Source: Chiloscyllium plagiosum
Taxonomy: Eukaryota
Direction: 5' to 3'
Assembly: GCF_004010195.1 (NCBI RefSeq)
Contig: NC_057719.1
Span: 33,317,520 to 33,381,519 of the forward strand
Length of the DNA stretch: 64,000 nt
Shown here: one piece after another, positions 1 to 64,000 of the stretch
Position numbering within the stretch: position 1 is the first letter of the stretch
Layout of the letters: each line of letters starts with the position of its first letter
Translations under genes and position numbers: made by a program
Notes under the pieces: generated by a model
What the model saw: the letters and a program-made list of their open reading frames with translations, nothing else
Database searches by the model: none
What the model was told of the DNA's origin: nothing

Positions 1-723
1 AGAAAAAGATTTTTTTCCCCAATTTTGTTCACACCATGTAAATTGAAGGAAGGAGTGTGAGATCCAAATTTCTCAGATTGAAATAGGTTTAAAACAAATC
101 ACTACAAAAGTTAACAATCTTAGTTGAATGTTAAGTGTTTGAAATAGAGTTAAAAGGGACAGAATAATTATTAAAGTACAAGCTTATTGAGAATGAAATT
201 ATAACGCATGTAATCTTCTAATTCAAAGCATCACTGAAGAACAACATAGCCATTGAGACTTAAATAATTAACAACCACCAGCGTCGCCTGTATAGCTTTC
301 TCTGAAATCAACATATTTCAATGTAATTAAAATGTATAGCTGGTCAATGGCTGCTAAAAGTTACACAAGGTCTCTTTAGTAGCCTCTAATTATTCAATGG
401 TAGACACAAATTGTAATTAAAGAGACCTGGGAACAAACAACTTGCAACTGAAGCACTTAGTTACAGTCAATACCTGTATATCAAAGTCACTGCAAGACAT
501 TGCAGACTGATAGTTAGTGTACAAGCAGTACTATGCATTAGATTCAGAATACTGCACACTTGCAATAATCTAGTGATGTACTCATTAATGAGTTTCCACT
601 TCATTATACAAAAAAAATCACAGACTTGGTGCCAAACAGTTGTCTTCCCTTTGATCTAAAAGCTCATTGTGAGAGGTAATGTCATGAATTCACAGTCATG
701 TTTGTAAGCTCTGCTACACCTTA

Positions 724-942
724 TGAAATAACTCCATAGAGGCTGGTATCCCATCACCAAGTCACCCTTTATTCTCATGTGTTTTGTACTTAACACTGGT
801 CTGGTTTCCTCAAAGCTAGCTGTCAGAGTGAACAGAAACACTGACAGTCCTGTTTACATCTGTCAGGAACAGGTTAACAGCCCCAGTCAGGGAACTCATA
901 TTCTACGAGGTGCACATGGTTGACCTCATTGTAAACATTACA
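724..942 (-). mobile_element. Candidate solo LTR
   Basis: Minus strand starts TGTAAT and ends TTTCA, with AATAAA about 45 nt from the 3' end; about 220 bp; no clean TSD. Confidence 0.4.
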
Positions 943-1267
943 TCGTACTTTAGAACAAGACTTCAACCCATGAAAAGATGCAGCTCCTGTTGTGCTTTAC
1001 ACAGGGAAGGAGTATCACTTGCTCATCTATATGCAGGATTAATAAACCAGCTTTATTTATGGCTCCCCAATAGAGAGAGCAACAGAGAGGGCAATAGAAC
1101 AAAATGCGCAGAATGCACAATATAGCACAAACCCGCCTGCTTTAAAAAGAATTGTACATTTAAAAAAAGATGGCACGTGCACAGAATTTCCCAGAATACA
1201 ATATGACCATACCAACAATTGCATATTTGTTTTTACTGTAATTACAAACAGACGTGTCACTATGTCT

Positions 1268-1410
1268 AGGGGTGCGCAGGATGGTGAATTGGTCATGGGA
1301 AATACAGGGTTACACGGATAATGTAGGGGGTAGGTCTGGTTGGGAAGCTACTCAGAGGTTAGGATGGACTCAATGGGCCAAATATCCTTTGTCCATACTG
1401 TAGGGATTTT
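1268..1410 (+). mobile_element. Degenerate 3' part of HE1-type SINE
   Basis: Similar to the 3' half of the young SINE at 47257-47606 (ggtgaattggtcatg...gggccaaa...ccatactgtagggatt). Confidence 0.5.
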
Positions 1411-1759
1411 ATTTGACTTGATTTATTATTTTGAACATGTGGGCGAAGTAGGGCGTAGAACTGTAATTCTCTGAGGTCCTGATGGATGGGGTGGTGTAGA
1501 GGACGGGCATACACTTCCCAGAGCACTGCTGGAGAAGGCCATGCCACCAGACCCTGGCAACTTGGCTGGAGGTTGTCATCTTAGTCACTGCCATCTCAAC
1601 CGTGTGCAAGAATGACAAGAGATGCCGTAAGAAGTTCAATGCCGTTCTCCACTCTGCCAAGGTAAGTGCCACATTCATCTCTGCAGCTCACATGCACCTT
1701 TGCCCTGCTACTACGAGATAGTGAGGGCTGCAGATGCTGGAGAAGTCAGAGTTGGTAAA

Positions 1760-1795
1760 ATTCCTGAAGAAGGGCCTGTGCCCGAAACGTCGAAT
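1760..1795 (+). ncRNA. Minimal type I hammerhead ribozyme motif (best copy)
   Basis: AUUC-CUGAAGA-A-GGGC(CUGU)GCCC-GAAA-CGUC-GAAU: helix I AUUC/GAAU, helix II GGGC/GCCC, palindromic ACGU helix III; predicted cut after C1791. Confidence 0.8.
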
Positions 1796-1891
1796 CTCCT
1801 GTTCCCTGGATGCTGCCTGACCTGCTGTGCTGTTCCAGCAATAAAGTTTCAACTTTGATCTCCAGCATCTGCAGACCTCACTTTCTCCTCC
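1760..1891 (+). mobile_element. Young PLE terminal-repeat insertion nested in an older copy
   Basis: 8-bp TSD ttggtaaa (1752-1759, 1892-1899); ends in the family 3' terminus ctcactttctcctc; CpGs retained. Confidence 0.85.
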
Positions 1892-4129
1892 TTGGTAAAG
1901 TGTGGCATTGGAAAAAGCACAGCAGGTCAGACAACATCTGAAGAGCAAGAGAGTCAATGTTTCAGTCATAGCCATGCAGTCCTGATGAAGAGTTATGCCT
2001 GGAATATTGATTCACTTGCTCCCTAGATGCTGCCTGGCCTGCTGCACTTTTTCCAGCACTACGCTACTATACCCACCTCCTACCAAGGCTCATATTCTAT
2101 CACTCTTACTATCGCCTGCAACAACTTTTCTCACTTGCTTTGATCACCATTAATCTGTGCATCCCTTCCCCTGTACAGACCTCCACATATAGCCCCTCCT
2201 CCTTCCCTGGCCCATACTAATCTCACATTCTGTGTACCCATCATAGCCTCCGCTACTCACTTATTCTGAATACCTTACCATTCCACTCGCAACAGCAGGA
2301 AAAACTCTGCTACTTACTTTCAGTTCAGTCAGTCCCTCCTTTTCAGTACAGGTGGATGCAACCCACAATAAATCAGGAAAGGTCCAGACAGAAAGAGGCG
2401 AACCAGACATTCAACTCCTCAGTCCTGGTGTGGAGAGATTCTAGGCCCTCTCAGGATAGAATTGGGAAAACTTCCACAGGGATGTCAATATACCCATGTC
2501 AAACCATCTGAGTAATCACATTCTTCATTCTACAACTCTCACATTAACTTCATTGTCAATGTCAGTCACTGCATACTGCAACTAACCACATTCTCTTTTC
2601 TCTTGCAAGTAACGCCAACATCTCCACCAGTTCCATGGTAAAATAGCCTGCTCTCCCAGACACCAACTACTCAAGCCCCGGGGAGCACCCAGCACACCCA
2701 GAAGTGCACACTCTGATGCGTCACTCGGAAGATTAGCTTTCGAATGGTAGGGAGCATAAACTCATGAATTTGTCAGCTCCACTGCTGGTCCAGGAGGAGA
2801 TACCTCAGGCTGGTCAGAACACAGAGGGCTGCTGGAGTGCAGGCACTGTTCAGTGCCACGCAAAAGAGGATCCTGTGGTGTCAGTCATCAGGGACTTTGT
2901 CCAAATGCACAGAAAAGCAGACATATATGTGGGACACTAAGGCCCTCACTGTCCAGAAGCTGCAGCAGTACAGAATGATGTGGCCATCTCTCTGCCTCTA
3001 TGGCCAGATTGGTGTCTGCCATGGAGAGCTAGGCCCAGATTCCTCAGGGGCTGCTGGAGAGGGGCGACAACTACAACTCATCGCCCACTCCCAGCCCATT
3101 GGTCCTCAGGACTGAAGTTATGGCAAACAGGGGCATGGGGAACCTGGTGTGCACTCCAGTTGTCCTTTCCTCGCTCAGGACAGGTCAGGAAAATCCACTG
3201 GTGGTCAGGCCTTTCAGCTCCATGCTGCCTGCCACCCTCCAACTCTTGGGGTTGAAGCCAAGGCGGGTTAACTTGCCTCTGGCTCGCAGCCCTTCAGTAT
3301 GTCTTGAAAGATTCCACACCATCTGCCCTGCTTGCCTGACCAAACCTTCTTGGTAACCAGGCTCCACTGTAGAGCAGGCTCCCTCTCCCCCAGCTAAGGA
3401 ACCAGGGCTGACACTAAGATACAATGGGAGTGAAAGGAAAAGGAAAACATACTGAGGGCTCATTAGTGGCACACATTACATTGAACTTCACAATGAAGTT
3501 CATTTGTATAAGGTCCATTGTCTTGCCAGTACATTTGTTTCCTTGAGTCTCCGTATAGCCAAGAATATATCAGTGCTAGCATTATACCTCATGTCATGTC
3601 CATACAGGATATCAATGGGTCAATGTCTGTGTTGAGAGTCTGCTGAGCATCTGGAAGCAAGAGGAACAAGTCTTTCTGACACCATTTCCCTTTATCCTAT
3701 GACATCTCTATTCTTGCCCTGGCTTCTGAATTCAAAAGAGTTTGTTTGAATGCGGTGGTCAGAGATATCTGGGGCAGAGAGGTGTGCAGCACACAGGGAA
3801 CATTAATATCCTCAGGCACTGGGGACTCTTCTGATGAATCAAATGAATTGTGGAAGATAATTCTCACCCAACATTGGAGTTACCTTTGTTTTGTTTAGTG
3901 TACTAGACAAGACTAACACAGACTCAATGGTAGGCAACCATGATTATAAAGTTATTCATACCTCCCTAAAAGGGAAGGATGCAGAAAGGACAATATAACA
4001 AGATGATCAGATGGTACATTATACTGCAGTTTCAACATTTTACTTGCTTGAAAGTAACAATTTGTGAAACTTTATTATTGCACAATAATGTGAATTGAAG
4101 TAGAATGGGAAAGCATGGTGCAATGTAGA

Positions 4130-4313
4130 GCAGTCCAAAGATGTGCAGGTCAGGTGAATTGGCCACGCTAAATTGCCCATAGTGTTGGGTGCATTAGTCA
4201 GCGGGAAATGAGTCTGGGTGTGTTACTCTTCGGAGGGTCGGTGTGGACTCATTGGGCCAAAGAGCCTGTTTCCACACTGTAGGGAATCTAATCTAATCTA
4301 ATCTAATCTAATC
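4130..4313 (+). mobile_element. 5'-truncated HE1-type SINE
   Basis: Matches the 3' half of 47257-47606; (ATCTA)n tail. Confidence 0.85.
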
Positions 4314-6595
4314 TTGAAAGATAACTCCTGCATTTGCAGCAATCAAACAGCAGTCAGGCTGTAGCATGCGTTTCAATTCAAACTAATCACGATATTGGTC
4401 CTTTGAAAGACAATGAATATTTTGTACATTAACCCCAACTTCAAGTGCTGATTTTTTAAAAATTATCGTTGGTAATTTTTTTAATTGATCAGAGCTGGCA
4501 TTGAAAAGTTAAATAAGGTAAACCTTTAGATTTGTTTTTTTTTGTTTTGAGATTAGTAAAAATTAGCAAATGATATTAGACATTGTTCTGTAAATAGGGC
4601 ATAAAAGTAGTTTTCAAAATTGTGAAACATTCATGGTGGTTAACCATATGTGAAGAAAGTAAATGATATGTGGAAGCCAAAAAGTGACAATTGACTCAAG
4701 ATCAAATCTCAACAAACATATCAGCATTTGCATTAATCGTTCACAGGAGTAGATCTATTCTTCGAATATAGATTGTTTTTGCCCACACTTCAGTGATAAA
4801 ACTGTCATTAAAACAATCAAATTAAAGCCATTAAAAGTTCAATAAATGTAATCCAAGTCCCATTCAAGCTCTCGTTACAAGATTGAAGATTATTTATTCT
4901 ATTGAAGAGCTCCAAAAAAAAGTACACAGGGGAATATTCTGTACTTATTACATTTTTCAGAGGAAGTCCATCAATGAACATATTTTATTTCTGATGTTTG
5001 TGGTTAGAATTAATGAAAATATAGCTTAGGAATAAAATGAATGGTTCACTTTCATTGTGGTTTCTTCAGAATAAAATTTTTCACGTACATGAAGCTCAAC
5101 CACATTTTTGTTCTCAATGTGTGTATTTTCTTCATATGAAGCAGTTGTCTTCACTTGCTTCATTAGCCCTAAGGAATAGATTTGTTTTGTGCTCCTTGTA
5201 CTTAAGCTTCACTTAGTTGAGAGAGGAAGATAGATGAACTGTTCATTGGCTGGTGCCAGAGCTCTTCTCTCATCATTCATTAGGATGGATGCAAGAACAA
5301 AGAGACAGTGATCTGTTTGCCATCTTTCTTGATTGCATTGGGGGGATTTATGTACACACTCAGAAGTGGAATGCCAAAATGCCCTTGACAATGTAATTTA
5401 AGAGGTTGCAGATTGTCCTTTCTGTTCATGAAAATTCCAAAAACTGATAACTCGTTATGCAAGGATGTTAGGACACAACTATTATGTTTTAATTGTAGTT
5501 TAATAATCTGAAACAGAGTTAATCTTTCTCATTCTATTGGAGAATGTGTTCTAACACTGGACATTCCAGTAAAAGTGATCATGCAGGTGCTGGAAATTTG
5601 AAATATAGAGAGAAAATTTCATAAATATATAACACAGTCAAAATTTGGAAAGAGAAACACAACACTTAATTTCACATCAAATTTCCATTACTCCTGGGAG
5701 ATTGAAAAAAGGTTTCTGTCTTGCAGATACAATTCAACTTGCTGTATATTTTTAGCATCAGCTCCAGTGATGAATAGGAGGTCTTTACAATGAAATCTGA
5801 AAAAAGCTTCTCAATTGGAAATGCTAGAGGAAGTGTCATTACGCTACTGATGAAAGATTGGGAAAAATAAGATAATCAAAAGAGGAGGATATATCTACAA
5901 CATATGTAACTCATACATTCCTATGGAGTTCCATCACCTTCCTTACTTCCATAAACTAATTTATCAATTTTTGAAAATGAATTAATAAAGTTACAATAGT
6001 TTTAGTAATGACATCCCATAAAGCTATCCAAAAGATTTTGTAAATCGAAAATTATTATTTTTTATTTCTTATTTTTTGGAACTTGACCCATTGGTTTTCT
6101 GGAATGAGACCACAATTGATTTCATTAATTTTTATGAACTTCCAGTCATAGAGTCACAGAGATGTACAGCATGGAAACAGACCCTTCGGTCCAACTCGTC
6201 CATGTCAACCAGATATCCCAACCCAATCTAGTCCCATTTGCCAGCCCTTGGCCCATATCCCTCTAAACACTTCATATTCATATAGCCATCCAAGTGCCTT
6301 TTAAATGCTGTAATTGTACCAGCCTGCACCACTTCCTCTGGCAGCTCATTCCATACACGTACCACCCTCTGCGTCCCTTTTATATCTTTCCCCTTTCACC
6401 CTAAACCTGTGCCCCCTAATTCTGGACTCCTCTACCCCAGGGAAAAGACCTTCTCTATTTAACCTATCCATGCCCCTCATGATTTTATAAACCTCTATAA
6501 AGTCACCCCTCAGCCTCCCACACTCCAGGGAGAACAGCCCCAGCCTATTCAGCCTATCCCTGTAGCTCAAATCCTCCAACCCTGGCAACATCTTG

Positions 6596-7689
6596 ACACC
6601 AAGAACAGCTACGTAAGTATCCTACTCATTGACTACAGTTCAGTCTTCAACACTATTATCCCCTCGAGACTGATTACTAAACTTAGTGATCTCAGACTAA
6701 GCCCCATTATCTGCAACTGGGTCCATAGTTTCCTGACTCACAGGCCACAATCAGTGAAGATTGAGGACAATATTTCATCCTCACTAACACTCAACACTGG
6801 AGTCCCCAGGAGTGTGTACTCAGCCCTCTACTGTACTTATTATATGCCCATGACTGAGTCGCCAAATATCAGATTAATGCCATTTACAAGTTCGCTGATG
6901 ACACCAACATAGTCAGTCAAATCTCAGATGGCAATGAAGCCGACTACAGAGAGGATGTGGAAGACCCGGGAAAATGGTGCAGTGAGAACAACCTCGCTCT
7001 CAATGCCAGCAAAACCGGGATGTTACTCATCCTACACATTAACAGCACAGAGGTGGAACAAGTGGAGAGTGTCACGCTCCTGGGAATGGTCATCCACAAC
7101 AAGCTTTCTTGGACTCTTCACTGGTTACAAAGGCCCAATAACATCTCTTCTTCCTCAGGCAGCTGAGGAAATTTGGTATAACGGCAAATACCTTGCCAAC
7201 CTTTATAGGTGCGCCATTGAGAGCATTCTGTCTGGATGTATCACTACCTGGTATGGCAACTGTACCATTCAAGATCGGAGATGGTTACAGAGAGTGGTGA
7301 ACTCAGCCTGGACAATCACCAAGGCCAACCTCTCATCTATAGAATCCATCTGCCAGGTCCACTGTCAAATAAAGTCACCAGCATTCTCAAAGATCCATCT
7401 CACCCTGGCAATATTTTTCTACAAACCTCCACCATCGGGGAGAATATACAGAAGCCTGAACACATGCACCAGCCGGTTTCGCAACTGTTTCTACCCTACT
7501 GTTGTTGGAATACTGAAGGGGCTCACAAACTCTTAACATTCGCCAGTACTTGTATTTTTGTTTTTGCAGCTGTTTACCTATTATTTATTTTCTATGCTAC
7601 TTAACTCTGTGATCTGTCTTGTATTGCTCACAAGTCAAAACTTTTCACTGTGCCTCAGTATACATGACAATAAATTTAATTCAATTCAA
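6596..7689 (+). mobile_element. 5'-truncated Rex1/Babar-type LINE
   Basis: KFADD motif; C-terminal LYRCAIESILSGCITTWYGNC...LQRVV; AATAAA then (AATTC)n tail; splits the CR1. Confidence 0.85.
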
Positions 7690-8950
7690 TCCTTGCAAAT
7701 CTTTTCTGAACCCTTTCAAGTTTCACACCATCCTTCTGATAGGAAGGAGACTAAGATTGCAAGATTCCAAAAGTAGCCTAACCAATGTCCCGTACCAGAA
7801 CATGATCTTCCAACTCCTGTACTCAATGCTCTGATCAAAAAAGAAAAGCATACCAAACACCTTCTTCACTGTCCTCTATACCTGTAACTCCATTTTCAAG
7901 GAACTATGAATCTGCACTTCAAGGTCTTTTTGTTCAGCAACCCTCCCCAGGACCTTACCATTAAGAGTATAAGTTCTGCTCTGATTTGCTTTCCCAAAAT
8001 GCAGCACCTCGCATTTATCTAAATTAAATTCCATCTGCCACTCCTCAGACCATTGGCCCATCTGATCAAGATCCTGTAGGACTCTGAGGTAATCTCCTTC
8101 GTTGTCCACTACACCTCCAATTTTGGTGTCATCTGCAAACTTACTGACTATATCTCTTATGATTACATTCAATTCATTTATATAAATGACGAAACATAGT
8201 TTTGATCCTTGTGACACTCCACTGGTCACAGGCCTCCAGTCTGAAAAGCAACCCTGCTCCACCACCCTCTGTCTTCTACCTTTGAGCCAGTTATGTACCT
8301 AAATGGCTACTTCTCCCTGTATTCCATGAAGTCTAACCTTGCTAACTATCTCATGAGGAACCTTGTCAAACGCCTTACTGAGTCCATATAGATCATGTCC
8401 ACCTCTCTGCCCTCATCAATCCTCTTAGTTATTTCTGCAAAAATCTCAATCAAGTTCGTGAGACATGATTTCCCATGCACAAAGCCATGTTGACTATCCC
8501 TAATGAGTCCTTGCTTTTTCAAATACATGTAAATCCTATCCCTGAGAATTCCCTCCAATAACTTGTCCACCACCAATGTCAGGCTCACTGGTCTATAGTT
8601 CCTGGGCTTGTCCTTACCACCTTTCTTAAACAGTGGCACGACGTTAACCAACCTCCAGTCTTCTGGCCCCTCACCTGTGATTATTGATGATACAAATATC
8701 TCAGCAAGGGGCCCAGCAATCACTTCCCTAGCATCCCCCGAAGTTCTAGGGTACACCTGATCAGGTCCTGGGGATTTATCCACTATTATACTTTCAAGAC
8801 ATCCAGCATCCCCTCTTCTGTAATATGAACATATTTCAAGATGTCACCATCTATTTCTCCACATTCCAAATGTTCCATGTCCTTCTCCGCAGTAACCATT
8901 GATCTACTGTGGCTCCACACATAGGGTGCCTTGCTGATCCTTGAGGGGCC

Positions 8951-9069
8951 AAAGAGTGTGGTGCTGGAAAAGCACAGCTAGGCAGGCAGTATCCGAGGAG
9001 CAGCAGAGTCGATATTTTGAGCAGAAGGAATTTTGATGTCCAGCATCTGCAGTCCTCACTTTACCCTAC
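8951..9069 (+). mobile_element. Short fold-back PLE-derived insertion (family 1)
   Basis: 17-bp TSD ctgatc(c/t)ttgaggggcc at 8934-8950 and 9070-9086; family terminus cagcatctgcagtcctcacttt. Confidence 0.85.
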
Positions 9070-9429
9070 CTGATCTTTGAGGGGCCCTATTCTCTCCTTC
9101 GTTGCCCTTTTGTCCTTAATATATTTTTAAAAATCCTTTGGATTCTCCTTAACCCTATTTGCCAAAGCTATCGCATGTCCCCTTTTTGGCCTCCTGATTT
9201 CCCTCAAGTATACTCCTACTGTCTTTATACTCTTCTAATCATTCACTAGATCTCTCCTGTCTATACCTGACATATGCTTCCTTCTTTTTCTTAACCAAAA
9301 CCTCAATTTCTCTGGTCACCCGACATTCTCTACACCTACCAGCCTTTCCTTTCACTCAAATAGGAATATACTGTCCCTAGACTCTCATTATCTCATTTTT
9401 GGAGGCTTCTTATTTTCCAGCCGTCTCTT

Positions 9430-10754
9430 CATCATTAAGTGCTTTGAGAGACTCATGTTGAGGCATATTTAGACCTTGCCAACCCCCTTACTGGACATCC
9501 TGCAGTTTGCATGTCATCCAAATCGCTCAACAGGTGATGCCATTTCCACCACCCTCCATCTGGCCCTCATCCATCTGGAGAAGGACACCTACATCAGACT
9601 ACTGTGCATCAACTTCAGTTCTGCATTTAACACTATCATTCTTCAGCACCTGAGTGGAAAGCTGAGTCTGCTGGGCTTGAATGACCTCCCTTTGTAACTG
9701 GATCCTAGATTTCCTGACTGGGATACCTAAGTCAGCCCGAATTGGAAACAGCATCTCCAACACCATCACACTGAGCACAGGGGCTTCCCAGGGCTGTGTG
9801 TTCAGTACACTGCTGTTCACCCTGCTGACACACAACTGTGTAGTGATGCACAGGTCCAATCATATCATCACATTCGCTGATGATACAACTGTCGTGGGTC
9901 TCATCAGCACGAGCGACGTGTCAGCATACAAAGAGGAGGTGCAGCAGCTAACAGACTGGTGCAAAGCCAACAACCTTTCTCTGAACATGGACAAAATGAA
10001 AGAGATGGTTGTTGCCTTCAGGAAGGCACAGAGCGACCACTCTCCATAGAGATCGTGAAGAGCACCAAATTTCTTGGCCTACACCTGGCGGAGAATCTCA
10101 CCTGACCTCTCAGCACCAGATCCATAGCCAAGAAAGTCAAGCAGTGTCTCTACTTTCTGTGTAGGCTGAGGAAAGCCCACCTCCCAACCTTCATCATCAC
10201 CACGTTCTACAGAGGGTACATTGAGAATATCCTGAGCTGCTGCATCACTGCCTCGATCGGGAATTGCACTGTCTCGGATTGTAAGACCCTACAACGGATA
10301 GTGAGGACAGCTGAGAGGATCATCGGGGTCTCTCTTCCCTCCATTACAGACATTTAGTCCACATCCAAAAGGATAAGAGCATTGTGGAAGTCCCTCACTC
10401 AAACTCCTATCCTTCCTGCCATCTGGCAGAAGATACCGGAGCTTTCGGTCTCTCATGGCCAGACTGTGCAACAATTTCTTCCCGTAAGCCATCAGGCTCC
10501 TTTCCACTGTATGATCAGACTCTTTCCCATCTGAAATACTTTGCACAACTTTGAATTGCTGCTAGAAAGATGTGTATTATTTATCATTCTTCTGTTACAC
10601 TGTAACTTGTGTATTTTGCACTATTTGTGCACTTTATACCATGTAAGATTGTGTAGTTTATGCTGTCCATGTAGCACCCTCGGTACTGGAGGAATGCTAT
10701 CTTGTTTTTACTGTTATATATGGTAGAAATGACAAATAAAAGCTACTCTACTCT
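9430..10754 (+). mobile_element. 5'-truncated Rex1/Babar-type LINE (second family)
   Basis: [36 protein letters not shown] motifs; AATAAA then (CTACT)n tail; splits the CR1. Confidence 0.85.
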
Positions 10755-11488
10755 ACCTGCAAACATTTGCCTCCAATCAGCTTTTGAAAGTTCTTGCCGA
10801 ATACCATCAATATTAGCCTTCTTCCAATTTAGAACTTCAACTTTTAGATCTGGTCTATCCTTTTCCATCACTATTTTAAAACTAATGGCTGGCCCCAGAG
10901 TGCTCCCCCACTGACACCTCAGTCACCTGCCCTGCCTTATTTTCCAAGAGTCGGTCAAGTTTTGCACCTTCTCCAGTGGGTACACCCATATCCTGAATCA
11001 GAAAATATTCTTGTACACACTTGATAAATTCCTCTCCATCTGAACCTTTAACACTATGGCAGTACCAGTCTCTGTTTGGCAAGTTAAAATCCCCGACCAT
11101 ATCCATCCTATTATTCTTACAGTTAACTGAAATCACTTTAGAAATTTGCTTCACAATTTCCCGCTGACTATTAGGGGGTCTATAATAGGATCCCAATAAG
11201 GTGATGATTACTTTCTTATTTCTCAGTTCTACCCAAATATCCCGGAATATCCTCCATAAGTACAGCAGTAATAATATCCCTTATCAAACGTGCCACTCCC
11301 TCTCCTCTCTTGCTCCCCTTTCTATCCTGCCTACAGCATTTGTGTCCTGAAACATTAAGTTGCCAACAAATTCTGCCTTAGCAGGTTGTTTTTTCTTATC
11401 ATTACTGAAATTACCTTGTTTTAGCTTCTGCTTTTTTTTTGTCAGAAGTCACACAACACCAGGTTATAGTTCGATGGGTTTACTTTTA

Positions 11489-11525
11489 ATCAAAACTTTT
11501 GGAGCACAGCTCCTTCATCAGGTGA
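11489..11525 (-). ncRNA. Hammerhead motif, family 2 (G12 lost, likely CpG decay)
   Basis: UCAC-CUGAUGA-A-GGAGC(UGU)GCUCC-AAAA-G...; the partner arm at 13305-13341 ends AAAAGCUU-GUGA, giving helix I UCAC/GUGA. Confidence 0.55.
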
Positions 11526-12466
11526 AGTGAAGGGAAGCACACAGGCACAGAATTTATATGCAGAGAGATAATGGCAAGGTAATTCCAGGTAATTCAGTGT
11601 CGGAAGATAAACATAAATGGTGTGAGCGAAGTGTCGACGGGCTGAATAACAAGTCCTTGCAGGTAATCAAAAGAGTCAAACGGTATGAGTAAAGTGTCAA
11701 CGGCTGAATAGAAAGTGAAGGGATGACCAATTAATATTTCCAAAAGTGTCAAAAAAGGATAGTGCTGGAGACAAACCAAATGACTGGAGTAACATGATCA
11801 GTGTAAGAGTCACTTGACAAGGGTCTAATCGAAGTAACAAGTAATCCAAAAAACTGTACAAACTAATTTAGGTAGATGATAACAACTTACCAAGGTGATG
11901 GTATCAAAACTTAACAGTAAGGAAGATTGTACAAACACAGAACAGAATGATGGGGTTACATGTAGCACGACATAAACCCAAGATCATGGTTGAGGCCATT
12001 TTCATGGGTACCAAACTTGGTTATCAGTTTATGCTTGGCGATTCTGCATTGTTGTGTATCTTGAAGGCCACCTTGGAGGATGCTTACCTGAAGATTGGAG
12101 GCTGAATGCTCTTGACCACTGAAGTGTTCACTGACTGGGATGGAACACTCCTGCCCGGCGATTGTTGCAGTGTTCACTGTTGTTGTTAGTGTCTGCATGG
12201 TCTTGCTGATCTCCCAGGCCTCGGGGCCTCCTTTCCTACAGAATATAAGATAGGCAACAGTGGCCAAGTCATATGAGTATCTGCCATGTACTTGGTGGGT
12301 AGTGTTCCCAAGTGACATGATAGTATCCATGCCGATGATCTAGCATGTCTTGCAGAGGTTGCAGTGGCAGGGATGTGTGATGTTGTGGTCACTGTTCTCC
12401 TGAAGGCTGGATAGTTTGCTGCAAACCATGGTCTGTTTGATGTGAGGCAGCTGTTTGAAGGAGAGA

Positions 12467-12625
12467 AAACTCAGTCACATTAGGGAGATTTAAACAATCC
12501 TTGGATAAGCACATTGATGATGATGGGATAATGTTGGGGGGGAGCTTTGATTAGTTCACAGGTCAGCGCAACATTGAGGGCCGAAGGGCCTGTTTTGCAC
12601 TGTATTGTTCTATGTTCTATGTTCT
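12467..12625 (+). mobile_element. CR1 3'-end fragment inserted in the PLE
   Basis: ttgagggccgaagggcctgt...(TTCTATG)n tail, similar to the 3' end of the CR1 at 21317. Confidence 0.75.
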
Positions 12626-14173
12626 AAGTGGAACTGTAGGGATGGCTTTGGTGAGATGTACGTTGTCATCGATGACATGTTGAAGGCTGTAAAGAACATA
12701 ACATAGTTTCTCTGCTCCAGGGAAATACTGAACAACAAAGGGTTCCCCATTGGTCAGGAACCGTGTCTGTCATCAGAGGAGAGTGTTGCTGTTTTTTGTT
12801 GTGGTATGTCAGAACTGGTGATCGATGAGGTGAGCATCATATCCTGTTCTTCTGAGGCCATCTTTCAGCATCTGTATGCGTCTGCTGCATTCCTCCTCAT
12901 CTGAGTAGATCCTGCTATGACACCATCACCTTGAAAAATTGTTATTATCTCGCTACCTCAATTAGTTTGTATAATTTTGGATTACTTGTTACTTCAGTTG
13001 GACCCTTGTCATGTGACTCTTATACCTATCATTTTATTCCAGTCATTTGGTTTTTCTATAGCGTCATCTTATTTTTGATTTTTTTTGTAAATATTAATCA
13101 GTCATCCTTTCATTTCCTATTCAGCTGTTAACACTTGGCTCACACTGTGTGACCCTTTTGATTACCTGCAAGGACTTGTTATTCAGCCCGTTGACACTTT
13201 GCTCACACCATTTATGTTTATCTTCTGACACTCTGAATTACCTGGAATTACCTTGCCATTATCTCTCTGCATATAAATTCTGTGCCTGTGTGCTTCCTTC
13301 CACTTCACCCAATGAAGGAACTACACTCCAAAAGCTTGTGATTTCAAATAAACCTGTTGGACTACAACGTGTGACTTCTGACTTTGTCCACCCCAGTCCA
13401 ATAGCACCATCTGCACATTTTTGTTGATATCTCCTGTCACCATACTAAGCTATTCAGTGTTTCTATTCACCTTGTGTTTTATTCATATTTGTGCCTGTTC
13501 TTTCCTCAGATTTCTTTGTGATCTGCCTGAATGACCCATCCTGAAAACACAACTATAAGGACCTAAGAAATAGGTCACTTGCATGACAGCAGTCAACATG
13601 GACTCCTCAAATAACCTTCCTTTCCTGTTTCATGGCTGCCTGATAATCTGGCTGAAATTTGAAACTTGTCAGATTGGGACCTGAGACATCAGCCATGTCT
13701 CACTAAACTAGTAATTCACAGAAGAATTCAGTGCATCAGATTCATCTCAAACCAAAAATGGTTCTCAACTTTAAAAGCTACTGGTAATTCTCTCAATATT
13801 AAAAATAAATTATCTTGATACAGTTTGACAATGGTCATTTCAACACATGGGATATCAGCCATCCTAACCTTTCTGAATTCATTCTTGAATTGTGAGCTCC
13901 CAAAATGCCATTAGGCAGGGAATTTCAGGATTTTGATCTAATGACACTGAAGGTACAGTCAAGTATCTAAGGATGGCTAGTGACTTGGAAAGGAATTGCG
14001 AGAGGCTGGAGTTCACATGCATCGCTAAGCTTGTATTTCTGGATGGTGGAACTCATGGGTTTGGGATGTGCTGGCTGTAGTTAGAATACAGTGGAGAATA
14101 CAAAAGGTTGAGGACTTGGATGCTTAAGTCAGTCAATGAGGTACCAATTAAATTTATTGTGTTACTTTCAATA

Positions 14174-14284
14174 NNNNNNNNNNNNNNNNNNNNNNNNNNN
14201 NNNNNNNNNNNNNNNNNNNNNNNNNNNNNNNNNNNNNNNNNNNNNNNNNNNNNNNNNNNNNNNNNNNNNNNNNNNNNNNNNNNN
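14174..14284. other. Assembly gap
   Basis: Run of N. Confidence 1.
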
Positions 14285-17189
14285 GCGATTGTTGCAGTGT
14301 TCACTGTTGTTGTTAGTGTCTGCATGGTCTTGCTGATCTCCCAGGCCTCGGGGCCTCCTTTCCTACAGAATATAAGATAGGCAACAGTGGCCAAGTCATA
14401 TGAGTATCTGCCATGTACTTGGTGGGTAGTGTTCCCAAGTGACATGATAGTATCCATGCCGATGATCTAGCATGTCTTGCAGAGGTTGCAGTGGCAGGGA
14501 TGTGTGATGTTGTGGTCACTGTTCTCCTGAAGGCTGGATAGTTTGCTGCAAACCATGGTCTGTTTGATGTGAGGCAGCTGTTTGAAGGAGAGAAAACTCA
14601 GTCACATTAGGGAGATTTAAACAATCCTTGGATAAGCACATTGATGATGATGGGATAATGTTAGGGGTGGGGGGGAGCTTTGATTAGTTCACAGGTCAGC
14701 GCAACATTGAGGGCCGAAGGGCCTGTTTTGCACTGTATTGTTCTATGTTCTATGTTCTAAGTGGAGCTGTAGGGATGGCTTTGGTGAGATGTACGTTGTC
14801 ATCGATGACATGTTGAAGGCTGTAAAGAACATAACATAGTTTCTCTGCTCCAGGGAAATACTGAACAACAAAGGGTTCCCCATTGGTCAGGAACCGTGTC
14901 TGTCATCAGAGGAGAGTGTTGCTGTTTTTTGTTGTGGTATGTCAGAACTGGTGATCGATGAGTTGAGCATCATATCCTGTTCTTCTGAGGCCATCTTTCA
15001 GCATCTGTATGCATCTGCTGCATTCCTCCTCATCTGAGTAGATCCTGCTATGACACCATCACCTTGAAAAATTGTTATTGTCTCGCTATCTCAATTAGTT
15101 TGTACAATTTTGGATTACTTGTTACTTCAGTTAAACCCTTGTCATGTGATTCTTATACCTATCATTTTATTCCAGTCATTTGGTTTTTCTATAGCATCAT
15201 CTTATTTTTGATTTTTTTTGTAATATTAATCGGTCATCCTTTCATTTCCTATTCAGCTGTTAACACTTGACTCATACTGTGTGACCCTTTTGATTACCTG
15301 CAAGGACTTGTTATTCAGCCCATTGACACTTTGCTCACACCATTTATGTTTATCTTCTGACACTCTGAATTACCTGGAATTACCTTGCCATTATCTCTCT
15401 GCATATAAATTCTGTGCCTGTGTGCTTCCTTCCACTTCACCCAATGAAGGAACTACACTCCAAAAGCTTGTGATTTCAAATAAACCTGTTGGACTACAAC
15501 GTGTGACTTCTGACTTTGTCCACCCCAGTCCAATAGCACCATCTGCACATTTTTGTTGATATCTCCTGTCACCATACTAAGCTATTCAGTGTTTCTATTC
15601 ACCTTGTGTTTTATTCATATTTGTGCCTGTTCTTTCCTCAGATTTCTTTGTGATCTGCCTGAATGACCCATCCTGAAAACACAACTATAAGGACCTAAGA
15701 AATAGGTCACTTGCATGACAGCAGTCAACATGGACTCCTCAAATAACCTTCCTTTCCTGTTTCATGGCTGCCTGATAATCTGGCTGAAATTTGAAACTTG
15801 TCAGATTGGGACCTGAGACATCAGCCATGTCTCACTAAACTAGTAATTCACAGAAGAATTCAGTGCATCAGATTCATCTCAAACCAAAAATGGTTCTCAA
15901 CTTTAAAAGCTACTGGTAATTCTCTCAATATTAAAAATAAATTATCTTGATACAGTTTGACAATGGTCATTTCAACACATGGGATATCAGCCATCCTAAC
16001 CTTTCTGAATTCATTCTTGAATTGTGAGCTCCCAAAATGCCATTAGGCAGGGAATTTCAGGATTTTGATCTAATGACACTGAAGGTACAGTCAAATATCT
16101 AAGGATGGCTAGTGACTTGGAAAGGAATTGCGAGAGGCTGGAGTTCACATGCATCGCTAAGCTTGTATTTCTGGATGGTGGAACTCATGGGTTTGGGATG
16201 TGCTGGCTGTAGTTAGAATACAGTGGAGAATACAAAAGGTTGAGGACTTGGATGCTTAAGTCAGTCAATGAGGTACCAATTAAATTTATTGTGTTACTTT
16301 CAATAGTATGGACTTTCTTGAGTGTTGTTATATCTACGTCCATCCAGTTAAGTACAGAGTATTTCATCACACTCCAACTTGGGTTTTGGTGAAGATAGTG
16401 ATGATGATTTGGGGAGTTAGGAAGGAAACAAGTCACACAGGGTGATCTGCCTCAAACTTAGAATATTTATCTAGAATTTTTATCGGTGTAATTCTGGTCA
16501 ATAGTGCTCATCAGGGGTTTGTTGATGAGGGCCCTGATGATAGTCATGGTGTTGAATATCAAAGGGAAGTAGCTAGTATCTCTCTCTAATCTTGAAGATG
16601 ATGATTACCTCACATTTATATGTCATGAACATTACTTCCCATTTTGATCAGAGAATCTTAAACACAAAAGGTTGGTTTGCCATCTCTGTGTTAGCTGTAT
16701 AGACTCAAATCCCAGCTTTTTCACAGAACTCTGCAACATTGTCCTTTTCAAGAACATGCCCAAGTCCTTTTTATAAATTCCTCTGGAATCTGATTGCAAT
16801 GCTGTTTCAGGTACTGCTCCATATTTTAACATCTTGTGGAAGAAATGTCCCCTCATTTCCCCTCCATACTTCTATTATGTTTACACCCTTTGATTACTAA
16901 TCCATTTGCCAGATGAAATCGGTTCCATCTCTGTGCTTCATTAGAATCCCTCATAATTTTGAATCCATTAGTTAGTCTTCCCTAAACATTCTGGTTCTAA
17001 AGCTGAAAAATTCTAGCTATTCCTATTTCTGGACATAAACTCCGTCATTCTTGGTAAAATCGTAATTAACCTTGTCTGCGTCATGTCCCAGGCCTTGATG
17101 CCCTTTGGTACACAGAATTGTAAACAATATCCCAGTTGATGGTTAAGCACAGATTTGTAAATATTGAGCGTCATTTCCTTTGTTTTAAA

Positions 17190-17530
17190 TTTATTGGGAG
17201 ATGTAGGTTTCGCTTACTGAGCCAGTGTCTATTGCCCATCATAAGTGCCCTTAAGAAGGTTAGCTGCTTTCTGAATTGCTGCAGTTCATTTGCTGTAGAT
17301 ACGTTCACAATGCCATTAGGGAGGAAGATCCATGATATTGACCCATCAGCACGAAAAGAACAGTAATTTATCTACAAGGTAAGATTGTGAATGGCTTGGA
17401 GGGGAACACATGGTGGTGTTCCTATGTAACCACTGCCCTTGTCCTTCTGTGTCCTAATGGTCACAGTTTTGAAAGATGCTTATAATGAATCTTGGTGAAT
17501 TCCTGTGGTGCATCTTTTGTGTTGAACACT
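17190..17530 (-). mobile_element. Old LINE 3' fragment
   Basis: Reverse complement resembles the SINE tail at 19205-19255 and the LINE fragments near 16000-16200 and 62350-62480. Confidence 0.45.
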
Positions 17531-18899
17531 CACATTTAGCCTCATTTATGCTTTGAATATTGAACCTGTGAAACATATCTATTTCAGTCTCATCTTATTT
17601 GCTGACTGCTGAACCTTTACAGCATGTTTGTGGAGCGGTTATTCAATGCTCTTTGCTCTCACTTGTTGAGTGTTTCCTGGCTGGGACTTCCATCTTTCCA
17701 TTTGATGACTGCTTGTTATTTGTGTTAACAACAAAAATTCCTACTGTTCTCCAAACGTAAGGTGTTTTGAAGGATACCATTGGGTGGCTGATCATGGTTA
17801 GATAAAACAGGGGAGCAATGGAATGAGGACTGGCGGAAGCAAATCAGAAGAAAGACAAATTATGATCCAAGAGGAGGGACTGTAGATGGTTCTTAAGGAA
17901 AGGATAATGACGCTGAGGGAAGATGTTCAGTCATGTTGCAGGGTGGTTGCAGGACCAAGCATGAATGGTGAAGTGAAGTAGAGAGAATGAAATTATCTTA
18001 ATGGTGAGGGAGGAAAGGAGGATGTATATTTTGACAAGAATCTCAGTACAGCTTTGGGAGAAAAAGATTTACAGATGAGAAATGGATTTCTAAGGCAACA
18101 GGAGAAGGGTGAAAGGCAGAAATATCCTTGAAAGAGGAAATGGAATAAAGGGAGAGATTTGATGATGAAAGACACACTGCTGTCACTGGCATTTTGATCA
18201 GAGCAGATAGAACAAAGTATAGCCAAACCGGGAGCTTTCAGTGAGGAGGCACAGTCACTCACCGGGGAGAAAGTAAATTAAATTATCTGTTCTTTTCTTC
18301 TGCCCTTAATAGTGCTGAACCTAAATTTAGTTCTTATTTTTATTCATTTTATCTCTGAAGTTATGTTGTGCATTTATCCCAAAATCCTCTACTTGACCGG
18401 TTTTTAAACGATTCACAACAACTCTCTTTATTGTTAATTGGTTGTGTGTGTGTGTGTATGTGTGTGTGCGTATTGTGAACCATACACCAGGGTATATGGT
18501 TGACAATACACACGCACACACACATAGATTCACAACCACACATACAGACACAAACAACCACACAACCACACACACAAATCATGCATGGGAAGAAAGAGAG
18601 AGAAACAATGGTAAAGAAGAAAAAGAGAAAAGGTTATGACATTAATTAATTAATTGACATAAATTTAAGTCCAGTAAGTCCTTGCCTAATTACCATGCAC
18701 AGAGGATAGTGGTGTAATGGTAATATTACTGGACTAGCAATACAATCAAATTTCTGGAGACACAGGTTTGATTCCCAACATGGCAGTTGGTGAAAGTTGG
18801 ATTCAACTAAAAAAAATCTAGAATTTAAAATAAGGCTAATGGCAATTACTGTTTAAAAAGACACTCACCCAGTTCACTAATGGCCTTTAGCAATGGAAG

Positions 18900-19108
18900 G
18901 AGGAGAAAGTGAGGACTGCGGATGCTGGAGACCAGAGTTGAAAAGTGTGGTGCTGGAAAAACACAGCAGGCCAGGCAGCATCCGAGGAGCAGGAGAATCG
19001 ACATTTCAGGCATTAGCCCTGAACTCCTGAAGAAGGGCTTATGCCCGAAACGTCAATTCTCCTGCTCCTCGGATGTTGCTTGGCCTACTGTGTTTTTCCA
19101 GCACCACA
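18900..19108 (-). mobile_element. Short fold-back PLE-derived insertion (family 1)
   Basis: 15-bp perfect TSD ctttagcaatggaag (18885-18899, 19109-19123); about 80-bp inverted arms. Confidence 0.9.
19023..19058 (+). ncRNA. Minimal hammerhead motif
   Basis: CUGAAGA-A-GGGC(UUAU)GCCC-GAAA-CGUC; helix I degenerate. Confidence 0.7.
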
Positions 19109-19849
19109 CTTTAGCAATGGAAGTCTGCCGTTCTTATCTGATCTAGCCTATGTATTACTCTGGACTCACAACAAGGTGGTTGACTCCTAACTGCCTGCTG
19201 GGTAATTAAGGATGGATAATAAATGCTGATGTCGCCAATGGTGCCCACATCCCACAACAAATATTTTTAAAAAGTGAATTCTTGCAGTTGGCTGATCTGG
19301 TAGAACATTTTTTGTACAAACTCAGATATAGGTGGATTCCTCTCAAGGCCCAGGAATATATTTCTTGTAGGATGGGAAATTATTTCACTTTTCAGGTGAA
19401 ATAGAGCAATGAAATTTCAAGGGAGATTGAGACTTTTTGACGCAGGCCTAGCTGAGTTTGGAATTGTTTTTCTTGTTTTCTGACTGGGTATAGAAAGGAA
19501 AGTAAAAGAGAAGTCAAAATGGCCTTTGATGTATCTTATTAAAAAAAAACTGTGTTTTGTAGCAGTTAACTGTGGGGCCATTGGTATTATCTCAGACATA
19601 AAGAGTTTTGATAGCTCCCCCTTTCATTTAGAATTGGCTGGTGTTGACGTTTTGTCTGCCATTAATTTGTATTGGTTTGACTGGAATATGTATACAATAC
19701 CAACAGTATGGCATGCCAGGAGAACAATACAAGTTTTTGTCCCATTCTTACTACTGATCAGATGGAATTTAAAATAAAGGAGAAAGGTATTCTTATGACA
19801 GAAATAAGGAAAAAAAAAACACACACAAGTGAGAACCAAGATGAATGCA

Positions 19850-20050
19850 GAAGGTTTAGAAAGGATATGAAAAAGTGTATTCAAGAAGCAAGGCAAGAAC
19901 AGTTTATGAGAAAGGTCTCGCGGCTAACATTAAGGGGAATCCCAAATTCTTCTACAAGCACAGCAATAGTAAAAAAGATGTGAAAAGGCTGATTAGGGAC
20001 CAACAACAGATTTACTTATATAAGCAAGAGATATGGCTGAATTTTGGGAA
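19850..20050 (+). mobile_element. CR1 internal fragment
   Basis: LAANIKGNPKFFYK, typical of the CR1 ORF2 tether region. Confidence 0.6.
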
Positions 20051-21316
20051 ATGTTAAATGATATAATGTGGGTAACTATGTTATACTGAGTATAGAAATA
20101 GTTGTTATTTATTTATTAATGAATAAATATTTTAGAGAGGGCTAATCATTCACAAAATAAATCAACTTGCTTAAAACCACAACATTCTGTTTAATTGTTT
20201 GAGTCTTCCTCTGATTGGTTCTAATCCAATCTCTTTAATTAAACATTTATTTATACAAAGCAATTTGATCTTGCTTATAAAACTGATTCCTGTGTATTTA
20301 TTTGCATGAGCTTCTCTTTATTTAAACAATTTTGCTGTATTTATGCAGCAATTTATCTGCTCTTTCCTCAAAACATAGAATATATTAGATGGCATGGTGT
20401 ATCCACATGCTCATTAAAATGAGCATGTTTGCACTAAATTAGTTTCAACATATAAAGGGTCATAAAGAATTTAATTGCTTCAGGATTTGCCATGCAGTGA
20501 AAGAAAAGATAGGTGTTTGATTTAAGATGCTGCCAGACTCCAGACTTGCTAGGACCTTTGTCACTGAATCAGAGTTTATGGGTTCATAGTCCCACTATGA
20601 GCAGGTGATCTATGCTGGTTCTTCAGGTCAGTAGACAGGGAGTGGAGCTCTGTTGGGATGCCTTCTTATTGGATGAGACATTGAACTGTCAAGGCTTTCT
20701 CAACATCTCAAAATGGGAATTTAATTCTTCCAACGCAGTCATTGAGCATGTAATTGGATAATTTCATTACATGCATATTCCAAGTGCATTCAAAGACAGA
20801 AAAGGTTAAAAAAAATCGTCACGTATCCAACTTAGTTCTTGAAAGATTGAATCAAATAAAGTCAGCTTCACTGGACTCTTGCACCAAGATGACCAGCGTT
20901 GAACATCATCATCACCAGGACAATGTCAATAACAATGATGCCAAAATATATGGCCTCATGGAATAAAACTCAGGAGTCTTCATTGCCTGACAGAACAACC
21001 AAGATCACAACCTTAAAGAGAACATTCCAGCAGCCTAATGCTGACTCAAAGAGGCAAGTTCAAAAGACAGCAATGGAAAGAGAAAACCCAAGAGACCTAA
21101 CAATATGCTGACCACCAGAACATACAAAGCTTTATTTGAAGCCACCAGGGCTATCAATTGACTAAGGTCAAATTGACAAAATTCTCTTCATTTATAGCAT
21201 GGTGATTCTCTTCTTAATGACAACAATGTCATCTGTCAATGCTGGACAAATATTTTGAATAACTCACCATTTATGAATCCATCATCGCCAGTGATAAAAC
21301 TTGCCAGACTACTAAT

Positions 21317-22786
21317 AGAACATAGAACATTACAGCGCAGTACAGGCCCTTTGGCCCTCAATGTTGCACCAAACTGTCATACCAATCTGAAGCCCATCTA
21401 ACCTACACTATTCCATGTACGTCCATATGCTTGTCCAATGGCGACTTAAATGTATTTAAAGTTGGCAAATCTACTACCGTTGCAGGCAAAGCATTCCATA
21501 CCCTTACTACTCTCTGAGTAAAGAAACTAACTCTGACATCTGTCCTATATCTATCACCCCTCAATTTAAAGCTATGCCCCTTCGTGTTCGCCGTCACCAT
21601 ACTTAAAAAAAGGCTTTCCCTGTCCACCCTATATAACCCTCTGATTATCTTATATGTCTCTATTAAGTCACCTTTCAACCTCCTTCTCTCCAACGAAAAC
21701 AGCCTCAAGTCCCTCAGTCTTTCCTCGTAAGACCTTCCCTCCATACCAGGCAACATCCTAGTAAATCTCCTCTGCACCCTTTCCAAAGCTTCCACATCCT
21801 TCTTATAATGCAGTGACCAAAACTGTACACAATACTCCAAGTGCGGCCGCACCAGAGTTTTATACAGTTGCAGCATAACCTCATGGTTCTGGAACTCGAT
21901 CCCTCTATTAATAAAAGCTAAAACACTGTATGCTTTCTTAACAACTCTGTCAATCTGGGTGGCAACTTTCAAGGATCTGTGTACCTGGACACCGAGATCT
22001 CTCTGCTCATCTACACAACCAAGAATCTTACCATTAGCCCAGTACTTTGCATTCTGGTTACTCCGACCAAAGTGAATCACCTCACACTTGTCCGCATTAA
22101 ACTCCATTTGCCACCTCTCAGCCCAGCTCTGCAGCTTATCTATGTCTCTCTGTAACCTACAACATCCGTCGTCACTATCCACAACTCCACCGACCTTAGT
22201 GTCATCTGCAAATTTACTAACCCACCCTTCTACGCCCTCATCCAGGTCGTTTATAAAAATGACGAACAGCAGTGGACCCAACACCGACCCTTGCAGTACA
22301 CCACTAGTAACTGGACTCCAGGATGAACATTTCCACTCTCTGTCTTCTTTCAGCAAGCTAATTACTGATCCAAACTGCTATATCCCATTCCTCCGCATTT
22401 TGTACAATAGCCTACTGTGGGGAACCTTATCGAATGCCTTGCTGAAATCCATATACACACATCAACCGGTTACTCTCATCTATCTATTTGGTCACCTTCT
22501 CAAAGAACTCAATAATGTTTGTGAGGCATGACCTACCCTTCACAAAACCGTGCTGACTACCCCGAATCAAATTATTCTTTTCTAGATGATTATAAATCCT
22601 ATCTCTTATAACCTTTTCCAACATTTTACCAACAACTGAAGTAAGGCTCACTGGTCTACAATTACTAGGGTTGTCTCTATTCTCCTTCTTGAACAGGGGA
22701 ACCACATTTGCTATCCTTCAGTCTTCTGGCACTATTCCTGTAGACAATGACGATGTAAAGATCAATGTCAAAGGCTCGGCAATCTC
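21317..22786 (-). mobile_element. 5'-truncated young CR1 LINE
   Basis: 317-aa open RT C-terminal frame ([30 protein letters not shown]); 3' (TTCTATG)n tail. Confidence 0.95.
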
Positions 22787-22869
22787 AAAGTAGAATCCAC
22801 GAGTGTACCACCATCAGATGGAAGAATTGCAACAAGCAATCAAATGGATGAAAAACAAATTGCACAATA

Positions 22870-23255
22870 GAAGCAGAAGTATCTCAATTGGTTCTTCAGT
22901 CCTGCTCTGCCATTCAATAAGATCATGGCTGATTGGATTTTTGCACATTCCTATTTATCCCTGATAAATTTGCATCCACTTTTTTTTAAATTAAGAATCT
23001 ACCTCAGCCTTAAAAATATTTAAAGAATCTGCTTCCATTGTCTTTTGACCAAGAGAGTTCCAAAGACCAATGGCCATCTGTAAAAAAAAAAACAATCTTT
23101 ATGATACAAGCTGTTATTAATGATTTTGAAGTCGTGACCCCTTATTTTTGAGTCTCCCAAAAGAAGAATTAGCCTTTCAACATTCACCCTGTCAGGATGC
23201 TTCAGAATTTTATATACTTCAACCAATTCATCTTTTACTCTTCTAAACTGCATCA
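22870..23255 (-). mobile_element. Old CR1 3' fragment
   Basis: RRVKDELVEVYKILK...RGHDFKI. Confidence 0.7.
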
Positions 23256-25027
23256 ACAAATAAGAGCACTAGAGAAATTCCACCAAGTCACCTGGATTCA
23301 ATGAGAGGACCATCAAACAAATGCTGGTGCCCGTCTTGAACTGCGCTCCATAAGCATTCAGGCAGAAATGCTAAATTAACGTAGGTGGACTGGACACTGT
23401 GTCCAGATGGCTGACAACCAAGATCCCCACCAGTTCGTGTTTTCTCAAATCTCAATTAACCAATATTCAGACAGAGGACAAAGAGAACATTTCAGAAACA
23501 TTCTGAAACTAACATTGAAACACAGCAGCATTCACATTGAGAGCTTACCAAGTGTTCAGAACAGCAGCAAGTTCTTCATCAAGCTGCATCACGCTCAGGA
23601 TCCCAGTGTCTTAATGATCAGACTGAACCATGGCAGACAAGGAAAGAAAAGGAGGCAAATCCATCTGTCTGAATCCTATTACCTCATGGGCCAACCTGCT
23701 CCACATTTGTATAGGTCATACGTTGTGAATCAGCCTATTCAAATCACATAAAGGCCATGGCAAAAACTTGCAATCCTGAATAAATGTCATACTCAAAGCA
23801 AGGACAGCCACTGATGACAAGATTAAGAAACCTATCTTTTTCCCAGGAGAATACAAAATAGTCCCATGGCATTACTTCAAAGAATACTGAGGTTCTTAAG
23901 TTTCCTGTATAATATTTATTATCAATCAACTTTATTTAAAAACAAAGATTGTTAAGACATTGCAGCTGTGGGACCTTGCTGTGTGAAATTAACTGCTGCA
24001 TCTCTTATTTACCAACAGTGATTACACTTCAAAAAATATTTGATGTGCTTTGGGATGCCCAAAGGTCATGAGAAACATTATATAAATGCAAGTCAAAGCC
24101 TTCATTGTTTTCACCAAATCAGTGCTCATTATAGGTCTTGTGGTATCATGGTGATGTCCTTATCTCTGGGCTAGAAGATCCATCTGCTCCAAAGGTTGAT
24201 TAAACATATCTATAAATATATGTCCTTTCTTTCTTAATATTTATACACTATACTTCATTGTTCCTTACATTAAATGTCATAAAGCTCTAATGAAATGTGC
24301 TACAACCAATGCATGGATTAAAATACAGCAATTCTTTTCATTTAAAACCCAGATGCTCCAAATAAACATTCAGTTCTCAAAATCAGAGGGTTTGTACCAA
24401 AATATGCACATTTACAGACCAGTATATTCTCCAGAGTAACAACTTTTAGATATGACTCTGGAATAGAAGACAGACTGTTAAGGCAGTCGCTCCTTAATTA
24501 GTTAAAATCTCCCTCTTTCAATAAAGGAGATCATGCTTCCAGGCAAGAGTACAATGACCTTTCACAATACCACTTCCAAATTCTAATAGCATTGTAGGTA
24601 TTTATGGCCCATCTATGCATTAATGGCTGTCTCTGTCAATTTGTGTGTGAAATATATAATCTATTAATAATTCATAACACATTTTTAAATCATTTATTAG
24701 TACAAGGAACGTAAACACACGCCAGAACAATTTACATAAGACTGCTAAACAGGACTTTGGATACAGATTTAATGTTATTTATAATGGTTGACAGATATAC
24801 CTGTTAAATTCTGAACCTGGGTTTTATTAGAATGATAGTGGTCTTATCCAGCAGTTGGATAGCAAGTAGATATACCCTATCAACAGTGCGAGGAGGCCTG
24901 ATGGAATTAAATGCCTTGCAAGCACTTATTTGGCAATTGTTAAGCTTTCCCTGTGAATTGGGCTGCCAGCAATGAAAGTCTGAAAAACTGCAGGTTAGGG
25001 CAGGGGGTTATCTTTTAGCTGCCATTC

Positions 25028-25223
25028 AAATGTGTTGCTGGAAAAGTGCAGCAGGTCAGGCAGCATCTAGGGAACAGGAGAATCGACGTTTCGGGCATTA
25101 GCCCTTCTTCAGGAAGAAGGCCCCTCTCCTGTTCCCTAGATGCTGCCTGACCTGCTGCGCTTTTCCAGCAACACATTTCCATCTCTGATCTCCAGCATCT
25201 GCAGACCTCACTTTCTCCTCAAA
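25028..25223 (+). mobile_element. Short fold-back PLE-derived insertion (family 1)
   Basis: 22-bp perfect TSD ggttatcttttagctgccattc (25006-25027, 25224-25245); inverted arms. Confidence 0.9.
25081..25115 (-). ncRNA. Minimal hammerhead motif
   Basis: Reverse complement UUC-CUGAAGA-A-GGGC(UAAU)GCCC-GAAA-CGUC-GAUU. Confidence 0.75.
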
Positions 25224-26139
25224 GGTTATCTTTTAGCTGCCATTCTCTTGCCTGAAACCAGGTCTCTGAATTGGCCACAGAGTGTCTGTTGGCAATTGAC
25301 CCCTTTTCTACTCTGTCCGTTCCCTCAAATCTCTCACCACCTACCATCCACCTAGGAGGTTAAGAATAAACCTGATGTGTTTAGCTGGACAGATTTCTGA
25401 GGCAACTGGAGGCCTGTGCTGCCTTCCTTTAGTCTCTCAGTCTTGAGGAAATTGTGGTGGGCTCAAGAATAATGGACTTTAATTAGACTCATTAATGAGC
25501 CTAATCACCATCTTGTTGCTGATGGCTTGGAATCCCCTGCCAGCTCCTTCCCCTCTCTGACCTAATCTAGACAGGCTTTATCATTGACACGATGCAAGGC
25601 CTAGACTACAATTATTGGGCCTGTTTGCCATGGTTTCCATTGTACAGGGCTGCATAAAACCCAGACCATGCAGTGGACTGGGGAATCTTTACTGAGCATT
25701 TAGAATTCTTGACCAACCTTCTGGCATGCGGATGAAAAATCTATTTTGGAAAGATACATTATATTTTTATTTCAACATCTGCCCAAGGGGAGAGCTGTAA
25801 TGCTGTAAAACAGTACTTCAGTGATGTGATTTCTGCTCTACCAACCCACAGCAGGCTCCATAACAACGTCTGAAATCCTCCAGTACATGCAAAATGAGAA
25901 TTTACAAAGAACATCAAAACATGGAAAATCTTGGAAATTTTTAATCAAGTCTTTCTACATGATATCTATGATGAAAGATGAATAATTCTTGATCATTGCT
26001 AATTGTTTTAAACTAGCCAAGACCTCATGGACTATGCCCGGAGAAAGCAAAATATGGGATACATCAAGGAATAAAGGCAATCACAGATATTTGGATGGAT
26101 TAGTCGGTAGGGATGCCAGTAATAGGCTGTGAAATAAAA

Positions 26140-26432
26140 TCATAGAATTCCAATAGAAATGGCAGAAAGACAGCCATTTGGTCTATCAAATGTGCAACAA
26201 CCCTCTAAAGGGCACGCAACCCTGACCTCCACCTCCACTTTATCCCTGCAACCCCACATTTACCATGGCTGGTCTACCCAGCTTTAAAATTGTTGAACTG
26301 TGGAAGGAAACCAGAGCACCTGGAAGAAACAGGGAGAACATGCAAGCTCCACACAGCGTCACGCAAGGCTGGAATCTAACCTGGGTCCCTGACATGAGGC
26401 AGCAGTGCTAACCATTATGCTACCATGCTACC
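26140..26432 (-). mobile_element. Old HE1-type V-SINE
   Basis: Reverse complement of tRNA head and V domain (ggaaggaaaccagagcacctggaagaaac...gcagtgctaacca). Confidence 0.75.
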
Positions 26433-26758
26433 CTCATTGTGGGACATCAGAGTTCAAGTGGCTGGATTTTAACATGTGGACCTGTTTTCAACATGGCTGA
26501 CTAATGGGTTAGGAATCTGAACATTTGAAGGGGAGACTTTCCCAGGACTTTCTAACACATGGCACCAGCATTCCACATTCAGGTTTCCTAAACAATTGGT
26601 GCAAGCAAAAATTGATGATGACCTACATATGACTGTTTCCACTTGGAGTCCAGTTGGGGCCACAATTTATCTGTTCTCCGAGAGTCAGTACACAGGCTAG
26701 AACTCTTGGAAAGGAGTAACAGTCTATCAATATGTGCCCACCCCGGCATCCCTCTGAT

Positions 26759-27490
26759 TCTCTGAGGCGCACCTAGAGGTTGCATGTGAAAAAGAACATT
26801 TTATTCACATTGGTCTGCAGATAGAGGCCAGCAACTGTAAGCTCACAGACATGGCTGGTGGATCCAAAGCAGATCAACAGTAGGGGTGTGGCCACATGAC
26901 CTTGGATAAAATATGGATTGAGGCAACCTTATGGGGGCAAGAAGGTTGAGTGACACACCATTTTCAATCTCAAACCTCTCACTAGACACCTACCGTTATC
27001 TCCAGCACAACACTCATCAGACCAAATCATTCTCACCTTCATCCCCTCCCCCACTCACCCATTGTACACTATGCTACTTTCTCCCCACCCCCACCCTCCT
27101 CAAGCTTATCTCTCCACGCTTCAGGCTCACTGCCTTTATTCCTGATGAAGGGCTTTTGCCCGAAACATCGATTTCGAAGCTCCTTGGATGCTGCCTGAAC
27201 TGCTGTGCTCTTCCAGCACCAATAATCCCAAATGCTTCTCTTTGTCAAGGCATCGACTTACATTTCCCATCCAAATCGTCAACACAGCTATCCACTTCCT
27301 TATTACTTTCCCCACAGTTCCTTTCACAAATGTACAAGCATGCTTTCAAACTGTTCTGTTTCTCACACTGATAACACTCTATTCTCTCTCCTTGTAGGAG
27401 AGGTCAGAAGCAGAACTCAAGGGAGAGGCAGAGAATCAAAAGTGCTCCTCCTAGTATAGCCACACTGAGCACTTTAAAATCAGATGCATC
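26759..27490 (+). pseudogene. Second Harbinger-type Myb/SANT-like gene relic
   Basis: FSEAHLEV / KNILFTLVCR*RPATVSSQTWL...QINSRGVAT*PW, then after a ccttgtag acceptor (27397) QKQNSRERQRIKSAPPSIATLS; frameshifted. Confidence 0.45.
27030..27225 (+). mobile_element. PLE terminal-repeat fragment with hammerhead motif at 27138-27173
   Basis: attc-ctgatga-a-gggc(tttt)gccc-gaaa-catc followed by the family-1 tail. Confidence 0.75.
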
Positions 27491-28892
27491 AAAAATCACG
27501 AAGTTTTGGACTGACTATCCACTGGAGAGATAGAAATGAGGACCTCCTAGATATCCAATAGATATTTCACAGTCACACAGCACAGAAAACTCATAAGTCT
27601 TAATATCTTATCACCCAAAACTGAAACATGATCCTTGGTACAATTGGAACTTTGAATCTTTTCTCCTTGTAAACTACAGTTTATATTCATCTCCTGCACA
27701 TTTTTCAAACATGACACAGGAGCTAGTGCAGGAAGCAATGAAGGAGTCCTTAGTAGAAGGTAGGCTACACTGAGGAATCACATTGACACCTTCCACTGGC
27801 TCAGACACAGATACCTTGTTGGGACCTTCAAAACACATCGTTGGATTATACCATAATCAGTTACAAACCATAAGTGAGCAGAAGTACATGTTAGAGACAG
27901 CAGTGGATGGTCCCTGTTGGAGGTTGCACAGTCTTCCAATATCTGCTCAGCTGGATGCAGATGCTGAGCTTCAGGGATCATTGACCAAAAACAGGAGCAG
28001 AAGCAGAAAATACGGGCATGTTAAATCAACATTTCCAGATGTATTGCTCAGTACTGGAGATAGATTGGAGCAGTATGTTTCCACATAAGTAGCAGGATAT
28101 CTAAGGCATTTGTATTGTTTTCAGTTCCTTTGAGAAGATTCAGATGTGAATGATAGCACAGTGTATATTAGTTTCCACCATTGGCCTGCATTCTCCATCT
28201 GCTGATTCAAACAGGATGAAGAAAAAACCCTATGAAGAGCAGCAAGGTCCTCAGCAACCTCTCGCCAGCAGAAAAGCATAACTGAACCTTAAGAGGGAAG
28301 ACGGAGAAGAGAGACATAGTAAAGTGGTCTTTGCTCAAGGATGTCCTATTCCTTCCTTATTACCATTCCCTCCTCACCCCTCTTCTGATGATCAGTTCTG
28401 CCCTTGTGCTGTTGCATATTCAGCATGGGTCTTACAGGCTCCAAATTGCAGAGAGTCAAGCACAAGCAATTCAACTGTCAGTGTCTACCAACACCTCCAA
28501 AGATAGGGATAGCATGACACAAGAGTTATTGAAAAAGGATGAAATGTAACTTGTATCTAGGAAACAAAATCACTTGGGCACACAAATGTCTGTAATCTCT
28601 TCACTTTATTGCAATTGTTACACACCATAAATTTGATTCCAACCCTATTGTCTAGGTATCACCATGATCACCTTTTGTCTGCCAAATGGATGCAGCTTCA
28701 AGGTAAACAGCAAAATTAAAGTAGTACTTGAGTTGAGTAGTGTCAGTGAATTGGAAGGGTTATTTAAGAACATTTTGTGCTGGAGGAGTGAGGGGGCAAT
28801 GTGGTGGATCCTCACAGTCAAACAGTTTCAGATTAATTGAATTGTGCCTATATTGTGAACCTGAGTATCTATGGCATCTAAATGTGCACGTG

Positions 28893-30265
28893 ATAGACAA
28901 GTAGGAGGCTGGGAGAGCAAGCCAGGCAGCATCAAGAGGTGGAGAAGTTGACGTTTTGGGTGTAACCCTTCTTCAGGACTGGGAGTGGGTGTAAGGGGCG
29001 CTGCAGATATATGGGGTGGGGTGTGGAGGGCAGGCTGGTGAGGAAAGGACAGGTGAACAATGGTAGAGGGTATGACCTGGTTGGTCGATGGGAGGAAAGA
29101 ATCCATTTGGAGCGAGGGGCGTAATGTGCCAGCAGGTTTTTCACCTTTTCCAGTTGGAGAGGAAGGTACCTGGGGATCATGGGGGTTTGGTGGGGAGAAT
29201 GGCACGAACCAAGAATTGGTGATGGGACTGGTCCTAGTGGAAGGAAGAAATGGGTGTGGAGGGGAAGATGTCCTTGGTGGTGAGGTCTAGTTCAAGTTGG
29301 TGGAAGTGTTTAAGGATGATGCGTTGGATGCAGAGACCGTTGGGGTGGTGGGTGAGGACAAGGGAAACCCTGTCTTTATTGCATTTAGAAGGGGGAGGGT
29401 TTAGAGCAGTGGAGGGGGGAATGGAGGAGGTGCAGTGGAGGGCCGTTTGGATGGCAGAGGGGGGAGATGCACGTTGTTCGAAATAGGTGGACATTTGGGA
29501 TGCTTGGGAGTGAAATGTTTCCTCATCTGAGCAGATGCTGCAGAGGCAGAGGAATTAGGAAAACGGTATGGAGTTCTTGCAGGCAACTGGGTGGGGAGGA
29601 GATGTAGTCTAGGTTGTTATGGGAGTCACAAAGGTTACTTGCTCACCTCTCCCCTCACCTCCATCCAGGACCCCGAACAGTCCTTTCAGGTGAGACAGAG
29701 GTTCACCTGCGTCTCTTCCCATCTAGTTTACTGTGTCTGGTGCTCCTAATGTGGTCTTTTCTACATGCCCCTTCCCATGCCTTTTCCGACATGACTATCC
29801 TTGGCCTCCTCCATTGCCACAGCGAATCAGACTGCAAATAGAAGGAACAACATCTCACGTTCTGCCTGGGCAGCCTACACCGGGGCACTCAACCCTGAGT
29901 TCTCCACTTTAAAATAACCTCCCTTCCCATTTCCTGACTTCCTTCCCAGCCCCTCTCCATCTATTCCATTCCTCTGATTGACCCTTCCTTCCAGCTACCA
30001 ACCGGATTCATTCCTCCCGTCGACCAACCAGGTCATACCCTCTAATTATGTTCACCTACCCCTACCTCACCATTCCGCAACTCCCCTCCCCCACCCACCC
30101 CCATTTATCTGCAGCTCCCCTTGCTCCCCTTACACCCATCCCCAGTCCTGAAGAACGGTTACACCCAAAATGTTGACTTCTGCACCTCCTGATGCTGCCT
30201 GGCCTGTTGTGTTCTTCCAGCCTCCTGTTGTCTACTTTGGATTCCAGCATCTGCAGTTTTTTCGT
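28893..30265. mobile_element. Penelope-like element with internal inversion and inverted termini
   Basis: Minus strand DRVSLVLTHHP...IILKHFHQL (post-RT region); plus strand QSFQVRQRFTCVSSHLVYCVWCS*CGL (GIY-YIG start); arms about 28893-29110 and 29990-30232; decayed hammerheads at 28946-28980(-) and 30144-30178(+). Confidence 0.8.
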
Positions 30266-30756
30266 CTCTAACCAAGTATGCAGCTGGAGCCACGTGAGGC
30301 TCATCCTTCAGCAATCCTTCCTGCTTTTTCTTCTAAGGTGCAGCACAGTCCTCACCTACCTCTTCCAGTAAATGCAGACCTCTCAGCTGGGCTATGTTGT
30401 GCAAAGCATAGCAGACCAATACCATACTCAGTGGTGTGCAGTGATGGCAGATCTAGGAACACCCAAGATTCAGGAGTTGTAGTTTCAGTATCTGAATAGA
30501 TAACTCAATTATCTCTTTTGTGCTCACATGGCTTCGGTTGTGCCATTTAATGGTAGGGCACCTGAGAGGGTGTTGCATGTCTCCAACTAGTCTGCTTAAA
30601 ACTTGGAAGATATGTGTGAGAGCCATCGAGCATAATATGACTGGTATTATTGCTATTTCCCAGAAACCTTACAGGGACATGCATGATAATCTTTTGATGG
30701 ATTCCAGCTGAACATTAACAAAGAGGAAATTCTTGTGTTTGAGAAATCCACTAAGA

Positions 30757-31420
30757 TTATGAGAATATAGGAAGAGGAGTAGGTCATTCTGCGCTTCAAG
30801 CCACCATTTTAGATCATGGTTGATCATCTTCTCAATGCTATTTTCACACACTCTTCCCATTGGCCTTAATATCATTTATCTCAAGAAACCTATCAATCTT
30901 TATTTTGAACCGGCTCAATGATTGACCCTCCACAGCCTTATGAGGTACTGAAATTCCAAAGGTTCACCATCCACCAAGTGAAGAGGTTTCTTCTCATCCC
31001 CACCTTAAATTACTTAACTCTTATCCTGAGATCATGTCCTATCTATATCAGAGTTGAAAAGTGTGGTGCTGGAAAAGTGCAGCAGGCCAGGCAGCATCCG
31101 AGGAGCCTGGCCTGCTGCGCTTTTCCAGCACCACACTTTTCAACTCTGGTCTCCAGCATCTGCAGTCCTCACTTTCTCCTATCTATATCAGCCCTGTCTT
31201 GCCCTATAAGAATTTTGTTTGCTTCAATGAGATCACCTTTCAATCTTCAAGACCCAAAAAAAGCACACGGCTTTCTTAACCTCCCTTTACACGGGAATCT
31301 TGTCACGAGGATTAATCGAGTGAACCTCTACTGAACTCTCACTATGGCAAGTATATTTCTCCTTTACAAAAGGGAATAAGACTCTCTAATATCTCATATG
31401 AGGTCTTACCAAGGCTTCAT
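30757..31420 (-). mobile_element. Old CR1 3' fragment
   Basis: Resembles the 3' ends at 22870 and 38220; interrupted at 31052. Confidence 0.55.
31052..31176 (+). mobile_element. Short fold-back PLE-derived insertion lacking the hammerhead
   Basis: 15-bp TSD tcctatctatatcag (31037-31051, 31177-31191); about 43-bp inverted arms. Confidence 0.85.
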
Positions 31421-31874
31421 CTTTGCATTTTCCTGATGTTAGCTTTAACTGCTCCTGTACAAGTTCCTCAAATTAAGAGAGTCATTATAAAATATATAGT
31501 TTTAACAAAATCTAAAAAAAATTGACCAAGTTTTGTGAGCATGCTTTGCAAGGACAATGACATTTCAAAATAAAATTGCATTGTTGAATGCTGCAAATTA
31601 CATTTAGTGGATACGGGAAAACATAATTTTTTGGACTGCAAATGCATAGGTATAAAGCCCATTACCTAAAAACAGATATCAGAAAAGGCAATAGACAGTT
31701 ACACTTCAATGCTATGTTAAACAAGGTGGAAGTGTTAGTAACACCAGGTTATAGTCCAACAGGTTTATTTGGAAGTACAGAACAACCTCGGTTATGTGAA
31801 CATCAATTATCCAAATTTCAGATTATCCAAACAAGATCTCAAGGTCCAGTAAAAACACTATCCATGGGACTCGG

Positions 31875-31886
31875 CAAAATGGCGGC
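31875..31886 (+). promoter_or_regulatory. YY1-consensus motif at the L1 5' end
   Basis: CAAAATGGCGGC about 10 nt into the element. Confidence 0.6.
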
Positions 31887-32031
31887 GATTCTGTAGAGTT
31901 GCTGTGGACAGCTCTGCCTAACAGCCAAGGCATACAGGTGTTTCTTGCCATCCCTGGCCAACTTATGTGGTGGAATTATTAGTTTAAAACCTTATAGAAC
32001 ACATATTTGTTAATATTTGGGAGTGGGAAGG

Positions 32032-32912
32032 ATGCCAAAGGGAAAAGTAACAAGCAAACAGCAGCAGGGAGGACACTCCCCTGCAGCACCTACCACACCA
32101 GAGACTGAAACAGCAGCAACCTCTCCTGAACCCCTTGGGGACCTGACAGACTCACAGGAATTGGCTGCCGCGATGGAGAGGCTTACCTTGAAAGTTGGGG
32201 CTGCGATTGAGGAGATCCATGGGGAGATTTGCGCCCAGGTCCAACCTATCGCATCCATGCTGCAGAAGCATGAGCAGGATATCCAGGGCCTCGGGGAGAG
32301 GCTGGAGGAGGTGGAGGGTCGAACTAAAGCCTTGGAAGTTGCGATGGAGTCCTCATCCAGTCGGATCCAGGTGCTGGAGCGAGAGGTACGGGTCTTGCGA
32401 AACCATATCGACGACCTCGAAAATCGAGGTCGAAGGATAAATCTCAGAATTGTCGGGCTCCCTGAAGGTGAGGAAGGTGAGCAGCCAGTCAACTTCTTTG
32501 AAAACTGCCTGCCAAAGTTTTTGGGCCTTCACATCGAGTCCAGCAGGCTGCAGGTTGAAAAGGCTTATCGGATTACAGTGCACAGGTCAGGCCCAGTGCA
32601 GCGCCCCCGCTCAGTTCTAGTGCACTTCCACTCATATAAGGACAAGCAAAAAGTCATAGAAGCTTCCAGATCCCTGGGAAAAGATCCGCAGGCACTGCTG
32701 TACAAGGGTCAAAAATAATGTTTTTCCAGCATTTCTCTGCAGCTGTAATTCGAAAGAGGAAGTCCGTCGATGAAGTTAAAAAGAGGCTGAGGAACCTGTG
32801 CATCCAGTACTCCATGAGATACCCCGCAGTGCTTGATTTCAGCCACAAGGACTCAGTTTATACATTTGACTCAGCAGATAAAGCTAAAAACTTTGTGGAC
32901 ATTTTAAAATAG
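32032..32912 (+). pseudogene. L1 ORF1p (coiled coil-RRM-CTD), one frameshift near 32718
   Basis: Heptad coiled coil, LENRGRRINLRIVGLPE, PRSVLVHF, YSMRYPA. Confidence 0.9.
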
Positions 32913-33529
32913 ACGGATTGGCCTGAAGAATACAGTTAATGTTTGTTCTCTTTCTATCTTTCCCCATGTTTTCTCTTCCTTTTTTTTATTCCTTTCTTTC
33001 TCCTTAATAATTTCCTTTTTGGAAAGGAGGGAAAAGACCTTGGAATAAGTTGTTCCTTTTTTTTAAATAACTGGATTTTCTGATGGGAAAGTTTGTGAAT
33101 GTTCTTTGTTGTCTCTAACCCAATTTTGTTTTGTTTGTTCTGTTTCTCTTTTAGTCACAAGTAGGGGTGACATGAAGCCAGGGATGGGTGGAGTGCTCAT
33201 CCTGACTTTGTCCTTTTTCTGTTGATTTAAGGATCATCTCCTTGTTTTTGTTTCTGGCCTAATGCTGGGGCACAGTCCAGGTTTGAAGGAGCTGTGAAGG
33301 AGGGGTTGGGTAGGGTGAGTGCCCCCTATGGGCAGGAGGAAGAGTCTTCCATTCAAGGTTTAATAGTTGGTTTTCTTTGTAGTTTTTTGGTAGTAATTGT
33401 TGTTTATAGTTATGATAGAGTCGAAAAACTATATATACAAAAACTACTCTATGAGTTTTTATTTATTTATGCTCTGTGCTTTGTAAGCAGGGTTCTCCCT
33501 CTGAGAGGTTCAAGGGTCTCTGAAAGAGG

Positions 33530-36500
33530 ATAAGGCTAAGTATCTTATTAAATGGTGCACCTGAACATTAAGGGAAGTCATTCGTGTGTTAAAAGGAAAA
33601 AAATGCTTTCTAGCCTTAAGAGGGAAAGGGTTGATATCGCTTTGTTGTAGGAAACCCATCTTGATGATGGGGAACACCTGAAATTACAACAGGGGGGTTA
33701 TGATCGGGTATTCTTTTCATCCTTTACTACTAAAAGTAGGGGAGTGGTGGTACTTATCCAGAAAAATCTGCCGTTCACATTATTAGAGCAGGTGAAAGAT
33801 GAGCAGGGATGGTTTGTGATACATGAAGAGGAATATGGCATTTTAAATGTCTACTGTCCTCCAGCACATCCCCTCAAATTTTTGATTAGAACTTTCTCTA
33901 AGTTGAGTGCTTTTGGAACACGGCACCTTATTATAGGGGGGGATTTTAATTGCCTTTTGGATCTGACAGTCGACAGGATGCCTTGTGGGCCCTCAACTAT
34001 TTCTTCGCAGGCCAAGCAGGTGGTTGACTAATGTGAGGAGTTGGGGCTGGTGGATATTTGGAGATGTCTCCACCCTACCGGCAGGGAGTTCACCTTTTTT
34101 TTCAAACCCACATAAATGTCACACGAGGATTGACCTCTTTCTGGCTCCCTCAGCCCTTCTAGATTCGATTATGGGTTGTAAAATTGGGAATATAGCTATC
34201 TCTGATCACGTGGCTGTGTATTTGGAGGTTAAGGCCAAGAGTGAAGGGCGAGGTTTGCGGCACTGGCGTTTAGACCCTTTTCTCCTTAAGGATTCCAAAT
34301 TTGTGGAATACATTTTGAAGGAGTTTCAGGAATTCTCGACTATCAACTCAGGCACAGCTGGTAGTCGTCTATGCTGTGAGAGACTGCTAGGGCCTTTGCT
34401 AGGGGATTAGCTATTTCCTATTCGGCTAGCCGGAAATGACAGAAGGAGGAACAGCAACGTCTACTTGAGACTTGTTGAAAGCCGCCAAGGCAGCACATTT
34501 TGCGCGGCCTTCGGTGACTAAGCTACAGCAGATCATGGCCCTCCAGGCTGCCTTGAATTCAATACTGACAAAATGCAAAGAAAGAACTTTTGCTAGACAA
34601 AGGCTGTTCGAATATGGGGATAGGCCAGGGAAGTATTTAGCGTACCTGACTAGGAAAATGCGTGCTCCCCAATTCATTACTGCAATCAGAGACAACGCCG
34701 GGGTCCTTACATACGATGCTAAAAAGATTAATGAGGCTTTTCGGAGCTTTTACTCTGAATTGTATCAGTCTGAAAGGTTGCGAGGATAGAAGGGTTAAAA
34801 TGGAGACCTTTTTAAGAACCTGGACTTCCCAGGGGTAACCTTGGAGCAGGCCTCTCTCCTTAATGTCCCCTTAACAGTTCAGGAAATACAGATGGCAGCT
34901 AGGCAACTTCAGAGTGGCAAAGCGCCTGGCCCTGATGGTCTCCCGGGTGAGTTTTATATGGAGTTTATAGGGATTCTGTCAGGGCCGATGTTGGAGGTGT
35001 ACAATCACTCCTATATGCATGAAAGCCTACCACCATCTTTGAGAGAAGCTAATATTTCCTTAATTCTTAAGAAAGGGAAGGTTCCTGAGGATTGTGCCTC
35101 ATACGGGCCCATTTCTCTATTAAATTCAGATTTCAAGATTCTGTCCAAGGTCCTGGTGCTGAGATTGGAAAGGGTGTTGCCCCATATTATTAAAGAGGAC
35201 CAGACAGGCTTTATAAGGGGCCACAGGTCCTCTAGTAATATTAGAAGGTTGCTGAATGTGGTCCAAGTTTGTCAGCAACGATCGATTCAGGGGTTGGTGG
35301 TTTCCTGAGATGCAGAGAAAGCATTTGACCGGGTGGAATGGCTGTATCTTTTTTATGTCTTAGAACAGTTTGGGTTGGGTGGAGTCTTTGCAAGATGGGT
35401 AGAGGTTTTATATCACCACGGTCATCACTAACGGGGTGAAGTCTAGGAATTTTAGGATTGGTAGGGGTAGTTGGCAAGGCTGCCCCCTCTCACCGTTGTT
35501 GTTTACGTTGGTGATAGAGCCGCTGGCAGAGGCCATTCGTCAGAAGGGCCACATAACCGCTCGGAAAGTGGGAACGTGGGTACACAAGATTACACTGCAG
35601 ATGATGTCCTCCTGTTTTTATCGAACACGATGACCTCCGTACCCCATTTGGTACAATGTAACAATTCATTTGGGGCTATTTCAGGATATAAGATTAACTT
35701 TGCTAAATCGGAGGCCATGCATTTGGGGAACCTTAAGGATGTGCCAGAAGTTGAAGGTGGCTCTAAGTTCCCTTTTAAGTGGTCATGGGCAGGGTTCTGA
35801 TACCTAGGCATTTTTATTAGCGCCAAGTTTGATCTGTTATTTCAGACTAATTTTGCTCACTTGCTCGACAATATTAGGCGAGATCTCCAGAGATGGGAGG
35901 CTCTTCCAATTTCATGCTGAATATCTCTCATTAAGATGAATGTTCTTCCTCGTTTGCTTTATCCCATACATATGTTCCCTATAATGTTTCCCAGGTCAAC
36001 GTTGCGGAAGCTTATGGGGTGGTTTGGTTTCTTTGTCTGGTATCGTGGGCGGCCCCTCATCAAACTTACTAAATTACAGTTGCCACAAGGAGGGGGAGGA
36101 GTTGATTTCCCAGACATCAGGAGGTATCAATTCAGTTCCCTGCTGTCCTTGATCTGCGATTGGGTAGGTAACAATCCAAACTCAATATGGCTGGATATCG
36201 AGATCTCCCAGGCAAAGTGCCCTCTTATTAACCTGTTGTTCATGGATAAGATCAGGACAGTTGTGGACCACTGCCAGAACTCTATTGTCATTAGTACAAT
36301 CAAGGCATGGAGGGCGATGCTTCAGAGTGAGGGTTGTTTATCCAAGACTTCGCTGCTTACACCTATAGTTGGCATGCCAGGGTTCCGACCAGTGATGATG
36401 GACTCAGGATTCAAACTATGGGCAGCGAGAGGAGTTTCTAGTTTGGGAGACTTGTTTGAGGGGGAGGTTATGATGTCTTTTGAGCAACTGAGCCATAAAT

Positions 36501-37286
36501 ATGGGTTGCCCAGCAGAGATCTTTTCCGTTTTTTTCAGGTTAGGGCTTTCATCCAGAAGAAGACTATGCTTCTCACTAAGCACTATAAGCCCGATACAGA
36601 GAGGTTGTTGCTACGTTCCACAAGCACCCTTTCGGTTAGTGCCCTCTATCACCTGCTGGGTGGCAGGGCCTGGCAAGATATTAACTGGCTATTGAGGTCT
36701 GGGAGCAAGAGCTAGGAGTAGAGATCTCTTCTGAAACATGGGAGAACATATGGGAGAATACTCGAAAGTTCTCAATCTGTAACAGGACTACGCTACGCAG
36801 TTAAAAGTTCTGCACAGGGCTCATCTGGCACCAGACTGTCTGGCGAAGTTTAAAAAATGGGCTTCTTCAGTGTGCCCCAAATGTAAAATAAGTGTAGGTA
36901 CTCTTACCCATTGCTTTTAGACATGCCACAGGCCCCGTGTTTATTGGAGCGCTGTGGCAGGAGAGATAGGGAAGTCAAAGTAGACCCGATATCTCTCCTT
37001 TTAGGTCTACCGAATTTACCATCTTTAGACGGGCATGGGAAGAAACTATTTAATATTCTTACATACTGTGCACGGAAGAATATTTTGATGAATTGGGTGT
37101 CTGAGAACCCGCCGGGCTTGCTGGGATGGCAGAAATTAATTATGGAGCACATTCCCTTGGACCTTTTTTGCAAACATGGTGTACCACACAACAGACCATT
37201 TTTATAAAACATGGCAGCCCTACTTGAGTTATTTGGATATAGATATGTCATTTATCTTAACTAGGGCATTTAACCAGGATGGTTAG
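33530..37286 (+). pseudogene. L1 ORF2p (APE endonuclease, RT, CCHC), many stops and frameshifts
   Basis: NVYCP, IIGGDFN, TRIDLFL, ISDH; GKAPGPDGLPGEFY, ISLLNSDFKILSK, QGCPLSPLLF, ADD; CPKC...THC. Confidence 0.9.
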
Positions 37287-37834
37287 ACTTGTCAAGCCCT
37301 GGGCCCTGGAGGGGGTCTCCTGAGTTAATACAGGTATCTATACAAGGCTCCCGTTCCTTTGTTTGGGAGCATTGCGCTGAGCATAGCTGGTCTGAATTTT
37401 GAGGGTTTTTTTATACTTTTCTTTCTTTTTTTTGGTGTTGCTTTGCATAGTGTTAGGGTTTGTTTTGTATTACAGGGTAGGTTAGTAGTTGGTAGACAGT
37501 AGTTGTATTGTAATTTGTGGGGTTTTTTAGTTTTTATTATTCTGATACTTGTTATTGATTGTATTTTTCAATAATTTTATATGTTTGTAAAGTTCAAAAA
37601 AATTTGCAAATAAATATATTTACAAAAAAAAGTTATCCAATATCCGAACAATCAGTTACCAAACAATCAATTATCCAAACAAAATACTCACCGCCCATCT
37701 CATTCGGATAATCAAGGTTGTTCTGCACAAGCTTTTGGAGCACTAGCTACCTGACGATGGATCAGCACTCCAAAAGCTTGTACTTTCAAGTAAACCTGTT
37801 GGACTATAACCTGGTGTTGTGTGATTCTTGTCAA

Positions 37835-38045
37835 AACGTATGGCGCTAGAAAAGCACAGCAGGTCGGCAGCATCTGAGGAACATATGGGAGCCAATGTTT
37901 CGTGCATAAGTGTTTCATCAGGAATGAAGATGAAGAGCTTATGCTCGAAACGTTGACTTTCCTGCCCCTCGGATGCTGGCTGTGCTTTTCCAGCACCACA
38001 CATTTTTACTATGATCACCAGCATCTGCAGTCTTCACTGTCTCCT
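37835..38045 (+). mobile_element. Short fold-back PLE-derived element (family 1)
   Basis: Inverted arms around catcaggaat/gatgaagagcttatgctcgaaacgtt; helix II variant GAGC/GCUC. Confidence 0.75.
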
Positions 38046-38384
38046 TGTATGATTTTTAGAAATGTAAAATGAGGTCAGGGAAGACAATATGGAAGCTTGA
38101 CTAATCAAGGACAGATAAGATGTATCAAAGCTCAAGGAGCTCTTAAGGATCCTTTATATAAAGCTGAGTTTTACTGCATTGTTTAAATAAAGAACAAAAC
38201 ATATAAATAGATAAATTATGAACAGAAGTAAGCCATTCGCTTCCTTGGGTATTCTTTACTATTCAATAAGATCTGGTTGTTCTACCTGCATTTTGAATTC
38301 CACATTCCCATCAACTCTTCATTACAATTGATGCCCTTGTTTAACAAGAATCAATCCACCTTTGCCTTAAAAACACAATGACTT

Positions 38385-38688
38385 ATCCTCCACCAGTGTT
38401 TGAGATGAGGCGCTCTTCTCCAACCGTCGTGTTGCTATGGTCTGGCAATGGAGGAGTCCAAGGACCTGCATGTCCTTGGTGGAGTGGGAGGGGGAGTTCA
38501 ACTCCCCCAAGTCCCTCCTCCCTACCTTTTATCTTAGCCTGCTGGACACACTTGCCTCATTCCTGAAAAAGGGCCTATGCCCGAAACGTCGATTCTCCTG
38601 TTCCTTGGATGCTGCCTGACCTGCTGCGCTTTTCCAGCAACACATTTTCAGCTCTGATCTCCAGCATCTGCAGTCCTCACTTTCTCCT
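38385..38688. mobile_element. PLE fragment: inverted endonuclease C-terminal piece plus terminal repeat
   Basis: 38400-38500 is the reverse complement of the PLE C-terminus seen near 29790-29860; hammerhead with G8A at 38559-38594; family terminus. Confidence 0.75.
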
Positions 38689-39145
38689 GCTGAATTTTAA
38701 AACACTGCTCCCCAATGCTGGACTCATCCATAAACAGAAACATTCACTTTGTCAAGACCGGGCAGGATTTTACATAGTTCAATCAAGTCACACCTGCCCT
38801 CTTCTAAATTCCAACTGAAACAATCCCAGTCTATCCGAATTTTCCTGATTAAAACAACCCATGCATTGCACTTATCAATCTAGTAAACCTCCATTGGAAT
38901 ATGTTCAATGTATTTACATTCTTCCTTAAAATAACAAAAAACAAATACTATGCAGTTTGAGATGTGGTCTTACCAATGCCCTATAATTAAGCATCCTTAT
39001 AATTAAGTACAGCATTTCATTAGCCTTGCTAATTACTTGCTGTCCCTATACACTAACCTTTTGAGTCTCATGCAACAGAATGCAAGACACATCTGCTCCT
39101 CAGAATTCTGCAATCATTCTCCGTTCACATAATACTCTGCTTTTT

Positions 39146-39325
39146 GTTATCAGCCTATAGGGGCTGCTCTCTCATTAGAGAGAAGTGACTGGTGATGATT
39201 TAACCTGAGGGCCACCAGACCTCAGATGAAAGAAGAGGTTGAGAAGGAGAGTCCTTCATGGTAACCTCAAACTGGCGATGGGAGTTGAACTCACGCTGTT
39301 GGCATCTGAGCTAAACCGATTCCCA
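39146..39325 (-). mobile_element. Short tRNA-derived SINE
   Basis: B-box-like gagttcaactccc on minus strand; 10-bp TSD tctgcttttt (39136-39145, 39326-39335). Confidence 0.7.
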
Positions 39326-39723
39326 TCTGCTTTTTAATCTTTCTATGAAGTCAACAACTTCATATTTAGGCACATTGCCCATCTGCCAGAATTTTGTCCA
39401 TATTCTAAACTTATGTGTATCCACCCACATCGTCTGCACAGCATACTATCCTACCTATCTTTGTGTCATCTGCAAATTTAGCTGCTGTACCTTTGTTTCC
39501 CACATCAAAGTCATTGGCATAAATTGTAAAAATCTGAGGCTCCAGCTAGGCTCAATGAGAAATTTCATTCATCTCATTCTACCCTTCAGAAAAGGATCCA
39601 TTTATGCATAATACATTTCCTGCCAATTTTCAATCCAAGCTCTATGTTTGCTCCACACAATAGCCTACTCTGCGTATTAACATTTCATGTGACATCTTGT
39701 CGAAAGCCTTCTGAAATTGAAAG

Positions 39724-39793
39724 TCCAGTATATCTACAGACTCCAGTATATCTACAGACTCCAGTATATCTACAGACTCCAGTATATCTACAG
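39724..39793. repeat. Perfect 18-bp tandem repeat, 3.9 copies
   Basis: (tccagtatatctacagac)n. Confidence 0.95.
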
Positions 39794-40151
39794 CGCATGC
39801 TACTTCTTCAAAGAATGCCAATAGATTGGTTAGACATGATTTCCCTTTAACAAAATCATGCTGACTCTTCCAAACATCTTCAGTTTTCTAAAATATCTAG
39901 CTATAACTTCCTTAAGGATCGATTCGAACATGCTTCTCATGACAGACATCAAGCTAACTCACCTTATAATTTCCTGTTTGATGCCTTCCTCACTAATTGA
40001 ATTGAAGAGTTACATTAGCTATTTTCCAACCTGATGGAAACTTTATGGTTTCTTTATTGTACATTTCAGCCCAAGATGGGGTTTGATCATATAGCAATGT
40101 CAGGTCAACACAACAATTTGCCCAAAACTGAAAGAAAGATATACAGCTGGT

Positions 40152-41418
40152 ATAGAGTCATTGAGATGTACAGCATGGAAACAGACCCTTTGGTCCAACC
40201 CGTCCATGCCGACCAGATATCCCAACCCAATCTAGTCCCACCTGCCAGCGCCCGGCCCATATCCCTCCAAACCCTTCCTATTCATATACCCATCCAAATG
40301 CCTCTTAAATATTGCAATTGTATCAGCTTCCACCACTTCCTCTGGCAGCTCATTCCATACACATACCACCCTGTGTGTGAAAAAGTTGCCCCTTAGGTCT
40401 CTTTTATATCTATCACCCTAAATCTATGCCCTCTAGTTCTGGACTCCTCGACCCCAGGGAAAAGACTTTGTCTATTTATCCTATCCATGCCCCTCATAAT
40501 TTTGTAAACCTCTATAAGGTCACCCTTCAGCATCTGACGCTCCAGGAAAACGGTCCCAGCCTGTTCAGCCTCTCCCTGTAGCTCAAATCCTCCAACCCTG
40601 GCAACATCCTTGTAAATCTTTTCTGAACCCTTTCAAGTTTCACAACACCTTTCCAATAGGAAGGAGACTAGAATTGCACACAATATTCCAATAATGGCCT
40701 AACCAATGTCCTAGACAGCCGCAACATGACCTCCCAACTCCTGTATTCAATTCTCTGACCGATAAACGAAAGCATACCAAACGCCTTCTTCACTATCCTA
40801 TCTACCTGCGACTCCACTTTCAAAGAGCTATGAACCTGCACTCCAAGGTCTCTTTGTTCAGCAACACTCACTAGGACCTTAGCAAGTGTATAAGTCTTGC
40901 TAAGATTTGCTTTCCCAAAATGCAGCACCTCGCATTTATCTGAATTAAACTCCATCTGCCACTTCTCAGCGCATTGGCCCATCTGGTCCAGATCCTGTTG
41001 TAATCTGAGGTAACCCTCTTCGCTGTCCACTACTCCTCCAATTTTGGTGTCATCTGCAAACTTACTAACTGTACCTCTTATGCTTGCATCCAAATCATTT
41101 ACATAAATGACAAAACAGTAGAGGGCCCAGCACAGATCCTTGTGGCACTTCACTGGTCACAGGCCTCCAGTCTGAAAAACAACCCTCCACCACCACCCTC
41201 TTTCTTCTACCTTTGAGCTAGTTCTGCATCCAAATGGCTAGTTCTCCCTGTATTCCATGAGACCTATCCTTGCTAATCAGTCTCCCATGTGGAACCTTGT
41301 CAAACGCCTTACTGAAGTCCAAATAGATCACATCTACCACTCTGCCCTCATCACTCCTTTTTGTTACTTCCTCAAAAAACTCAATCACGCTTGTGAGACA
41401 TGATTTCCCACACACAAG
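40152..41418 (-). mobile_element. 5'-truncated CR1 LINE, same family as 6148
   Basis: YLDFSKAFDKVPH, KFADDTK, LVRPLLEYCVQF; 3'UTR nearly identical to 6148-6590. Confidence 0.95.
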
Positions 41419-41471
41419 CTTTTGTCAGGAAATCTGATTGCTACGGTCAGTCAAAGGAATAAGTGACTGAG

Positions 41472-41661
41472 CTGAAAATGTGTTGCTGGAAAAGCGCAGC
41501 AGGTCAGGCAGCATCCAAGGAACAGGAGAATCGACGTTTCGGGCATAAGTGCCCGAAACGTCGATTCTCCTGTTCCTTGGATGCTGCCTGACCTGCTGCG
41601 CTTTTCCAGCAACACATTTTCAGCTCTGATCTCCAGCATCTGCAGTCCTCACTTTCTCCTC
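41472..41661 (+). mobile_element. Very young fold-back PLE-derived insertion (family 1)
   Basis: 15-bp TSD gaataagtgactgag (41457-41471, 41662-41676); perfect 77-bp palindrome 41469-41545 / 41550-41626. Confidence 0.93.
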
Positions 41662-41782
41662 GAATAAGTGACTGAGTCATTTACTGAAGAAACTATGCTC
41701 AATATGAAACATATGGTCACAGGTGCCTCTATTCTAGCTCCTTACATTGTATTTTGTAGATTGTATTCGGTATCCATTGTAT

Positions 41783-44125
41783 TAGAATGATACAGTACTG
41801 AAGAGGCCCATTGGCCTATCGAGTCTGCATTGATAACAGCTGCTCAATCTACATGAGTCCCACTTTTCAGCACTTGGCCCATAGTATTGAACATTGTGAC
41901 ATTTCAATGCTCATTGAAGTACTTTGTAAAGGTTGTGAGGTTTCCCACTTCTACTACTCTACCAGGCAGTGCATTCTGGGTGAAAAAACATTTTCCTCAA
42001 ATCTCTTTTAAACCTCTAAGCCTTTCACATTAAAATTATGCCCCCTGTTATGGGCTGTTCAACTACGAGGATCAACAGCTCTTTATCTACCATGCCCATG
42101 CCTGTCATAATCTTGTACATCTCAGTCAGGTCCCCTCTCAGCCTTCCCTGCTTAAAAGGAAACAACCAAGCTTATTCAGTCTCTCTTCATAGCTAAACTG
42201 TTCCATCCTAAAGCAACATTTATCAGAGTTAAATTCCATCTTGCACTAATCTGTCCAACTGACCAATCCATCGGGATCCTCTTGTGATCTAAGACCTTCT
42301 TTCTTACTGTCAACTACCCAGCCTTGTGTCATCCGCAAACGTACATATCATTGCCCCCACCCCTACATTTTCTTTTATATTATTTACATTCATATCACAA
42401 ACAATAAAGGGCCCAGTATTGATCCCTGTGTTATGCCACATACATTGGCCTCCAGTCACACAAACAGCCTTCTCCCATCACCCTCTGACTCCTAGCACTA
42501 AGTCAGTTTTGGATCCAACTTGCGAAGTTATCCTGGCTCCAAAATGCACTTACCTTCTTTATCAGTCTCGCATGTGGGATCTTGTCAAAGACTTTTCTGA
42601 AATCCATATAAACTATATCAGCTGCACTACTCTCATCTACACACCTGATCACCTCCTTGAAAGATTCAAGCAAATTTCTTAAGCACAACCTCCCTCTGAA
42701 AAGTCATGCGGATTTTCCCTGATCAAACTTTTCTTCCTCAAATGGAGATGAATTCTCTCCTTCAGAATTTTCTGCAGTACATTCCCTCTCACTGGTGTAA
42801 GGCTCACTGGTCTGTCATTCCCTGGTTTATCTCTACTACCCTTCAAGAAACTTGGAATCGTATTTGCATCCTGCAGTCTTCTGGCACCTCCCCTGTGTCC
42901 AGTGAGGTATTAAAGATTTGTGTCACAGCCCCTGTAATTTCCTCCCTCATCTCCCAAGCCTAGGTTGCTCGTATGGACCTAGTGTTTGTCCTTTCTTAAG
43001 CTCACCAAAATCTCCAGTACCTCCTCTTTCCCGATGTCAAACTGCCCAAGAATCTGACTGTTCCTTTTCCTGATCTTTGTACCTACATCCTCTTTCTCCT
43101 GAGTGAAGTATTCATTTTACAATCTATCAATGCCTCCAGTTCCACCCACAAATTGTACTCTTGGTACCCAATGGGTCCTTCACTGGTCAACTTCTTCCCC
43201 TTAATATACAAACAGAATATCTAGAGATTCTTCCTAATCTTACCCACCAATGTTTTTTCAAATGCCCCATTTTTGCACAAGATTTCCCCTTGCACTTTCT
43301 GATGATTTGCTCCCTTTGTATCGGTTGAAAACCTCTCTTTTCCTTCTAATTGAATCATGAATATTCCTCGACATCAAGCATTGCTCCTACATTTCACTTT
43401 AAAGGAACATGTTGGGTCTGTACTTTCACCAGTTTCATTTTGAATGCCCTCCACTGTTTCTGCTGCAGATTTTCCCAGAAATAGCTGTTCCCAATTTAGT
43501 TTGGCCTGATAATAAACAAACAAACTGTAGATGCTGAAAATCAGAAACAAAAGCAGAAATTACTGGGAAAGCACAGCAGGTCTGGCAGCATCTGGGGAGG
43601 AAAATCAGAGTTAACATTTTGGGTCCAGTGAGCCCTCAGATTTCTCTCTACAGATGCTGCCCGACCCATTGAGTTTTTCCAACAATTTCTGTTTTTGTTT
43701 CTACTTTGGCCAGATCCTGCCTTATGTTATTAAAATCTTGATAGTGATAGTTGTGGTCATTATCATGAAAACACTCTCCCATTGCCATCTGGACTATCAA
43801 TCTGACTTTGTTCCCCAATATCAGGTCTTGCAATGCACCGTCCCTTGTGAAACTTTCTAAATGTTGATATGTAAAACTCTCCTGTCTCCTCGAAACCCTT
43901 TGCATCGACTAACCCAATCAGTGTTGGGGTGGTTAAGATCCACAAATATAATTACTTTATTGTTATACACAGCTCAGTGAATTTTCTACATATCTGCTCC
44001 TCTTTTGCCCACTGACTTAAGGCCTATAATACATTTCCAGCAGTGTGACCGCCACCTTTATATTGCAAAGCACCACACACAAAGCTTCATTTGAAGATGG
44101 TTTTCCAAGATGGTATCCCTCCTTT
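41783..44125 (-). mobile_element. Old, internally deleted CR1 LINE
   Basis: YMDFRKVFDKIPH, EVPEDCR, TRDGALQDLILGN motifs. Confidence 0.8.
43507..43703 (-). mobile_element. Fold-back PLE-derived element, third family
   Basis: Arms agaaacaaaagcagaaatt...gcagcatctg / cagatgctgc...aatttctgtttttgtttct; short repeat tttggcc on both flanks; decayed hammerhead at the centre. Confidence 0.65.
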
Positions 44126-44145
44126 CTATTCCACCAGGCTCCTTC

Positions 44146-44830
44146 ATGAAGTGAAATGATGACAGCAGACAATCAAAGAGAATCAGGCAGGTCATGCAAG
44201 AATCCCTTGTGTCGTGCTGACAAATCAGTTTTCCAATTCAGGAAAGGCATTGGCCTGATGGTACTAATCCAAAATGGTATTTAATCCAAAAACCCAGGTA
44301 ATGTTCGGGGGACCCAGGTTCAAATCCTACCACAATGAATGATGAAATTTGAATTTTTTTAAAAATCTGAGATTAAGAATCTAATGATGACAATGAATCC
44401 ATTGTCAGTTGTTGGAAAAATCCATCTGGCTCCTTATCTTGTCTGGCCTACATGGGAAAGCAAACCCACAGCAATTAGAGAGGGGAATAAATGTTGGTCT
44501 AGCCAGAGACACCCACATCCCATAAACAAATGATTAAACAAAACTGACGTGGGTGCTGGTTCCTCAACTGACAATGGATTCATTGTCATCATTAGATTCT
44601 TAATCTCAGATTTTTTTAAAAATTCAAATTTCATCATTCATTATGGTAGGATTTGAACCTGGGTCCCCCGAACATTACCTGGGTTTTTGGATTAAATACC
44701 ATTTTGGATTAGTACCATCAGGCCAATGCCTTTCCTGAATTGGAAAACTGATTTGTCAGCACGACACAAGGGATTCTTGCATGACCTGCCTGATTCTCTT
44801 TGATTGTCTGCTGTCACCATTTCACTTCAT
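44146..44830. repeat. 266-bp near-perfect inverted duplication (44146-44411 vs 44565-44830)
   Basis: 4 mismatches by eye; 153-bp spacer. Confidence 0.95.
44246..44540 (+). mobile_element. tRNA-head SINE, same family as 18703
   Basis: tggcctgatgg A box, ggttcaaatcc B box, aataaatgttgg...cccacatccc tail. Confidence 0.75.
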
Positions 44831-45407
44831 TCCTCCAGTCTCTTGAACTGTGATGTGACCACCTTTCCAAACGTGGTAGCCATATAACTCTCAACATCAC
44901 AGATTAACCACAGACTAAGAAACTGCAACAAGACTATTTTGGGGTTGCGCATGTAGCTATTTATGGTGCATGTCCATCGGAAAAGCTATGGATTGGTGAA
45001 GCAAAGGTAAATATAAGCTTTGATATTAAGGATTGTTGGTTTCTGTTGGCAATGAAGGGAAGACAGAAGGAGATAAGCAGTTGAACAGAATTTGTTTTAT
45101 GTGTCTTGGCAAAGAAAATGAATGGGAAAGAAGATGCAATAGGGTGATGTGGATTTTGTCTCCAGCCATCACTCAAGCCCCAAATCACAGAGGTCAAGTT
45201 TCTGCAGTTGAGAGCTCTTCCTGTACATATCGTCATCTAGGATACAGATAGAGTCAATAATTTCCCCATGTGACAGCTCACACACTCCACTCAGCTGACT
45301 TCACCTACCATTACCTAGAGTTGAACATATTCAATCTTGCTCGCTATCTTTTCTGACAACTTAGTCTTTGTTGGGGATGGGATAAATTATGCAGTGGATA
45401 ACTCGCT

Positions 45408-45836
45408 TGTAACGGTCCAATTTAGAGGAACAATAAATCACACCAAACAAACCTTAAAAGTTATTGACTGTTTATTTGTAAGCTCACAGGGAGAGACATG
45501 TCAACCAAATGGTCACAAGTCACTCTGACGAGATACAGTTGCGTGATTATATAGGGTACAATCACTTAACAATTAGCAAACAGTTAACTGCAGTATAATA
45601 AGCAAGTAGGCACTTTGCCCACAGTGTCTAGGCAGTGCTAGTTAGTAGCTGATAAGCAAGTGTTAGTATTACAATAGGTTCTTGTAAAAGAAGAACATTC
45701 CTATGTTAGAAAGAGTTCACTGTCAGATATCAGTACAGCTGCAAGATCAACCATCTTACTGAGCCTGGGAAAGTACAAGCTTAGCAAGCAGATACTAATA
45801 TGAGATTCCAAATGATGATTGCTTTAGGTCTTAACA
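45408..45836 (-). mobile_element. Candidate LTR
   Basis: TG...CA ends; on minus strand a purine-rich gggagaat upstream, TATA near 45550, AATAAA near 45473; no TSD. Confidence 0.35.
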
Positions 45837-46086
45837 ATTCTCCCAGAATTTTAAAGATACTCACTTTATGTTGAAATTTAGTCTCTAACTGTTATTTATC
45901 TTTTGTGCTGCTTAGTTAATCTCTTAATAATCTCCTAGAGCTTGGGCCTTGGTCTTCTCCTGCCCCCATTGAACTGTGAAAGTTGGTAGGAAAACAAGAG
46001 AGCAGGAAAAGAAAACCCACCTTTTCACCTGACTCACACACTTTACAAAACTACCATGCTCCACTTTCTGCAGGCTGCAGAGAGGC

Positions 46087-46718
46087 TGTTGAGATGGACT
46101 AGGCCAGACCACTCAAAACATTTTTAAGCAGGCAGCCCAGACCATAACTTTGCAATTTATTTTGGTAAGTGTACAGTGAAAATTACCTGGAGTAAGTTAG
46201 TTAGGTTGACTACCAGGTTTTAAAACAAATATTTATTTACTAAATTACACAAAGAACAGAATAAGAACCCCTACAGAACTCATTCTATCCAAACTAGACT
46301 TAATTATACTGTTGCAAATATACACAACAGTCCCAAAAATCAAACCCCCTTAAAAAACACAGTAAAAAATGGAACAAATCCTTACACGTTAAAGTTAGAA
46401 GGGCAGAAGAAGAAAGAGAGTTTCACAACCTGTTTCCACACAGCTGAACTCCCAACTAGTTCTGGACTGAACTGCTCAGCTAGAAAGCTGACCACTCCCC
46501 TTTCATTATATAGGTCATTTCTAAAATGTGATCACTTTGGCCTGAAGTCTCATCTGTTTACATATAAACAAAAGGCCTCTCAATACCCTTTAATCTTTGT
46601 ACCAAACCAGTCTAATCGGAACTGGGAATCGTTTATGACCCCTCTGAAAAAAACCAAGGACACAGTATTCTTGAGCCGAGGAACAGCTTTTAGAATAAAA
46701 GGGGCCAGCTTTGTGACA
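46087..46718 (-). repeat. Gypsy 3' LTR
   Basis: Direct repeat of 57243-57876, TG...CA, adjacent PPT. Confidence 0.9.
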
Positions 46719-46899
46719 CCTCCCCCCTTAAAAAATGAACCATCAATAACAAAAGATGGCTTCATTTCTAAAACCCTTCAAAAACAAACTGGTTAGTCGT
46801 CTAAAACACACATATACACAATACTAACTACACACATACAAACATGCACAACCACATGCGAGTTCAGGCTGTGGCACACCCACCACCGAATGCCTCCGT

Positions 46900-47970
46900 A
46901 TCTCATTCGTGTCTTGATAATGCATTGGCGATCACATTTTCATGACCTGCCACATACACAATTGTCAAATTGAATGGCTGCAACAACAAGCTCCATATAA
47001 ACAATCTGGCATTTTTGTCCTTAAATCTTTCCACAAATGTCAATGAGTTATGATCAATGTATATGATTGTCTCAGATGCATTGCTGCAAAATAAACACTG
47101 AAATGCAGTAATGCCAACACCAAGCTTAAAGTCTCTTTCTCTACCGTTGAATATTTCTGTTGATGAATATTCAGCTTCCTAGAAAAATACCTGATGGGTT
47201 TTTCTATTCCCTCATCATCCTCCTGCAGGAGCACCACACCAACACACCAATTCCATGGGCGGCACGGTGGCACAATGGGCGGCACGGTGGCACAGTGGTT
47301 AGCACTGCTGCCTCACAGCGCCTGAGACCCGGGTTCAATTCCCGCCTCAGGCGACTGACTGTGTGGAGTTTGCACGTTCTCCCCGTGTCTGCGTGGGTTT
47401 CCTCCGGGTGCTCCGGTTTCCTCCCACAGTCCAAAAGATGTGCAGGGTCAGGTGAATTGGCCATGCTAAATTGCCCGTAGTGTTAGGTAAGGGGTAAATG
47501 TAGGGGTATGGGTGGGTTTCGCTTCGGCGGGTCGGTGTGGACTTGTTGGGCCGAAGGGCCTGTTTCCACACTGTAATGTAATCTAATGTAATCTAATCTA
47601 ATCTAAAACACTTACATCACTGGTATCGATAGCCATCTTGAAAGGCTTTGTGTGTTCCAGAGTGGCTAGTACTAGGGCAGTAGTTAACACAGTTTTTAGG
47701 CTGTCAAATGCCTTTTGACAGTCCACTGTCCACTGAAATTCCTTGCCCTTTTTTAACAATTCGGTGAGTTGAGCAGCCATGCTGCTAAGGTTCGGCATAA
47801 AGGTTGAGTAAAATCCACTCAATCCCAGAAATGGGAGAACTGCTTTTCTTGTCGACTGTGGGAATTTCCCTATTTATTTTCATTTTTGCATCCTGTGGGG
47901 CCATTTGGCCATGTCCAATACCATGGCCCAGGAAGGTGACCTGGGCTTTGGCAAATTCACTATTAGCCAT
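46900..47970 (-). pseudogene. Gypsy RT C-terminus and RNase H
   Basis: SEFAKAQVTFLGH, FQWTVDCQKAF, AIDTSDVSVGVVLLQ, YFSRKL, YSTVEKE. Confidence 0.85.
47257..47606 (+). mobile_element. Young full-length HE1-type V-SINE
   Basis: A box tggcacagtgg, B box ggttcaattcc, V domain gtggagtttgcacgttctccccgtg..., CR1-like tail, (TAATC)n; TSD aacac; CpG-rich. Confidence 0.92.
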
Positions 47971-48685
47971 TGTGGGATATAGATAAAGTAGTGTCACTTC
48001 TGCAATCATAATTACTTATGCAAGGTAAATGCACTCACACAAGTGTATAATTGTTTCAACCAAGAGCTGAGTCAACAAGAATGAAAACTATGTGGAGGAA
48101 ATATATAATTGTTTTTATATTAGCTAAAATGTGCATACAAGAATGAAATGTGCCTGCAAACAACGGTAGATGTTAGAGACAAATAGGTAAGGTGCTGTGA
48201 GGGGAGGGGGTTAAGCTAGATACGCCTGTACAAACAGTAGTTATAAGCATCTGTTTCCCACTTCTGCAAAAACAAGAACAAACTACAATCAAGAGGTCAT
48301 GAGGTCATACAAATGAGGGAAAGAGATGATAGTGAAGGAGGATATACCTAACAATGGACCACAGCAGGATGTGGTCAAATGGCCTTGAGGCCAGAATAAG
48401 CATTTTGTCACAGACAAAGCCGGATAAGGCAAGAGATAAGCAAGAGTAATGGGCACCGGTCTTAGAGAGGTGGGAGATGTAAACAGGGGAGGAGCAATTG
48501 GATGAAAGAATAGGAACCAAATGACATAAATGTTGTGTACTAGTTGAATTCAGTGTGTGTGTGTGTCCCTGCCTTGTGCACAATGGATACCACACCCCTC
48601 TTGCAAGGGCAAAATAAATAACACTATTGATTCAGATCTTGTCTCGGACTGAAATTATTGAAGTGAGTGAGGTTTGTTTCTCACA
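47971..48685 (+). repeat. ERV 5' LTR
   Basis: TG...CA; direct repeat of 52820-53521; AATAAA near 48613. Confidence 0.93.
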
Positions 48686-48687
48686 AC

Positions 48688-48705
48688 TGGGGGCTCGTCC
48701 GGGAT
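48688..48705 (+). promoter_or_regulatory. Primer binding site, tRNA-Pro
   Basis: TGGGGGCTCGTCCGGGAT, 18 nt, 2 nt after the LTR. Confidence 0.95.
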
Positions 48706-49000
48706 ATTCTTCCATCGCCGGGGGGGGGGGGGAGGTGTGGCTGGCTCTGGACACTGGGAAGACACGTCCCGTTCCCAATTGAGGAGCGGTCTCGTTTCTC
48801 AGTTTGGTCCGCTCCCTTGGGCGACTGGTACGAATCCCACAAGAGAGACATCTGAATCAGACAGTGAAATTAGGTTCATAGGAAATACGGCAAAAAGGGG
48901 CCAGGCAACTCTGTGTACAGACCAAGGTAAAAAAATTGACTTTTAAGTACTGCCTTGGTGGCCGGGATTGAGTTTTAAGGGATTAACTAAGGAACTCAAT

Positions 49001-49348
49001 ATGGGCTGTGCCATGGGTAAGGAAAAAGCCTCCGGGAAAACAAAAGAAGAAAAAGGCAATGGAAATGGAGGCAGGGTCCCTTACAACATACCTCAAGAAA
49101 GTCCGTTGGGCATGATATTGTGGAATTTGAAAAATAATAATTGTACTAGGGAAAAAAATAGGAAAACGATGATTAAATATTGTTGCTCTGTATGGACTAA
49201 GGAATCCATTCTTCATCCCTCCGTCTTCTGGCCAAAGTACGGGTCGGACAAAGACTGGGTTTGTAAATATTTGAATTTATATCTCAATGAAAAACAGCCT
49301 TACAGTCAGGAGGAATCAGATTATTCTTCAAGTTGGAAGGGCTACTGA
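49001..49348 (+). pseudogene. gag: ERV gag matrix region
   Basis: MG start (myristoylation-type), SPLGMIL, KYCCSVW, WPKYGS. Confidence 0.75.
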
Positions 49349-50249
49349 GGGTACACTTTGTAACTAAATCATGGCCAGACATCCAGAAACATATTCAAAA
49401 GATAGAGGACTGAAGCGAGGAGCACCCAGAGGTGTTGTTGTGGGAAGCTCAAAACGTATCTGTGAGATATGGTGTGTATGTGTGTGTGAGAGAGAGAGAG
49501 AGAGAAAAGAGCTGGTAGAAAGTTTAACCCTTTGTGATTCGGTTTGAATGCACATTTGTTTGTTGGTGATTAAATGTTTGTGCTTTGATCCCTGGAGCTT
49601 GAGATCCAGGACTGTTTTGAATCTGATTTTTATTATGGAAATTTAACATGATTTCTTTTAAGGTTAAGGATTCTATAGTGATTATGAAATAAAATGATAA
49701 CTCCTGTTCTTTTTACAGGTCATGACTGCCTTACTATCAGTTTCTAACTAATCTCTTTTATCCTTACATAAAAGCGATTCACGGAGGACAGTCGAAGTTT
49801 CAGTTCAACATTAGGCCGTAGTAAAAAAAATCCTATGGTTAATATCTGTGACTTTGGAGTCGGCCATTGTTCATGCATTAGAAGTTTTTATTTAACTTGA
49901 ATAGACAAATCCTTTTAAGGCAGCTCCATTTATTTCACGACCGAAAGCATTGTAACTAAGCAATGATTGGTCAGGACTACTTAAGAAAACTAATTTTGGA
50001 TTTAAACTAAGGGACTAAAACTAGATAATTATAGTGGATTTCAAAGTTGGGAACTGTATGTATTTTACATTTTAAATATTGAATACTGAATAAATGAATT
50101 TATAATATATAAATATGTATATACAAGTTAGGAAGAGGCTTTAAAGTTAGACAAGCATAAATTGATGAATTGGTATTTGAAGTTATAGGGAGCAAGAGGT
50201 ATTGCAATATTTCTTAAAAAAAATTCTCAAGGTCTAAATAAAACATTGG

Positions 50250-50728
50250 GTGGTGAAGAATGGCCATTAGGTGGCCCTAAAGCTGTTCAGTTAAATCGGG
50301 TCAGCAATTGATCTGGCAACATAACATGAGAAGGAGAAACAAAAGGCAAAAATAATGATAGCCCACGGTTGATGAGGAAATAAAGAAACGGACAAAACTA
50401 AAAAGGAGAAAGAAACCAGAATGGTCGGGGAGGAGATGTTATGGAGTCTGGTGGACAGGAACAAGGATCGAAGTGGAAATCCCCACAGGCGGGATGTTAT
50501 TACTGTGAGAGGACGGGTCACTTTAAGAGAGAGTGTTCAGATTTGAAAAAGGAAGTAAAGACAGTACCGTTTATGAACCTTGATGAAAAATAGGGGTGTC
50601 AGGGGTTCCTGCCCCCGGGGACCCACCAGGAACCCATGATAAATTTAAAGGTGGGACTTTATAAAGAGGACATAGTTTCCTTAGTCGATACGGGGGCAGC
50701 AAGGTCATCCTTAAAATTTAAGCCCAAG
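50250..50728 (+). pseudogene. ERV gag nucleocapsid and protease N-terminus joined by in-frame TAG
   Basis: CYYCERTGHFKREC zinc knuckle, TAG at 50591-50593, then GCQG...LVDTGAARS in the same frame. Confidence 0.9.
50591..50655 (+). promoter_or_regulatory. gag-pro stop-codon readthrough signal (pseudoknot)
   Basis: UAG, spacer GGGUGUCAG, stem 1 GGGUUCCUG/CAGGAACCC, stem 2 CCCAC/GUGGG. Confidence 0.8.
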
Positions 50729-51485
50729 GCAGCGGGAACAAAAGAGTTAATTGGATTATGGCGACGGTTTTGTGATGAGAGGCACGAAGAACCAGTTTTG
50801 TGCTCATGACAAAATACTGCCACCAAATTGGAATTGAATTAACTGCAAATGGCGCTATGAAATCTGTTGAGGTTCTTAAAAATGATTGTGCTCAAGCAAA
50901 ACAATTACAGAAACAGAATGAGAAGCCACAAGTGACTGGTAAACAAACAGAACTGCACAATTATAGTTTTAAAACTGTTTTGGTCATTTGTTGAGTTTCC
51001 ACCCTGAATTACAGATAATGATTTTTATATTTATATAATATATAATTAATAATTAATATTTATAATAAATTGATTGTGCTAGCCTGAATCTATATTAATT
51101 GGCAGGATCCCTTCACACATTCTCAGTGACCTGTCATATTGATTCATGGTTAATTTAAAACATGACTGCATTAATTCATTGTTAATTAATGAATGGAAAG
51201 CTACATTACTGGCTGATGAGGTAACGAAAGAAGCAGCCCTGAATCCACAGGAAGCAGTGGCTTATTCCCTAATACCTACTGTCCCAGGTCCTCGGAAAGG
51301 TCCTATCTCTGGCCACTGCCAAATCCCAGAAACTAAAGATTTGTTCTTAAAGAAGTATATACTGAGCTTGTCCTCCTCTTTGTCTTTCCTCAGGAAACAG
51401 GGTTTATTGGCACAGACTCCGCCCCGCTGTTTATCCGATTCGACCGGGAGACTGGGTCTTAGTAAAATCATGGACAGAGACTAAA

Positions 51486-51671
51486 TTGCAGCCGGACTGG
51501 GAAGGGCCGTACCAGGCTCTTTTGACTACTAAAACAGCAATAAGGACGGCGGAGAAAGGCTGGACTCATTACACTCAGATCAAAGGGCCAGTGGAATCTC
51601 CAGTTGAGGAAGAAGTCTGGACAGCCGAATCAACGCAAGAACCGCTGAAACTCAGACTAAAGAGACTTTGA
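51486..51671 (+). pseudogene. ERV integrase C-terminus
   Basis: LQPDWEGPYQALLTT...WTHYTQIK (GPY/F motif). Confidence 0.85.
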
Positions 51672-52104
51672 GTAACCAATTATACAGTGGCGACCCGAGC
51701 GCGGGATTATTTCTATGGGATTGTATATTAAGTCTTTTGGTGCTTCAACACGATTTTTAGAATGCTGGGGATGCTCAGAGTTATGATACAAGCGCTCTTA
51801 ATATTGGGATTTTGTCAAACATTATTTTCATATGTGTTATTAACAGTTCCTGAATCTGATAATCCACAAGTAATAGACCTGATGCATGCAGCTTAGTAAA
51901 TTGTGGGGATGTAGATAATCAGAGACAGTACAGCAGCTCAGAGATACATCTTAAGTCCTTTGGGGATGGTACTTGGTACAATGGTCTTGTCACAATACAC
52001 TGGGCCCCCTTCCAATCAGCTCTCGATTGTCCCGATAAAGAGCGTAACCCAATATACCTAACGATAAAGAAAACCACATGGCATGAAGCAATTCTGGGGG
52101 GGGG

Positions 52105-52688
52105 TGGTACCTGATGAGTTCAAGCTCGCAACCAGATTGCAGCAGGCTTTGAGTCAGCTCTCTTCTGGTGGGTAACAGTTAATAAAAATGTAGATTGGAT
52201 ACATTACATTTTCTGTAATCAACAGTGATTTATAAATTATACAAGAGATGCGGTTAAAGGAATATCAGAACAGCTTGATGCGACAAGTAGGATGGCATGG
52301 GAAAACAGAATGGCCCTTGATATGATTTTCGCGGTAAAAGGGTGTGTGTGTGATGTTAGGAGGAAGCTGTTGTACCTTTATTCCTAATAACACTGCGCCT
52401 GATGGTTCAATTACTCGGGCCTTAAGGGGATTGACTACCTTAGCAGAGGAACTTGCTGAGAATTCAGGAGTAGATACATCTCTCACGGGATGGCGTGAAT
52501 CATGGTTTGGAAAATGGAAGGGGTTGGTGGTTTCCATCCTTACTTCCCTGATAGTAGTAGCCAGGGTATTGGTAGCCATTGGTTGTTGTATCATACCCTG
52601 TATACGAGGGCTCATCCAAAGACTGATTGAGACAGCCTTAATGAAACAGATGCCCCTAAAAGGGAATCAGGCAGAGGAACTTTATTGA
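52105..52688 (+). pseudogene. env: ERV env transmembrane subunit remnant
   Basis: ISD-like ENRMALDMIFA, CX6CC (CVMLGGSCC), hydrophobic anchor; stop and frameshifts. Confidence 0.88.
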
Positions 52689-52819
52689 TTAAATAATGAG
52701 GGGATGAGGGAGACCAAGATGGATGAAATCTCTGGAATGATACTTGCGAATTTTGGGGGCGATGCTTAAAAGAAAAATGCAGAAGGTAACAAATGGTAAT
52801 TAAAGAAAAAGGGGGAAAT

Positions 52820-53521
52820 TGTGGGATATAGGTAAAGTAGTGTTACTTCTGCAATCATAATTACTTATGCAAGGTAAATGCACTCACACCAGTGTATAAT
52901 TGTTTCAACCAAGAGCTGAGTCAACAAGAATGAAAATATATAATTGTTTTTGTATTAGCTAAAATGTGCATGCAAGAATGAAATGTGCCTGCAAACAATG
53001 GTAGATGTTAGAGACAAATAGATAAGGTGCTGTGAGGGGAGGGGGTTAAGCTAGATACGCCTGTACAAACAGTAGTTATAAGCATCTGTTTCCCACTTCT
53101 GCAAAAACAAGAACAAATCACAATCAAGGGGTCATGAGGTCATACAAATGAGGGAAACAGATGGTAGTGAAGGAGGATATACCTAACAATGGACCACAGC
53201 AGGATGTGGTCAAATGGCCTTGTGAGGCCAGATTTAAGCATTTTGTCACAGACAAGGCTGGATAAGGCAAGAGATAAACAAGAGTAATGGGCGCCGGTCT
53301 TAAAGAGGTGGGAGATGTAAACAGGGGAGGAGCAATGGGATGAAAGAATAGGAACCAAATTACATAAATGTTGTGTACTAGTTGAATTCAGTGTGTGTGT
53401 ATCCCTGCCTTGTGCACAGTGGATACCACGCCCCTCTTGCAAGGGTAAAATAAATGACACTACTGATTCAGATCTTGTCTCAGAATGAAATTATTGAAGT
53501 GAGTGAGCTTTGTTTCTCACA
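52820..53521 (+). repeat. ERV 3' LTR
   Basis: Preceded by the PPT, followed by TSD gccat. Confidence 0.93.
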
Positions 53522-54000
53522 GCCATGTTTTCCACCAAACCTGCCTTCCAAAGTCATTCAAACAAGTCTGATAAATGCTGTAAATGTTCCTTCCATGAGT
53601 GACTAAAAAAATCACCAGGTCTTCAATGTAAACAACACAATTGGGTAACCTGGCAATGACCATATTAGTCAGTCTCTGAAATGTGGATGGACTGCTTTTC
53701 ATACCAAATGGCATGATGTTGAACTGACAGAGGTACTTGCCAATAGCCTATGACCAAATCCAACTTAGAAATGTAAATTGTTTGTCCCACTTTTTCGACA
53801 CAGTCCTCCAACCTGTGGAATTGGATGTACATCAGTCTTTGTAAGAGCATTGACTTCGCAATATTCCACATATAGCCATTGGGTACCATGACTATCGGTG
53901 AGCTCCAGTCACTGTAACTCACTTTGATTATGCAATCTTGGAGCATGCACTTTATCTCCTTCTGGATCTGTGCCATCTTTAGAGGGTTGTGCCTGTAAGG
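53522..54000 (-). pseudogene. Gypsy RT N-terminal and catalytic region
   Basis: SDWSSPIVMV, SKLDLVIGYWQV, MPFGMKSSPSTFQR, YIED (mutated YxDD). Confidence 0.88.
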
Positions 54001-54269
54001 ATGTTGTTTAATCGAACAGCATCTCCTATATCTACATCGTGCATAATTAGGTTAATACTTCCCACTTTATTTCCGCATATCTCCCCATGTGATAGTAATA
54101 ACTCATTCAGGTCATTTTGATTTTCTTGTGGAAGGTATCTCAGTAATTTATCCCAATTTTTGACAACTTCCTCATTGTCTAACTTGAATTGCGGAATGTC
54201 CAATTTAGAATGCTCCAACCTTGGTTCTTCCTTCAGTGCTGTAATCATTAACACTTTCTCCTCTTGCTT

Positions 54270-55530
54270 TCCTTCCTTATCAAAACATCTTTTGAGCTTA
54301 TTCACATGACACACTCAGAGACTTCCTCCTGTCTGGAGTCCTTATCAAGTAGTTCACCTCCCTCAATTTCCTCTCAATTTGATAAGGTCCACTAAACCTT
54401 GCTTTTAAAAGTTCACCTGTTACAGGAAGTAACACCAAAACCTTCTCTCCAATTGCAAAACTGTGGATATGTGATTTCTTATCTGCTTTCTGTTTCATTG
54501 TATGCTGTGATACTTTTAAATGCTGTCTAGCCAACTCTCCAGCTCTATTTAATCATTCTCTAAAATTTGACACATATTCCAAATGGGTGGTCTCTGAATT
54601 CTGACTTATTAATTTCTCCTTAATCAATTTTAACGGTCCTCTTACTTCATGCCCAAAAATTAATTCAAATGGACTGAATTTGGTCGATTCATTCAGTGCA
54701 TCTCTGATCGCAAAAAGTACAAAGGGAGCTCCCTTATCCCAATCATTTGGATAATGCTGACCATAAGCTCTCAACATGGTCTTTAGTGTTTAATGCCATC
54801 TCTCTAGCACTCCCTGCGATTCTGGATGGGATGCAGTGGTTTTGAATTGCTTTATTCCCTAGTTATCCATAACCTCCTTCAATAGCTTGGATGTGAAGTT
54901 TAATCCTTGATCTGACTGGATTTCTATTGGTAGTCCATATCTAGTAAAAAAAATTAAATAATTCTTCTACTACCCTTTTAACTGCGATGTTGCGTAATGG
55001 GATTGCCTCTGGAAATCTAGTCGACACATCCATTATTGTTAATAAATACTTATTCTCACTTTTTGTTTGAGGTAGGGGACTTCCGCAATCAGGCGAAAGG
55101 GAGGACTGCAAATGCTGGAGATCAGAGTCTAGATTAGAGTGGTGCTGGAAAAGCACAATAGGTCAAGCAGTATCCGAGGAGCAGGAAAATCGATGTTTCG
55201 GGCATTCCTGATGAAGGGCTTTTGCCCGAAATGTCGATTTTCATACTCCTCGGATGCTGCCTGACCTGCTGTGCTTTTCCAGCACCACTCCAATCTAGAC
55301 TTACGCAATCAATCAAGACTCTTGTGAAAGGTTCCTCAAATGCTGAAATAGGTATTAAAGGTACAGGTTTTAATTCTGCCTGTGGCTTTCCAATTAGCTG
55401 ACATGTATAACACGTTTGGCAAGATTCAACTACATCCTTGTGTAGTCCAGGCCAGTAAAAATGTCTTTGTATTTTAGCCTGTGTTTTCCTCACCCCTAAA
55501 TGACCTCCAAGTGGTAGCTCATTTGTCACT
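54270..55530 (-). pseudogene. Gypsy integrase
   Basis: GGHLG...CQTCYTCQ zinc finger, LTIMDVSTRFPEAIPL, FSPFELIFG, ARFSGPY. Confidence 0.9.
55092..55297 (-). mobile_element. Short fold-back PLE-derived insertion in the integrase
   Basis: 14-bp TSD gactt(c/a)cgcaatca (55078-55091, 55298-55311); hammerhead on + at 55204-55239. Confidence 0.88.
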
Positions 55531-55949
55531 CACAGTACCTCCTTTCTATACCCTACTGGCAAACCAATCTCTGCTCATTTCTCATCTGCTTAAATGTGTG
55601 ATGGTCTCCATTTCCTCATTAAGACATGATATGTTAAGTAATAACACACAGGGATGCATTCACTCTCCTCTTCTGTATATGCCTTTTGATATAACTGTTT
55701 TAAGTTCTCACCATTCTACTGTAATTCGATAAGCTTAGCAGAGCTAAAGATAATTGTATGTTTAGCTAGTTGCTCCTGCTCCGTCCCACTTATCTGATCA
55801 AAAAAAGTCTTGGATAAAGCTATATCAGCTTCCTTGTCTGTACCTTTTGTTCTCTCCTGCTTCAACTTGTGCCTCTGTGATCACAATCTGGGAAGATTCC
55901 TGGATAACATCCTTCATTTCTTCAGTTGCTTGCATCTCCACTGACTTTT

Positions 55950-57156
55950 CAACTAAAGTAGGTAGCACACCTACTGGTGAATCAGTTATATTGTTTGCAA
56001 GGACAAATTGTATTCCTGGAGCTGAGAGTTAGTCCAGTACTCCTACCACAAGTTCTGCACTCTTCTCTGGACCCTCTAGCCTCACTTTACATAATTGAGC
56101 ACTTTTTGTCTCACCGTGAATTCCTGCTACCAGTACCTTTTCTGACAATATCCCTCAGGAGTACATATCTCCTCATCCTTCAGCATGACAGACTGAGACA
56201 ATCCTGTGTCCCTTAATATTGTAATCCCTTTACCTGCTACTCCTGGTCTGTGTGAATAAACTTTACCCTTGCATGTATATTTTTTAAAGCAGATCTGGCA
56301 CTTCCTCCTTAACCAACCTCTGATCATCTTGTACACTCTGAGGCAGTTGTCTAACTGCCCTTGTGCTTTTTGTTACTAGTCCAACAAAACTCCCAGGCTT
56401 GTCCAGTTTTCCTACATCTGACTTTCTCCTAGCCCATCAACATTGTGATTTTGTGTAGCCACCTTTATATTATGATAAAAACACCAGAACTTTTTGATTT
56501 CTTTGTCCCCTTCAAGGGTTTTTTTTCTACCCTGTGGCAAGTTATCCTTATGAGATCTACCTTTCCCTTTCCAAGTGAGAATCGCTGTTTGCCCCAATTT
56601 CTATCCCTCATGGATTGAAATTGATTCTGGAAGCCAAACAGAGTTCTATGAACCAGCTCATAATCATCAGCCACTTCAGCTTGCCATTTTAACACTCCAC
56701 TCTTCCACGAGTTTGCATTACTTCCTTGTTAAGATTACCTTCAGCTTTTATCTCCAGCCTTTTAAGTTGACTTTCCTTTTTAAGTGTCAGTTTCTGAAGT
56801 TCAAACACTCTCCCTTTTTCTCTCTGTTCTGCTTCTCTCTCTTTTTCTTTCTCTTCTACTGTTAATCGTAACTCAAACTGTTTCATTTCTGCTGCCCTTT
56901 CCTTACCTCTCCCCTCTAATTCAAGCTGCTTCACTTGCAATTGAATTCTTGCCATCTCTGTAGATTCTGATGGTTTCTCCAGCAAGTTCAAATACGGAGC
57001 TACTGCTGTAATCATCTCTCCTTTCCTCACAGAAGCAGGCAGATCCAATCCCAGCTGGTCTGTTAATTCCTCCAGCTTGGTCCTATTTACCTTTTGCAAA
57101 ACTTCCAAAGTCACCGCATCCACTTCCAGAAAACTTTTAGCGACTGAAAGAGCCAT
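55950..57156 (-). pseudogene. Gypsy gag (internally deleted) and protease
   Basis: MALSVAK... coiled coil, AEVADDY, decayed knuckle; protease ILRDTGLSQS near 56200. Confidence 0.75.
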
Positions 57157-57242
57157 TACTATCCCAAGCTCGGTCAACCTAACCAAACCAACTCCCGAAA
57201 TAAAGACACTGGCACCTAAATTCCCGCAAAGAGCCCCCAATC

Positions 57243-57876
57243 TGTTCTGGACTAGGCCAGACCACTCAAAACATTCTTAAGTAAGCAGCCCAGACCATAA
57301 CTTTGCAATTTGTTTCGGTAAGTGTACAGTGAAAATTACCCGGAGTAAGTTGGCGAGGTTGACTACTAAGTTTTAAAACAGACAAAAATTTATTCACAAC
57401 ATTACACAAAGAACAGAATAAAGAACCCCTGCAGAACTCAGTCTATCCAAACTAGGCTTAATTACGCTGTTCCGAATATATACATCAGTCCCAATAAGCA
57501 AGCCACCCTAAAAAAACAGTAGAAATGGAACAAATGCTTACAGGTTGAAGTTAGAAGGGCAGAAAGAGAGAGAGAGTTTCGCAACCTTGTTTCCACACAG
57601 CTGAACTCCTAACTAGTTCTGGACTGAACTGCTCAACTAAAGAGTTGACTACCCCCTTTCATTATATAGGTCACTTCTAAAACATGACTATTTTGGCCTG
57701 AAGTCTCACCTGTTTACATGTAAACAAAAAGGCCTCTCAATACCCTTGAATCTCCGTACCAAACTAGTCTAATCAGAACTGGGAGCAGTTTATGACCCCT
57801 CTGAAAAAAATCCAAGGACACTGTATCGTTGAGAAAAGGAACAGCTTTTAGAATAAAAGGGACCAGCTATGTGGCA
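57243..57876 (-). repeat. Gypsy 5' LTR
   Basis: Direct repeat of 46087-46718, adjacent to the PBS-like site. Confidence 0.9.
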
Positions 57877-59688
57877 CTCTGCCTCAGCTGAGGGAACTCA
57901 TACCCTCCAGCCCACTCCCACATTGACGTGGAAAGGTTCAGCCTCACAAGAGCATTCTGGTAACTGGGTCAAGACTAATTTGGGTTCAGGTTGGGGTCAA
58001 TCAACTGCTGAATTTGTGATGGAAGAACTGAAATGATGGAATAGCTACAGATTGCTCAACAATGGTAAATACAAGCTTAGATATTAAGAATTGTTGGTTT
58101 CCGTTGGCATGAAAAGAGGATGGAGGGGATAAGCTGTTCAACAGTTTGTATCTTGACAAAGAATGGGAATGGAAAAAGAAATGTAATGGTTTAATGTGGA
58201 TTTTGACTCCAGCAGGATATTTTACCTGATGCAACAATGATTATCTTAACCCTCATAACATCAGAAATTAGGCATAGATGACAGAGTATTGATATTTTAT
58301 TCTTGCTTGTAATACACAAATATTACATATCCAGGTTCTTCAGTCTCTGGGCAAGTATTAGGCTGTTTGGCTACAGCAAAGGACCTATGCTTCTGGTAAT
58401 GTGATATGCTTCAAATGATTCAAGTGAATAAGGAGTTTTAGAGCTCGATACCCTCAGGTCACATATCATGATACAGTGATGAAACAGTGTGTCTTTTAAA
58501 GGTGTACCAGTACATTTTGTCACTTAAAAGTGTACCGGCCTATTAACTATGAGACAAAACATGAACGGGCCATTCGTGTCATGAAGATACAAATAGGAGG
58601 AAACACTTGTGCAAGGTGCAATTCTTGGTGCTCAAGGGGAGGAGTACATTCAGCTGGGAAATGATCAGTGGAGATGGAAAGTGAGACAGAAAAAGCATGG
58701 AGATCACAAGAGGCTTCCCATTAAAATTATGTTGCAATATTTTTCTGACATGATCATTGAGGTTCAAATGTGGATCTAACAATCTCCACAGTGAGCACAG
58801 CAAAGTTTTCTTCAATCCACCCAACCTGGACCTTCCTTGTGAATCCAGCTTTCTTGGTGCCCGGAACTTTGCACAAAAATATTAATGATTGGAGTTATCC
58901 CACATCCTTAGAAACCCTTGGCCCTCTTATTATCAAACTTCATCTTGTTGAAGTTTACAATCCTCTGCTCATTAAATTGAATCTTCCCTGTTAAAATCTG
59001 AAAAAGTTTTTAAACAGTACAATTCCATTGTCCAGTCACTATAAATTAAAACTAATTTTTCAATCATTAAACATCATCACTACAAATGATCAGTGGCCAA
59101 CGTTTGAAAGAAAAGAAATCCAATTTAAATTTTAGGAGTTACTTTGCATTAAGTATGATAAAGTGAGACAACTGCGTGACAATTTTTAATTTACTATCAT
59201 ACCAGCCATTTGGTTGCACATCTCCAGAGTTGAAACAAAGTCGTCAATCACTCTGTCTGTTCATATAGTGGTTTTTCTGAAGTTTCTTCTGAAGCTCCAT
59301 GCAATTTATACAGGTTAGTTAGGCAGTCACAATTAACACTAAAAGAGATCCATTGTAGGCCTAATAAGGAAATAATGAAGCCACGCTCCAATAACTTGGT
59401 AGAATATCAACTCTTTGATTACCTTTCCACAAATTCATTCGTCTGCCAAAAAGAATCAGCTCAGCCATTCATCTGCCTCTCACCAATGATCATCAAAGTT
59501 GTAACAGTTGCATTGTAATAGAAAATCAAAAGGTAGATTGATGAAATCTGAATTCAAACACAACTCGTTTTCAGTTCAAGAAGTCTGTTATTCAATAAAG
59601 TGTATGTTAGTTTAGAAAACTGCATTGGAAGATTTTCTCGAACCCAAGATTTGCAAAGAAAATGAAACTAGATTAATTAGATTAGACT

Positions 59689-60020
59689 AGGGGAGGTAAT
59701 GACCACGTGGTGTTCATCCAAAGACCCAGGTTTTGTTCTGCTGACCCAAATTTGAATCCTGCCATGGCAGATGGAATTTGAATTCAATGTTAAGAAAAAT
59801 CTGGAATTATGAGTCTACTGATAGCCATGAATCAATTAAAGATTGTTGGTAAAAAGTCCATCTGGCTTCCTAATATCTTTTAGGGAAGGAAACGTGATGT
59901 GCCTACATGTGACTCCAGACCTACAGCAAAGTGGTTGACTCTTAACCATCCTTGGGGCAATTCGGAATGGGCAATAAATGCTGGCCTAGTCAGCAATGGC
60001 CTCATCCCATGAATGATTTG
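59689..60020 (+). mobile_element. tRNA-head SINE, same family as 18703 and 44246
   Basis: tttgaatcc B-box-like, ctttagggaagga, gggcaataaatgctggcctag tail. Confidence 0.75.
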
Positions 60021-62499
60021 AATTAAATATTAAAAACTCGGACCCCTACAGAGCCAGCGACCCCTTCCTTTCACTTAAGTAATGGAATAGGCAACAAACG
60101 GGAGAGAATGATTTATGGTCAGTGTTTCATATAAAACCATATTGAGAAAAGAAGGTAGGCCTCATATCATTCCAAGTTTTATTATATTTTTAGCGTTGTC
60201 ATTAGACAGTAGCAAAAAAAATCAATTTCTTCAGTTATATACTTTAATAACTTTGCCCCTCAGTCTGATGTAAAAACCCATAAACTTATTTAACAGCCAT
60301 TTATTATCTTCTAAATCTATGTCTTACATTTACATCATCAATTTTCCTGACAGTCTGAAAGTGGTTTTAGATTATCACCGGAGATTATCCATAACTCTAT
60401 TTATTTAGTGCATATAATTTGCATAATGTCGAATTTTTGATTGCATTTTGAAAGCAGATCGATTGATATTTTGAAATAATTAACAGACCAAATGCACAAG
60501 TGAGATTTTGTGGGAAATTATTCCTTTCCAAATTTATTCATTTAGTCTGACATGGAAAAATTCCAAGAAAAATTTTGTTCTTTCTACAGAAACAAATACC
60601 TGCTTCAATCCTTCACCCACGTAATCTCAAGTGTTTAATGTGAAACAAAGATTACACAGTTAGTTTATAACCCCGTGTTGATTGAACTAAAATGTAAGTC
60701 ATGCTATCTATTGATATAAAATTGTTCCTTTTCTTGTATTGCAATCCTTACTTTAAGTAGTTTATGCAAATCATTTGGTTATGATGGAAACAGAAACATT
60801 AGATGTAGCCGAGCAGAAGGCATTATGTTAACCATATTTATCATGTGTACTGGTTGCACAATTGCAGCAATGACTAGCAATCACTGGACCGAAGAAAAAT
60901 CAGTCTTTGTCTATCGCAAACCTAAACTCTGCCTGGTCAATCCCGTGAGGAATTCCACAGTGTATCCGAGGGAAATGGATTAGGCAGTTTCACATTAAGC
61001 TTGAAAAGCTTTAACAAAACATTGTGCTGTTCTGAAGAGCCTTTTTGACAAGTCCAGCAACTTCTCCTTACAGAAGTGGCTGAAACAAAAGTCATCACCA
61101 CTTGGTCACATCTCCAATAGCTGGTTGATATTTTCAGGGTCCTTTTCAGTGACATCCCTAAAGCTTTTCTGTTATCTACCTGGGAATCTCCTGTTGTGAG
61201 TGACTTTACATAAAAATAACCAGATACATTCATTATGACCCTGTGCAGAATGTGCCAAGATGTTTTCAATAAAACAGTGGAAAATTATTGGTAATAATGA
61301 CCTGGATTACATCCCTGTTTGAGCTTCCAGTGTCAATTCTGATTTCCACTAGAAAACATGACGCCAAGATGTGGAATAAACCTAGCTACTTTTCACTTAT
61401 TCCTTCCACTATGTCAAATGAATCTTCCTGAAGATTAGTTGCATCAAGCTGCTAAAATTTTTATATTTGAGGCTTATTGGAATAACACTTTTTAACTTAC
61501 TGTTAAACATCCTTGGGCGCATAATATAATTTGGTTGGATAACAAAGCAAAGCCCAGAAGACACCCATTCTCCACCGAGCCCCTACCCCCCCATAGAGTT
61601 TTAGCTTCTACCTCTTGCCTCCAAGTCAGCTCACTAGCTTCTCATTAGTTTCATAACTTTCTCCAAAAGGTTACTTGTTGAATATTCAATATCCCACCTA
61701 ATTATTTTGACTGTTAATTACTTCCTCAAAAGATTCAGGATGATTAATGACATGCAACTTCTCGTTTATGGCTGCAGAAGAAATGAAATGAACAAATTAT
61801 GGTGCAGAATGTTTAATTCTTCCCACTGAGTAAAAATGGAGGAGATAGACAGTCAAAATGGAATGTCTTCCCTTCCTGATCCTTGCCTCTCTCTCTTTCA
61901 GGTTTTAACACTATGGGCTTTGATGGTTGATGATCTGGCAAACACACTCGGGAATTAGGGAACCAGGGTTGAGGCAGGCACCTCATGCCCAACTGCTAAG
62001 CAGAGTGTTATGTACCCTGGTAGGCTGAACAGGAAAGCCTGCAATAAGGCTCAAATAGTTGGTAGTTGAAAGGACAAAGATGTGACTGAAGAAAATTTCT
62101 CTTATGGAGTGAAGAAAAACAGAAATCTTCTTTTGGACTCAATGGGTAAACTCATGTCCTGCCCTTCTCCAGATGAAAAGAAACACCTTCTAACTCCACA
62201 AAACCCTTGTCCACCATCACAGGTCAGGGATGTGATGGCATATTCCACACTTGCCAGGATAATTGCAGCTCCAACAATGCTCAAAAAGCTTGAGCCATTC
62301 GGCTCAAAACTGTCCACTTGATTGGCGTCTCATCTCACACTTTCAACAGTCAATCCATCCCCCCCAACTCTCAGTGGCAGTGTGTACAATCTACAAGATG
62401 CACTGTAATGTCTCAGCAGAGCTCCTTAGACAACCTTTGAAACCTGTGACCTTGACCATTTAGATGGGCAAGTACAGCAGATACACCAGAGTATCACAT

Positions 62500-63950
62500 A
62501 TTATGCAAAAGGAGCAAATCGATAGAGGCCCTGGTGGAGGATAGAAATTGTGGGTGGATCTTAAGAAAACAATTAAGCAAGCAAAGAGGCGCATGAGAAA
62601 ACACTGACAGGTAAAATTAGGGAGAATCCGAAGTTATTCTAACAATGTAGTAAGGGGAAGAGAATAACCAGAAAAAGACTAGGAGCCATTACGGACCAAA
62701 GGGGCAAACTATGCATGGAAATGGAGGCTATTGGCAGGGTGACAAACAAATGCTTCACACCTGTCTTCATTCAGGGAAAGGAGGATGTAGATATAGATCT
62801 TGGGATGAGTGATTGTGAGGGTCTTGAGCAGATTGACATTTAAATGAGGACTTAGTTAGAGACAACAACACTGCAGATGTTGGAATCTGAGGTAAACAAA
62901 AGACTGGAAGAACACAGCAGCATCAGGAAGTGGGGAAATCAAAGTTTCGGGTATAACCCTTCTTCAGGATTCAAGGTGGGGGTAGAGGGGGGAACGAGGG
63001 GGGGGGCCAGGTTANNNNNNNNNGGGAAGGGGGGGGGGGGGGGAAGGTTATGGGTGGGGAGAGGGGCAAAGTGGTGAAGTAGAGATAGGTGAATACAGGT
63101 GGTGGGTACGATGTGGTTGGTCGATGGGAAAGAAGAATCCAGTTGGAAGCTAGAAGGAATGGTCAGTCGGAGGGATGGAAGGGAGGAGGCGAGAGATGGA
63201 TTGGAAGGTTATTTGAAATTGGAGAACCAATTGAAATTGAGGTTAATTTTGAAATAACGAGATCGAGAGCGGGTAACAGACTGGCATGGGATGTTCAGGT
63301 GGAGGGGACGTATTGAGTCCTCCGGGCTGCAGGATCTTCTGCCTTTCTAGCCCCGCCTCTTCCCTTCCATCCCACCCACTGACCCTCCCTTCCACCTACA
63401 ACTGGATTCATTCCTCCCATCGTCATACTCACCACCTATCATGACCTCACCACTCCGCCCCTTTCCCCATCCAAAACGCTCACCCCACTTTATCTGCAGC
63501 TCTCCCATCCCCACCCCCAGTCCTTAAGAAGGGTTATACCCAAACCTCTGACTTCTCCACCACCTGACATTGCTTGGCTTGCCGTGTTCTTCCAGCCTCC
63601 TCCTTATCTACCTTGGAAATGAGGAGGCATTTGACGTTGTGCCAAGCTTAAAAGTTGACAAATTACCAGGTCCAGATGAGTTGTATATTAAAAGAGTATG
63701 TTTGCTGTGGAAGAGGAGACTCTGACCCAAATTTTGAATTCCTCTCTGGCCAAAGGGAAGTGCCAGAGGACTGGAGGACAGCTAATGTGGTTTCACTTTT
63801 TGAGAAAGATGGTAAAACTAAACCAGGGAATTATAGACCAGTGAGTCCCACAACAGTGGGAGGGAACACATTAGACAATATTCTGTCAGAGAGAATTAAT
63901 CTCTACTTGGAGAAGTATAATTGATGAGGGATAATCAGCGTGGTTTTGAC
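62500..63950 (+). mobile_element. CR1 fragment interrupted by a PLE fold-back
   Basis: KIRENPKLF; EVPEDWRTANVVSLFEK...NYRPVS. Confidence 0.8.
62858..63612 (-). mobile_element. PLE fold-back element related to 28893-30265, containing a small N gap
   Basis: Inverted arms; hammerhead 62937-62971(-) AAUC-CUGAAGA-A-GGGU(UAU)ACCC-GAAA-CUUU-GAUU; decayed copy at 63520-63554. Confidence 0.75.
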
Positions 63951-64000
63951 TTCCTACAAACTAGAGCAGTGGCTATGGTGAACCCACAGCTCTGCCTACC

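Follow-up and report, generated by a model that had tools for sequence, protein, structure and literature searches.

Metazoan Penelope-like elements (PLEs) carry minimal type I hammerhead ribozymes, so the kind of motif considered here is already described (Cervera and de la Pena 2014, PMC4209133). In the accessible text of that paper, these ribozymes have the same fold as the copies reported below, with a short helix I, an extra base between positions 9 and 10.1, a G10.1-C11.1 pair and palindromic positions 15.2-16.2. They likewise form several families per genome and occur mostly as solo dispersed copies with some opposite-strand pairs. The copies below differ in a short helix II, of 4-5 bp in families A, B and C. 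Sharks are not named in the accessible text, and the ends of solo copies are not mapped there. Our literature search, with subscription papers and Repbase/Dfam annotations outside its scope, found no report of PLE hammerheads in sharks or cartilaginous fishes. Lunse et al. reportedly collected, in 2017, about 150,000 such variants across databases, with cleavage as dimers, and that set may list sharks.

The Anolis Poseidon element PAc (Frangieh et al. 2024, PMC11167929) likewise has a hammerhead close to the start of its ORF and two RT start sites, one on either side of a 30-40 nt tail, and both target strands are primed; in vitro, uncleaved RNA is the main substrate of this anole PLE. The tail ends at the ATG in our family C and about 35 nt before it in family A, whereas in PAc it ends within the ORF. 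For PAc, the accessible part of that report mentions neither genomic run-off copies bearing a cap-like G nor polyadenylation between the ribozyme and the tail, and families A and C further differ from PAc in a CX4CxxC linker of the Neptune type (PMC8557442).

In EN+ PLE units, as far as the accessible texts go, the same head-to-head arms with a single tailed arm, target-site duplications and putative TATA and Inr motifs in the pLTR are found (Arkhipova et al. 2013, PMC3846280; Craig et al. 2021, PMC8557442). Unlike those units, the whole insertion here is often just two arms of 90-130 nt. Non-LTR retrozymes (PMC7229834; bioRxiv 10.64898/2026.07.22.740005, whose supplements include one chondrichthyan genome) are similarly non-coding, PLE-related and dispersed as monomers with a type I hammerhead. 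According to the accessible parts of these sources, they are defined by head-to-tail tandem units and reach their largest count, 14,255, in axolotl. The copies described here are instead solo or head-to-head, have their starts upstream of the core and do not correspond to cleavage products of unit length; no head-to-tail hammerhead units were found in the window, by which we mean the entire 64,000-nucleotide stretch of DNA analysed.

How PLEs are copied and what purpose their hammerheads serve are long-standing questions, for which this genome, with about a million pLTR ends, is a natural experiment. What is new is the presence, in a shark-like genome, of hundreds of thousands of short copies apparently derived from the capped 5' part of the PLE mRNA. 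The start and end points of these copies, missed in the first-pass annotation, are more informative than the ribozyme motif itself.

Ribozyme motifs and pLTR ends in the window

At all 13 places where hammerhead motifs had been listed, a recognisable copy was found at or within a few bases of the position given, although the CUGANGA and GAAA boxes, said to be shared by all, are both kept in only 6 of the 13 (cores at 1764, 19027, 25112, 27142, 55208 and 62967). A flawless core together with both helices and the ACGU palindrome occurs only in the copy with its core at 1764. This best minimal hammerhead (1760..1795, plus strand, subfamily A1) comprises helix I (1760-1763/1792-1795), the core (1764-1770), the extra A (1771), helix II (1772-1783), GAAA (1784-1787) and the palindrome, and the proposed cleavage base C1791 is correctly positioned for predicted cleavage after it. 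Defects in the cores had been ascribed to CpG-type transitions, in agreement with the loss of G12, which sits in a CpG of the family consensus, in 6 of the 7 defective copies. The family A pattern matched 6 times in the window against a shuffle mean of 0.06, the family C pattern twice against 0.00, and a strict structure descriptor gave 4 hits, compared with 0-1 in each of 20 resamples. The Rfam covariance models gave no hammerhead among 20 matches with E up to 5. Monomer folding energy of the best motif was no better than that of shuffles (z -0.86), nor was any of five stretches significant (z -0.94 to +0.91). In cofolding of two ribozyme copies, the minimum-energy dimers paired helix II strands across molecules as well, and no clear catalytic dimer emerged.

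The count of at least 13 motifs proved too low. A profile search identified 29 pLTR-end segments (18 of family A, 4 of B, 5 of C and 2 of E), many of them in head-to-head pairs, to which no single strand is assigned. The family A mini-insertion that contains the best hammerhead extends from the predicted transcription start to the tail end (1760..1889, plus strand) and is followed by an old head-to-head pair of family A ends with decayed cores (1897..2063). Further family A pairs lie at 18902..19120 (minus arm tailed, plus arm tail-less, 15 bp target-site duplication), 25020..25220 (22 bp duplication), 31039..31180 (both arms beginning downstream of the ribozyme, 15 bp duplication), 41465..41661 (young, with the joint within helix II and a 15 bp duplication) and 55090..55296 (plus arm beginning at helix I). 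An old family A pair (37829..38045) interrupts a family C end that has lost G12 (37747..37829, plus strand). Single family A ends comprise a fragment beginning within helix II (8948..9027, minus strand), a longer copy with upstream pyrimidine-rich pLTR sequence, both boxes intact and a mutated palindrome (27137..27234, plus strand), and an A2 end with tail, about 60 nt of upstream pLTR and a mutated G8 (38558..38688, plus strand). The family B pLTR ends are at 28840..28981 (minus strand) and 30142..30295 (plus strand), both without G12, at 62832..62971 (minus strand, both boxes intact) and at 63517..63648 (plus strand, core decayed). A family E head-to-head pair (43514..43709) represents a family absent from the earlier list.

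On the minus strand, a pLTR end of an older family C subfamily (11441..11525) retains the hammerhead, without G12, and a TATAAA 37 nt upstream of the core. A decayed C-terminal endonuclease-like ORF of the same family (11956..12339) ends 437 nt upstream of this hammerhead; the ORF itself has no Pfam match, and an alignment joins its family to a family A piece with a GIY-YIG match. The inverted partner of the 11441-12339 copy is a tailed arm with a decayed core (13306..13427, plus strand), of which a second copy (15438..15559, plus strand) lies in a near-identical 2.0 kb block across an N gap (14174-14284; 98.9% identity over 2,019 nt), probably an assembly duplication. A family C body fragment without ribozyme was also found (31740..31778, minus strand).

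Ribozyme families and their linkage to PLEs

The assignment to minimal type I hammerheads of PLEs was borne out, and the proposed minimum of three families was exceeded: genome-wide, the motifs lie in the pLTRs of at least five PLE families (A-E). All nine subfamily consensuses carry CUGANGA and GAAA, in type I order with U16.1-H17, with G12 decayed in about half of the family B copies. The extra base after position 9 is A in families A, B, C and E and U in family D, and the dimer-type palindromic helix III is ACGU in A, B, D and E and AGCU in C. Helix II opens with G (the G10.1-C11.1 pair), its closing C often being T by CpG decay in D1 and E. When family consensuses are grouped by what follows the ribozyme downstream, helices I and II covary between them as claimed, except for a U.U mismatch in helix I of A2 and A4, which are the commonest subfamilies. 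The first pair of helix I is C-G in A, B and C, A-U in D and U-A in E, and the second is U-A, A-U or C-G.

At 20 of 30 loci, an endonuclease-like ORF is followed after 273-968 nt by a family C core in sense orientation, and the ribozymes of families A, B, D and E likewise follow the ends of such ORFs. Matches above cut-off to the PLE Pfam domains were obtained in family C (locus L151, RVT_1 followed by an endonuclease-like region) and in family A (locus L121, a GIY-YIG match that aligns to family C at E 1e-9); one RT-like piece had no Pfam match. An unbroken ORF with both RT and GIY-YIG was recovered for neither family A nor family C, and no full-length family A ORF was obtained from the 8 stretches examined, all of which had N gaps. 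Features of EN+ PLEs, namely partial pLTR tandems, an inverted arm and a 30-40 nt tail, are present (loci L151, L154, L155 and L170). The CX4CxxC linker was read before the endonuclease in family A and C translations. A CX2-5CxxC linker is tied to the Neptune clade (PMC8557442, accessible text), which these two families resemble in their linker.

Genome-wide number and decay of the copies

A very large genome-wide number had been predicted, and two exact patterns alone matched 119,765 places in the 3.56 Gb genome, compared with about 4,000 hammerheads in coelacanth and 9,000 in Xenopus tropicalis according to the accessible text of PMC4209133. Extrapolation from a random sample (60 arbitrary 10 kb stretches from contigs C1-C23) gave about 260,000 descriptor-passing cores (estimate 190,000-350,000), which is 10-30 times the per-genome figures in the accessible literature compared. 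The copies make up about 4% of the sampled bases.

Read as working or selected host ribozymes, the proposed ribozyme load was not supported. Catalytic G12 is changed in 13 of 73 cases, a rate matching that of other CpG bases (41/219), and in 7/15 in family C, and many copies adjoin their own antisense arm. Non-CpG core bases of family A are changed less often (18/721) than other bases (300/4,059), which we put down to subfamily variation and to the selection of core-aligning copies, neither bias having been removed from these counts. Because the copies decay neutrally, the covariation reflects master lineages rather than a host ribozyme load.

Start and end points of the short copies

In the 60 sampled stretches, 5' ends were mapped for 105 family A and 27 family C copies; ends in families B and E were mapped poorly, against 1 and 2 references. 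Relative to the core start, 63 of the 105 family A ends fall in -10..+12, with 6 in -64..-11, 7 in +13..+32 (2 of them in +27..+32) and 20 beyond -64. For family C, 16 of 27 are in -14..+18 and none in -85..-15. The ends are smeared across about 20 nt rather than placed at one base. Family D has no such hotspot, 16 of its 18 copies reaching more than 20 nt upstream. The starts of the short copies lie some 30 nt downstream of a TATA or TATA-like box rather than at the cleavage site, and their 3' ends are at the two tail sites. TATAAA is found at -37 to -40 in 20 of 24 family C reference copies; family A has no canonical TATA box, and TTTATC or CTTATC is found at -31 to -37 in 14 of its 15 references.

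Many copies carry an untemplated G at the start. Among copies without a template C there, G was present in 897 of 1,207 (family C) and 3,962 of 6,821 (family A), against 25.9% expected. In hand counts of the first 100 matches listed, the G:A ratio was 79:8 at the start versus 41:59 at an internal control position in family C, and 60:25 versus 48:52 in family A. The inverted partner arm may supply part of the G excess, notably in family A, in which many rows end in the partner's letters.

Of 12 upstream stretches in family C, 3 (L153, L154 and L155) show the tail continuing into the ATG of the ORF; in family A, a hammerhead-tail-ORF run is present at L073 and the tail continues into the ORF at L022, L027 and L033. 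One tailed and one shorter arm were found in 24 of 28 head-to-head pairs, and a target-site duplication of at least 12 bp in 14 of 28, versus 2 of 376 random controls. Among solo family A copies starting at -14..+20, only 6 of 35 had a duplication of at least 11 bp.

Two other origins of the 5' ends were rejected: a splice acceptor, given that the candidate AG acceptors at -17 and -25 in family A hold 1 of 105 ends (at -25), and ribozyme cleavage, given the end distribution and the rarity of family A cleavage-product starts.

PLE sequences in RNA reads

Copies on both strands are represented among the RNA reads. In family C, the RNA has its poly(A) site between the ribozyme and the tail, about 60 nt after the core; genomic A-runs were rejected as a source of these poly(A) read ends, since none of 92 family C bodies contains such a run at that position. 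Polyadenylated RNA runs across the ribozyme of this family, with no pile of ends among the matches listed. No pile of read starts at the predicted start was seen among the matches listed from one poly(A) single-cell library, a type poorly suited to showing one, and no circle joints bounded by the cleavage site were seen among the matches listed from one poly(A) library of a type that misses circles.

Origin of the mini-insertions

We consider it probable that the short copies arose when a capped 5' leader that had not been cleaved was reverse-transcribed into strong-stop-like cDNA, often entering the genome as twin-primed head-to-head pairs. In families A and C, the Pol II transcript of the element itself would carry the hammerhead at its extreme 5' end, in a predicted layout of promoter box, start 4 nt (A) or 8 nt (C) before the core, ribozyme, two internal RT start sites at about +85-95 and +120-125, and ORF start. 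The PLE protein would nick the target DNA and prime at one of these sites. With priming at the sites so close to the 5' end, RT on a capped, uncleaved mRNA would run off at the cap after 90-130 nt and copy the cap as an extra G, leaving a mini-insertion behind. If both target strands were primed, one per site, a head-to-head pair with a tailed and a tail-less arm would result inside a target-site duplication. Cleavage, where it occurs, would be assisted by dimerisation or by protein. The inserted copies would be dead and decay neutrally, and selection on active master elements would account for ribozyme conservation and covariation.

The cap-like G, the start 30 nt behind a promoter box and the poly(A) site together place the ribozyme within the first 40 nt of the mRNA. 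The data indicate that the inserted copies derive from uncleaved, sense, capped RNA, which bears on the choice between sense and antisense templates; the accessible text of PMC3846280 favoured antisense self-priming and left the question open, whereas the cap mark here points to a sense, capped template. Within a literature search that had subscription papers outside its scope, we found nothing joining the Penelope pLTR, the transcription start and non-templated bases.

In retroviruses and LTR elements, the U3-R-U5 arrangement places a promoter, a capped start and a poly(A) site ahead of the priming site, and strong-stop cDNA runs to the cap. The PLE layout is alike in outline and differs in GIY-YIG target priming, in having no tRNA primer or integrase, and in the insertion of the short product itself. 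It is possible, though we regard it as doubtful, that the pLTR works in the retroviral manner, the first strong-stop cDNA being either inserted as a mini-copy or transferred to the 3' repeat via a hammerhead-bearing R, with the hammerhead as a switch. Because the poly(A) end of family C mRNA precedes the RT start sites, its only priming sites would, under a U3-R-U5 reading, lie at its 5' end. If true, such a reading would explain the tail, the partial tandems and the inverted arms at once, and the hammerhead would strip the cap and half of R, deciding between use as template and translation or decay.

Strong-stop-like copying of the leader has to be weighed against ordinary 5' truncation of read-through PLE RNA, in which RT starting from the 3' tail stalls or is released where the hammerhead is folded as a dimer or with bound protein. 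It is typical of PLEs to be heavily 5'-truncated and to have a neighbouring inverted copy and a tail of 30-40 bp (PMC8557442, accessible text), the ends are smeared over the 5' half of the ribozyme, and 20 of 105 family A copies reach beyond -64. We nevertheless consider it unlikely: RT moving 3' to 5' would meet the 3' side of the structure (+19 to +32) first, but only 7 of 105 ends fall in +13..+32, and pausing leaves both an untemplated G at one position and the 30 nt TATA spacing unexplained. Huge copy number and near-fixed length could also suggest a separate non-autonomous, SINE-like or retrozyme-like element, whose short copies are amplified in trans, either through transcription of their own or by way of circles formed after self-cleavage; vertebrates do have non-autonomous retrozymes derived from PLEs (bioRxiv 10.64898/2026.07.22.740005, accessible parts). 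Such an element is very improbable, as the short copies lack the upstream promoter box, ORF-linked long copies carry the same subfamily sequences, and unit tandem arrays are absent from the window, sample copies being solo or head-to-head. Family A cleavage-product starts are, moreover, rare: 167 with a purine before, versus 3,962 with G at the predicted start, in patterns whose subfamily sets are overlapping and unequal.

Only a remote prospect, in our assessment, is a boundary made at the DNA level, either through cutting at the pLTR of an intermediate by the GIY-YIG endonuclease or through palindromes that arise when an antisense template primes itself, the latter having been proposed for head-to-head PLE palindromes (PMC3846280, accessible text). 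In the anole PLE, the endonuclease has a preference for 5'-ATT-3' close to the element's pLTR (PMC11167929, accessible text), and family A starts at ATT, but the start of family C is ACA or ACT. In about six events among the matches listed, each of the two arms ends in the extra G and the gap separating them is 0-6 nt; arms also differ in tail length, so that two sense-strand primings fit better than one fold-back. It is scarcely credible that the copies amount to a working ribozyme load, kept by selection and cutting host transcripts. The estimated number of descriptor-passing cores, the presence of copies in RNA reads on both strands and the lower non-CpG change in the family A core would favour it, but G12 decays at the rate of other CpGs, polyadenylated RNA crosses the family C ribozyme without an end pile among the matches listed, and such monomers were uncleaved and dimers weakly cleaved in vitro (PMC4209133, accessible text). 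In the host genome, the copies seem to be neutral debris. Separately, family C ends supply poly(A) sites.

Hammerhead motifs in the window

We conclude that the hammerhead motifs are real and derived from Penelope-like elements (PLEs), and that the copies are mostly dead. A recognizable copy is present at all 13 places named in the first-pass annotation, yet both catalytic boxes (CUGANGA and GAAA) are kept in only 6 of the 13, and the sole flawless copy lies at 1760–1795. G12, a catalytic-box base that is part of a CpG in the consensus, is lost in 6 of the 7 defective copies, in line with the CpG-type core defects noted at first pass. One search pattern matched the window 6 times (shuffle mean 0.06) and a second twice (shuffle mean 0.00), while a strict structure descriptor found four motifs, compared with 0–1 across 20 resamples. 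A profile search delineated 29 pLTR-end segments. One of them sits in a 2.0 kb block found at 12158–14170 and 14285–16302 (98.9% identity) on either side of an N gap (14174–14284), probably an assembly duplication.

The helices covary as claimed, with compensatory changes among consensuses grouped by the sequence 3′ of the ribozyme, a grouping in which 55 family A and 14 family C copies found no place. The first pair of helix I is C-G, A-U or U-A and the second U-A, A-U or C-G; helix II is GGGC/GCCC, GGGU/ACCC or GGAG/CUCC, with longer forms in PLE families D and E; the helix III palindrome is ACGU or AGCU. Every feature of these consensuses agrees with the minimal hammerhead described in PMC4209133. 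An Rfam scan of the window gave no hammerhead row, and predicted folding energies were not better than those of shuffles; the evidence for the fold is therefore core conservation and covariation, not stability.

Host elements

Judged by their sequence, the motif carriers are endonuclease-positive PLEs, and the proposed Penelope-like origin is upheld by ORF linkage, domain matches, partial tandems and inverted arms. A decayed endonuclease-like ORF ends 437 nt upstream of the window's family C motif. Of the 30 best genomic matches to this ORF (window copy counted), 20 have a sense family C core 273–968 nt downstream. Endonuclease-like ORF ends also precede family A, B, D and E motifs. Above the Pfam cut-off, RVT_1 was matched in the family C ORF of L151 and GIY-YIG in a family A piece of L121 (L-numbers denote other genomic stretches with PLE copies). 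The family C endonuclease pieces have no Pfam match of their own and align with the GIY-YIG-matching family A piece (E 1e-9). A Neptune-type CX4CxxC linker occurs in families A and C. Partial tandems are present in L151, L154, L155 and L170, with inverted arms too in L151 and L170.

Family D does not occur in the window; its helix II is longer, and its endonuclease end is unlike that of A and C (reference stretches L066, L069, L077, L130, L134 and L146). One and the same short endonuclease segment occurs in triplicate in two family A copies beside N gaps (L121:3687–4391 and L170:3040–3705), possibly an assembly artefact.

Genome-wide number and selection

The very large genome-wide number anticipated from the window was confirmed. 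One exact pattern per family gave 98,051 matches for family A and 21,714 for family C, with none for either reversed-pattern control, and a looser pattern gave 109,272 against 100 for its control. A relaxed descriptor, run on 60 arbitrary 10 kb stretches from contigs C1–C23 (570,746 non-N bases), found 42 cores, compared with 0–2 in five resamples, which extrapolates to ~260,000 descriptor-passing cores genome-wide (Poisson range 189,000–354,000). The same sample held 214 pLTR-end segments by profile; these scale to ~1.3 million across the genome and make up 4% of bases. The comparison with published genomes is rough, as descriptors differ: the richest vertebrates of PMC4209133 have ~4,000 and 9,000, and tandem retrozymes reach a maximum of 14,255 (bioRxiv 10.64898/2026.07.22.740005).

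The further suggestion of a ribozyme load, in the sense of selected host ribozymes, was not supported: G12 decays like other CpG bases. Among 73 family A copies, 13 have an altered G12, which equals the rate at other CpG bases (41/219); for family C, the figures are 7/15 versus 3/15. In family A, non-CpG core bases are altered less often than the remaining bases (18/721 versus 300/4,059), in a test biased by subfamily variation and by the required alignment across the core; family C shows no lower change (7/149 versus 51/854). In our view the copies evolve neutrally and owe their covariation to the active lineages they came from, and we regard a selected host load as scarcely credible.

Copy ends and the putative start site

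Positions are counted from the first core base (0). Of 105 family A 5′ ends, counted without eight copies censored by a gap or an edge, 63 lie in −10 to +12, six in −64 to −11 and two in +27 to +32 (the cleavage product starts at +28). The 27 family C ends include 16 in −14 to +18 and none in −85 to −15. Family D has no 5′-end hotspot, 16 of 18 copies reaching further upstream, and five of its seven references have a TATA box 45–53 nt upstream; for families B and E, references were too scarce for end mapping. The 3′ ends form two groups, at about +72–101 and +113–130. Head-to-head pairs combine one long and one short arm in 24 of 28 cases, and 14 of the 28 have a target-site duplication of 12–21 bp, compared with 2 of 376 controls; in the window, 4 of 9 examined pairs have exact duplications of 15–22 bp. 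Of 35 solo family A copies that begin close to the start, only 6 have a duplication of at least 11 bp. Few family A copies start at the cleavage product (167 preceded by a purine). Short head-to-tail family A body repeats from that position, at G000:C16:42817561-42817924 and G000:C19:5625199-5625262, are possibly repeated template jumps.

TATAAA is located at −37 to −40 in 20 of 24 family C references, which puts it ~30 nt upstream of A(−8). In family A, 14 of 15 references have a weaker TTTATC/CTTATC at −31 to −37, and an Initiator-like sequence (consensus YYANWYY) has its A at −4. In copies without a template C before the start A, the preceding base is G in 897 of 1,207 cases for family C and in 3,962 of 6,821 for family A, versus 25.9% expected. 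Counted by hand in the first 100 rows among the matches listed, G:A at the start is 79:8 (C) and 60:25 (A), compared with 41:59 and 48:52 at internal control positions in same-size counts and a background of 41:59. Some of the extra G could be supplied by the inverted partner arm, more so in family A; by our reading of the matches listed, the family C excess is also found next to unrelated upstream DNA, and about six family C events have the extra G on both arms. By these sequence features, the copies appear to begin at the start site of a capped transcript.

Layout of the pLTR and RNA

The tail, a 30–40 nt segment 3′ of the ribozyme, ends in family C at the ATG of the RT ORF in L153, L154 and L155 (3 of 12 upstream stretches, the rest being truncated, inverted or gapped); the family A ORF begins ~35 nt past the tail (L073, L022, L027 and L033). 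In one raw RNA run, sampled at ~2%, 2,871 reads fell on L152:5600–6260. Family C sense poly(A) ends are at +56 (373 reads) and +60 (312 reads), 11–15 nt after ATTAAA at +40, with no genomic A-run there in 92 bodies; read depth spans the ribozyme, and none of the listed positions in this run has many read starts or ends. Since the reads stem from many copies and their coverage extends upstream of the TATA box, they are evidence for polyadenylated RNA that was not cleaved, but they neither place the start site nor demonstrate that cleavage is absent. Family A reads are equal on both strands, and those shown include no poly(A) end. Family C ends carry a functional poly(A) signal (L152:6206–6226) and, at ~200,000 in number, may provide the 3′ ends of many host transcripts. 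The tail of families A, B and C folds onto the body as a long hairpin 3′ of the ribozyme (window 1805–1875; L155:1380–1440), a candidate RT-binding structure; z-scores of whole stretches were not significant.

Insertion mode

For an anole PLE, PMC11167929 showed that reverse transcription begins internally, at two sites on either side of the tail, that both target strands are primed and that uncleaved RNA is used. Together with the copy ends, the promoter box and extra G, and the pLTR layout, these data make run-off on the 5′ leader the simplest account. The PLE protein would prime at sites close to the 5′ end of the capped mRNA that encodes it, the cDNA would run off after 90–130 nt, and twin priming would yield head-to-head pairs; we consider it probable that this happens often. 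Retrovirus-like strand transfer via a hammerhead-bearing R segment is possible but doubtful: the junction of long copies among the matches listed has no G excess (1/11), and read-through RNA could equally template such copies. Pausing of RT at the fold, which we hold unlikely, a separate SINE-like or retrozyme-like element, which is quite improbable, and DNA-level cutting or antisense self-priming, which is very improbable, were each judged, like the host load, a worse fit than leader run-off. The literature searched contained no description of PLE run-off insertions that bear a cap mark, nor of such a core load in a shark; the ribozyme type itself is known, and what is new is the probable insertion mode and the scale of the PLE copies.

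Other elements in the window

A retrovirus-like remnant was recognized by eye at 48947–52666; its gag-like ORF (48947–49348) had no Pfam match, and weak Rfam gag/pol read-through matches (50591–50657) fall below the gathering score. By our reading of the translations, 32014–36715 is a decayed L1-like element on the + strand, a coiled-coil ORF1-like piece followed by endonuclease- and RT-like pieces. A LINE RT fragment (RVT_1) lies at 21403–22377, and similar pieces at 7876–8843 and 40668–41156 are presumably CR1-like by motif. The near-perfect hairpin at 18445–18530, with (TG)n/(CA)n-rich arms, gave weak miRNA-family matches below gathering scores. Gypsy-like fragments occupy 53665–57276 on the − strand, and a family A pair (55090–55296) is inserted into their Integrase_H2C2 region (match at 55137–55529).

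Follow-up and report, generated by a model that had tools for sequence, protein, structure and literature searches.

The window analysed here, a 64,000-nt stretch of Chiloscyllium plagiosum DNA, carries short hairpin-like repeats whose ends and fold-back points crowd around a predicted hammerhead ribozyme. What sets these ends? A sequence-only reading of the window had proposed that cleavage by the ribozyme, or its hairpin, determines where reverse transcription stops and a single cDNA snaps back on itself. We numbered positions from the A of ATTC, the first base of the ribozyme (+1; the preceding base is 0), which places the ribozyme at +1..+36 and the predicted cut 3’ of +32, and called arm ends by alignment to family references.

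Identity of the repeats and copies in the window

By their sequence, the repeats are the terminal 95–130 bases of a Penelope-like element (PLE), as the sequence-only reading had recognized. Translation 5’ of the ribozyme gave a GIY-YIG-like C-terminus with the linker CHRRNCKTC ahead of the endonuclease; a CX2-5CxxC linker in this place is described for the Neptune clade of PLEs in the available text of PMC8557442. A Pfam scan of the fragment itself gave no match, while its four homologues all have PF26215, joined in one by PF00078 and in one by PF01541. Taken with these homologues, the fragment points to the ORF that defines EN+ PLEs, with a reverse transcriptase (RT) and, at the C-terminus, a GIY-YIG domain. 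The motif CUGANGA / helix II / GAAAC GUC was found in all families and predicts a minimal type I hammerhead in the pLTR, although the 20 weak Rfam matches included no hammerhead family. The Rfam match to U6 at 7691–7748 was below threshold, did not resemble U6 and was discarded; the loci retrieved contained one U6-like end, which was not attached to a PLE. The 3’ ends are bimodal, at about +95 (short) and +130 (long), equivalent to an optional 30–40 bp tail, and the ORF begins near +169, 3’ of the tail region.

For statistics we used a blind sample of 160 stretches of 10 kb (1,544,685 non-N bases), from which 193 arms were kept after filtering: 96 solo, 91 inverted and 6 tandem. The sample held 61 head-to-head pairs. 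Apparent end peaks at +43 and +50 came from other PLE families with a different ribozyme and were filtered out. An inverted insertion contributes two arms that are not independent of each other; solos were also counted alone. Families B and E contributed few arms (11 and 10, respectively), and the family C reference is short at its 3’ end, so scores of long/short pairing leave that family out. Target duplications were found in 29 of 44 pairs and in 20 of 96 solos, compared to 2 of 300 controls, and partial tandems in 50 of 70 ORF-start loci. We also considered a non-LTR retrozyme, made of non-coding tandem hammerhead units, and rejected it: the copies are pLTR pieces of a coding element, with the arm types listed above.

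At each of the loci singled out by the sequence-only reading, the junctions did fall in or near the ribozyme. An old head-to-head family A insertion (1715..2065) has a long-tail antisense arm (1715–1754 and 1897–1970, +128 to +18) and a short-tail sense arm (1977–2065, 0 to +88), placing the junction near 1975 at +18/0. It is split by a young solo copy of subfamily A1b on the forward strand (1760..1888, +1 to +129), which is 100% identical to the reference and begins exactly at ATTC, as had been claimed; its ribozyme occupies 1760–1795, with the predicted cut after 1791, and it is flanked by the 8-nt repeat TTGGTAAA at 1752–1759 and 1892–1899. The inverted pair at 8952..9062 has an antisense arm from +91 to +16 (junction near 9022), a sense arm covering +92 to +125 only, and a 17-bp target duplication with one mismatch. 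Head-to-head pairs follow at 18901..19112 (long arm +131 to +12, short arm +3 to +90, meeting near 19022; 15-bp target duplication) and 25028..25219 (short arm +89 to +2, long arm +36 to +130, meeting near 25115; 22-bp flanking duplication); in the latter, the sense arm near 25124 does begin 3 nt after the predicted cut. A short forward-strand copy of family C, which has a different ribozyme, begins at +3 near 37745 (37749..37829, +3 to +83) and adjoins an old head-to-head family A pair (37830..38045; short arm +95 to −1, long arm +7 to +131, meeting near 37928). A young head-to-head pair at 41469..41660 (short arm +96 to +16, long arm +20 to +130, meeting at 41546–41549) has a 15-bp target duplication, and a head-to-head family D pair at 43523..43701 runs from +121 to +10 and from +37 to +103, around 43635. 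In the head-to-head family A pair at 55091..55301 (long arm +131 to +19, short arm 0/+1 to +98; 14-bp target duplication, one mismatch), the right arm begins at ATTC at 55204, and the C at 55203 is common to both arms.

While this placement stood, the list mixes three families and omits counter-examples. The head-to-head pair at 31047..31180 folds at 31105 (+42/+56), 3’ of the ribozyme, and has a 15-bp target duplication. A longer forward-strand copy of family A (A2b, 27033..27228) extends at least 104 nt 5’ of the ribozyme, and another forward-strand family A copy (38502..38688, −56 to +130) includes a TATA-like TTTATC near −31 and an initiator-like TCATTCC at +1, with an inverted upstream piece nearby at 38403–38471. 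Family B copies in the window extend to −101, −101 and −76.

The 5’ ends and the probable start of the RNA

In the blind sample, 107 of the 193 filtered arms (56%) ended in +1..+36, where 30 were expected, and the whole excess is a single narrow peak: among 135 arms reaching +1, 71 end at −2..+4 (3.4 expected; 21-fold, P about 1e-66). Breakpoints are thus strongly non-uniform and tied to ribozyme position, in agreement with the sequence-only reading. The peak appeared in solos (39/68) and in inverted arms (32/44), in young and old copies and in all three subfamily groups, and was replicated in family D (23 of 37 at-risk arms). Uniform truncations that were simulated and realigned gave no peak (18 called, 22 true of 386). 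In partial tandems, the downstream unit starts at −7..+3 in 17 of 50 cases. The first 100 rows for the family A pattern, which has 111,171 exact matches in the genome, include about 70 long copies and show ends spread over +1..−3. In the blind sample, 12 family C ends also fell at +2, the edge of helix I, for which the lack of a subfamily reference is partly responsible.

By consensus, a Pol II promoter has a TATA box about 30 nt before a YR start, with an initiator of the form YYANWYY. A TATA-like box lies about 30 nt 5’ of the +1 region in five families: TATAAATA at −31 in E, CATATAAA at −31 in D, TATAAATT at −36 in C, and a degenerate TTTATC or CTTATC near −31..−33 in A and B. The box is shared while the spacer diverges among families, although the box of family A is degenerate and matches at 5–6 of 8 positions, with ties elsewhere in 5 of 7 references. 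We counted family C by hand in the first 100 of 6,822 pattern rows, from one contig and with a pattern whose last letter excluded most long copies; 73 rows run at least 3 matching bases beyond helix I, and 18 end at the A 32 nt 3’ of the TATA box. A sense-strand G stands just before this A in 14 of the 18 (P 9e-6), or in 8 of 12 once six rows explained by the partner arm are dropped (P 0.004). At exact +1 starts in family A, G precedes in 18 of 29 compared to 41% expected (P 0.018), but this signal is weak, with 8 G to 10 A in the blind rows alone and some rows that are duplicates or explained by the partner arm. For L1, the available passages of PMC4859970 and PMC9341517 read an untemplated 5’ G as a copied cap.

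Based on the TATA spacing and on the family C ends at TATA+32 with their cap-like G, +1 is probably the start of a capped RNA, and the copies are probably run-off cDNAs that end there. The 5’ ends likely cluster at the first base of the ribozyme because RT runs off the end of an RNA that begins at this base, an explanation that we favor with reasonable, though not full, confidence. Splicing at +1, as in D. virilis, was rejected, as no AG precedes +1 and the flanks are heterogeneous. In D. virilis, the start is located about 120 nt 5’ of the ribozyme (PMC2377424, PMC4209133). No consistent structure was found just 5’ of +1 in four references.

Could +1 instead be an internal stop, where RT pauses (at a bound protein or a dimer of the ribozyme) or the cDNA duplex is cut at ATT by the endonuclease? 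Some half of the arms extend beyond +1, and our prediction that arms containing the ORF start never do so failed: 8 of 23 pass, extending to −9, −9, −10, −18, −18, −28, −70 and −78, as often as blind arms (37/138, P 0.46). A start at +1 therefore needs to be supplemented with upstream starts or read-in transcripts. One RNA run with reads showed no pile of starts or ends, including at the cut, and consisted mostly of read-through of genomic copies. Furthermore, the Anolis endonuclease favors 5’-ATT-3’ near its own ORF-pLTR junction, according to the available text of PMC11167929. However, families D (AGTT) and C (ACAA) have peaks without ATT, the family C stop tracks the TATA spacing, and the extra G fits a cap. 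In addition, no ORF-start arm goes beyond −78, whereas 18 of the 37 passing blind arms go beyond −100. We consider an internal stop unlikely.

Paired arms and the possible contribution of the ribozyme

Of 45 classifiable head-to-head pairs, 44 combine one long-tail with one short-tail arm, whereas among the solos 49 are long and 46 short (P 3e-12 for pairs versus solos). The target duplication is 15–16 bp in 20 of the 29 duplicated pairs (44 pairs scored), and the short arm is deeper by at least 5 in 18 of 44 pairs, the long arm in 12. Because of the long/short pairing, the 15–16 bp duplications and the deeper short arms, twin priming fits the pairs better than snap-back, and the RNA is likely to have been copied two times, with one copy made on each of the two strands at the target break. 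The snap-back of one cDNA envisaged by the sequence-only reading fits poorly with the tail pairing.

A further alternative keeps the RNA start at +1 but lets one strand prime itself to produce the inverted arm, with the tail left by endonuclease resolution and the asymmetric centres by later deletion. Fold-back of this kind is a published proposal (PMC3846280 and PMC8557442, available passages), on an antisense template in Arkhipova et al., 2013 (PMC3846280). The microhomology at joins is as this model expects, and so is the finding that arms of young pairs belong to the same subfamily, with no clear cross-subfamily chimera among 38 young pairs, which snap-back also predicts. Inverted arms also lose more 3’ of +5 than solos do (about 0.010 versus 0.004 per nt). 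Yet a copy of the long cDNA cannot exceed the 5’ reach of its template, which conflicts with the 18 pairs in which the short arm is deeper, and short-tail solos are as common as long-tail ones. Loss at the centre shows no increase with age (rho 0.16, P 0.36, n=37); since solos have the same end peak as well, later palindrome decay does not explain the breakpoints. Finally, 802 zero-loop GGAATTCC palindromes genome-wide fit the annealing of two ends by AT. We doubt that fold-back produced these pairs.

The proposal that hammerhead cleavage or the ribozyme hairpin halts RT, which then snaps back, fared worse, and we regard it as very improbable. It draws on the 56% of arms ending within the ribozyme, on position +33 (4 ends versus 0.96 expected, P 0.017 without correction; helix I microhomology joins account for two of these ends), and on 134 exact helix II folds and 242 cut-site joins genome-wide. 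But of the three places where enrichment had been anticipated, only the 5’ edge of helix I showed it; the cut-site interval +31..+36 (1.5-fold, P 0.17) and the helix II interval +12..+24 (1.4-fold, P 0.11) are near background in the blind sample. Genome-wide joins of the +1..+3 arm drop with distance (802 at +1, 328 at +25, 242 at the cut site, 180 at +49), which leaves the cut site intermediate between its flanking controls, although these counts are rough, as the patterns are unequal in length and CpG content. A stall caused by a hairpin would be expected at its 3’ foot (+24 or +36) rather than its 5’ edge, and a ribozyme stop is unsupported because RT has already copied the entire ribozyme when it meets the 5’ edge of helix I. 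Moreover, folds of the monomer are weak (−7 to −9 kcal/mol, z −0.8 to −1.9), the ends in family C lie beyond helix I, and catalytic mutants insert normally in vitro in the available part of PMC11167929. Cleavage contributes a minor share of the ends at most, and a minor role is left to the ribozyme helices in supplying microhomology for some joins.

Amplification of a few short master elements with a fixed junction, whose breakpoints would be inherited and non-independent, is the least credible explanation: family A is very large and any pLTR with its own promoter could transcribe a short RNA, but junctions vary from locus to locus, the exact junction at 41546 was not found again among the 40 best genome candidates scored, solos have their own flanks and target duplications, and every subfamily group shows the peak, as do families C and D.

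A proposed route of integration and its relation to known systems

We propose that the TATA-like box near −31 and the initiator-like YYANWYY at +1 of the pLTR would drive a Pol II transcript that opens with the 36 nt of the hammerhead and whose ORF follows from near +169. RT would start at two fixed sites, about +95 and +130; our basis is the two classes of 3’ end, with their role as start sites taken from the available text of PMC11167929. The enzyme, probably a dimer, would nick both target strands about 15–16 bp apart, and each nick would prime one cDNA, one per start site, on uncut RNA. Both cDNAs would reach the cap, sometimes with a C added opposite it, and their 3’ ends, often trimmed, would join by 1–4 nt of microhomology into a head-to-head palindrome. 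Alternatively, one cDNA end might join the target to give a solo, or RT might jump from +1 into the 5’ part of the ORF to give a partial tandem. The junctions are observed, and the route to them is what we infer. More tentatively, the main integration product may be a target-primed ‘strong-stop’ cDNA, made by a dimer that uses both nicks and each start site once, extends to the cap and from there joins, folds or jumps. This could explain solos, palindromes, tails and pseudo-LTR regeneration by a single mechanism, with the hammerhead at the cap acting as a decapping switch for translation or decay rather than as a template-making step.

In LTR elements, minus-strand strong-stop DNA is a short, tRNA-primed cDNA that runs from an internal start to the cap and then jumps template; the PLE cDNA proposed here would differ in being primed by target DNA and integrated as such. 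In L1 twin priming, the two cDNAs cover different parts of the RNA, whereas those of the PLE would share nearly their whole length and begin at two fixed sites within it. The two systems would share a pair of primers from one staggered cut that yields a 5’ inversion, and an untemplated G that marks a full-length capped template (PMC4859970, available passages).

Palindromes, tails and ribozymes are already published features of PLEs, and our literature search of open-licence full text found no prior report of this end mapping; the element class and architecture are known, and what is new is mechanistic. More than 100,000 copies of one family in this genome provide statistics that separate models: the end at ribozyme base one keeps to the promoter spacing, and in each palindrome both RT start sites are used once. 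These patterns give a testable clue to how the poorly understood PLEs move, and sharp predictions for a purified PLE system. In such a system, Anolis Poseidon PAc (Frangieh et al., 2024, PMC11167929), the available text describes in vitro nicking and extension of both strands, two RT start sites that define the tail, as in our data, a predicted dimer, and dispensable ribozyme cleavage. The same passages report that start site does not differ between strands, contain no map of 5’ ends or transcription starts, and place the ORF start inside the ribozyme, unlike the start 3’ of the tail here.

The EN+ PLEs of Craig et al., 2021 (PMC8557442, available text) resemble the present element in the RT/GIY-YIG ORF, pLTR hammerhead, partial tandems, inverted 5’ copy and tail at one end. 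There, the optional 30–40 bp tail is ascribed to endonuclease resolution and the inverted copy is called 5’-truncated, in contrast to the sharply placed 5’ ends that we observed and the tail on exactly one arm in 44 of 45 pairs. Similarly, the Adineta Pen2a pLTR has a TATA and initiator-like motif, an inverted pLTR with a palindromic junction, a one-arm tail and a target duplication; the passages of PMC3846280 at hand attribute the palindromes to self-priming on an antisense template and do not tie junction position to the promoter. Metazoan PLE minimal type I hammerheads share the same architecture, including a palindromic helix III, and Cervera and De la Pena, 2014 (PMC4209133, available text) noted opposite-strand pairs and a D. 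virilis intron that ends at the 5’ end of helix I. That text proposes cleavage and circles as the role of the ribozyme, whereas the copies studied here nearly always retain the sequence 5’ of the predicted cut and have no AG acceptor before +1.

The repeats and their element families

Self-comparison of the window, which spans C10:33317520–33381519 of the genome, revealed one family of 80–200 bp repeats, many of them arranged as inverted pairs. The longer copies extend in the upstream direction across a pyrimidine-rich 3’ UTR and on to a GIY-YIG-like C-terminus. The closest proteins found for this fragment carry bamboo shark naming and its more distant homologues contain RT or GIY-YIG Pfam domains, while a Pfam scan of the fragment itself gave no match. 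Rare copies continue downstream into an ORF starting near +169, where +1 is the A of ATTC, the first base of the hammerhead ribozyme (+1 to +36, predicted cut after +32), and the preceding base is numbered 0. We conclude that the window repeats are the pseudo-LTR (pLTR) ends of an EN+ Penelope-like element (PLE), referred to as family A and represented by seven references built from long copies.

The genome contains four further PLE families, B, C, D and E, each with a different minimal hammerhead; three of them (B, C and D) are also present in the window. The family E hammerhead core is UUGACAA, with U3/A8 replacing C3/G8 (sampled loci L065, about 4820–4870, L066, L140 and L173), a covariant reported for Schistosoma PLEs in the available text of PMC4209133, which also describes minimal hammerheads. 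In family D, a pyrimidine run plus CAG lies immediately 5’ of an ATG about 50 nt past +1 (window 43635–43655, and the family D reference), resembling a 3’ splice site. A family C arm at C1:42982595 is seemingly fused to family A sequence at the GTC that both have at the cut site, a possible cross-family chimera.

Position of the 5’ ends

The sequence-only reading held that fold-back and truncation points map to the ribozyme, whose cleavage or hairpin would set where reverse transcription stops and snaps back. All the window junctions it listed do have an arm (one aligned copy) ending within the 36-nt ribozyme or at its edge, but three families were mixed and counter-examples omitted, including a fold at 31105 (arm ends +42/+56) and several copies extending upstream of the ribozyme. 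A young family A solo (a lone arm) at 1760–1888 has inserted into one arm of an older palindrome of the same family (1715–2065), with an 8-nt repeat on both flanks. The 41546 junction had no second occurrence among the best 40 candidates in the genome.

Our blind sample of this 3.56-Gb animal genome comprised 160 stretches on 28 contigs, each 10 kb long and placed at a round coordinate (1,544,685 non-N bases). Among 345 family-A-like arms, 310 reached +60 and 219 were kept by a cross-family filter (3’ end at least +84, identity at least 84%, 5’ end at or before +70); setting aside 26 next to gaps or edges left 193 for analysis. Apparent peaks at +43 and +50 were false, came from families D and E, and were gone after filtering.

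The pattern is real and strong, and belongs to a known element class. Ends fell at -2 to +4 in 71 of 117 arms at risk (71/135 counting set-aside arms that pass), 21-fold over background. The peak was present whether the arm was solo (39/68) or inverted (32/44), whether the copy was young (33/52) or old (38/65), and in each of the subfamily groups A1 (28/49), A2 (18/39) and A3 (25/29); simulated uniform truncations lacked it. Family D showed the same peak (23/37 arms at risk). Target duplications flanked 20/96 solos vs 2/300 controls, so the junctions are genuine.

The position of the ribozyme marks where the ends lie, but catalysis or hairpin stalling does not hold as the main cause: neither the cut region (+31 to +36; 8 ends, 1.5-fold, P = 0.17) nor helix II (+12 to +24; 15 ends, 1.4-fold, P = 0.11) was enriched. 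Position +33 alone held 4 ends vs 0.96 expected (P = 0.017, uncorrected). Exact genome-wide counts gave 802 perfect +1/+1 palindromes; joins of an arm that reaches +3 numbered 328 by microhomology at +25, 242 at the cut and 180 at +49; and there were 134 exact helix II folds. As pattern length and CpG content are unequal, these counts compare only roughly; the cut site is not prominent, in agreement with the blind sample.

Promoter spacing and the RNA start

Since RT travels the RNA 3’ to 5’, copies of cleaved RNA would end at +33 and those stalled by a hairpin would end where RT meets the 3’ foot of that structure, and +1 is reached only once the whole ribozyme has been copied. The monomer ribozyme folds weakly. 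All five families have a TATA-like box about 30 nt upstream of the +1 region: a perfect TATAAATA at -31 ahead of the UUGACAA hammerhead of family E, CATATAAA at -31 in family D, TATAAATT at -36 in family C, and a degenerate TTTATC or CTTATC in families A and B. At +1, families A, B and D have the A of a motif that resembles the initiator consensus, YYANWYY.

Family C tells a ribozyme-edge from a promoter-spacing hypothesis because its TATA lies 5 nt further from the ribozyme. We counted by hand the first 100 of 6,822 exact-pattern rows, on one contig and with a pattern whose last letter largely excludes long copies. Seven stopped at the helix I edge and 73 had at least three matching bases beyond helix I; 18 stopped at the A 32 nt after TATA and 14 more one base beyond. 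A sense-strand G preceded that A in 14 of the 18 (P = 9e-6), and in 8/12 once partner-explained rows were removed (P = 0.004); a single locus contributes two rows, one from each arm. In family A, 18/29 exact +1 starts were preceded by G (P = 0.018), an excess that comes from the tandem set (8/8); in the blind set the preceding base was G in 8 vs A in 10. For L1, an untemplated 5’ G has been interpreted as a copied cap (PMC4859970, PMC9341517, available text).

Many of the targeted loci L241–L310 hold a partial tandem or an element with internal deletions, in which the downstream unit often begins at +1. Among partial tandems, 17/50 downstream units start at -7 to +3 and have ORF sequence (+198 to about +460) just before them, the arrangement that run-off of RT at +1 followed by a jump would be expected to give. 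Such a unit behind ORF sequence is a possible route to pLTR regeneration. Counting against an RNA start at +1, ORF-start arms were not rarer beyond it (8/23 pass vs 37/138 blind arms, P = 0.46; no ORF-start arm goes beyond -78), the start site was not seen in RNA reads, and the blind family C set gave 12 ends at +2. On balance, spacing and flanking bases suggest that the RNA probably starts at +1, where RT would run off at the cap end and so set the 5’ end.

The available text of earlier work describes a rotifer pLTR with TATA and an initiator-like motif, with self-priming proposed (PMC3846280), the D. virilis PLE promoter (PMC2377424), PLE inverted 5’ copies, tails and tandems (PMC8557442), and ribozyme cleavage dispensable in vitro (PMC11167929). 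A retrozyme preprint differs in its subject, which in the part available is tandem non-coding units. In the open-licence literature we found no study that maps the 5’ ends of PLEs onto a start site located on the first ribozyme base, and none that quantifies long/short pairing in PLE palindromes.

Tails, pairing and other window features

The 3’ ends form two classes, short (near +95) and long (near +130), and the tail has been linked to two RT start sites (PMC11167929, available text). There were 61 head-to-head pairs (two inverted arms), of which 56 had at least 82% identity (three long-short, one short-short and one other were dropped) and 45 could be classified. Long was joined to short in 44 of these 45, and solos were 49 long vs 46 short. 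Targeted loci gave 35 further pairs: 25 long-short, 1 long-long, 1 short-short and 8 other. Target duplications flanked 29/44 pairs, 20 of them 15–16 bp long.

Twin priming, in which two cDNAs would each be primed from one nick of a staggered target cut, fits best, and we regard it as very likely; combined with cap-end run-off it gives the best overall reading, which we hold to be fairly likely. In young pairs both arms belong to the same subfamily, so one RNA or sister RNAs templated both. Fold-back of a single cDNA is compatible with this too, but the short arm reaches further 5’ in 18/44 pairs (the long arm in 12/44), which one cDNA folding back achieves only with later deletion. Centre loss did not grow with age, which speaks against such deletion and against later palindrome decay as the source of centre asymmetry.

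Elsewhere in the window, 12158–14173 and 14285–16305 form a 2-kb direct duplication (99% identical, with an N gap between) that contains family C endonuclease sequence and may be an assembly artefact. A 266-nt inverted repeat at 44146–44830 (98% complementary, spacer 153 nt) had no match to the PLE end references, and an inverted (TG)n/(CA)n-rich hairpin lies at 18439–18577, with weak, below-threshold miRNA-family matches. Broken pieces of other retroelements, which we take from the resemblance of their ORF translations to be LINE-like and LTR-like, lie at 6463–10049, 21403–22377, 32014–36715, 40019–42941 and 48947–57276.

Follow-up and report, generated by a model that had tools for sequence, protein, structure and literature searches.

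Short fold-back insertions in Chiloscyllium plagiosum as probable 5'-truncated ends of a Penelope-like element

Endonuclease-positive (EN+) Penelope-like elements (PLEs) leave insertion units with an inverted, 5'-truncated pseudo-LTR (pLTR), a tail of 30-40 nt at one end and a TSD of variable length (PMC8557442; Adineta Pen2a, PMC3846280). A CX2-5CxxC linker marks Neptune and Nematis (PMC8557442), and pairs of minimal hammerheads on opposite strands, 100-700 bp apart, are on record for Schistosoma (PMC4209133; PMC8557442). In vitro, the enzyme of PAc, a Poseidon element of Anolis, nicks and extends both strands, with two internal starts that bound the tail and with uncleaved RNA as the template (PMC11167929); the joining of the two cDNAs was not demonstrated in that study, which left the later steps open. 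In metazoan non-LTR retrozymes the units follow each other head to tail, each with its own complete hammerhead, and yield circular RNA (PMC7761336; bioRxiv 10.64898/2026.07.22.740005).

The insertions analysed here show the insertion architecture already published for PLEs at its smallest size: each consists of two 5'-truncated pLTR ends placed head to head, one of them with the known 30-40 nt tail. Head-to-head pLTRs, a single tail, variable TSDs, junction microhomology and other repeats as targets are shared with canonical EN+ PLE units; in contrast to these, the present insertions are often reduced to the pLTR (119-215 nt) and are very numerous, and their TSDs measure 13-22 nt as opposed to 8-10 nt in the rotifer examples (PMC3846280). 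With Neptune-clade PLEs (PMC4209133; PMC8557442) they have in common the RT thumb, the CX2-5CxxC linker, the order with a C-terminal GIY-YIG in relatives, and a minimal hammerhead in the pLTR. They resemble retrozymes in being non-coding and pLTR-related, with a type I hammerhead and dependence on PLE enzymes, but their arms are inverted, a full core is often missing and each junction is unique. A search confined to the published literature found no description of this Neptune-type family in cartilaginous fish.

Insertions and relatives in the window

The window, i.e., the whole stretch of 64,000 nt that was analysed, contains the six short insertions (8951, 18900, 25028, 31052, 41472 and 55092) reported in a first-pass annotation; they are real and end in one common terminus, which has 10 matches in the window (<=3 mismatches), while 100 shuffles gave 0.00 on average. 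The list was incomplete, since at least four further short and four longer relatives occur in the window, in a size series of 119 bp, ~290 bp, ~770 bp and 1.4 kb. Element positions are numbered from the A of the hammerhead core CTGA as +1 (window position 38566 in copy K).

8934..9086, plus: insertion A; 17-nt TSD (8934/9070, 1 mismatch), inverted arm ~+86 to +8, tail-only direct arm ~+84 to +123; no hairpin
18885..19123, minus: insertion B; 15-nt TSD (18885/19109), tail arm +5..+123 (18900-19020, minus), arms 72/79 identical
19024-19112, plus: tail-less arm of insertion B, ~-5..+79/83, containing a single complete hammerhead core (19027)
25006..25245, plus: insertion C; 22-nt TSD (25006/25224), inverted tail-less arm +82..~-5, tail arm ~+28..+123, arms 53/55 identical
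25084-25112, minus: complete hammerhead core in the tail-less inverted arm of insertion C
31037..31191, plus: insertion D; 15-nt TSD (31037/31177), inverted arm +88..+37, tail arm +49..+123, arms 40/41 identical; without any hammerhead sequence
41457..41676, plus: insertion E; 15-nt TSD (41457/41662), inverted arm +86..+9, tail arm +13..+123, arms 74/74 identical
55078..55311, minus: insertion F; 14-nt TSD (55078/55298, 1 mismatch), tail arm +13..+122 (minus), tail-less arm -7..+87 (plus), arms 66/75 identical
55208-55236, plus: hammerhead core in the tail-less arm of insertion F
37817..38057, plus: fold-back G, an additional and older one; TSD of 13 nt (2 mismatches), inverted arm reaching -8, tail arm starting at ~-1
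43497..43715, minus: fold-back H, an additional one from a diverged family; TSD of 14 nt (2 mismatches), one arm tailed
1713..2066, plus: adjacent fold-backs I (1713-1889, both ends tailed) and J (~1897-2066, no tail)
38402..38688, plus: copy K; inverted EN-coding fragment and direct pLTR up to the fixed terminus
38415-38519, minus: PLE endonuclease C-terminal region in copy K (tblastn, P0005 310-345, E 8.5e-5)
28890..30277, plus: copy L of a related family; two-armed 1.4-kb insertion
29132-29587, minus: RT-thumb/linker remnant in the inverted tail-less arm of copy L
29645-29880: EN remnant in the direct arm of copy L, followed by pLTR, hammerhead-like core and tail
62842..63625, minus: copy N of the L family; two-armed, ~770 bp, one arm tailed, 9-nt direct repeat
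27100..27232, plus: copy M; lone direct pLTR without tail, ending near the inner site
27142-27170: intact minimal hammerhead core in copy M

As annotated, all six insertions have TSDs of variable length (14-22 nt), and their bodies (119-209 nt) are free of poly(A); flanking repeats of the TSD type arose by chance in 3 of 1500 random stretches. Inspection of the flanks of I, J, K, L and M revealed no convincing TSD. The fold-back description holds for five of the six, which form long hairpins (-90 to -156 kcal/mol), and fails for 8951 (-28.7), which has two non-overlapping arms and forms no long hairpin. The inverted arm had been called variable; its internal junction does vary, but its outer end shifts very little (+79 to +91) and lies 32-44 nt inside the shared terminus, the fixed end being at +122/123. 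The reported arm asymmetry was borne out and equals the published PLE tail. An inverted 5'-truncated copy with a one-sided tail of 30-40 nt is found in six of six listed insertions and also in G, H, L and N; the one-tail rule is broken by I, with a tail at each end, and by J, with none. Contrary to the first proposal, the insertions are not uniformly young: arm divergence spans 0-27%, with arm-to-arm identities of 100, 97.6, 96.4, 91.1 and 88.0% in the five hairpins B-F and of 78 and 73% in two additional copies. Insertion E is a perfect hairpin with its junction within hammerhead stem II, and is 100% identical to copy K over 111 nt; C, E and K constitute one subfamily.

Coding remnants and hammerheads

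One of the two readings offered at first, "extreme 5'-truncated PLE insertions", is supported by the arms, which equal the termini that ORF-bearing PLE copies have in the window and whose asymmetry is that of the published tail, and by junctions that all differ; the fixed end is attached to EN-coding and RT-thumb remnants in copies K and L. Very probably, the six are dead-on-arrival, 5'-truncated PLE insertions reduced to the pLTR end. The whole explanation, in which the source is an autonomous, endonuclease-positive Neptune-type PLE and the hairpin a by-product of each insertion, is also likely. In a full HMMER search the L remnant had 914 protein matches at E<=0.001; RVT_1 is followed by GIY-YIG in 4/5 of the matches scanned, and the CX2-5CxxC linker is present in 43/43 matches with a YIG.T motif (out of 150 matches), with a decayed trace of it at the end of P0001. 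As a caveat, this linker does not separate Neptune from Nematis, and the Neptune assignment is putative. A Pfam scan of three PLE remnants returned no relevant family, 0/101 candidates passed in a word-seeded protein search with the L remnant as query, and pattern scans yielded 0 loci in metagenome contigs and 0 in viral contigs. Within the 64,000 nt, the C/E/K subfamily is represented by no intact autonomous copy; joints in contigs that "go back" from 38688 hint at partial tandems.

Hammerhead core matches number five in the window (0.02 expected), and six cores with stem II are predicted minimal type I hammerheads in the pLTR. The Rfam scan gave no match to a hammerhead model; its 12 matches were all below the gathering score and of miRNA type or due to chance. 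As for a Pol III head derived from tRNA, 5S or 7SL, all that this general scan matched over the insertions were miRNA hairpins below threshold. Ten tail-bearing arms have a predicted internal stem, with two-sided change in only 1/16 pairs, and three pLTR folds (z -0.05, -0.71 and 0.45) provide no support for conserved structure. Hammerhead cleavage, predicted after +25, was considered as the cause of truncation and rejected: none of 18 arm ends lies at +26, the nearest being at +28.

Junctions, priming and alternative explanations

All nine mapped junctions in the window differ, and in the five hairpins B-F, across three subfamilies, each arm is nearest to its own partner arm; since the same shape was rebuilt in three subfamilies with nine different junctions, the hairpin was made anew at each insertion. 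The suggested comparison of breakpoints points the same way beyond the window, with no high-copy shared junction among the joints listed from the contigs of two genomes; the head-to-head joints in that incomplete listing come in 1-2 contigs each, a count limited by the breaking of contigs at palindromic junctions. Arm ends cluster in the 5' half of the hammerhead (13/18 within -11..+13), although clustered junctions are also expected from a few related masters, and the tail-less arm extends further 5' than the tail arm in 7/8 TSD-bounded one-tail insertions (A-G; the exception is H). Genome-wide, loose ends of contigs pile up at 38687/8 (+122/123; 2,905 contigs in X1) and at 38644 (+79; 664, due in part to a subfamily-specific indel that interrupts the alignment), where ~10 further element letters precede random flanks; organism B has the same two piles.

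By analogy with a Poseidon-clade enzyme, from which the mechanism is taken over, it is reasonably probable that two nicked target strands prime cDNA at two internal PLE start sites. The GIY-YIG domain would nick the two target strands 14-22 nt apart, and each 3'-OH would prime cDNA on the element RNA, one at an outer start (+122/123) and the other further in, at +79 to +91, so that the tail corresponds to the 32-44 nt separating the two starts. Neither cDNA would run to completion, most of them ending within the 5' half of the hammerhead, which is uncleaved; the cDNA ends would be joined via microhomology of 0-3 nt or with a few added bases, and the TSD would result from gap filling. From one TSD to the other, the product would consist of the antisense arm, the junction and the tailed sense arm. 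In LINE-1 twin priming, two target ends likewise prime on the element RNA and leave an inverted 5' part inside the TSD; the arms do not overlap there, and no fixed position serves as the second priming site. A and K are similar to this pattern, but in the present family the second site is fixed and the arms mostly overlap. The predicted cleavage register is that of PAc, 26 nt after the core ATG; PAc, however, belongs to another clade, and its AC-rich start lies at +111-118 as opposed to +79-91 here.

A narrower version, possible but doubtful, would read the hairpins as traces, left in vivo, of leader-trailer twin priming on a single short RNA. An RT-EN dimer would use one pLTR RNA to prime both strands of the target. 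This RNA, either the mRNA's 5' pLTR or a transcript of a solo pLTR, would have its 5' end a little upstream of the hammerhead; the inner-site polymerase would lead to the template end, and the outer-site polymerase would trail by strand displacement and stop short. Twin priming of this kind would account for the 13/18 end cluster, the 7/8 arm order and the non-overlapping arms of A. If this version is true, a short pLTR transcript would by itself be a productive template, and tens of thousands of MITE-like dsRNA hairpins would have arisen without a hairpin master.

With the same PLE origin, the hairpin could instead have formed by self-priming, or snap-back, on the hammerhead palindrome, possibly from an antisense template, a route proposed for the head-to-head pLTRs of rotifer Penelope (PMC3846280). 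The junctions of B, E and F at the self-complementary stem II, the 4-nt loop and identical arms of E, the presence of both strands among the RNA reads (one poly(A) single-cell run) and the geometry of H, which fits folding of a tail-bearing strand, are all consistent with it. Yet the arm order of A-G implies that the tail-less arm, being longer at the 5' side, was not copied from the tail arm, and its missing tail implies that the tail arm is not its copy; moreover, the arms of A do not overlap. Snap-back is for these reasons improbable. The tens of thousands of short TSD-bounded copies are themselves data for distinguishing two-strand priming from self-priming and for placing the template's 5' end.

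The other reading offered at first, a short hairpin RNA of retrozyme- or SINE-like kind that amplifies independently and is moved in trans by PLE RT/EN, could draw on the very high abundance of the element (99,845 and 104,488 contigs matched in two organisms), on the clustered 5' ends of the arms, on one head-to-head joint at a depth of 150 over 2 contigs versus ~27 for single-copy flanks, and on the existence of non-autonomous PLE derivatives and PLE-derived retrozymes. This amplifying ribozyme RNA is nevertheless not supported by the insertions: two same-strand hammerheads occur in 0/6, three of six lack a complete core, and no arm starts at the cleavage site. The lack of same-strand tandems means that these are not retrozymes, and the hammerhead is predicted to be buried inside the long hairpin of a read-through transcript. 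The different junctions, the recurrence of the shape in three subfamilies and the listed joints of 1-2 contigs each also disagree with an independent element. Of the matching RNA reads, 96% continue into unlike flanks with no piled starts or ends (in the same poly(A) library, which is blind to small circles). We regard such an element as very improbable. A MITE or other non-autonomous DNA transposon with TIRs, suggested by short, non-coding bodies with long inverted repeats, had been dismissed from the outset, and correctly so: the variable TSDs (13-22 nt, not one length) and the linkage of the same ends to RT/GIY-YIG remnants refute it, the inverted repeat is sub-terminal by 32-44 nt at one end and absent in A, and its likelihood is negligible. 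In annotation, neither MITE nor miRNA hairpin is the proper class for the insertions, which should be entered as PLE fragments; perfect hairpins, where transcribed, might also supply the host with dsRNA.

Host repeats and empty sites

The interruption of other repeats, presumably CR1, SINE and Gypsy sequences, holds for A, B and F and in part for 31052, and was not confirmed for 41472 and 25028. Insertions 8951 and 18900 break repeats that have paralogues spanning the empty site in the window (62582-62719 for A, 59751-59983 for B), and 55092 sits between Integrase_H2C2 and rve matches, a remnant of an integrase of the LTR-retrotransposon type. Both flanks of 31052 match one LINE-type repeat, 41472 begins ~40 nt beyond the end of the adjoining LINE homology, and a search for a host repeat around 25028 found none. 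A single contig of organism B has its alignment starting at 38688, preceded by 52 letters that do not align, which is suggestive of the absence of copy K from that site. For fold-back G, the surrounding sequence is the end of a second family of repeats.

Short insertions and their surroundings

The six short insertions reported in the first-pass annotation (A-F) are real and mostly as described there: their 29-nt terminus has 10 matches in the window at up to 3 mismatches vs. 0 in 100 shuffles, and each body (119-209 nt) is enclosed by a TSD, with one mismatch in two of the six; a direct flanking repeat of at least 13 nt occurred in 3 of 1500 random stretches. Four further fold-backs (G-J) and four related copies (K-N) of a Penelope-like element (PLE) lie in the same window.

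Fold-backs and related PLE copies. Junctions: tail-less arm / tail-bearing arm, in pseudo-LTR (pLTR) numbering, where the A in CTGA, the hammerhead core, counts as +1 (38566) and the fixed end is +122/123; identities are arm to arm.
A, 8951: TSD 17 nt; junction +8 / +84
B, 18900: TSD 15 nt; junction -5 / +5; identity 72/79
C, 25028: TSD 22 nt; junction -5 / +28; identity 53/55
D, 31052: TSD 15 nt; junction +37 / +49; identity 40/41
E, 41472: TSD 15 nt; junction +9 / +13; identity 74/74
F, 55092: TSD 14 nt; junction -7 / +13; identity 66/75
G, 37817-38057: fold-back; junction -8 / -1; identity 64/82
H, 43497-43715: fold-back
I, 1713-1889: fold-back
J, ~1897-2066: fold-back; identity 55/75
K, 38402-38688: pLTR preceded by an inverted fragment with similarity to the C-terminal region of the endonuclease (E 8.5e-5)
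L, 28890-30277: insertion with two arms, 1.4 kb long, from a related family; carries RT-thumb/linker and GIY-YIG endonuclease (EN) remnants
M, 27100-27232: related copy
N, 62842-63625: related copy

Paralogous repeats within the window align through the empty sites of A and B, so that both are true insertions. The proposed insertion into other repeats holds for these two and for F, which is flanked by matches to Integrase_H2C2 and, weakly, to rve. For C, no host repeat was identified; E lies ~40 nt beyond the end of the adjoining LINE homology. CR1, SINE and Gypsy as host labels, and a shark as source, are inherited assumptions rather than computed results.

Parent element and class

The arms derive from a PLE. 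K and E share 111 nt of pLTR at 100% identity, and the pLTR at the end of L is homologous (71% over 121 nt). A protein search with the thumb remnant of L retrieved 914 relatives at E ≤ 0.001; RVT_1 is followed by GIY-YIG in four of five scanned relatives, and the CX2-5CxxC linker, a mark of Neptune and Nematis (excerpt of PMC8557442), occurs in all 43 relatives with a YIG.T motif among 150 hits. By domain order and linker motif, the predicted parent is a PLE of Neptune/Nematis type. The inverted arm of L (28890-29600) runs from the linker region directly into the 3' untranslated part, without the EN segment of the direct arm.

The arms contain five pattern matches to a minimal type I hammerhead core (0.02 expected), as described for PLE pLTRs (excerpt of PMC4209133), with cleavage predicted after +25; among A-F, a complete core occurs only in B, C and F, one each. 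Pairs of hammerheads on opposite strands, separated by 100-700 bp, were already on record in 2014 (excerpt of PMC4209133). Retrozymes require tandem same-strand hammerheads (excerpts of bioRxiv 10.64898/2026.07.22.740005 and PMC7761336); pattern and core scans found two on one strand in 0 of the 6 insertions, and the retrozyme-like reading is not supported. A MITE identity was rejected on the MITE criteria. The insertions share with published PLEs an inverted 5'-truncated copy, a one-end tail (30-40 nt in published cases) and variable TSDs (excerpts of PMC8557442, PMC3846280 and PMC8969392), and are explained by this known class. No description of this family in sharks, or of pLTR-only hairpins as a population, was found in the literature searched, which did not extend to Repbase, Dfam or subscription papers; what the insertions still offer is a large natural sample bearing on one step of PLE integration.

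Arms and junctions in the window and in sequencing runs

Each insertion has two outward-pointing arms, one terminating at +122/123 and the other at +79 to +91 (a range that takes in 1-4 nt shared with the TSD); the asymmetry of the arms is therefore a tail of 32-44 nt. The first-pass annotation had set shared against unique inversion breakpoints; the nine junctions mapped in the window, including those of I and J, are all different. The fold-back shape ascribed to all six applies to B-F, which form long hairpins, but not to A, whose arms do not overlap and which lacks a long hairpin. In B-F, the two arms of each insertion are mutually closest among all arms compared; three arm subfamilies were found (C/E/K, B/D and F/M). 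Arm identities fall from complete in E to the lower values of G and J, which indicates an insertion process active over a long period.

Four sequencing runs were matched to 38250-38850 at 80% likeness; the matching contigs, 99,845 from organism A and 104,488 from organism B (not a copy number), imply that the family is very large in each organism. Loose contig ends pile up after +122/123 (2,905 contigs in DNA run X1; 3,162 in X9) and after +79 (664 and 733), there continuing for ~10 element letters before random flanks; the +79 pile is the second terminus, partly confounded by a subfamily indel. Five head-to-head joints among the joints listed (15 of 144) are represented by 1-2 contigs each, with a top depth of 150 vs. 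~27 for single-copy flanks, so that no dominant master junction is apparent among the joints listed, where palindromic joints are under-counted and some uncounted. Tail-to-tail joints (+76..+91 with +122/123; 5-11 contigs in X1) resemble the neighbours I and J, which lie tail to tail at 1713-2066, separated by 7 nt; similar joints recur in contigs of both organisms, which suggests insertion into pre-existing pLTR ends. A poly(A) single-cell RNA run, a library uninformative on small or circular RNA, matched in 3,837 of 12,955,460 records, on both strands; 96% continue into dissimilar sequence, and neither starts nor ends of the RNA pile up. The reads fit passive co-transcription.

The fixed end (38675-38690) is a pyrimidine tract, beyond which the loose-end consensus of the DNA runs starts with AG or CAG (low agreement), resembling a 3' splice site; the family ends of L and N (30255-30277; 62851-62870) likewise finish in AG.

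Origin of the hairpins and neighbouring repeats

The insertions combine two fixed outer ends, unique junctions and variable long TSDs. In PAc, both strands are nicked and extended by a predicted dimer, with internal starts at two sites bounding the tail and uncleaved RNA as template (excerpt of PMC11167929). By analogy, each nicked target strand would prime one cDNA, one per start site; both cDNAs would halt early and then be joined, and fill-in would produce the TSD. The main rival source of the hairpins is snap-back or antisense self-priming (excerpt of PMC3846280); however, if one arm were simply a copy of its partner, neither the non-overlapping arms of A nor the further 5' extension of the tail-less arm in 7/8 TSD-bounded one-tail insertions (exception H; two-sided sign test ~0.07, computed by hand) could arise. 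Arm ends fall within -11..+13 in 13/18 cases and at the cleavage site in 0/18 (binomial 4e-5 for 17 ends; 0.002 for 7/9, one end per insertion), in a count that omits H and the long copies K-N and uses a post hoc interval and approximate, hand-entered positions; the clustering may reflect the 5' end of the RNA, a stall at stem II or annealing to the stem II palindrome. All tail-bearing arms also carry a conserved complementary pair (~+41..47 with +98..104) that could close a loop in which the AC-rich inner end lies; an examination of these arms for covariation gave it no support.

Another repeat family, whose end is hammerhead-like (11441-16305, 31740-31779, 37749-37836), may be a further PLE family; it shows an inverted and tandem layout (11441-11906 vs. 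12918-13382 and 15051-15514) and a 2-kb tandem duplicate at 98.9%, and fold-back G is located in its end. An inverted duplication at 44146-44830 (266 nt, 98%, spacer 153 nt, possible 10-nt flanking direct repeat) yielded no similarity to the PLE end. ORF remnants at 32014-36715, which match RVT_1 and, weakly, L1 Transposase_22, represent a probable L1/Tx1-type LINE, and direct repeats ~4.8 kb apart (48099-48685 vs. 52934-53521; 93-97%) are probably a pair of LTRs belonging to a young LTR element.
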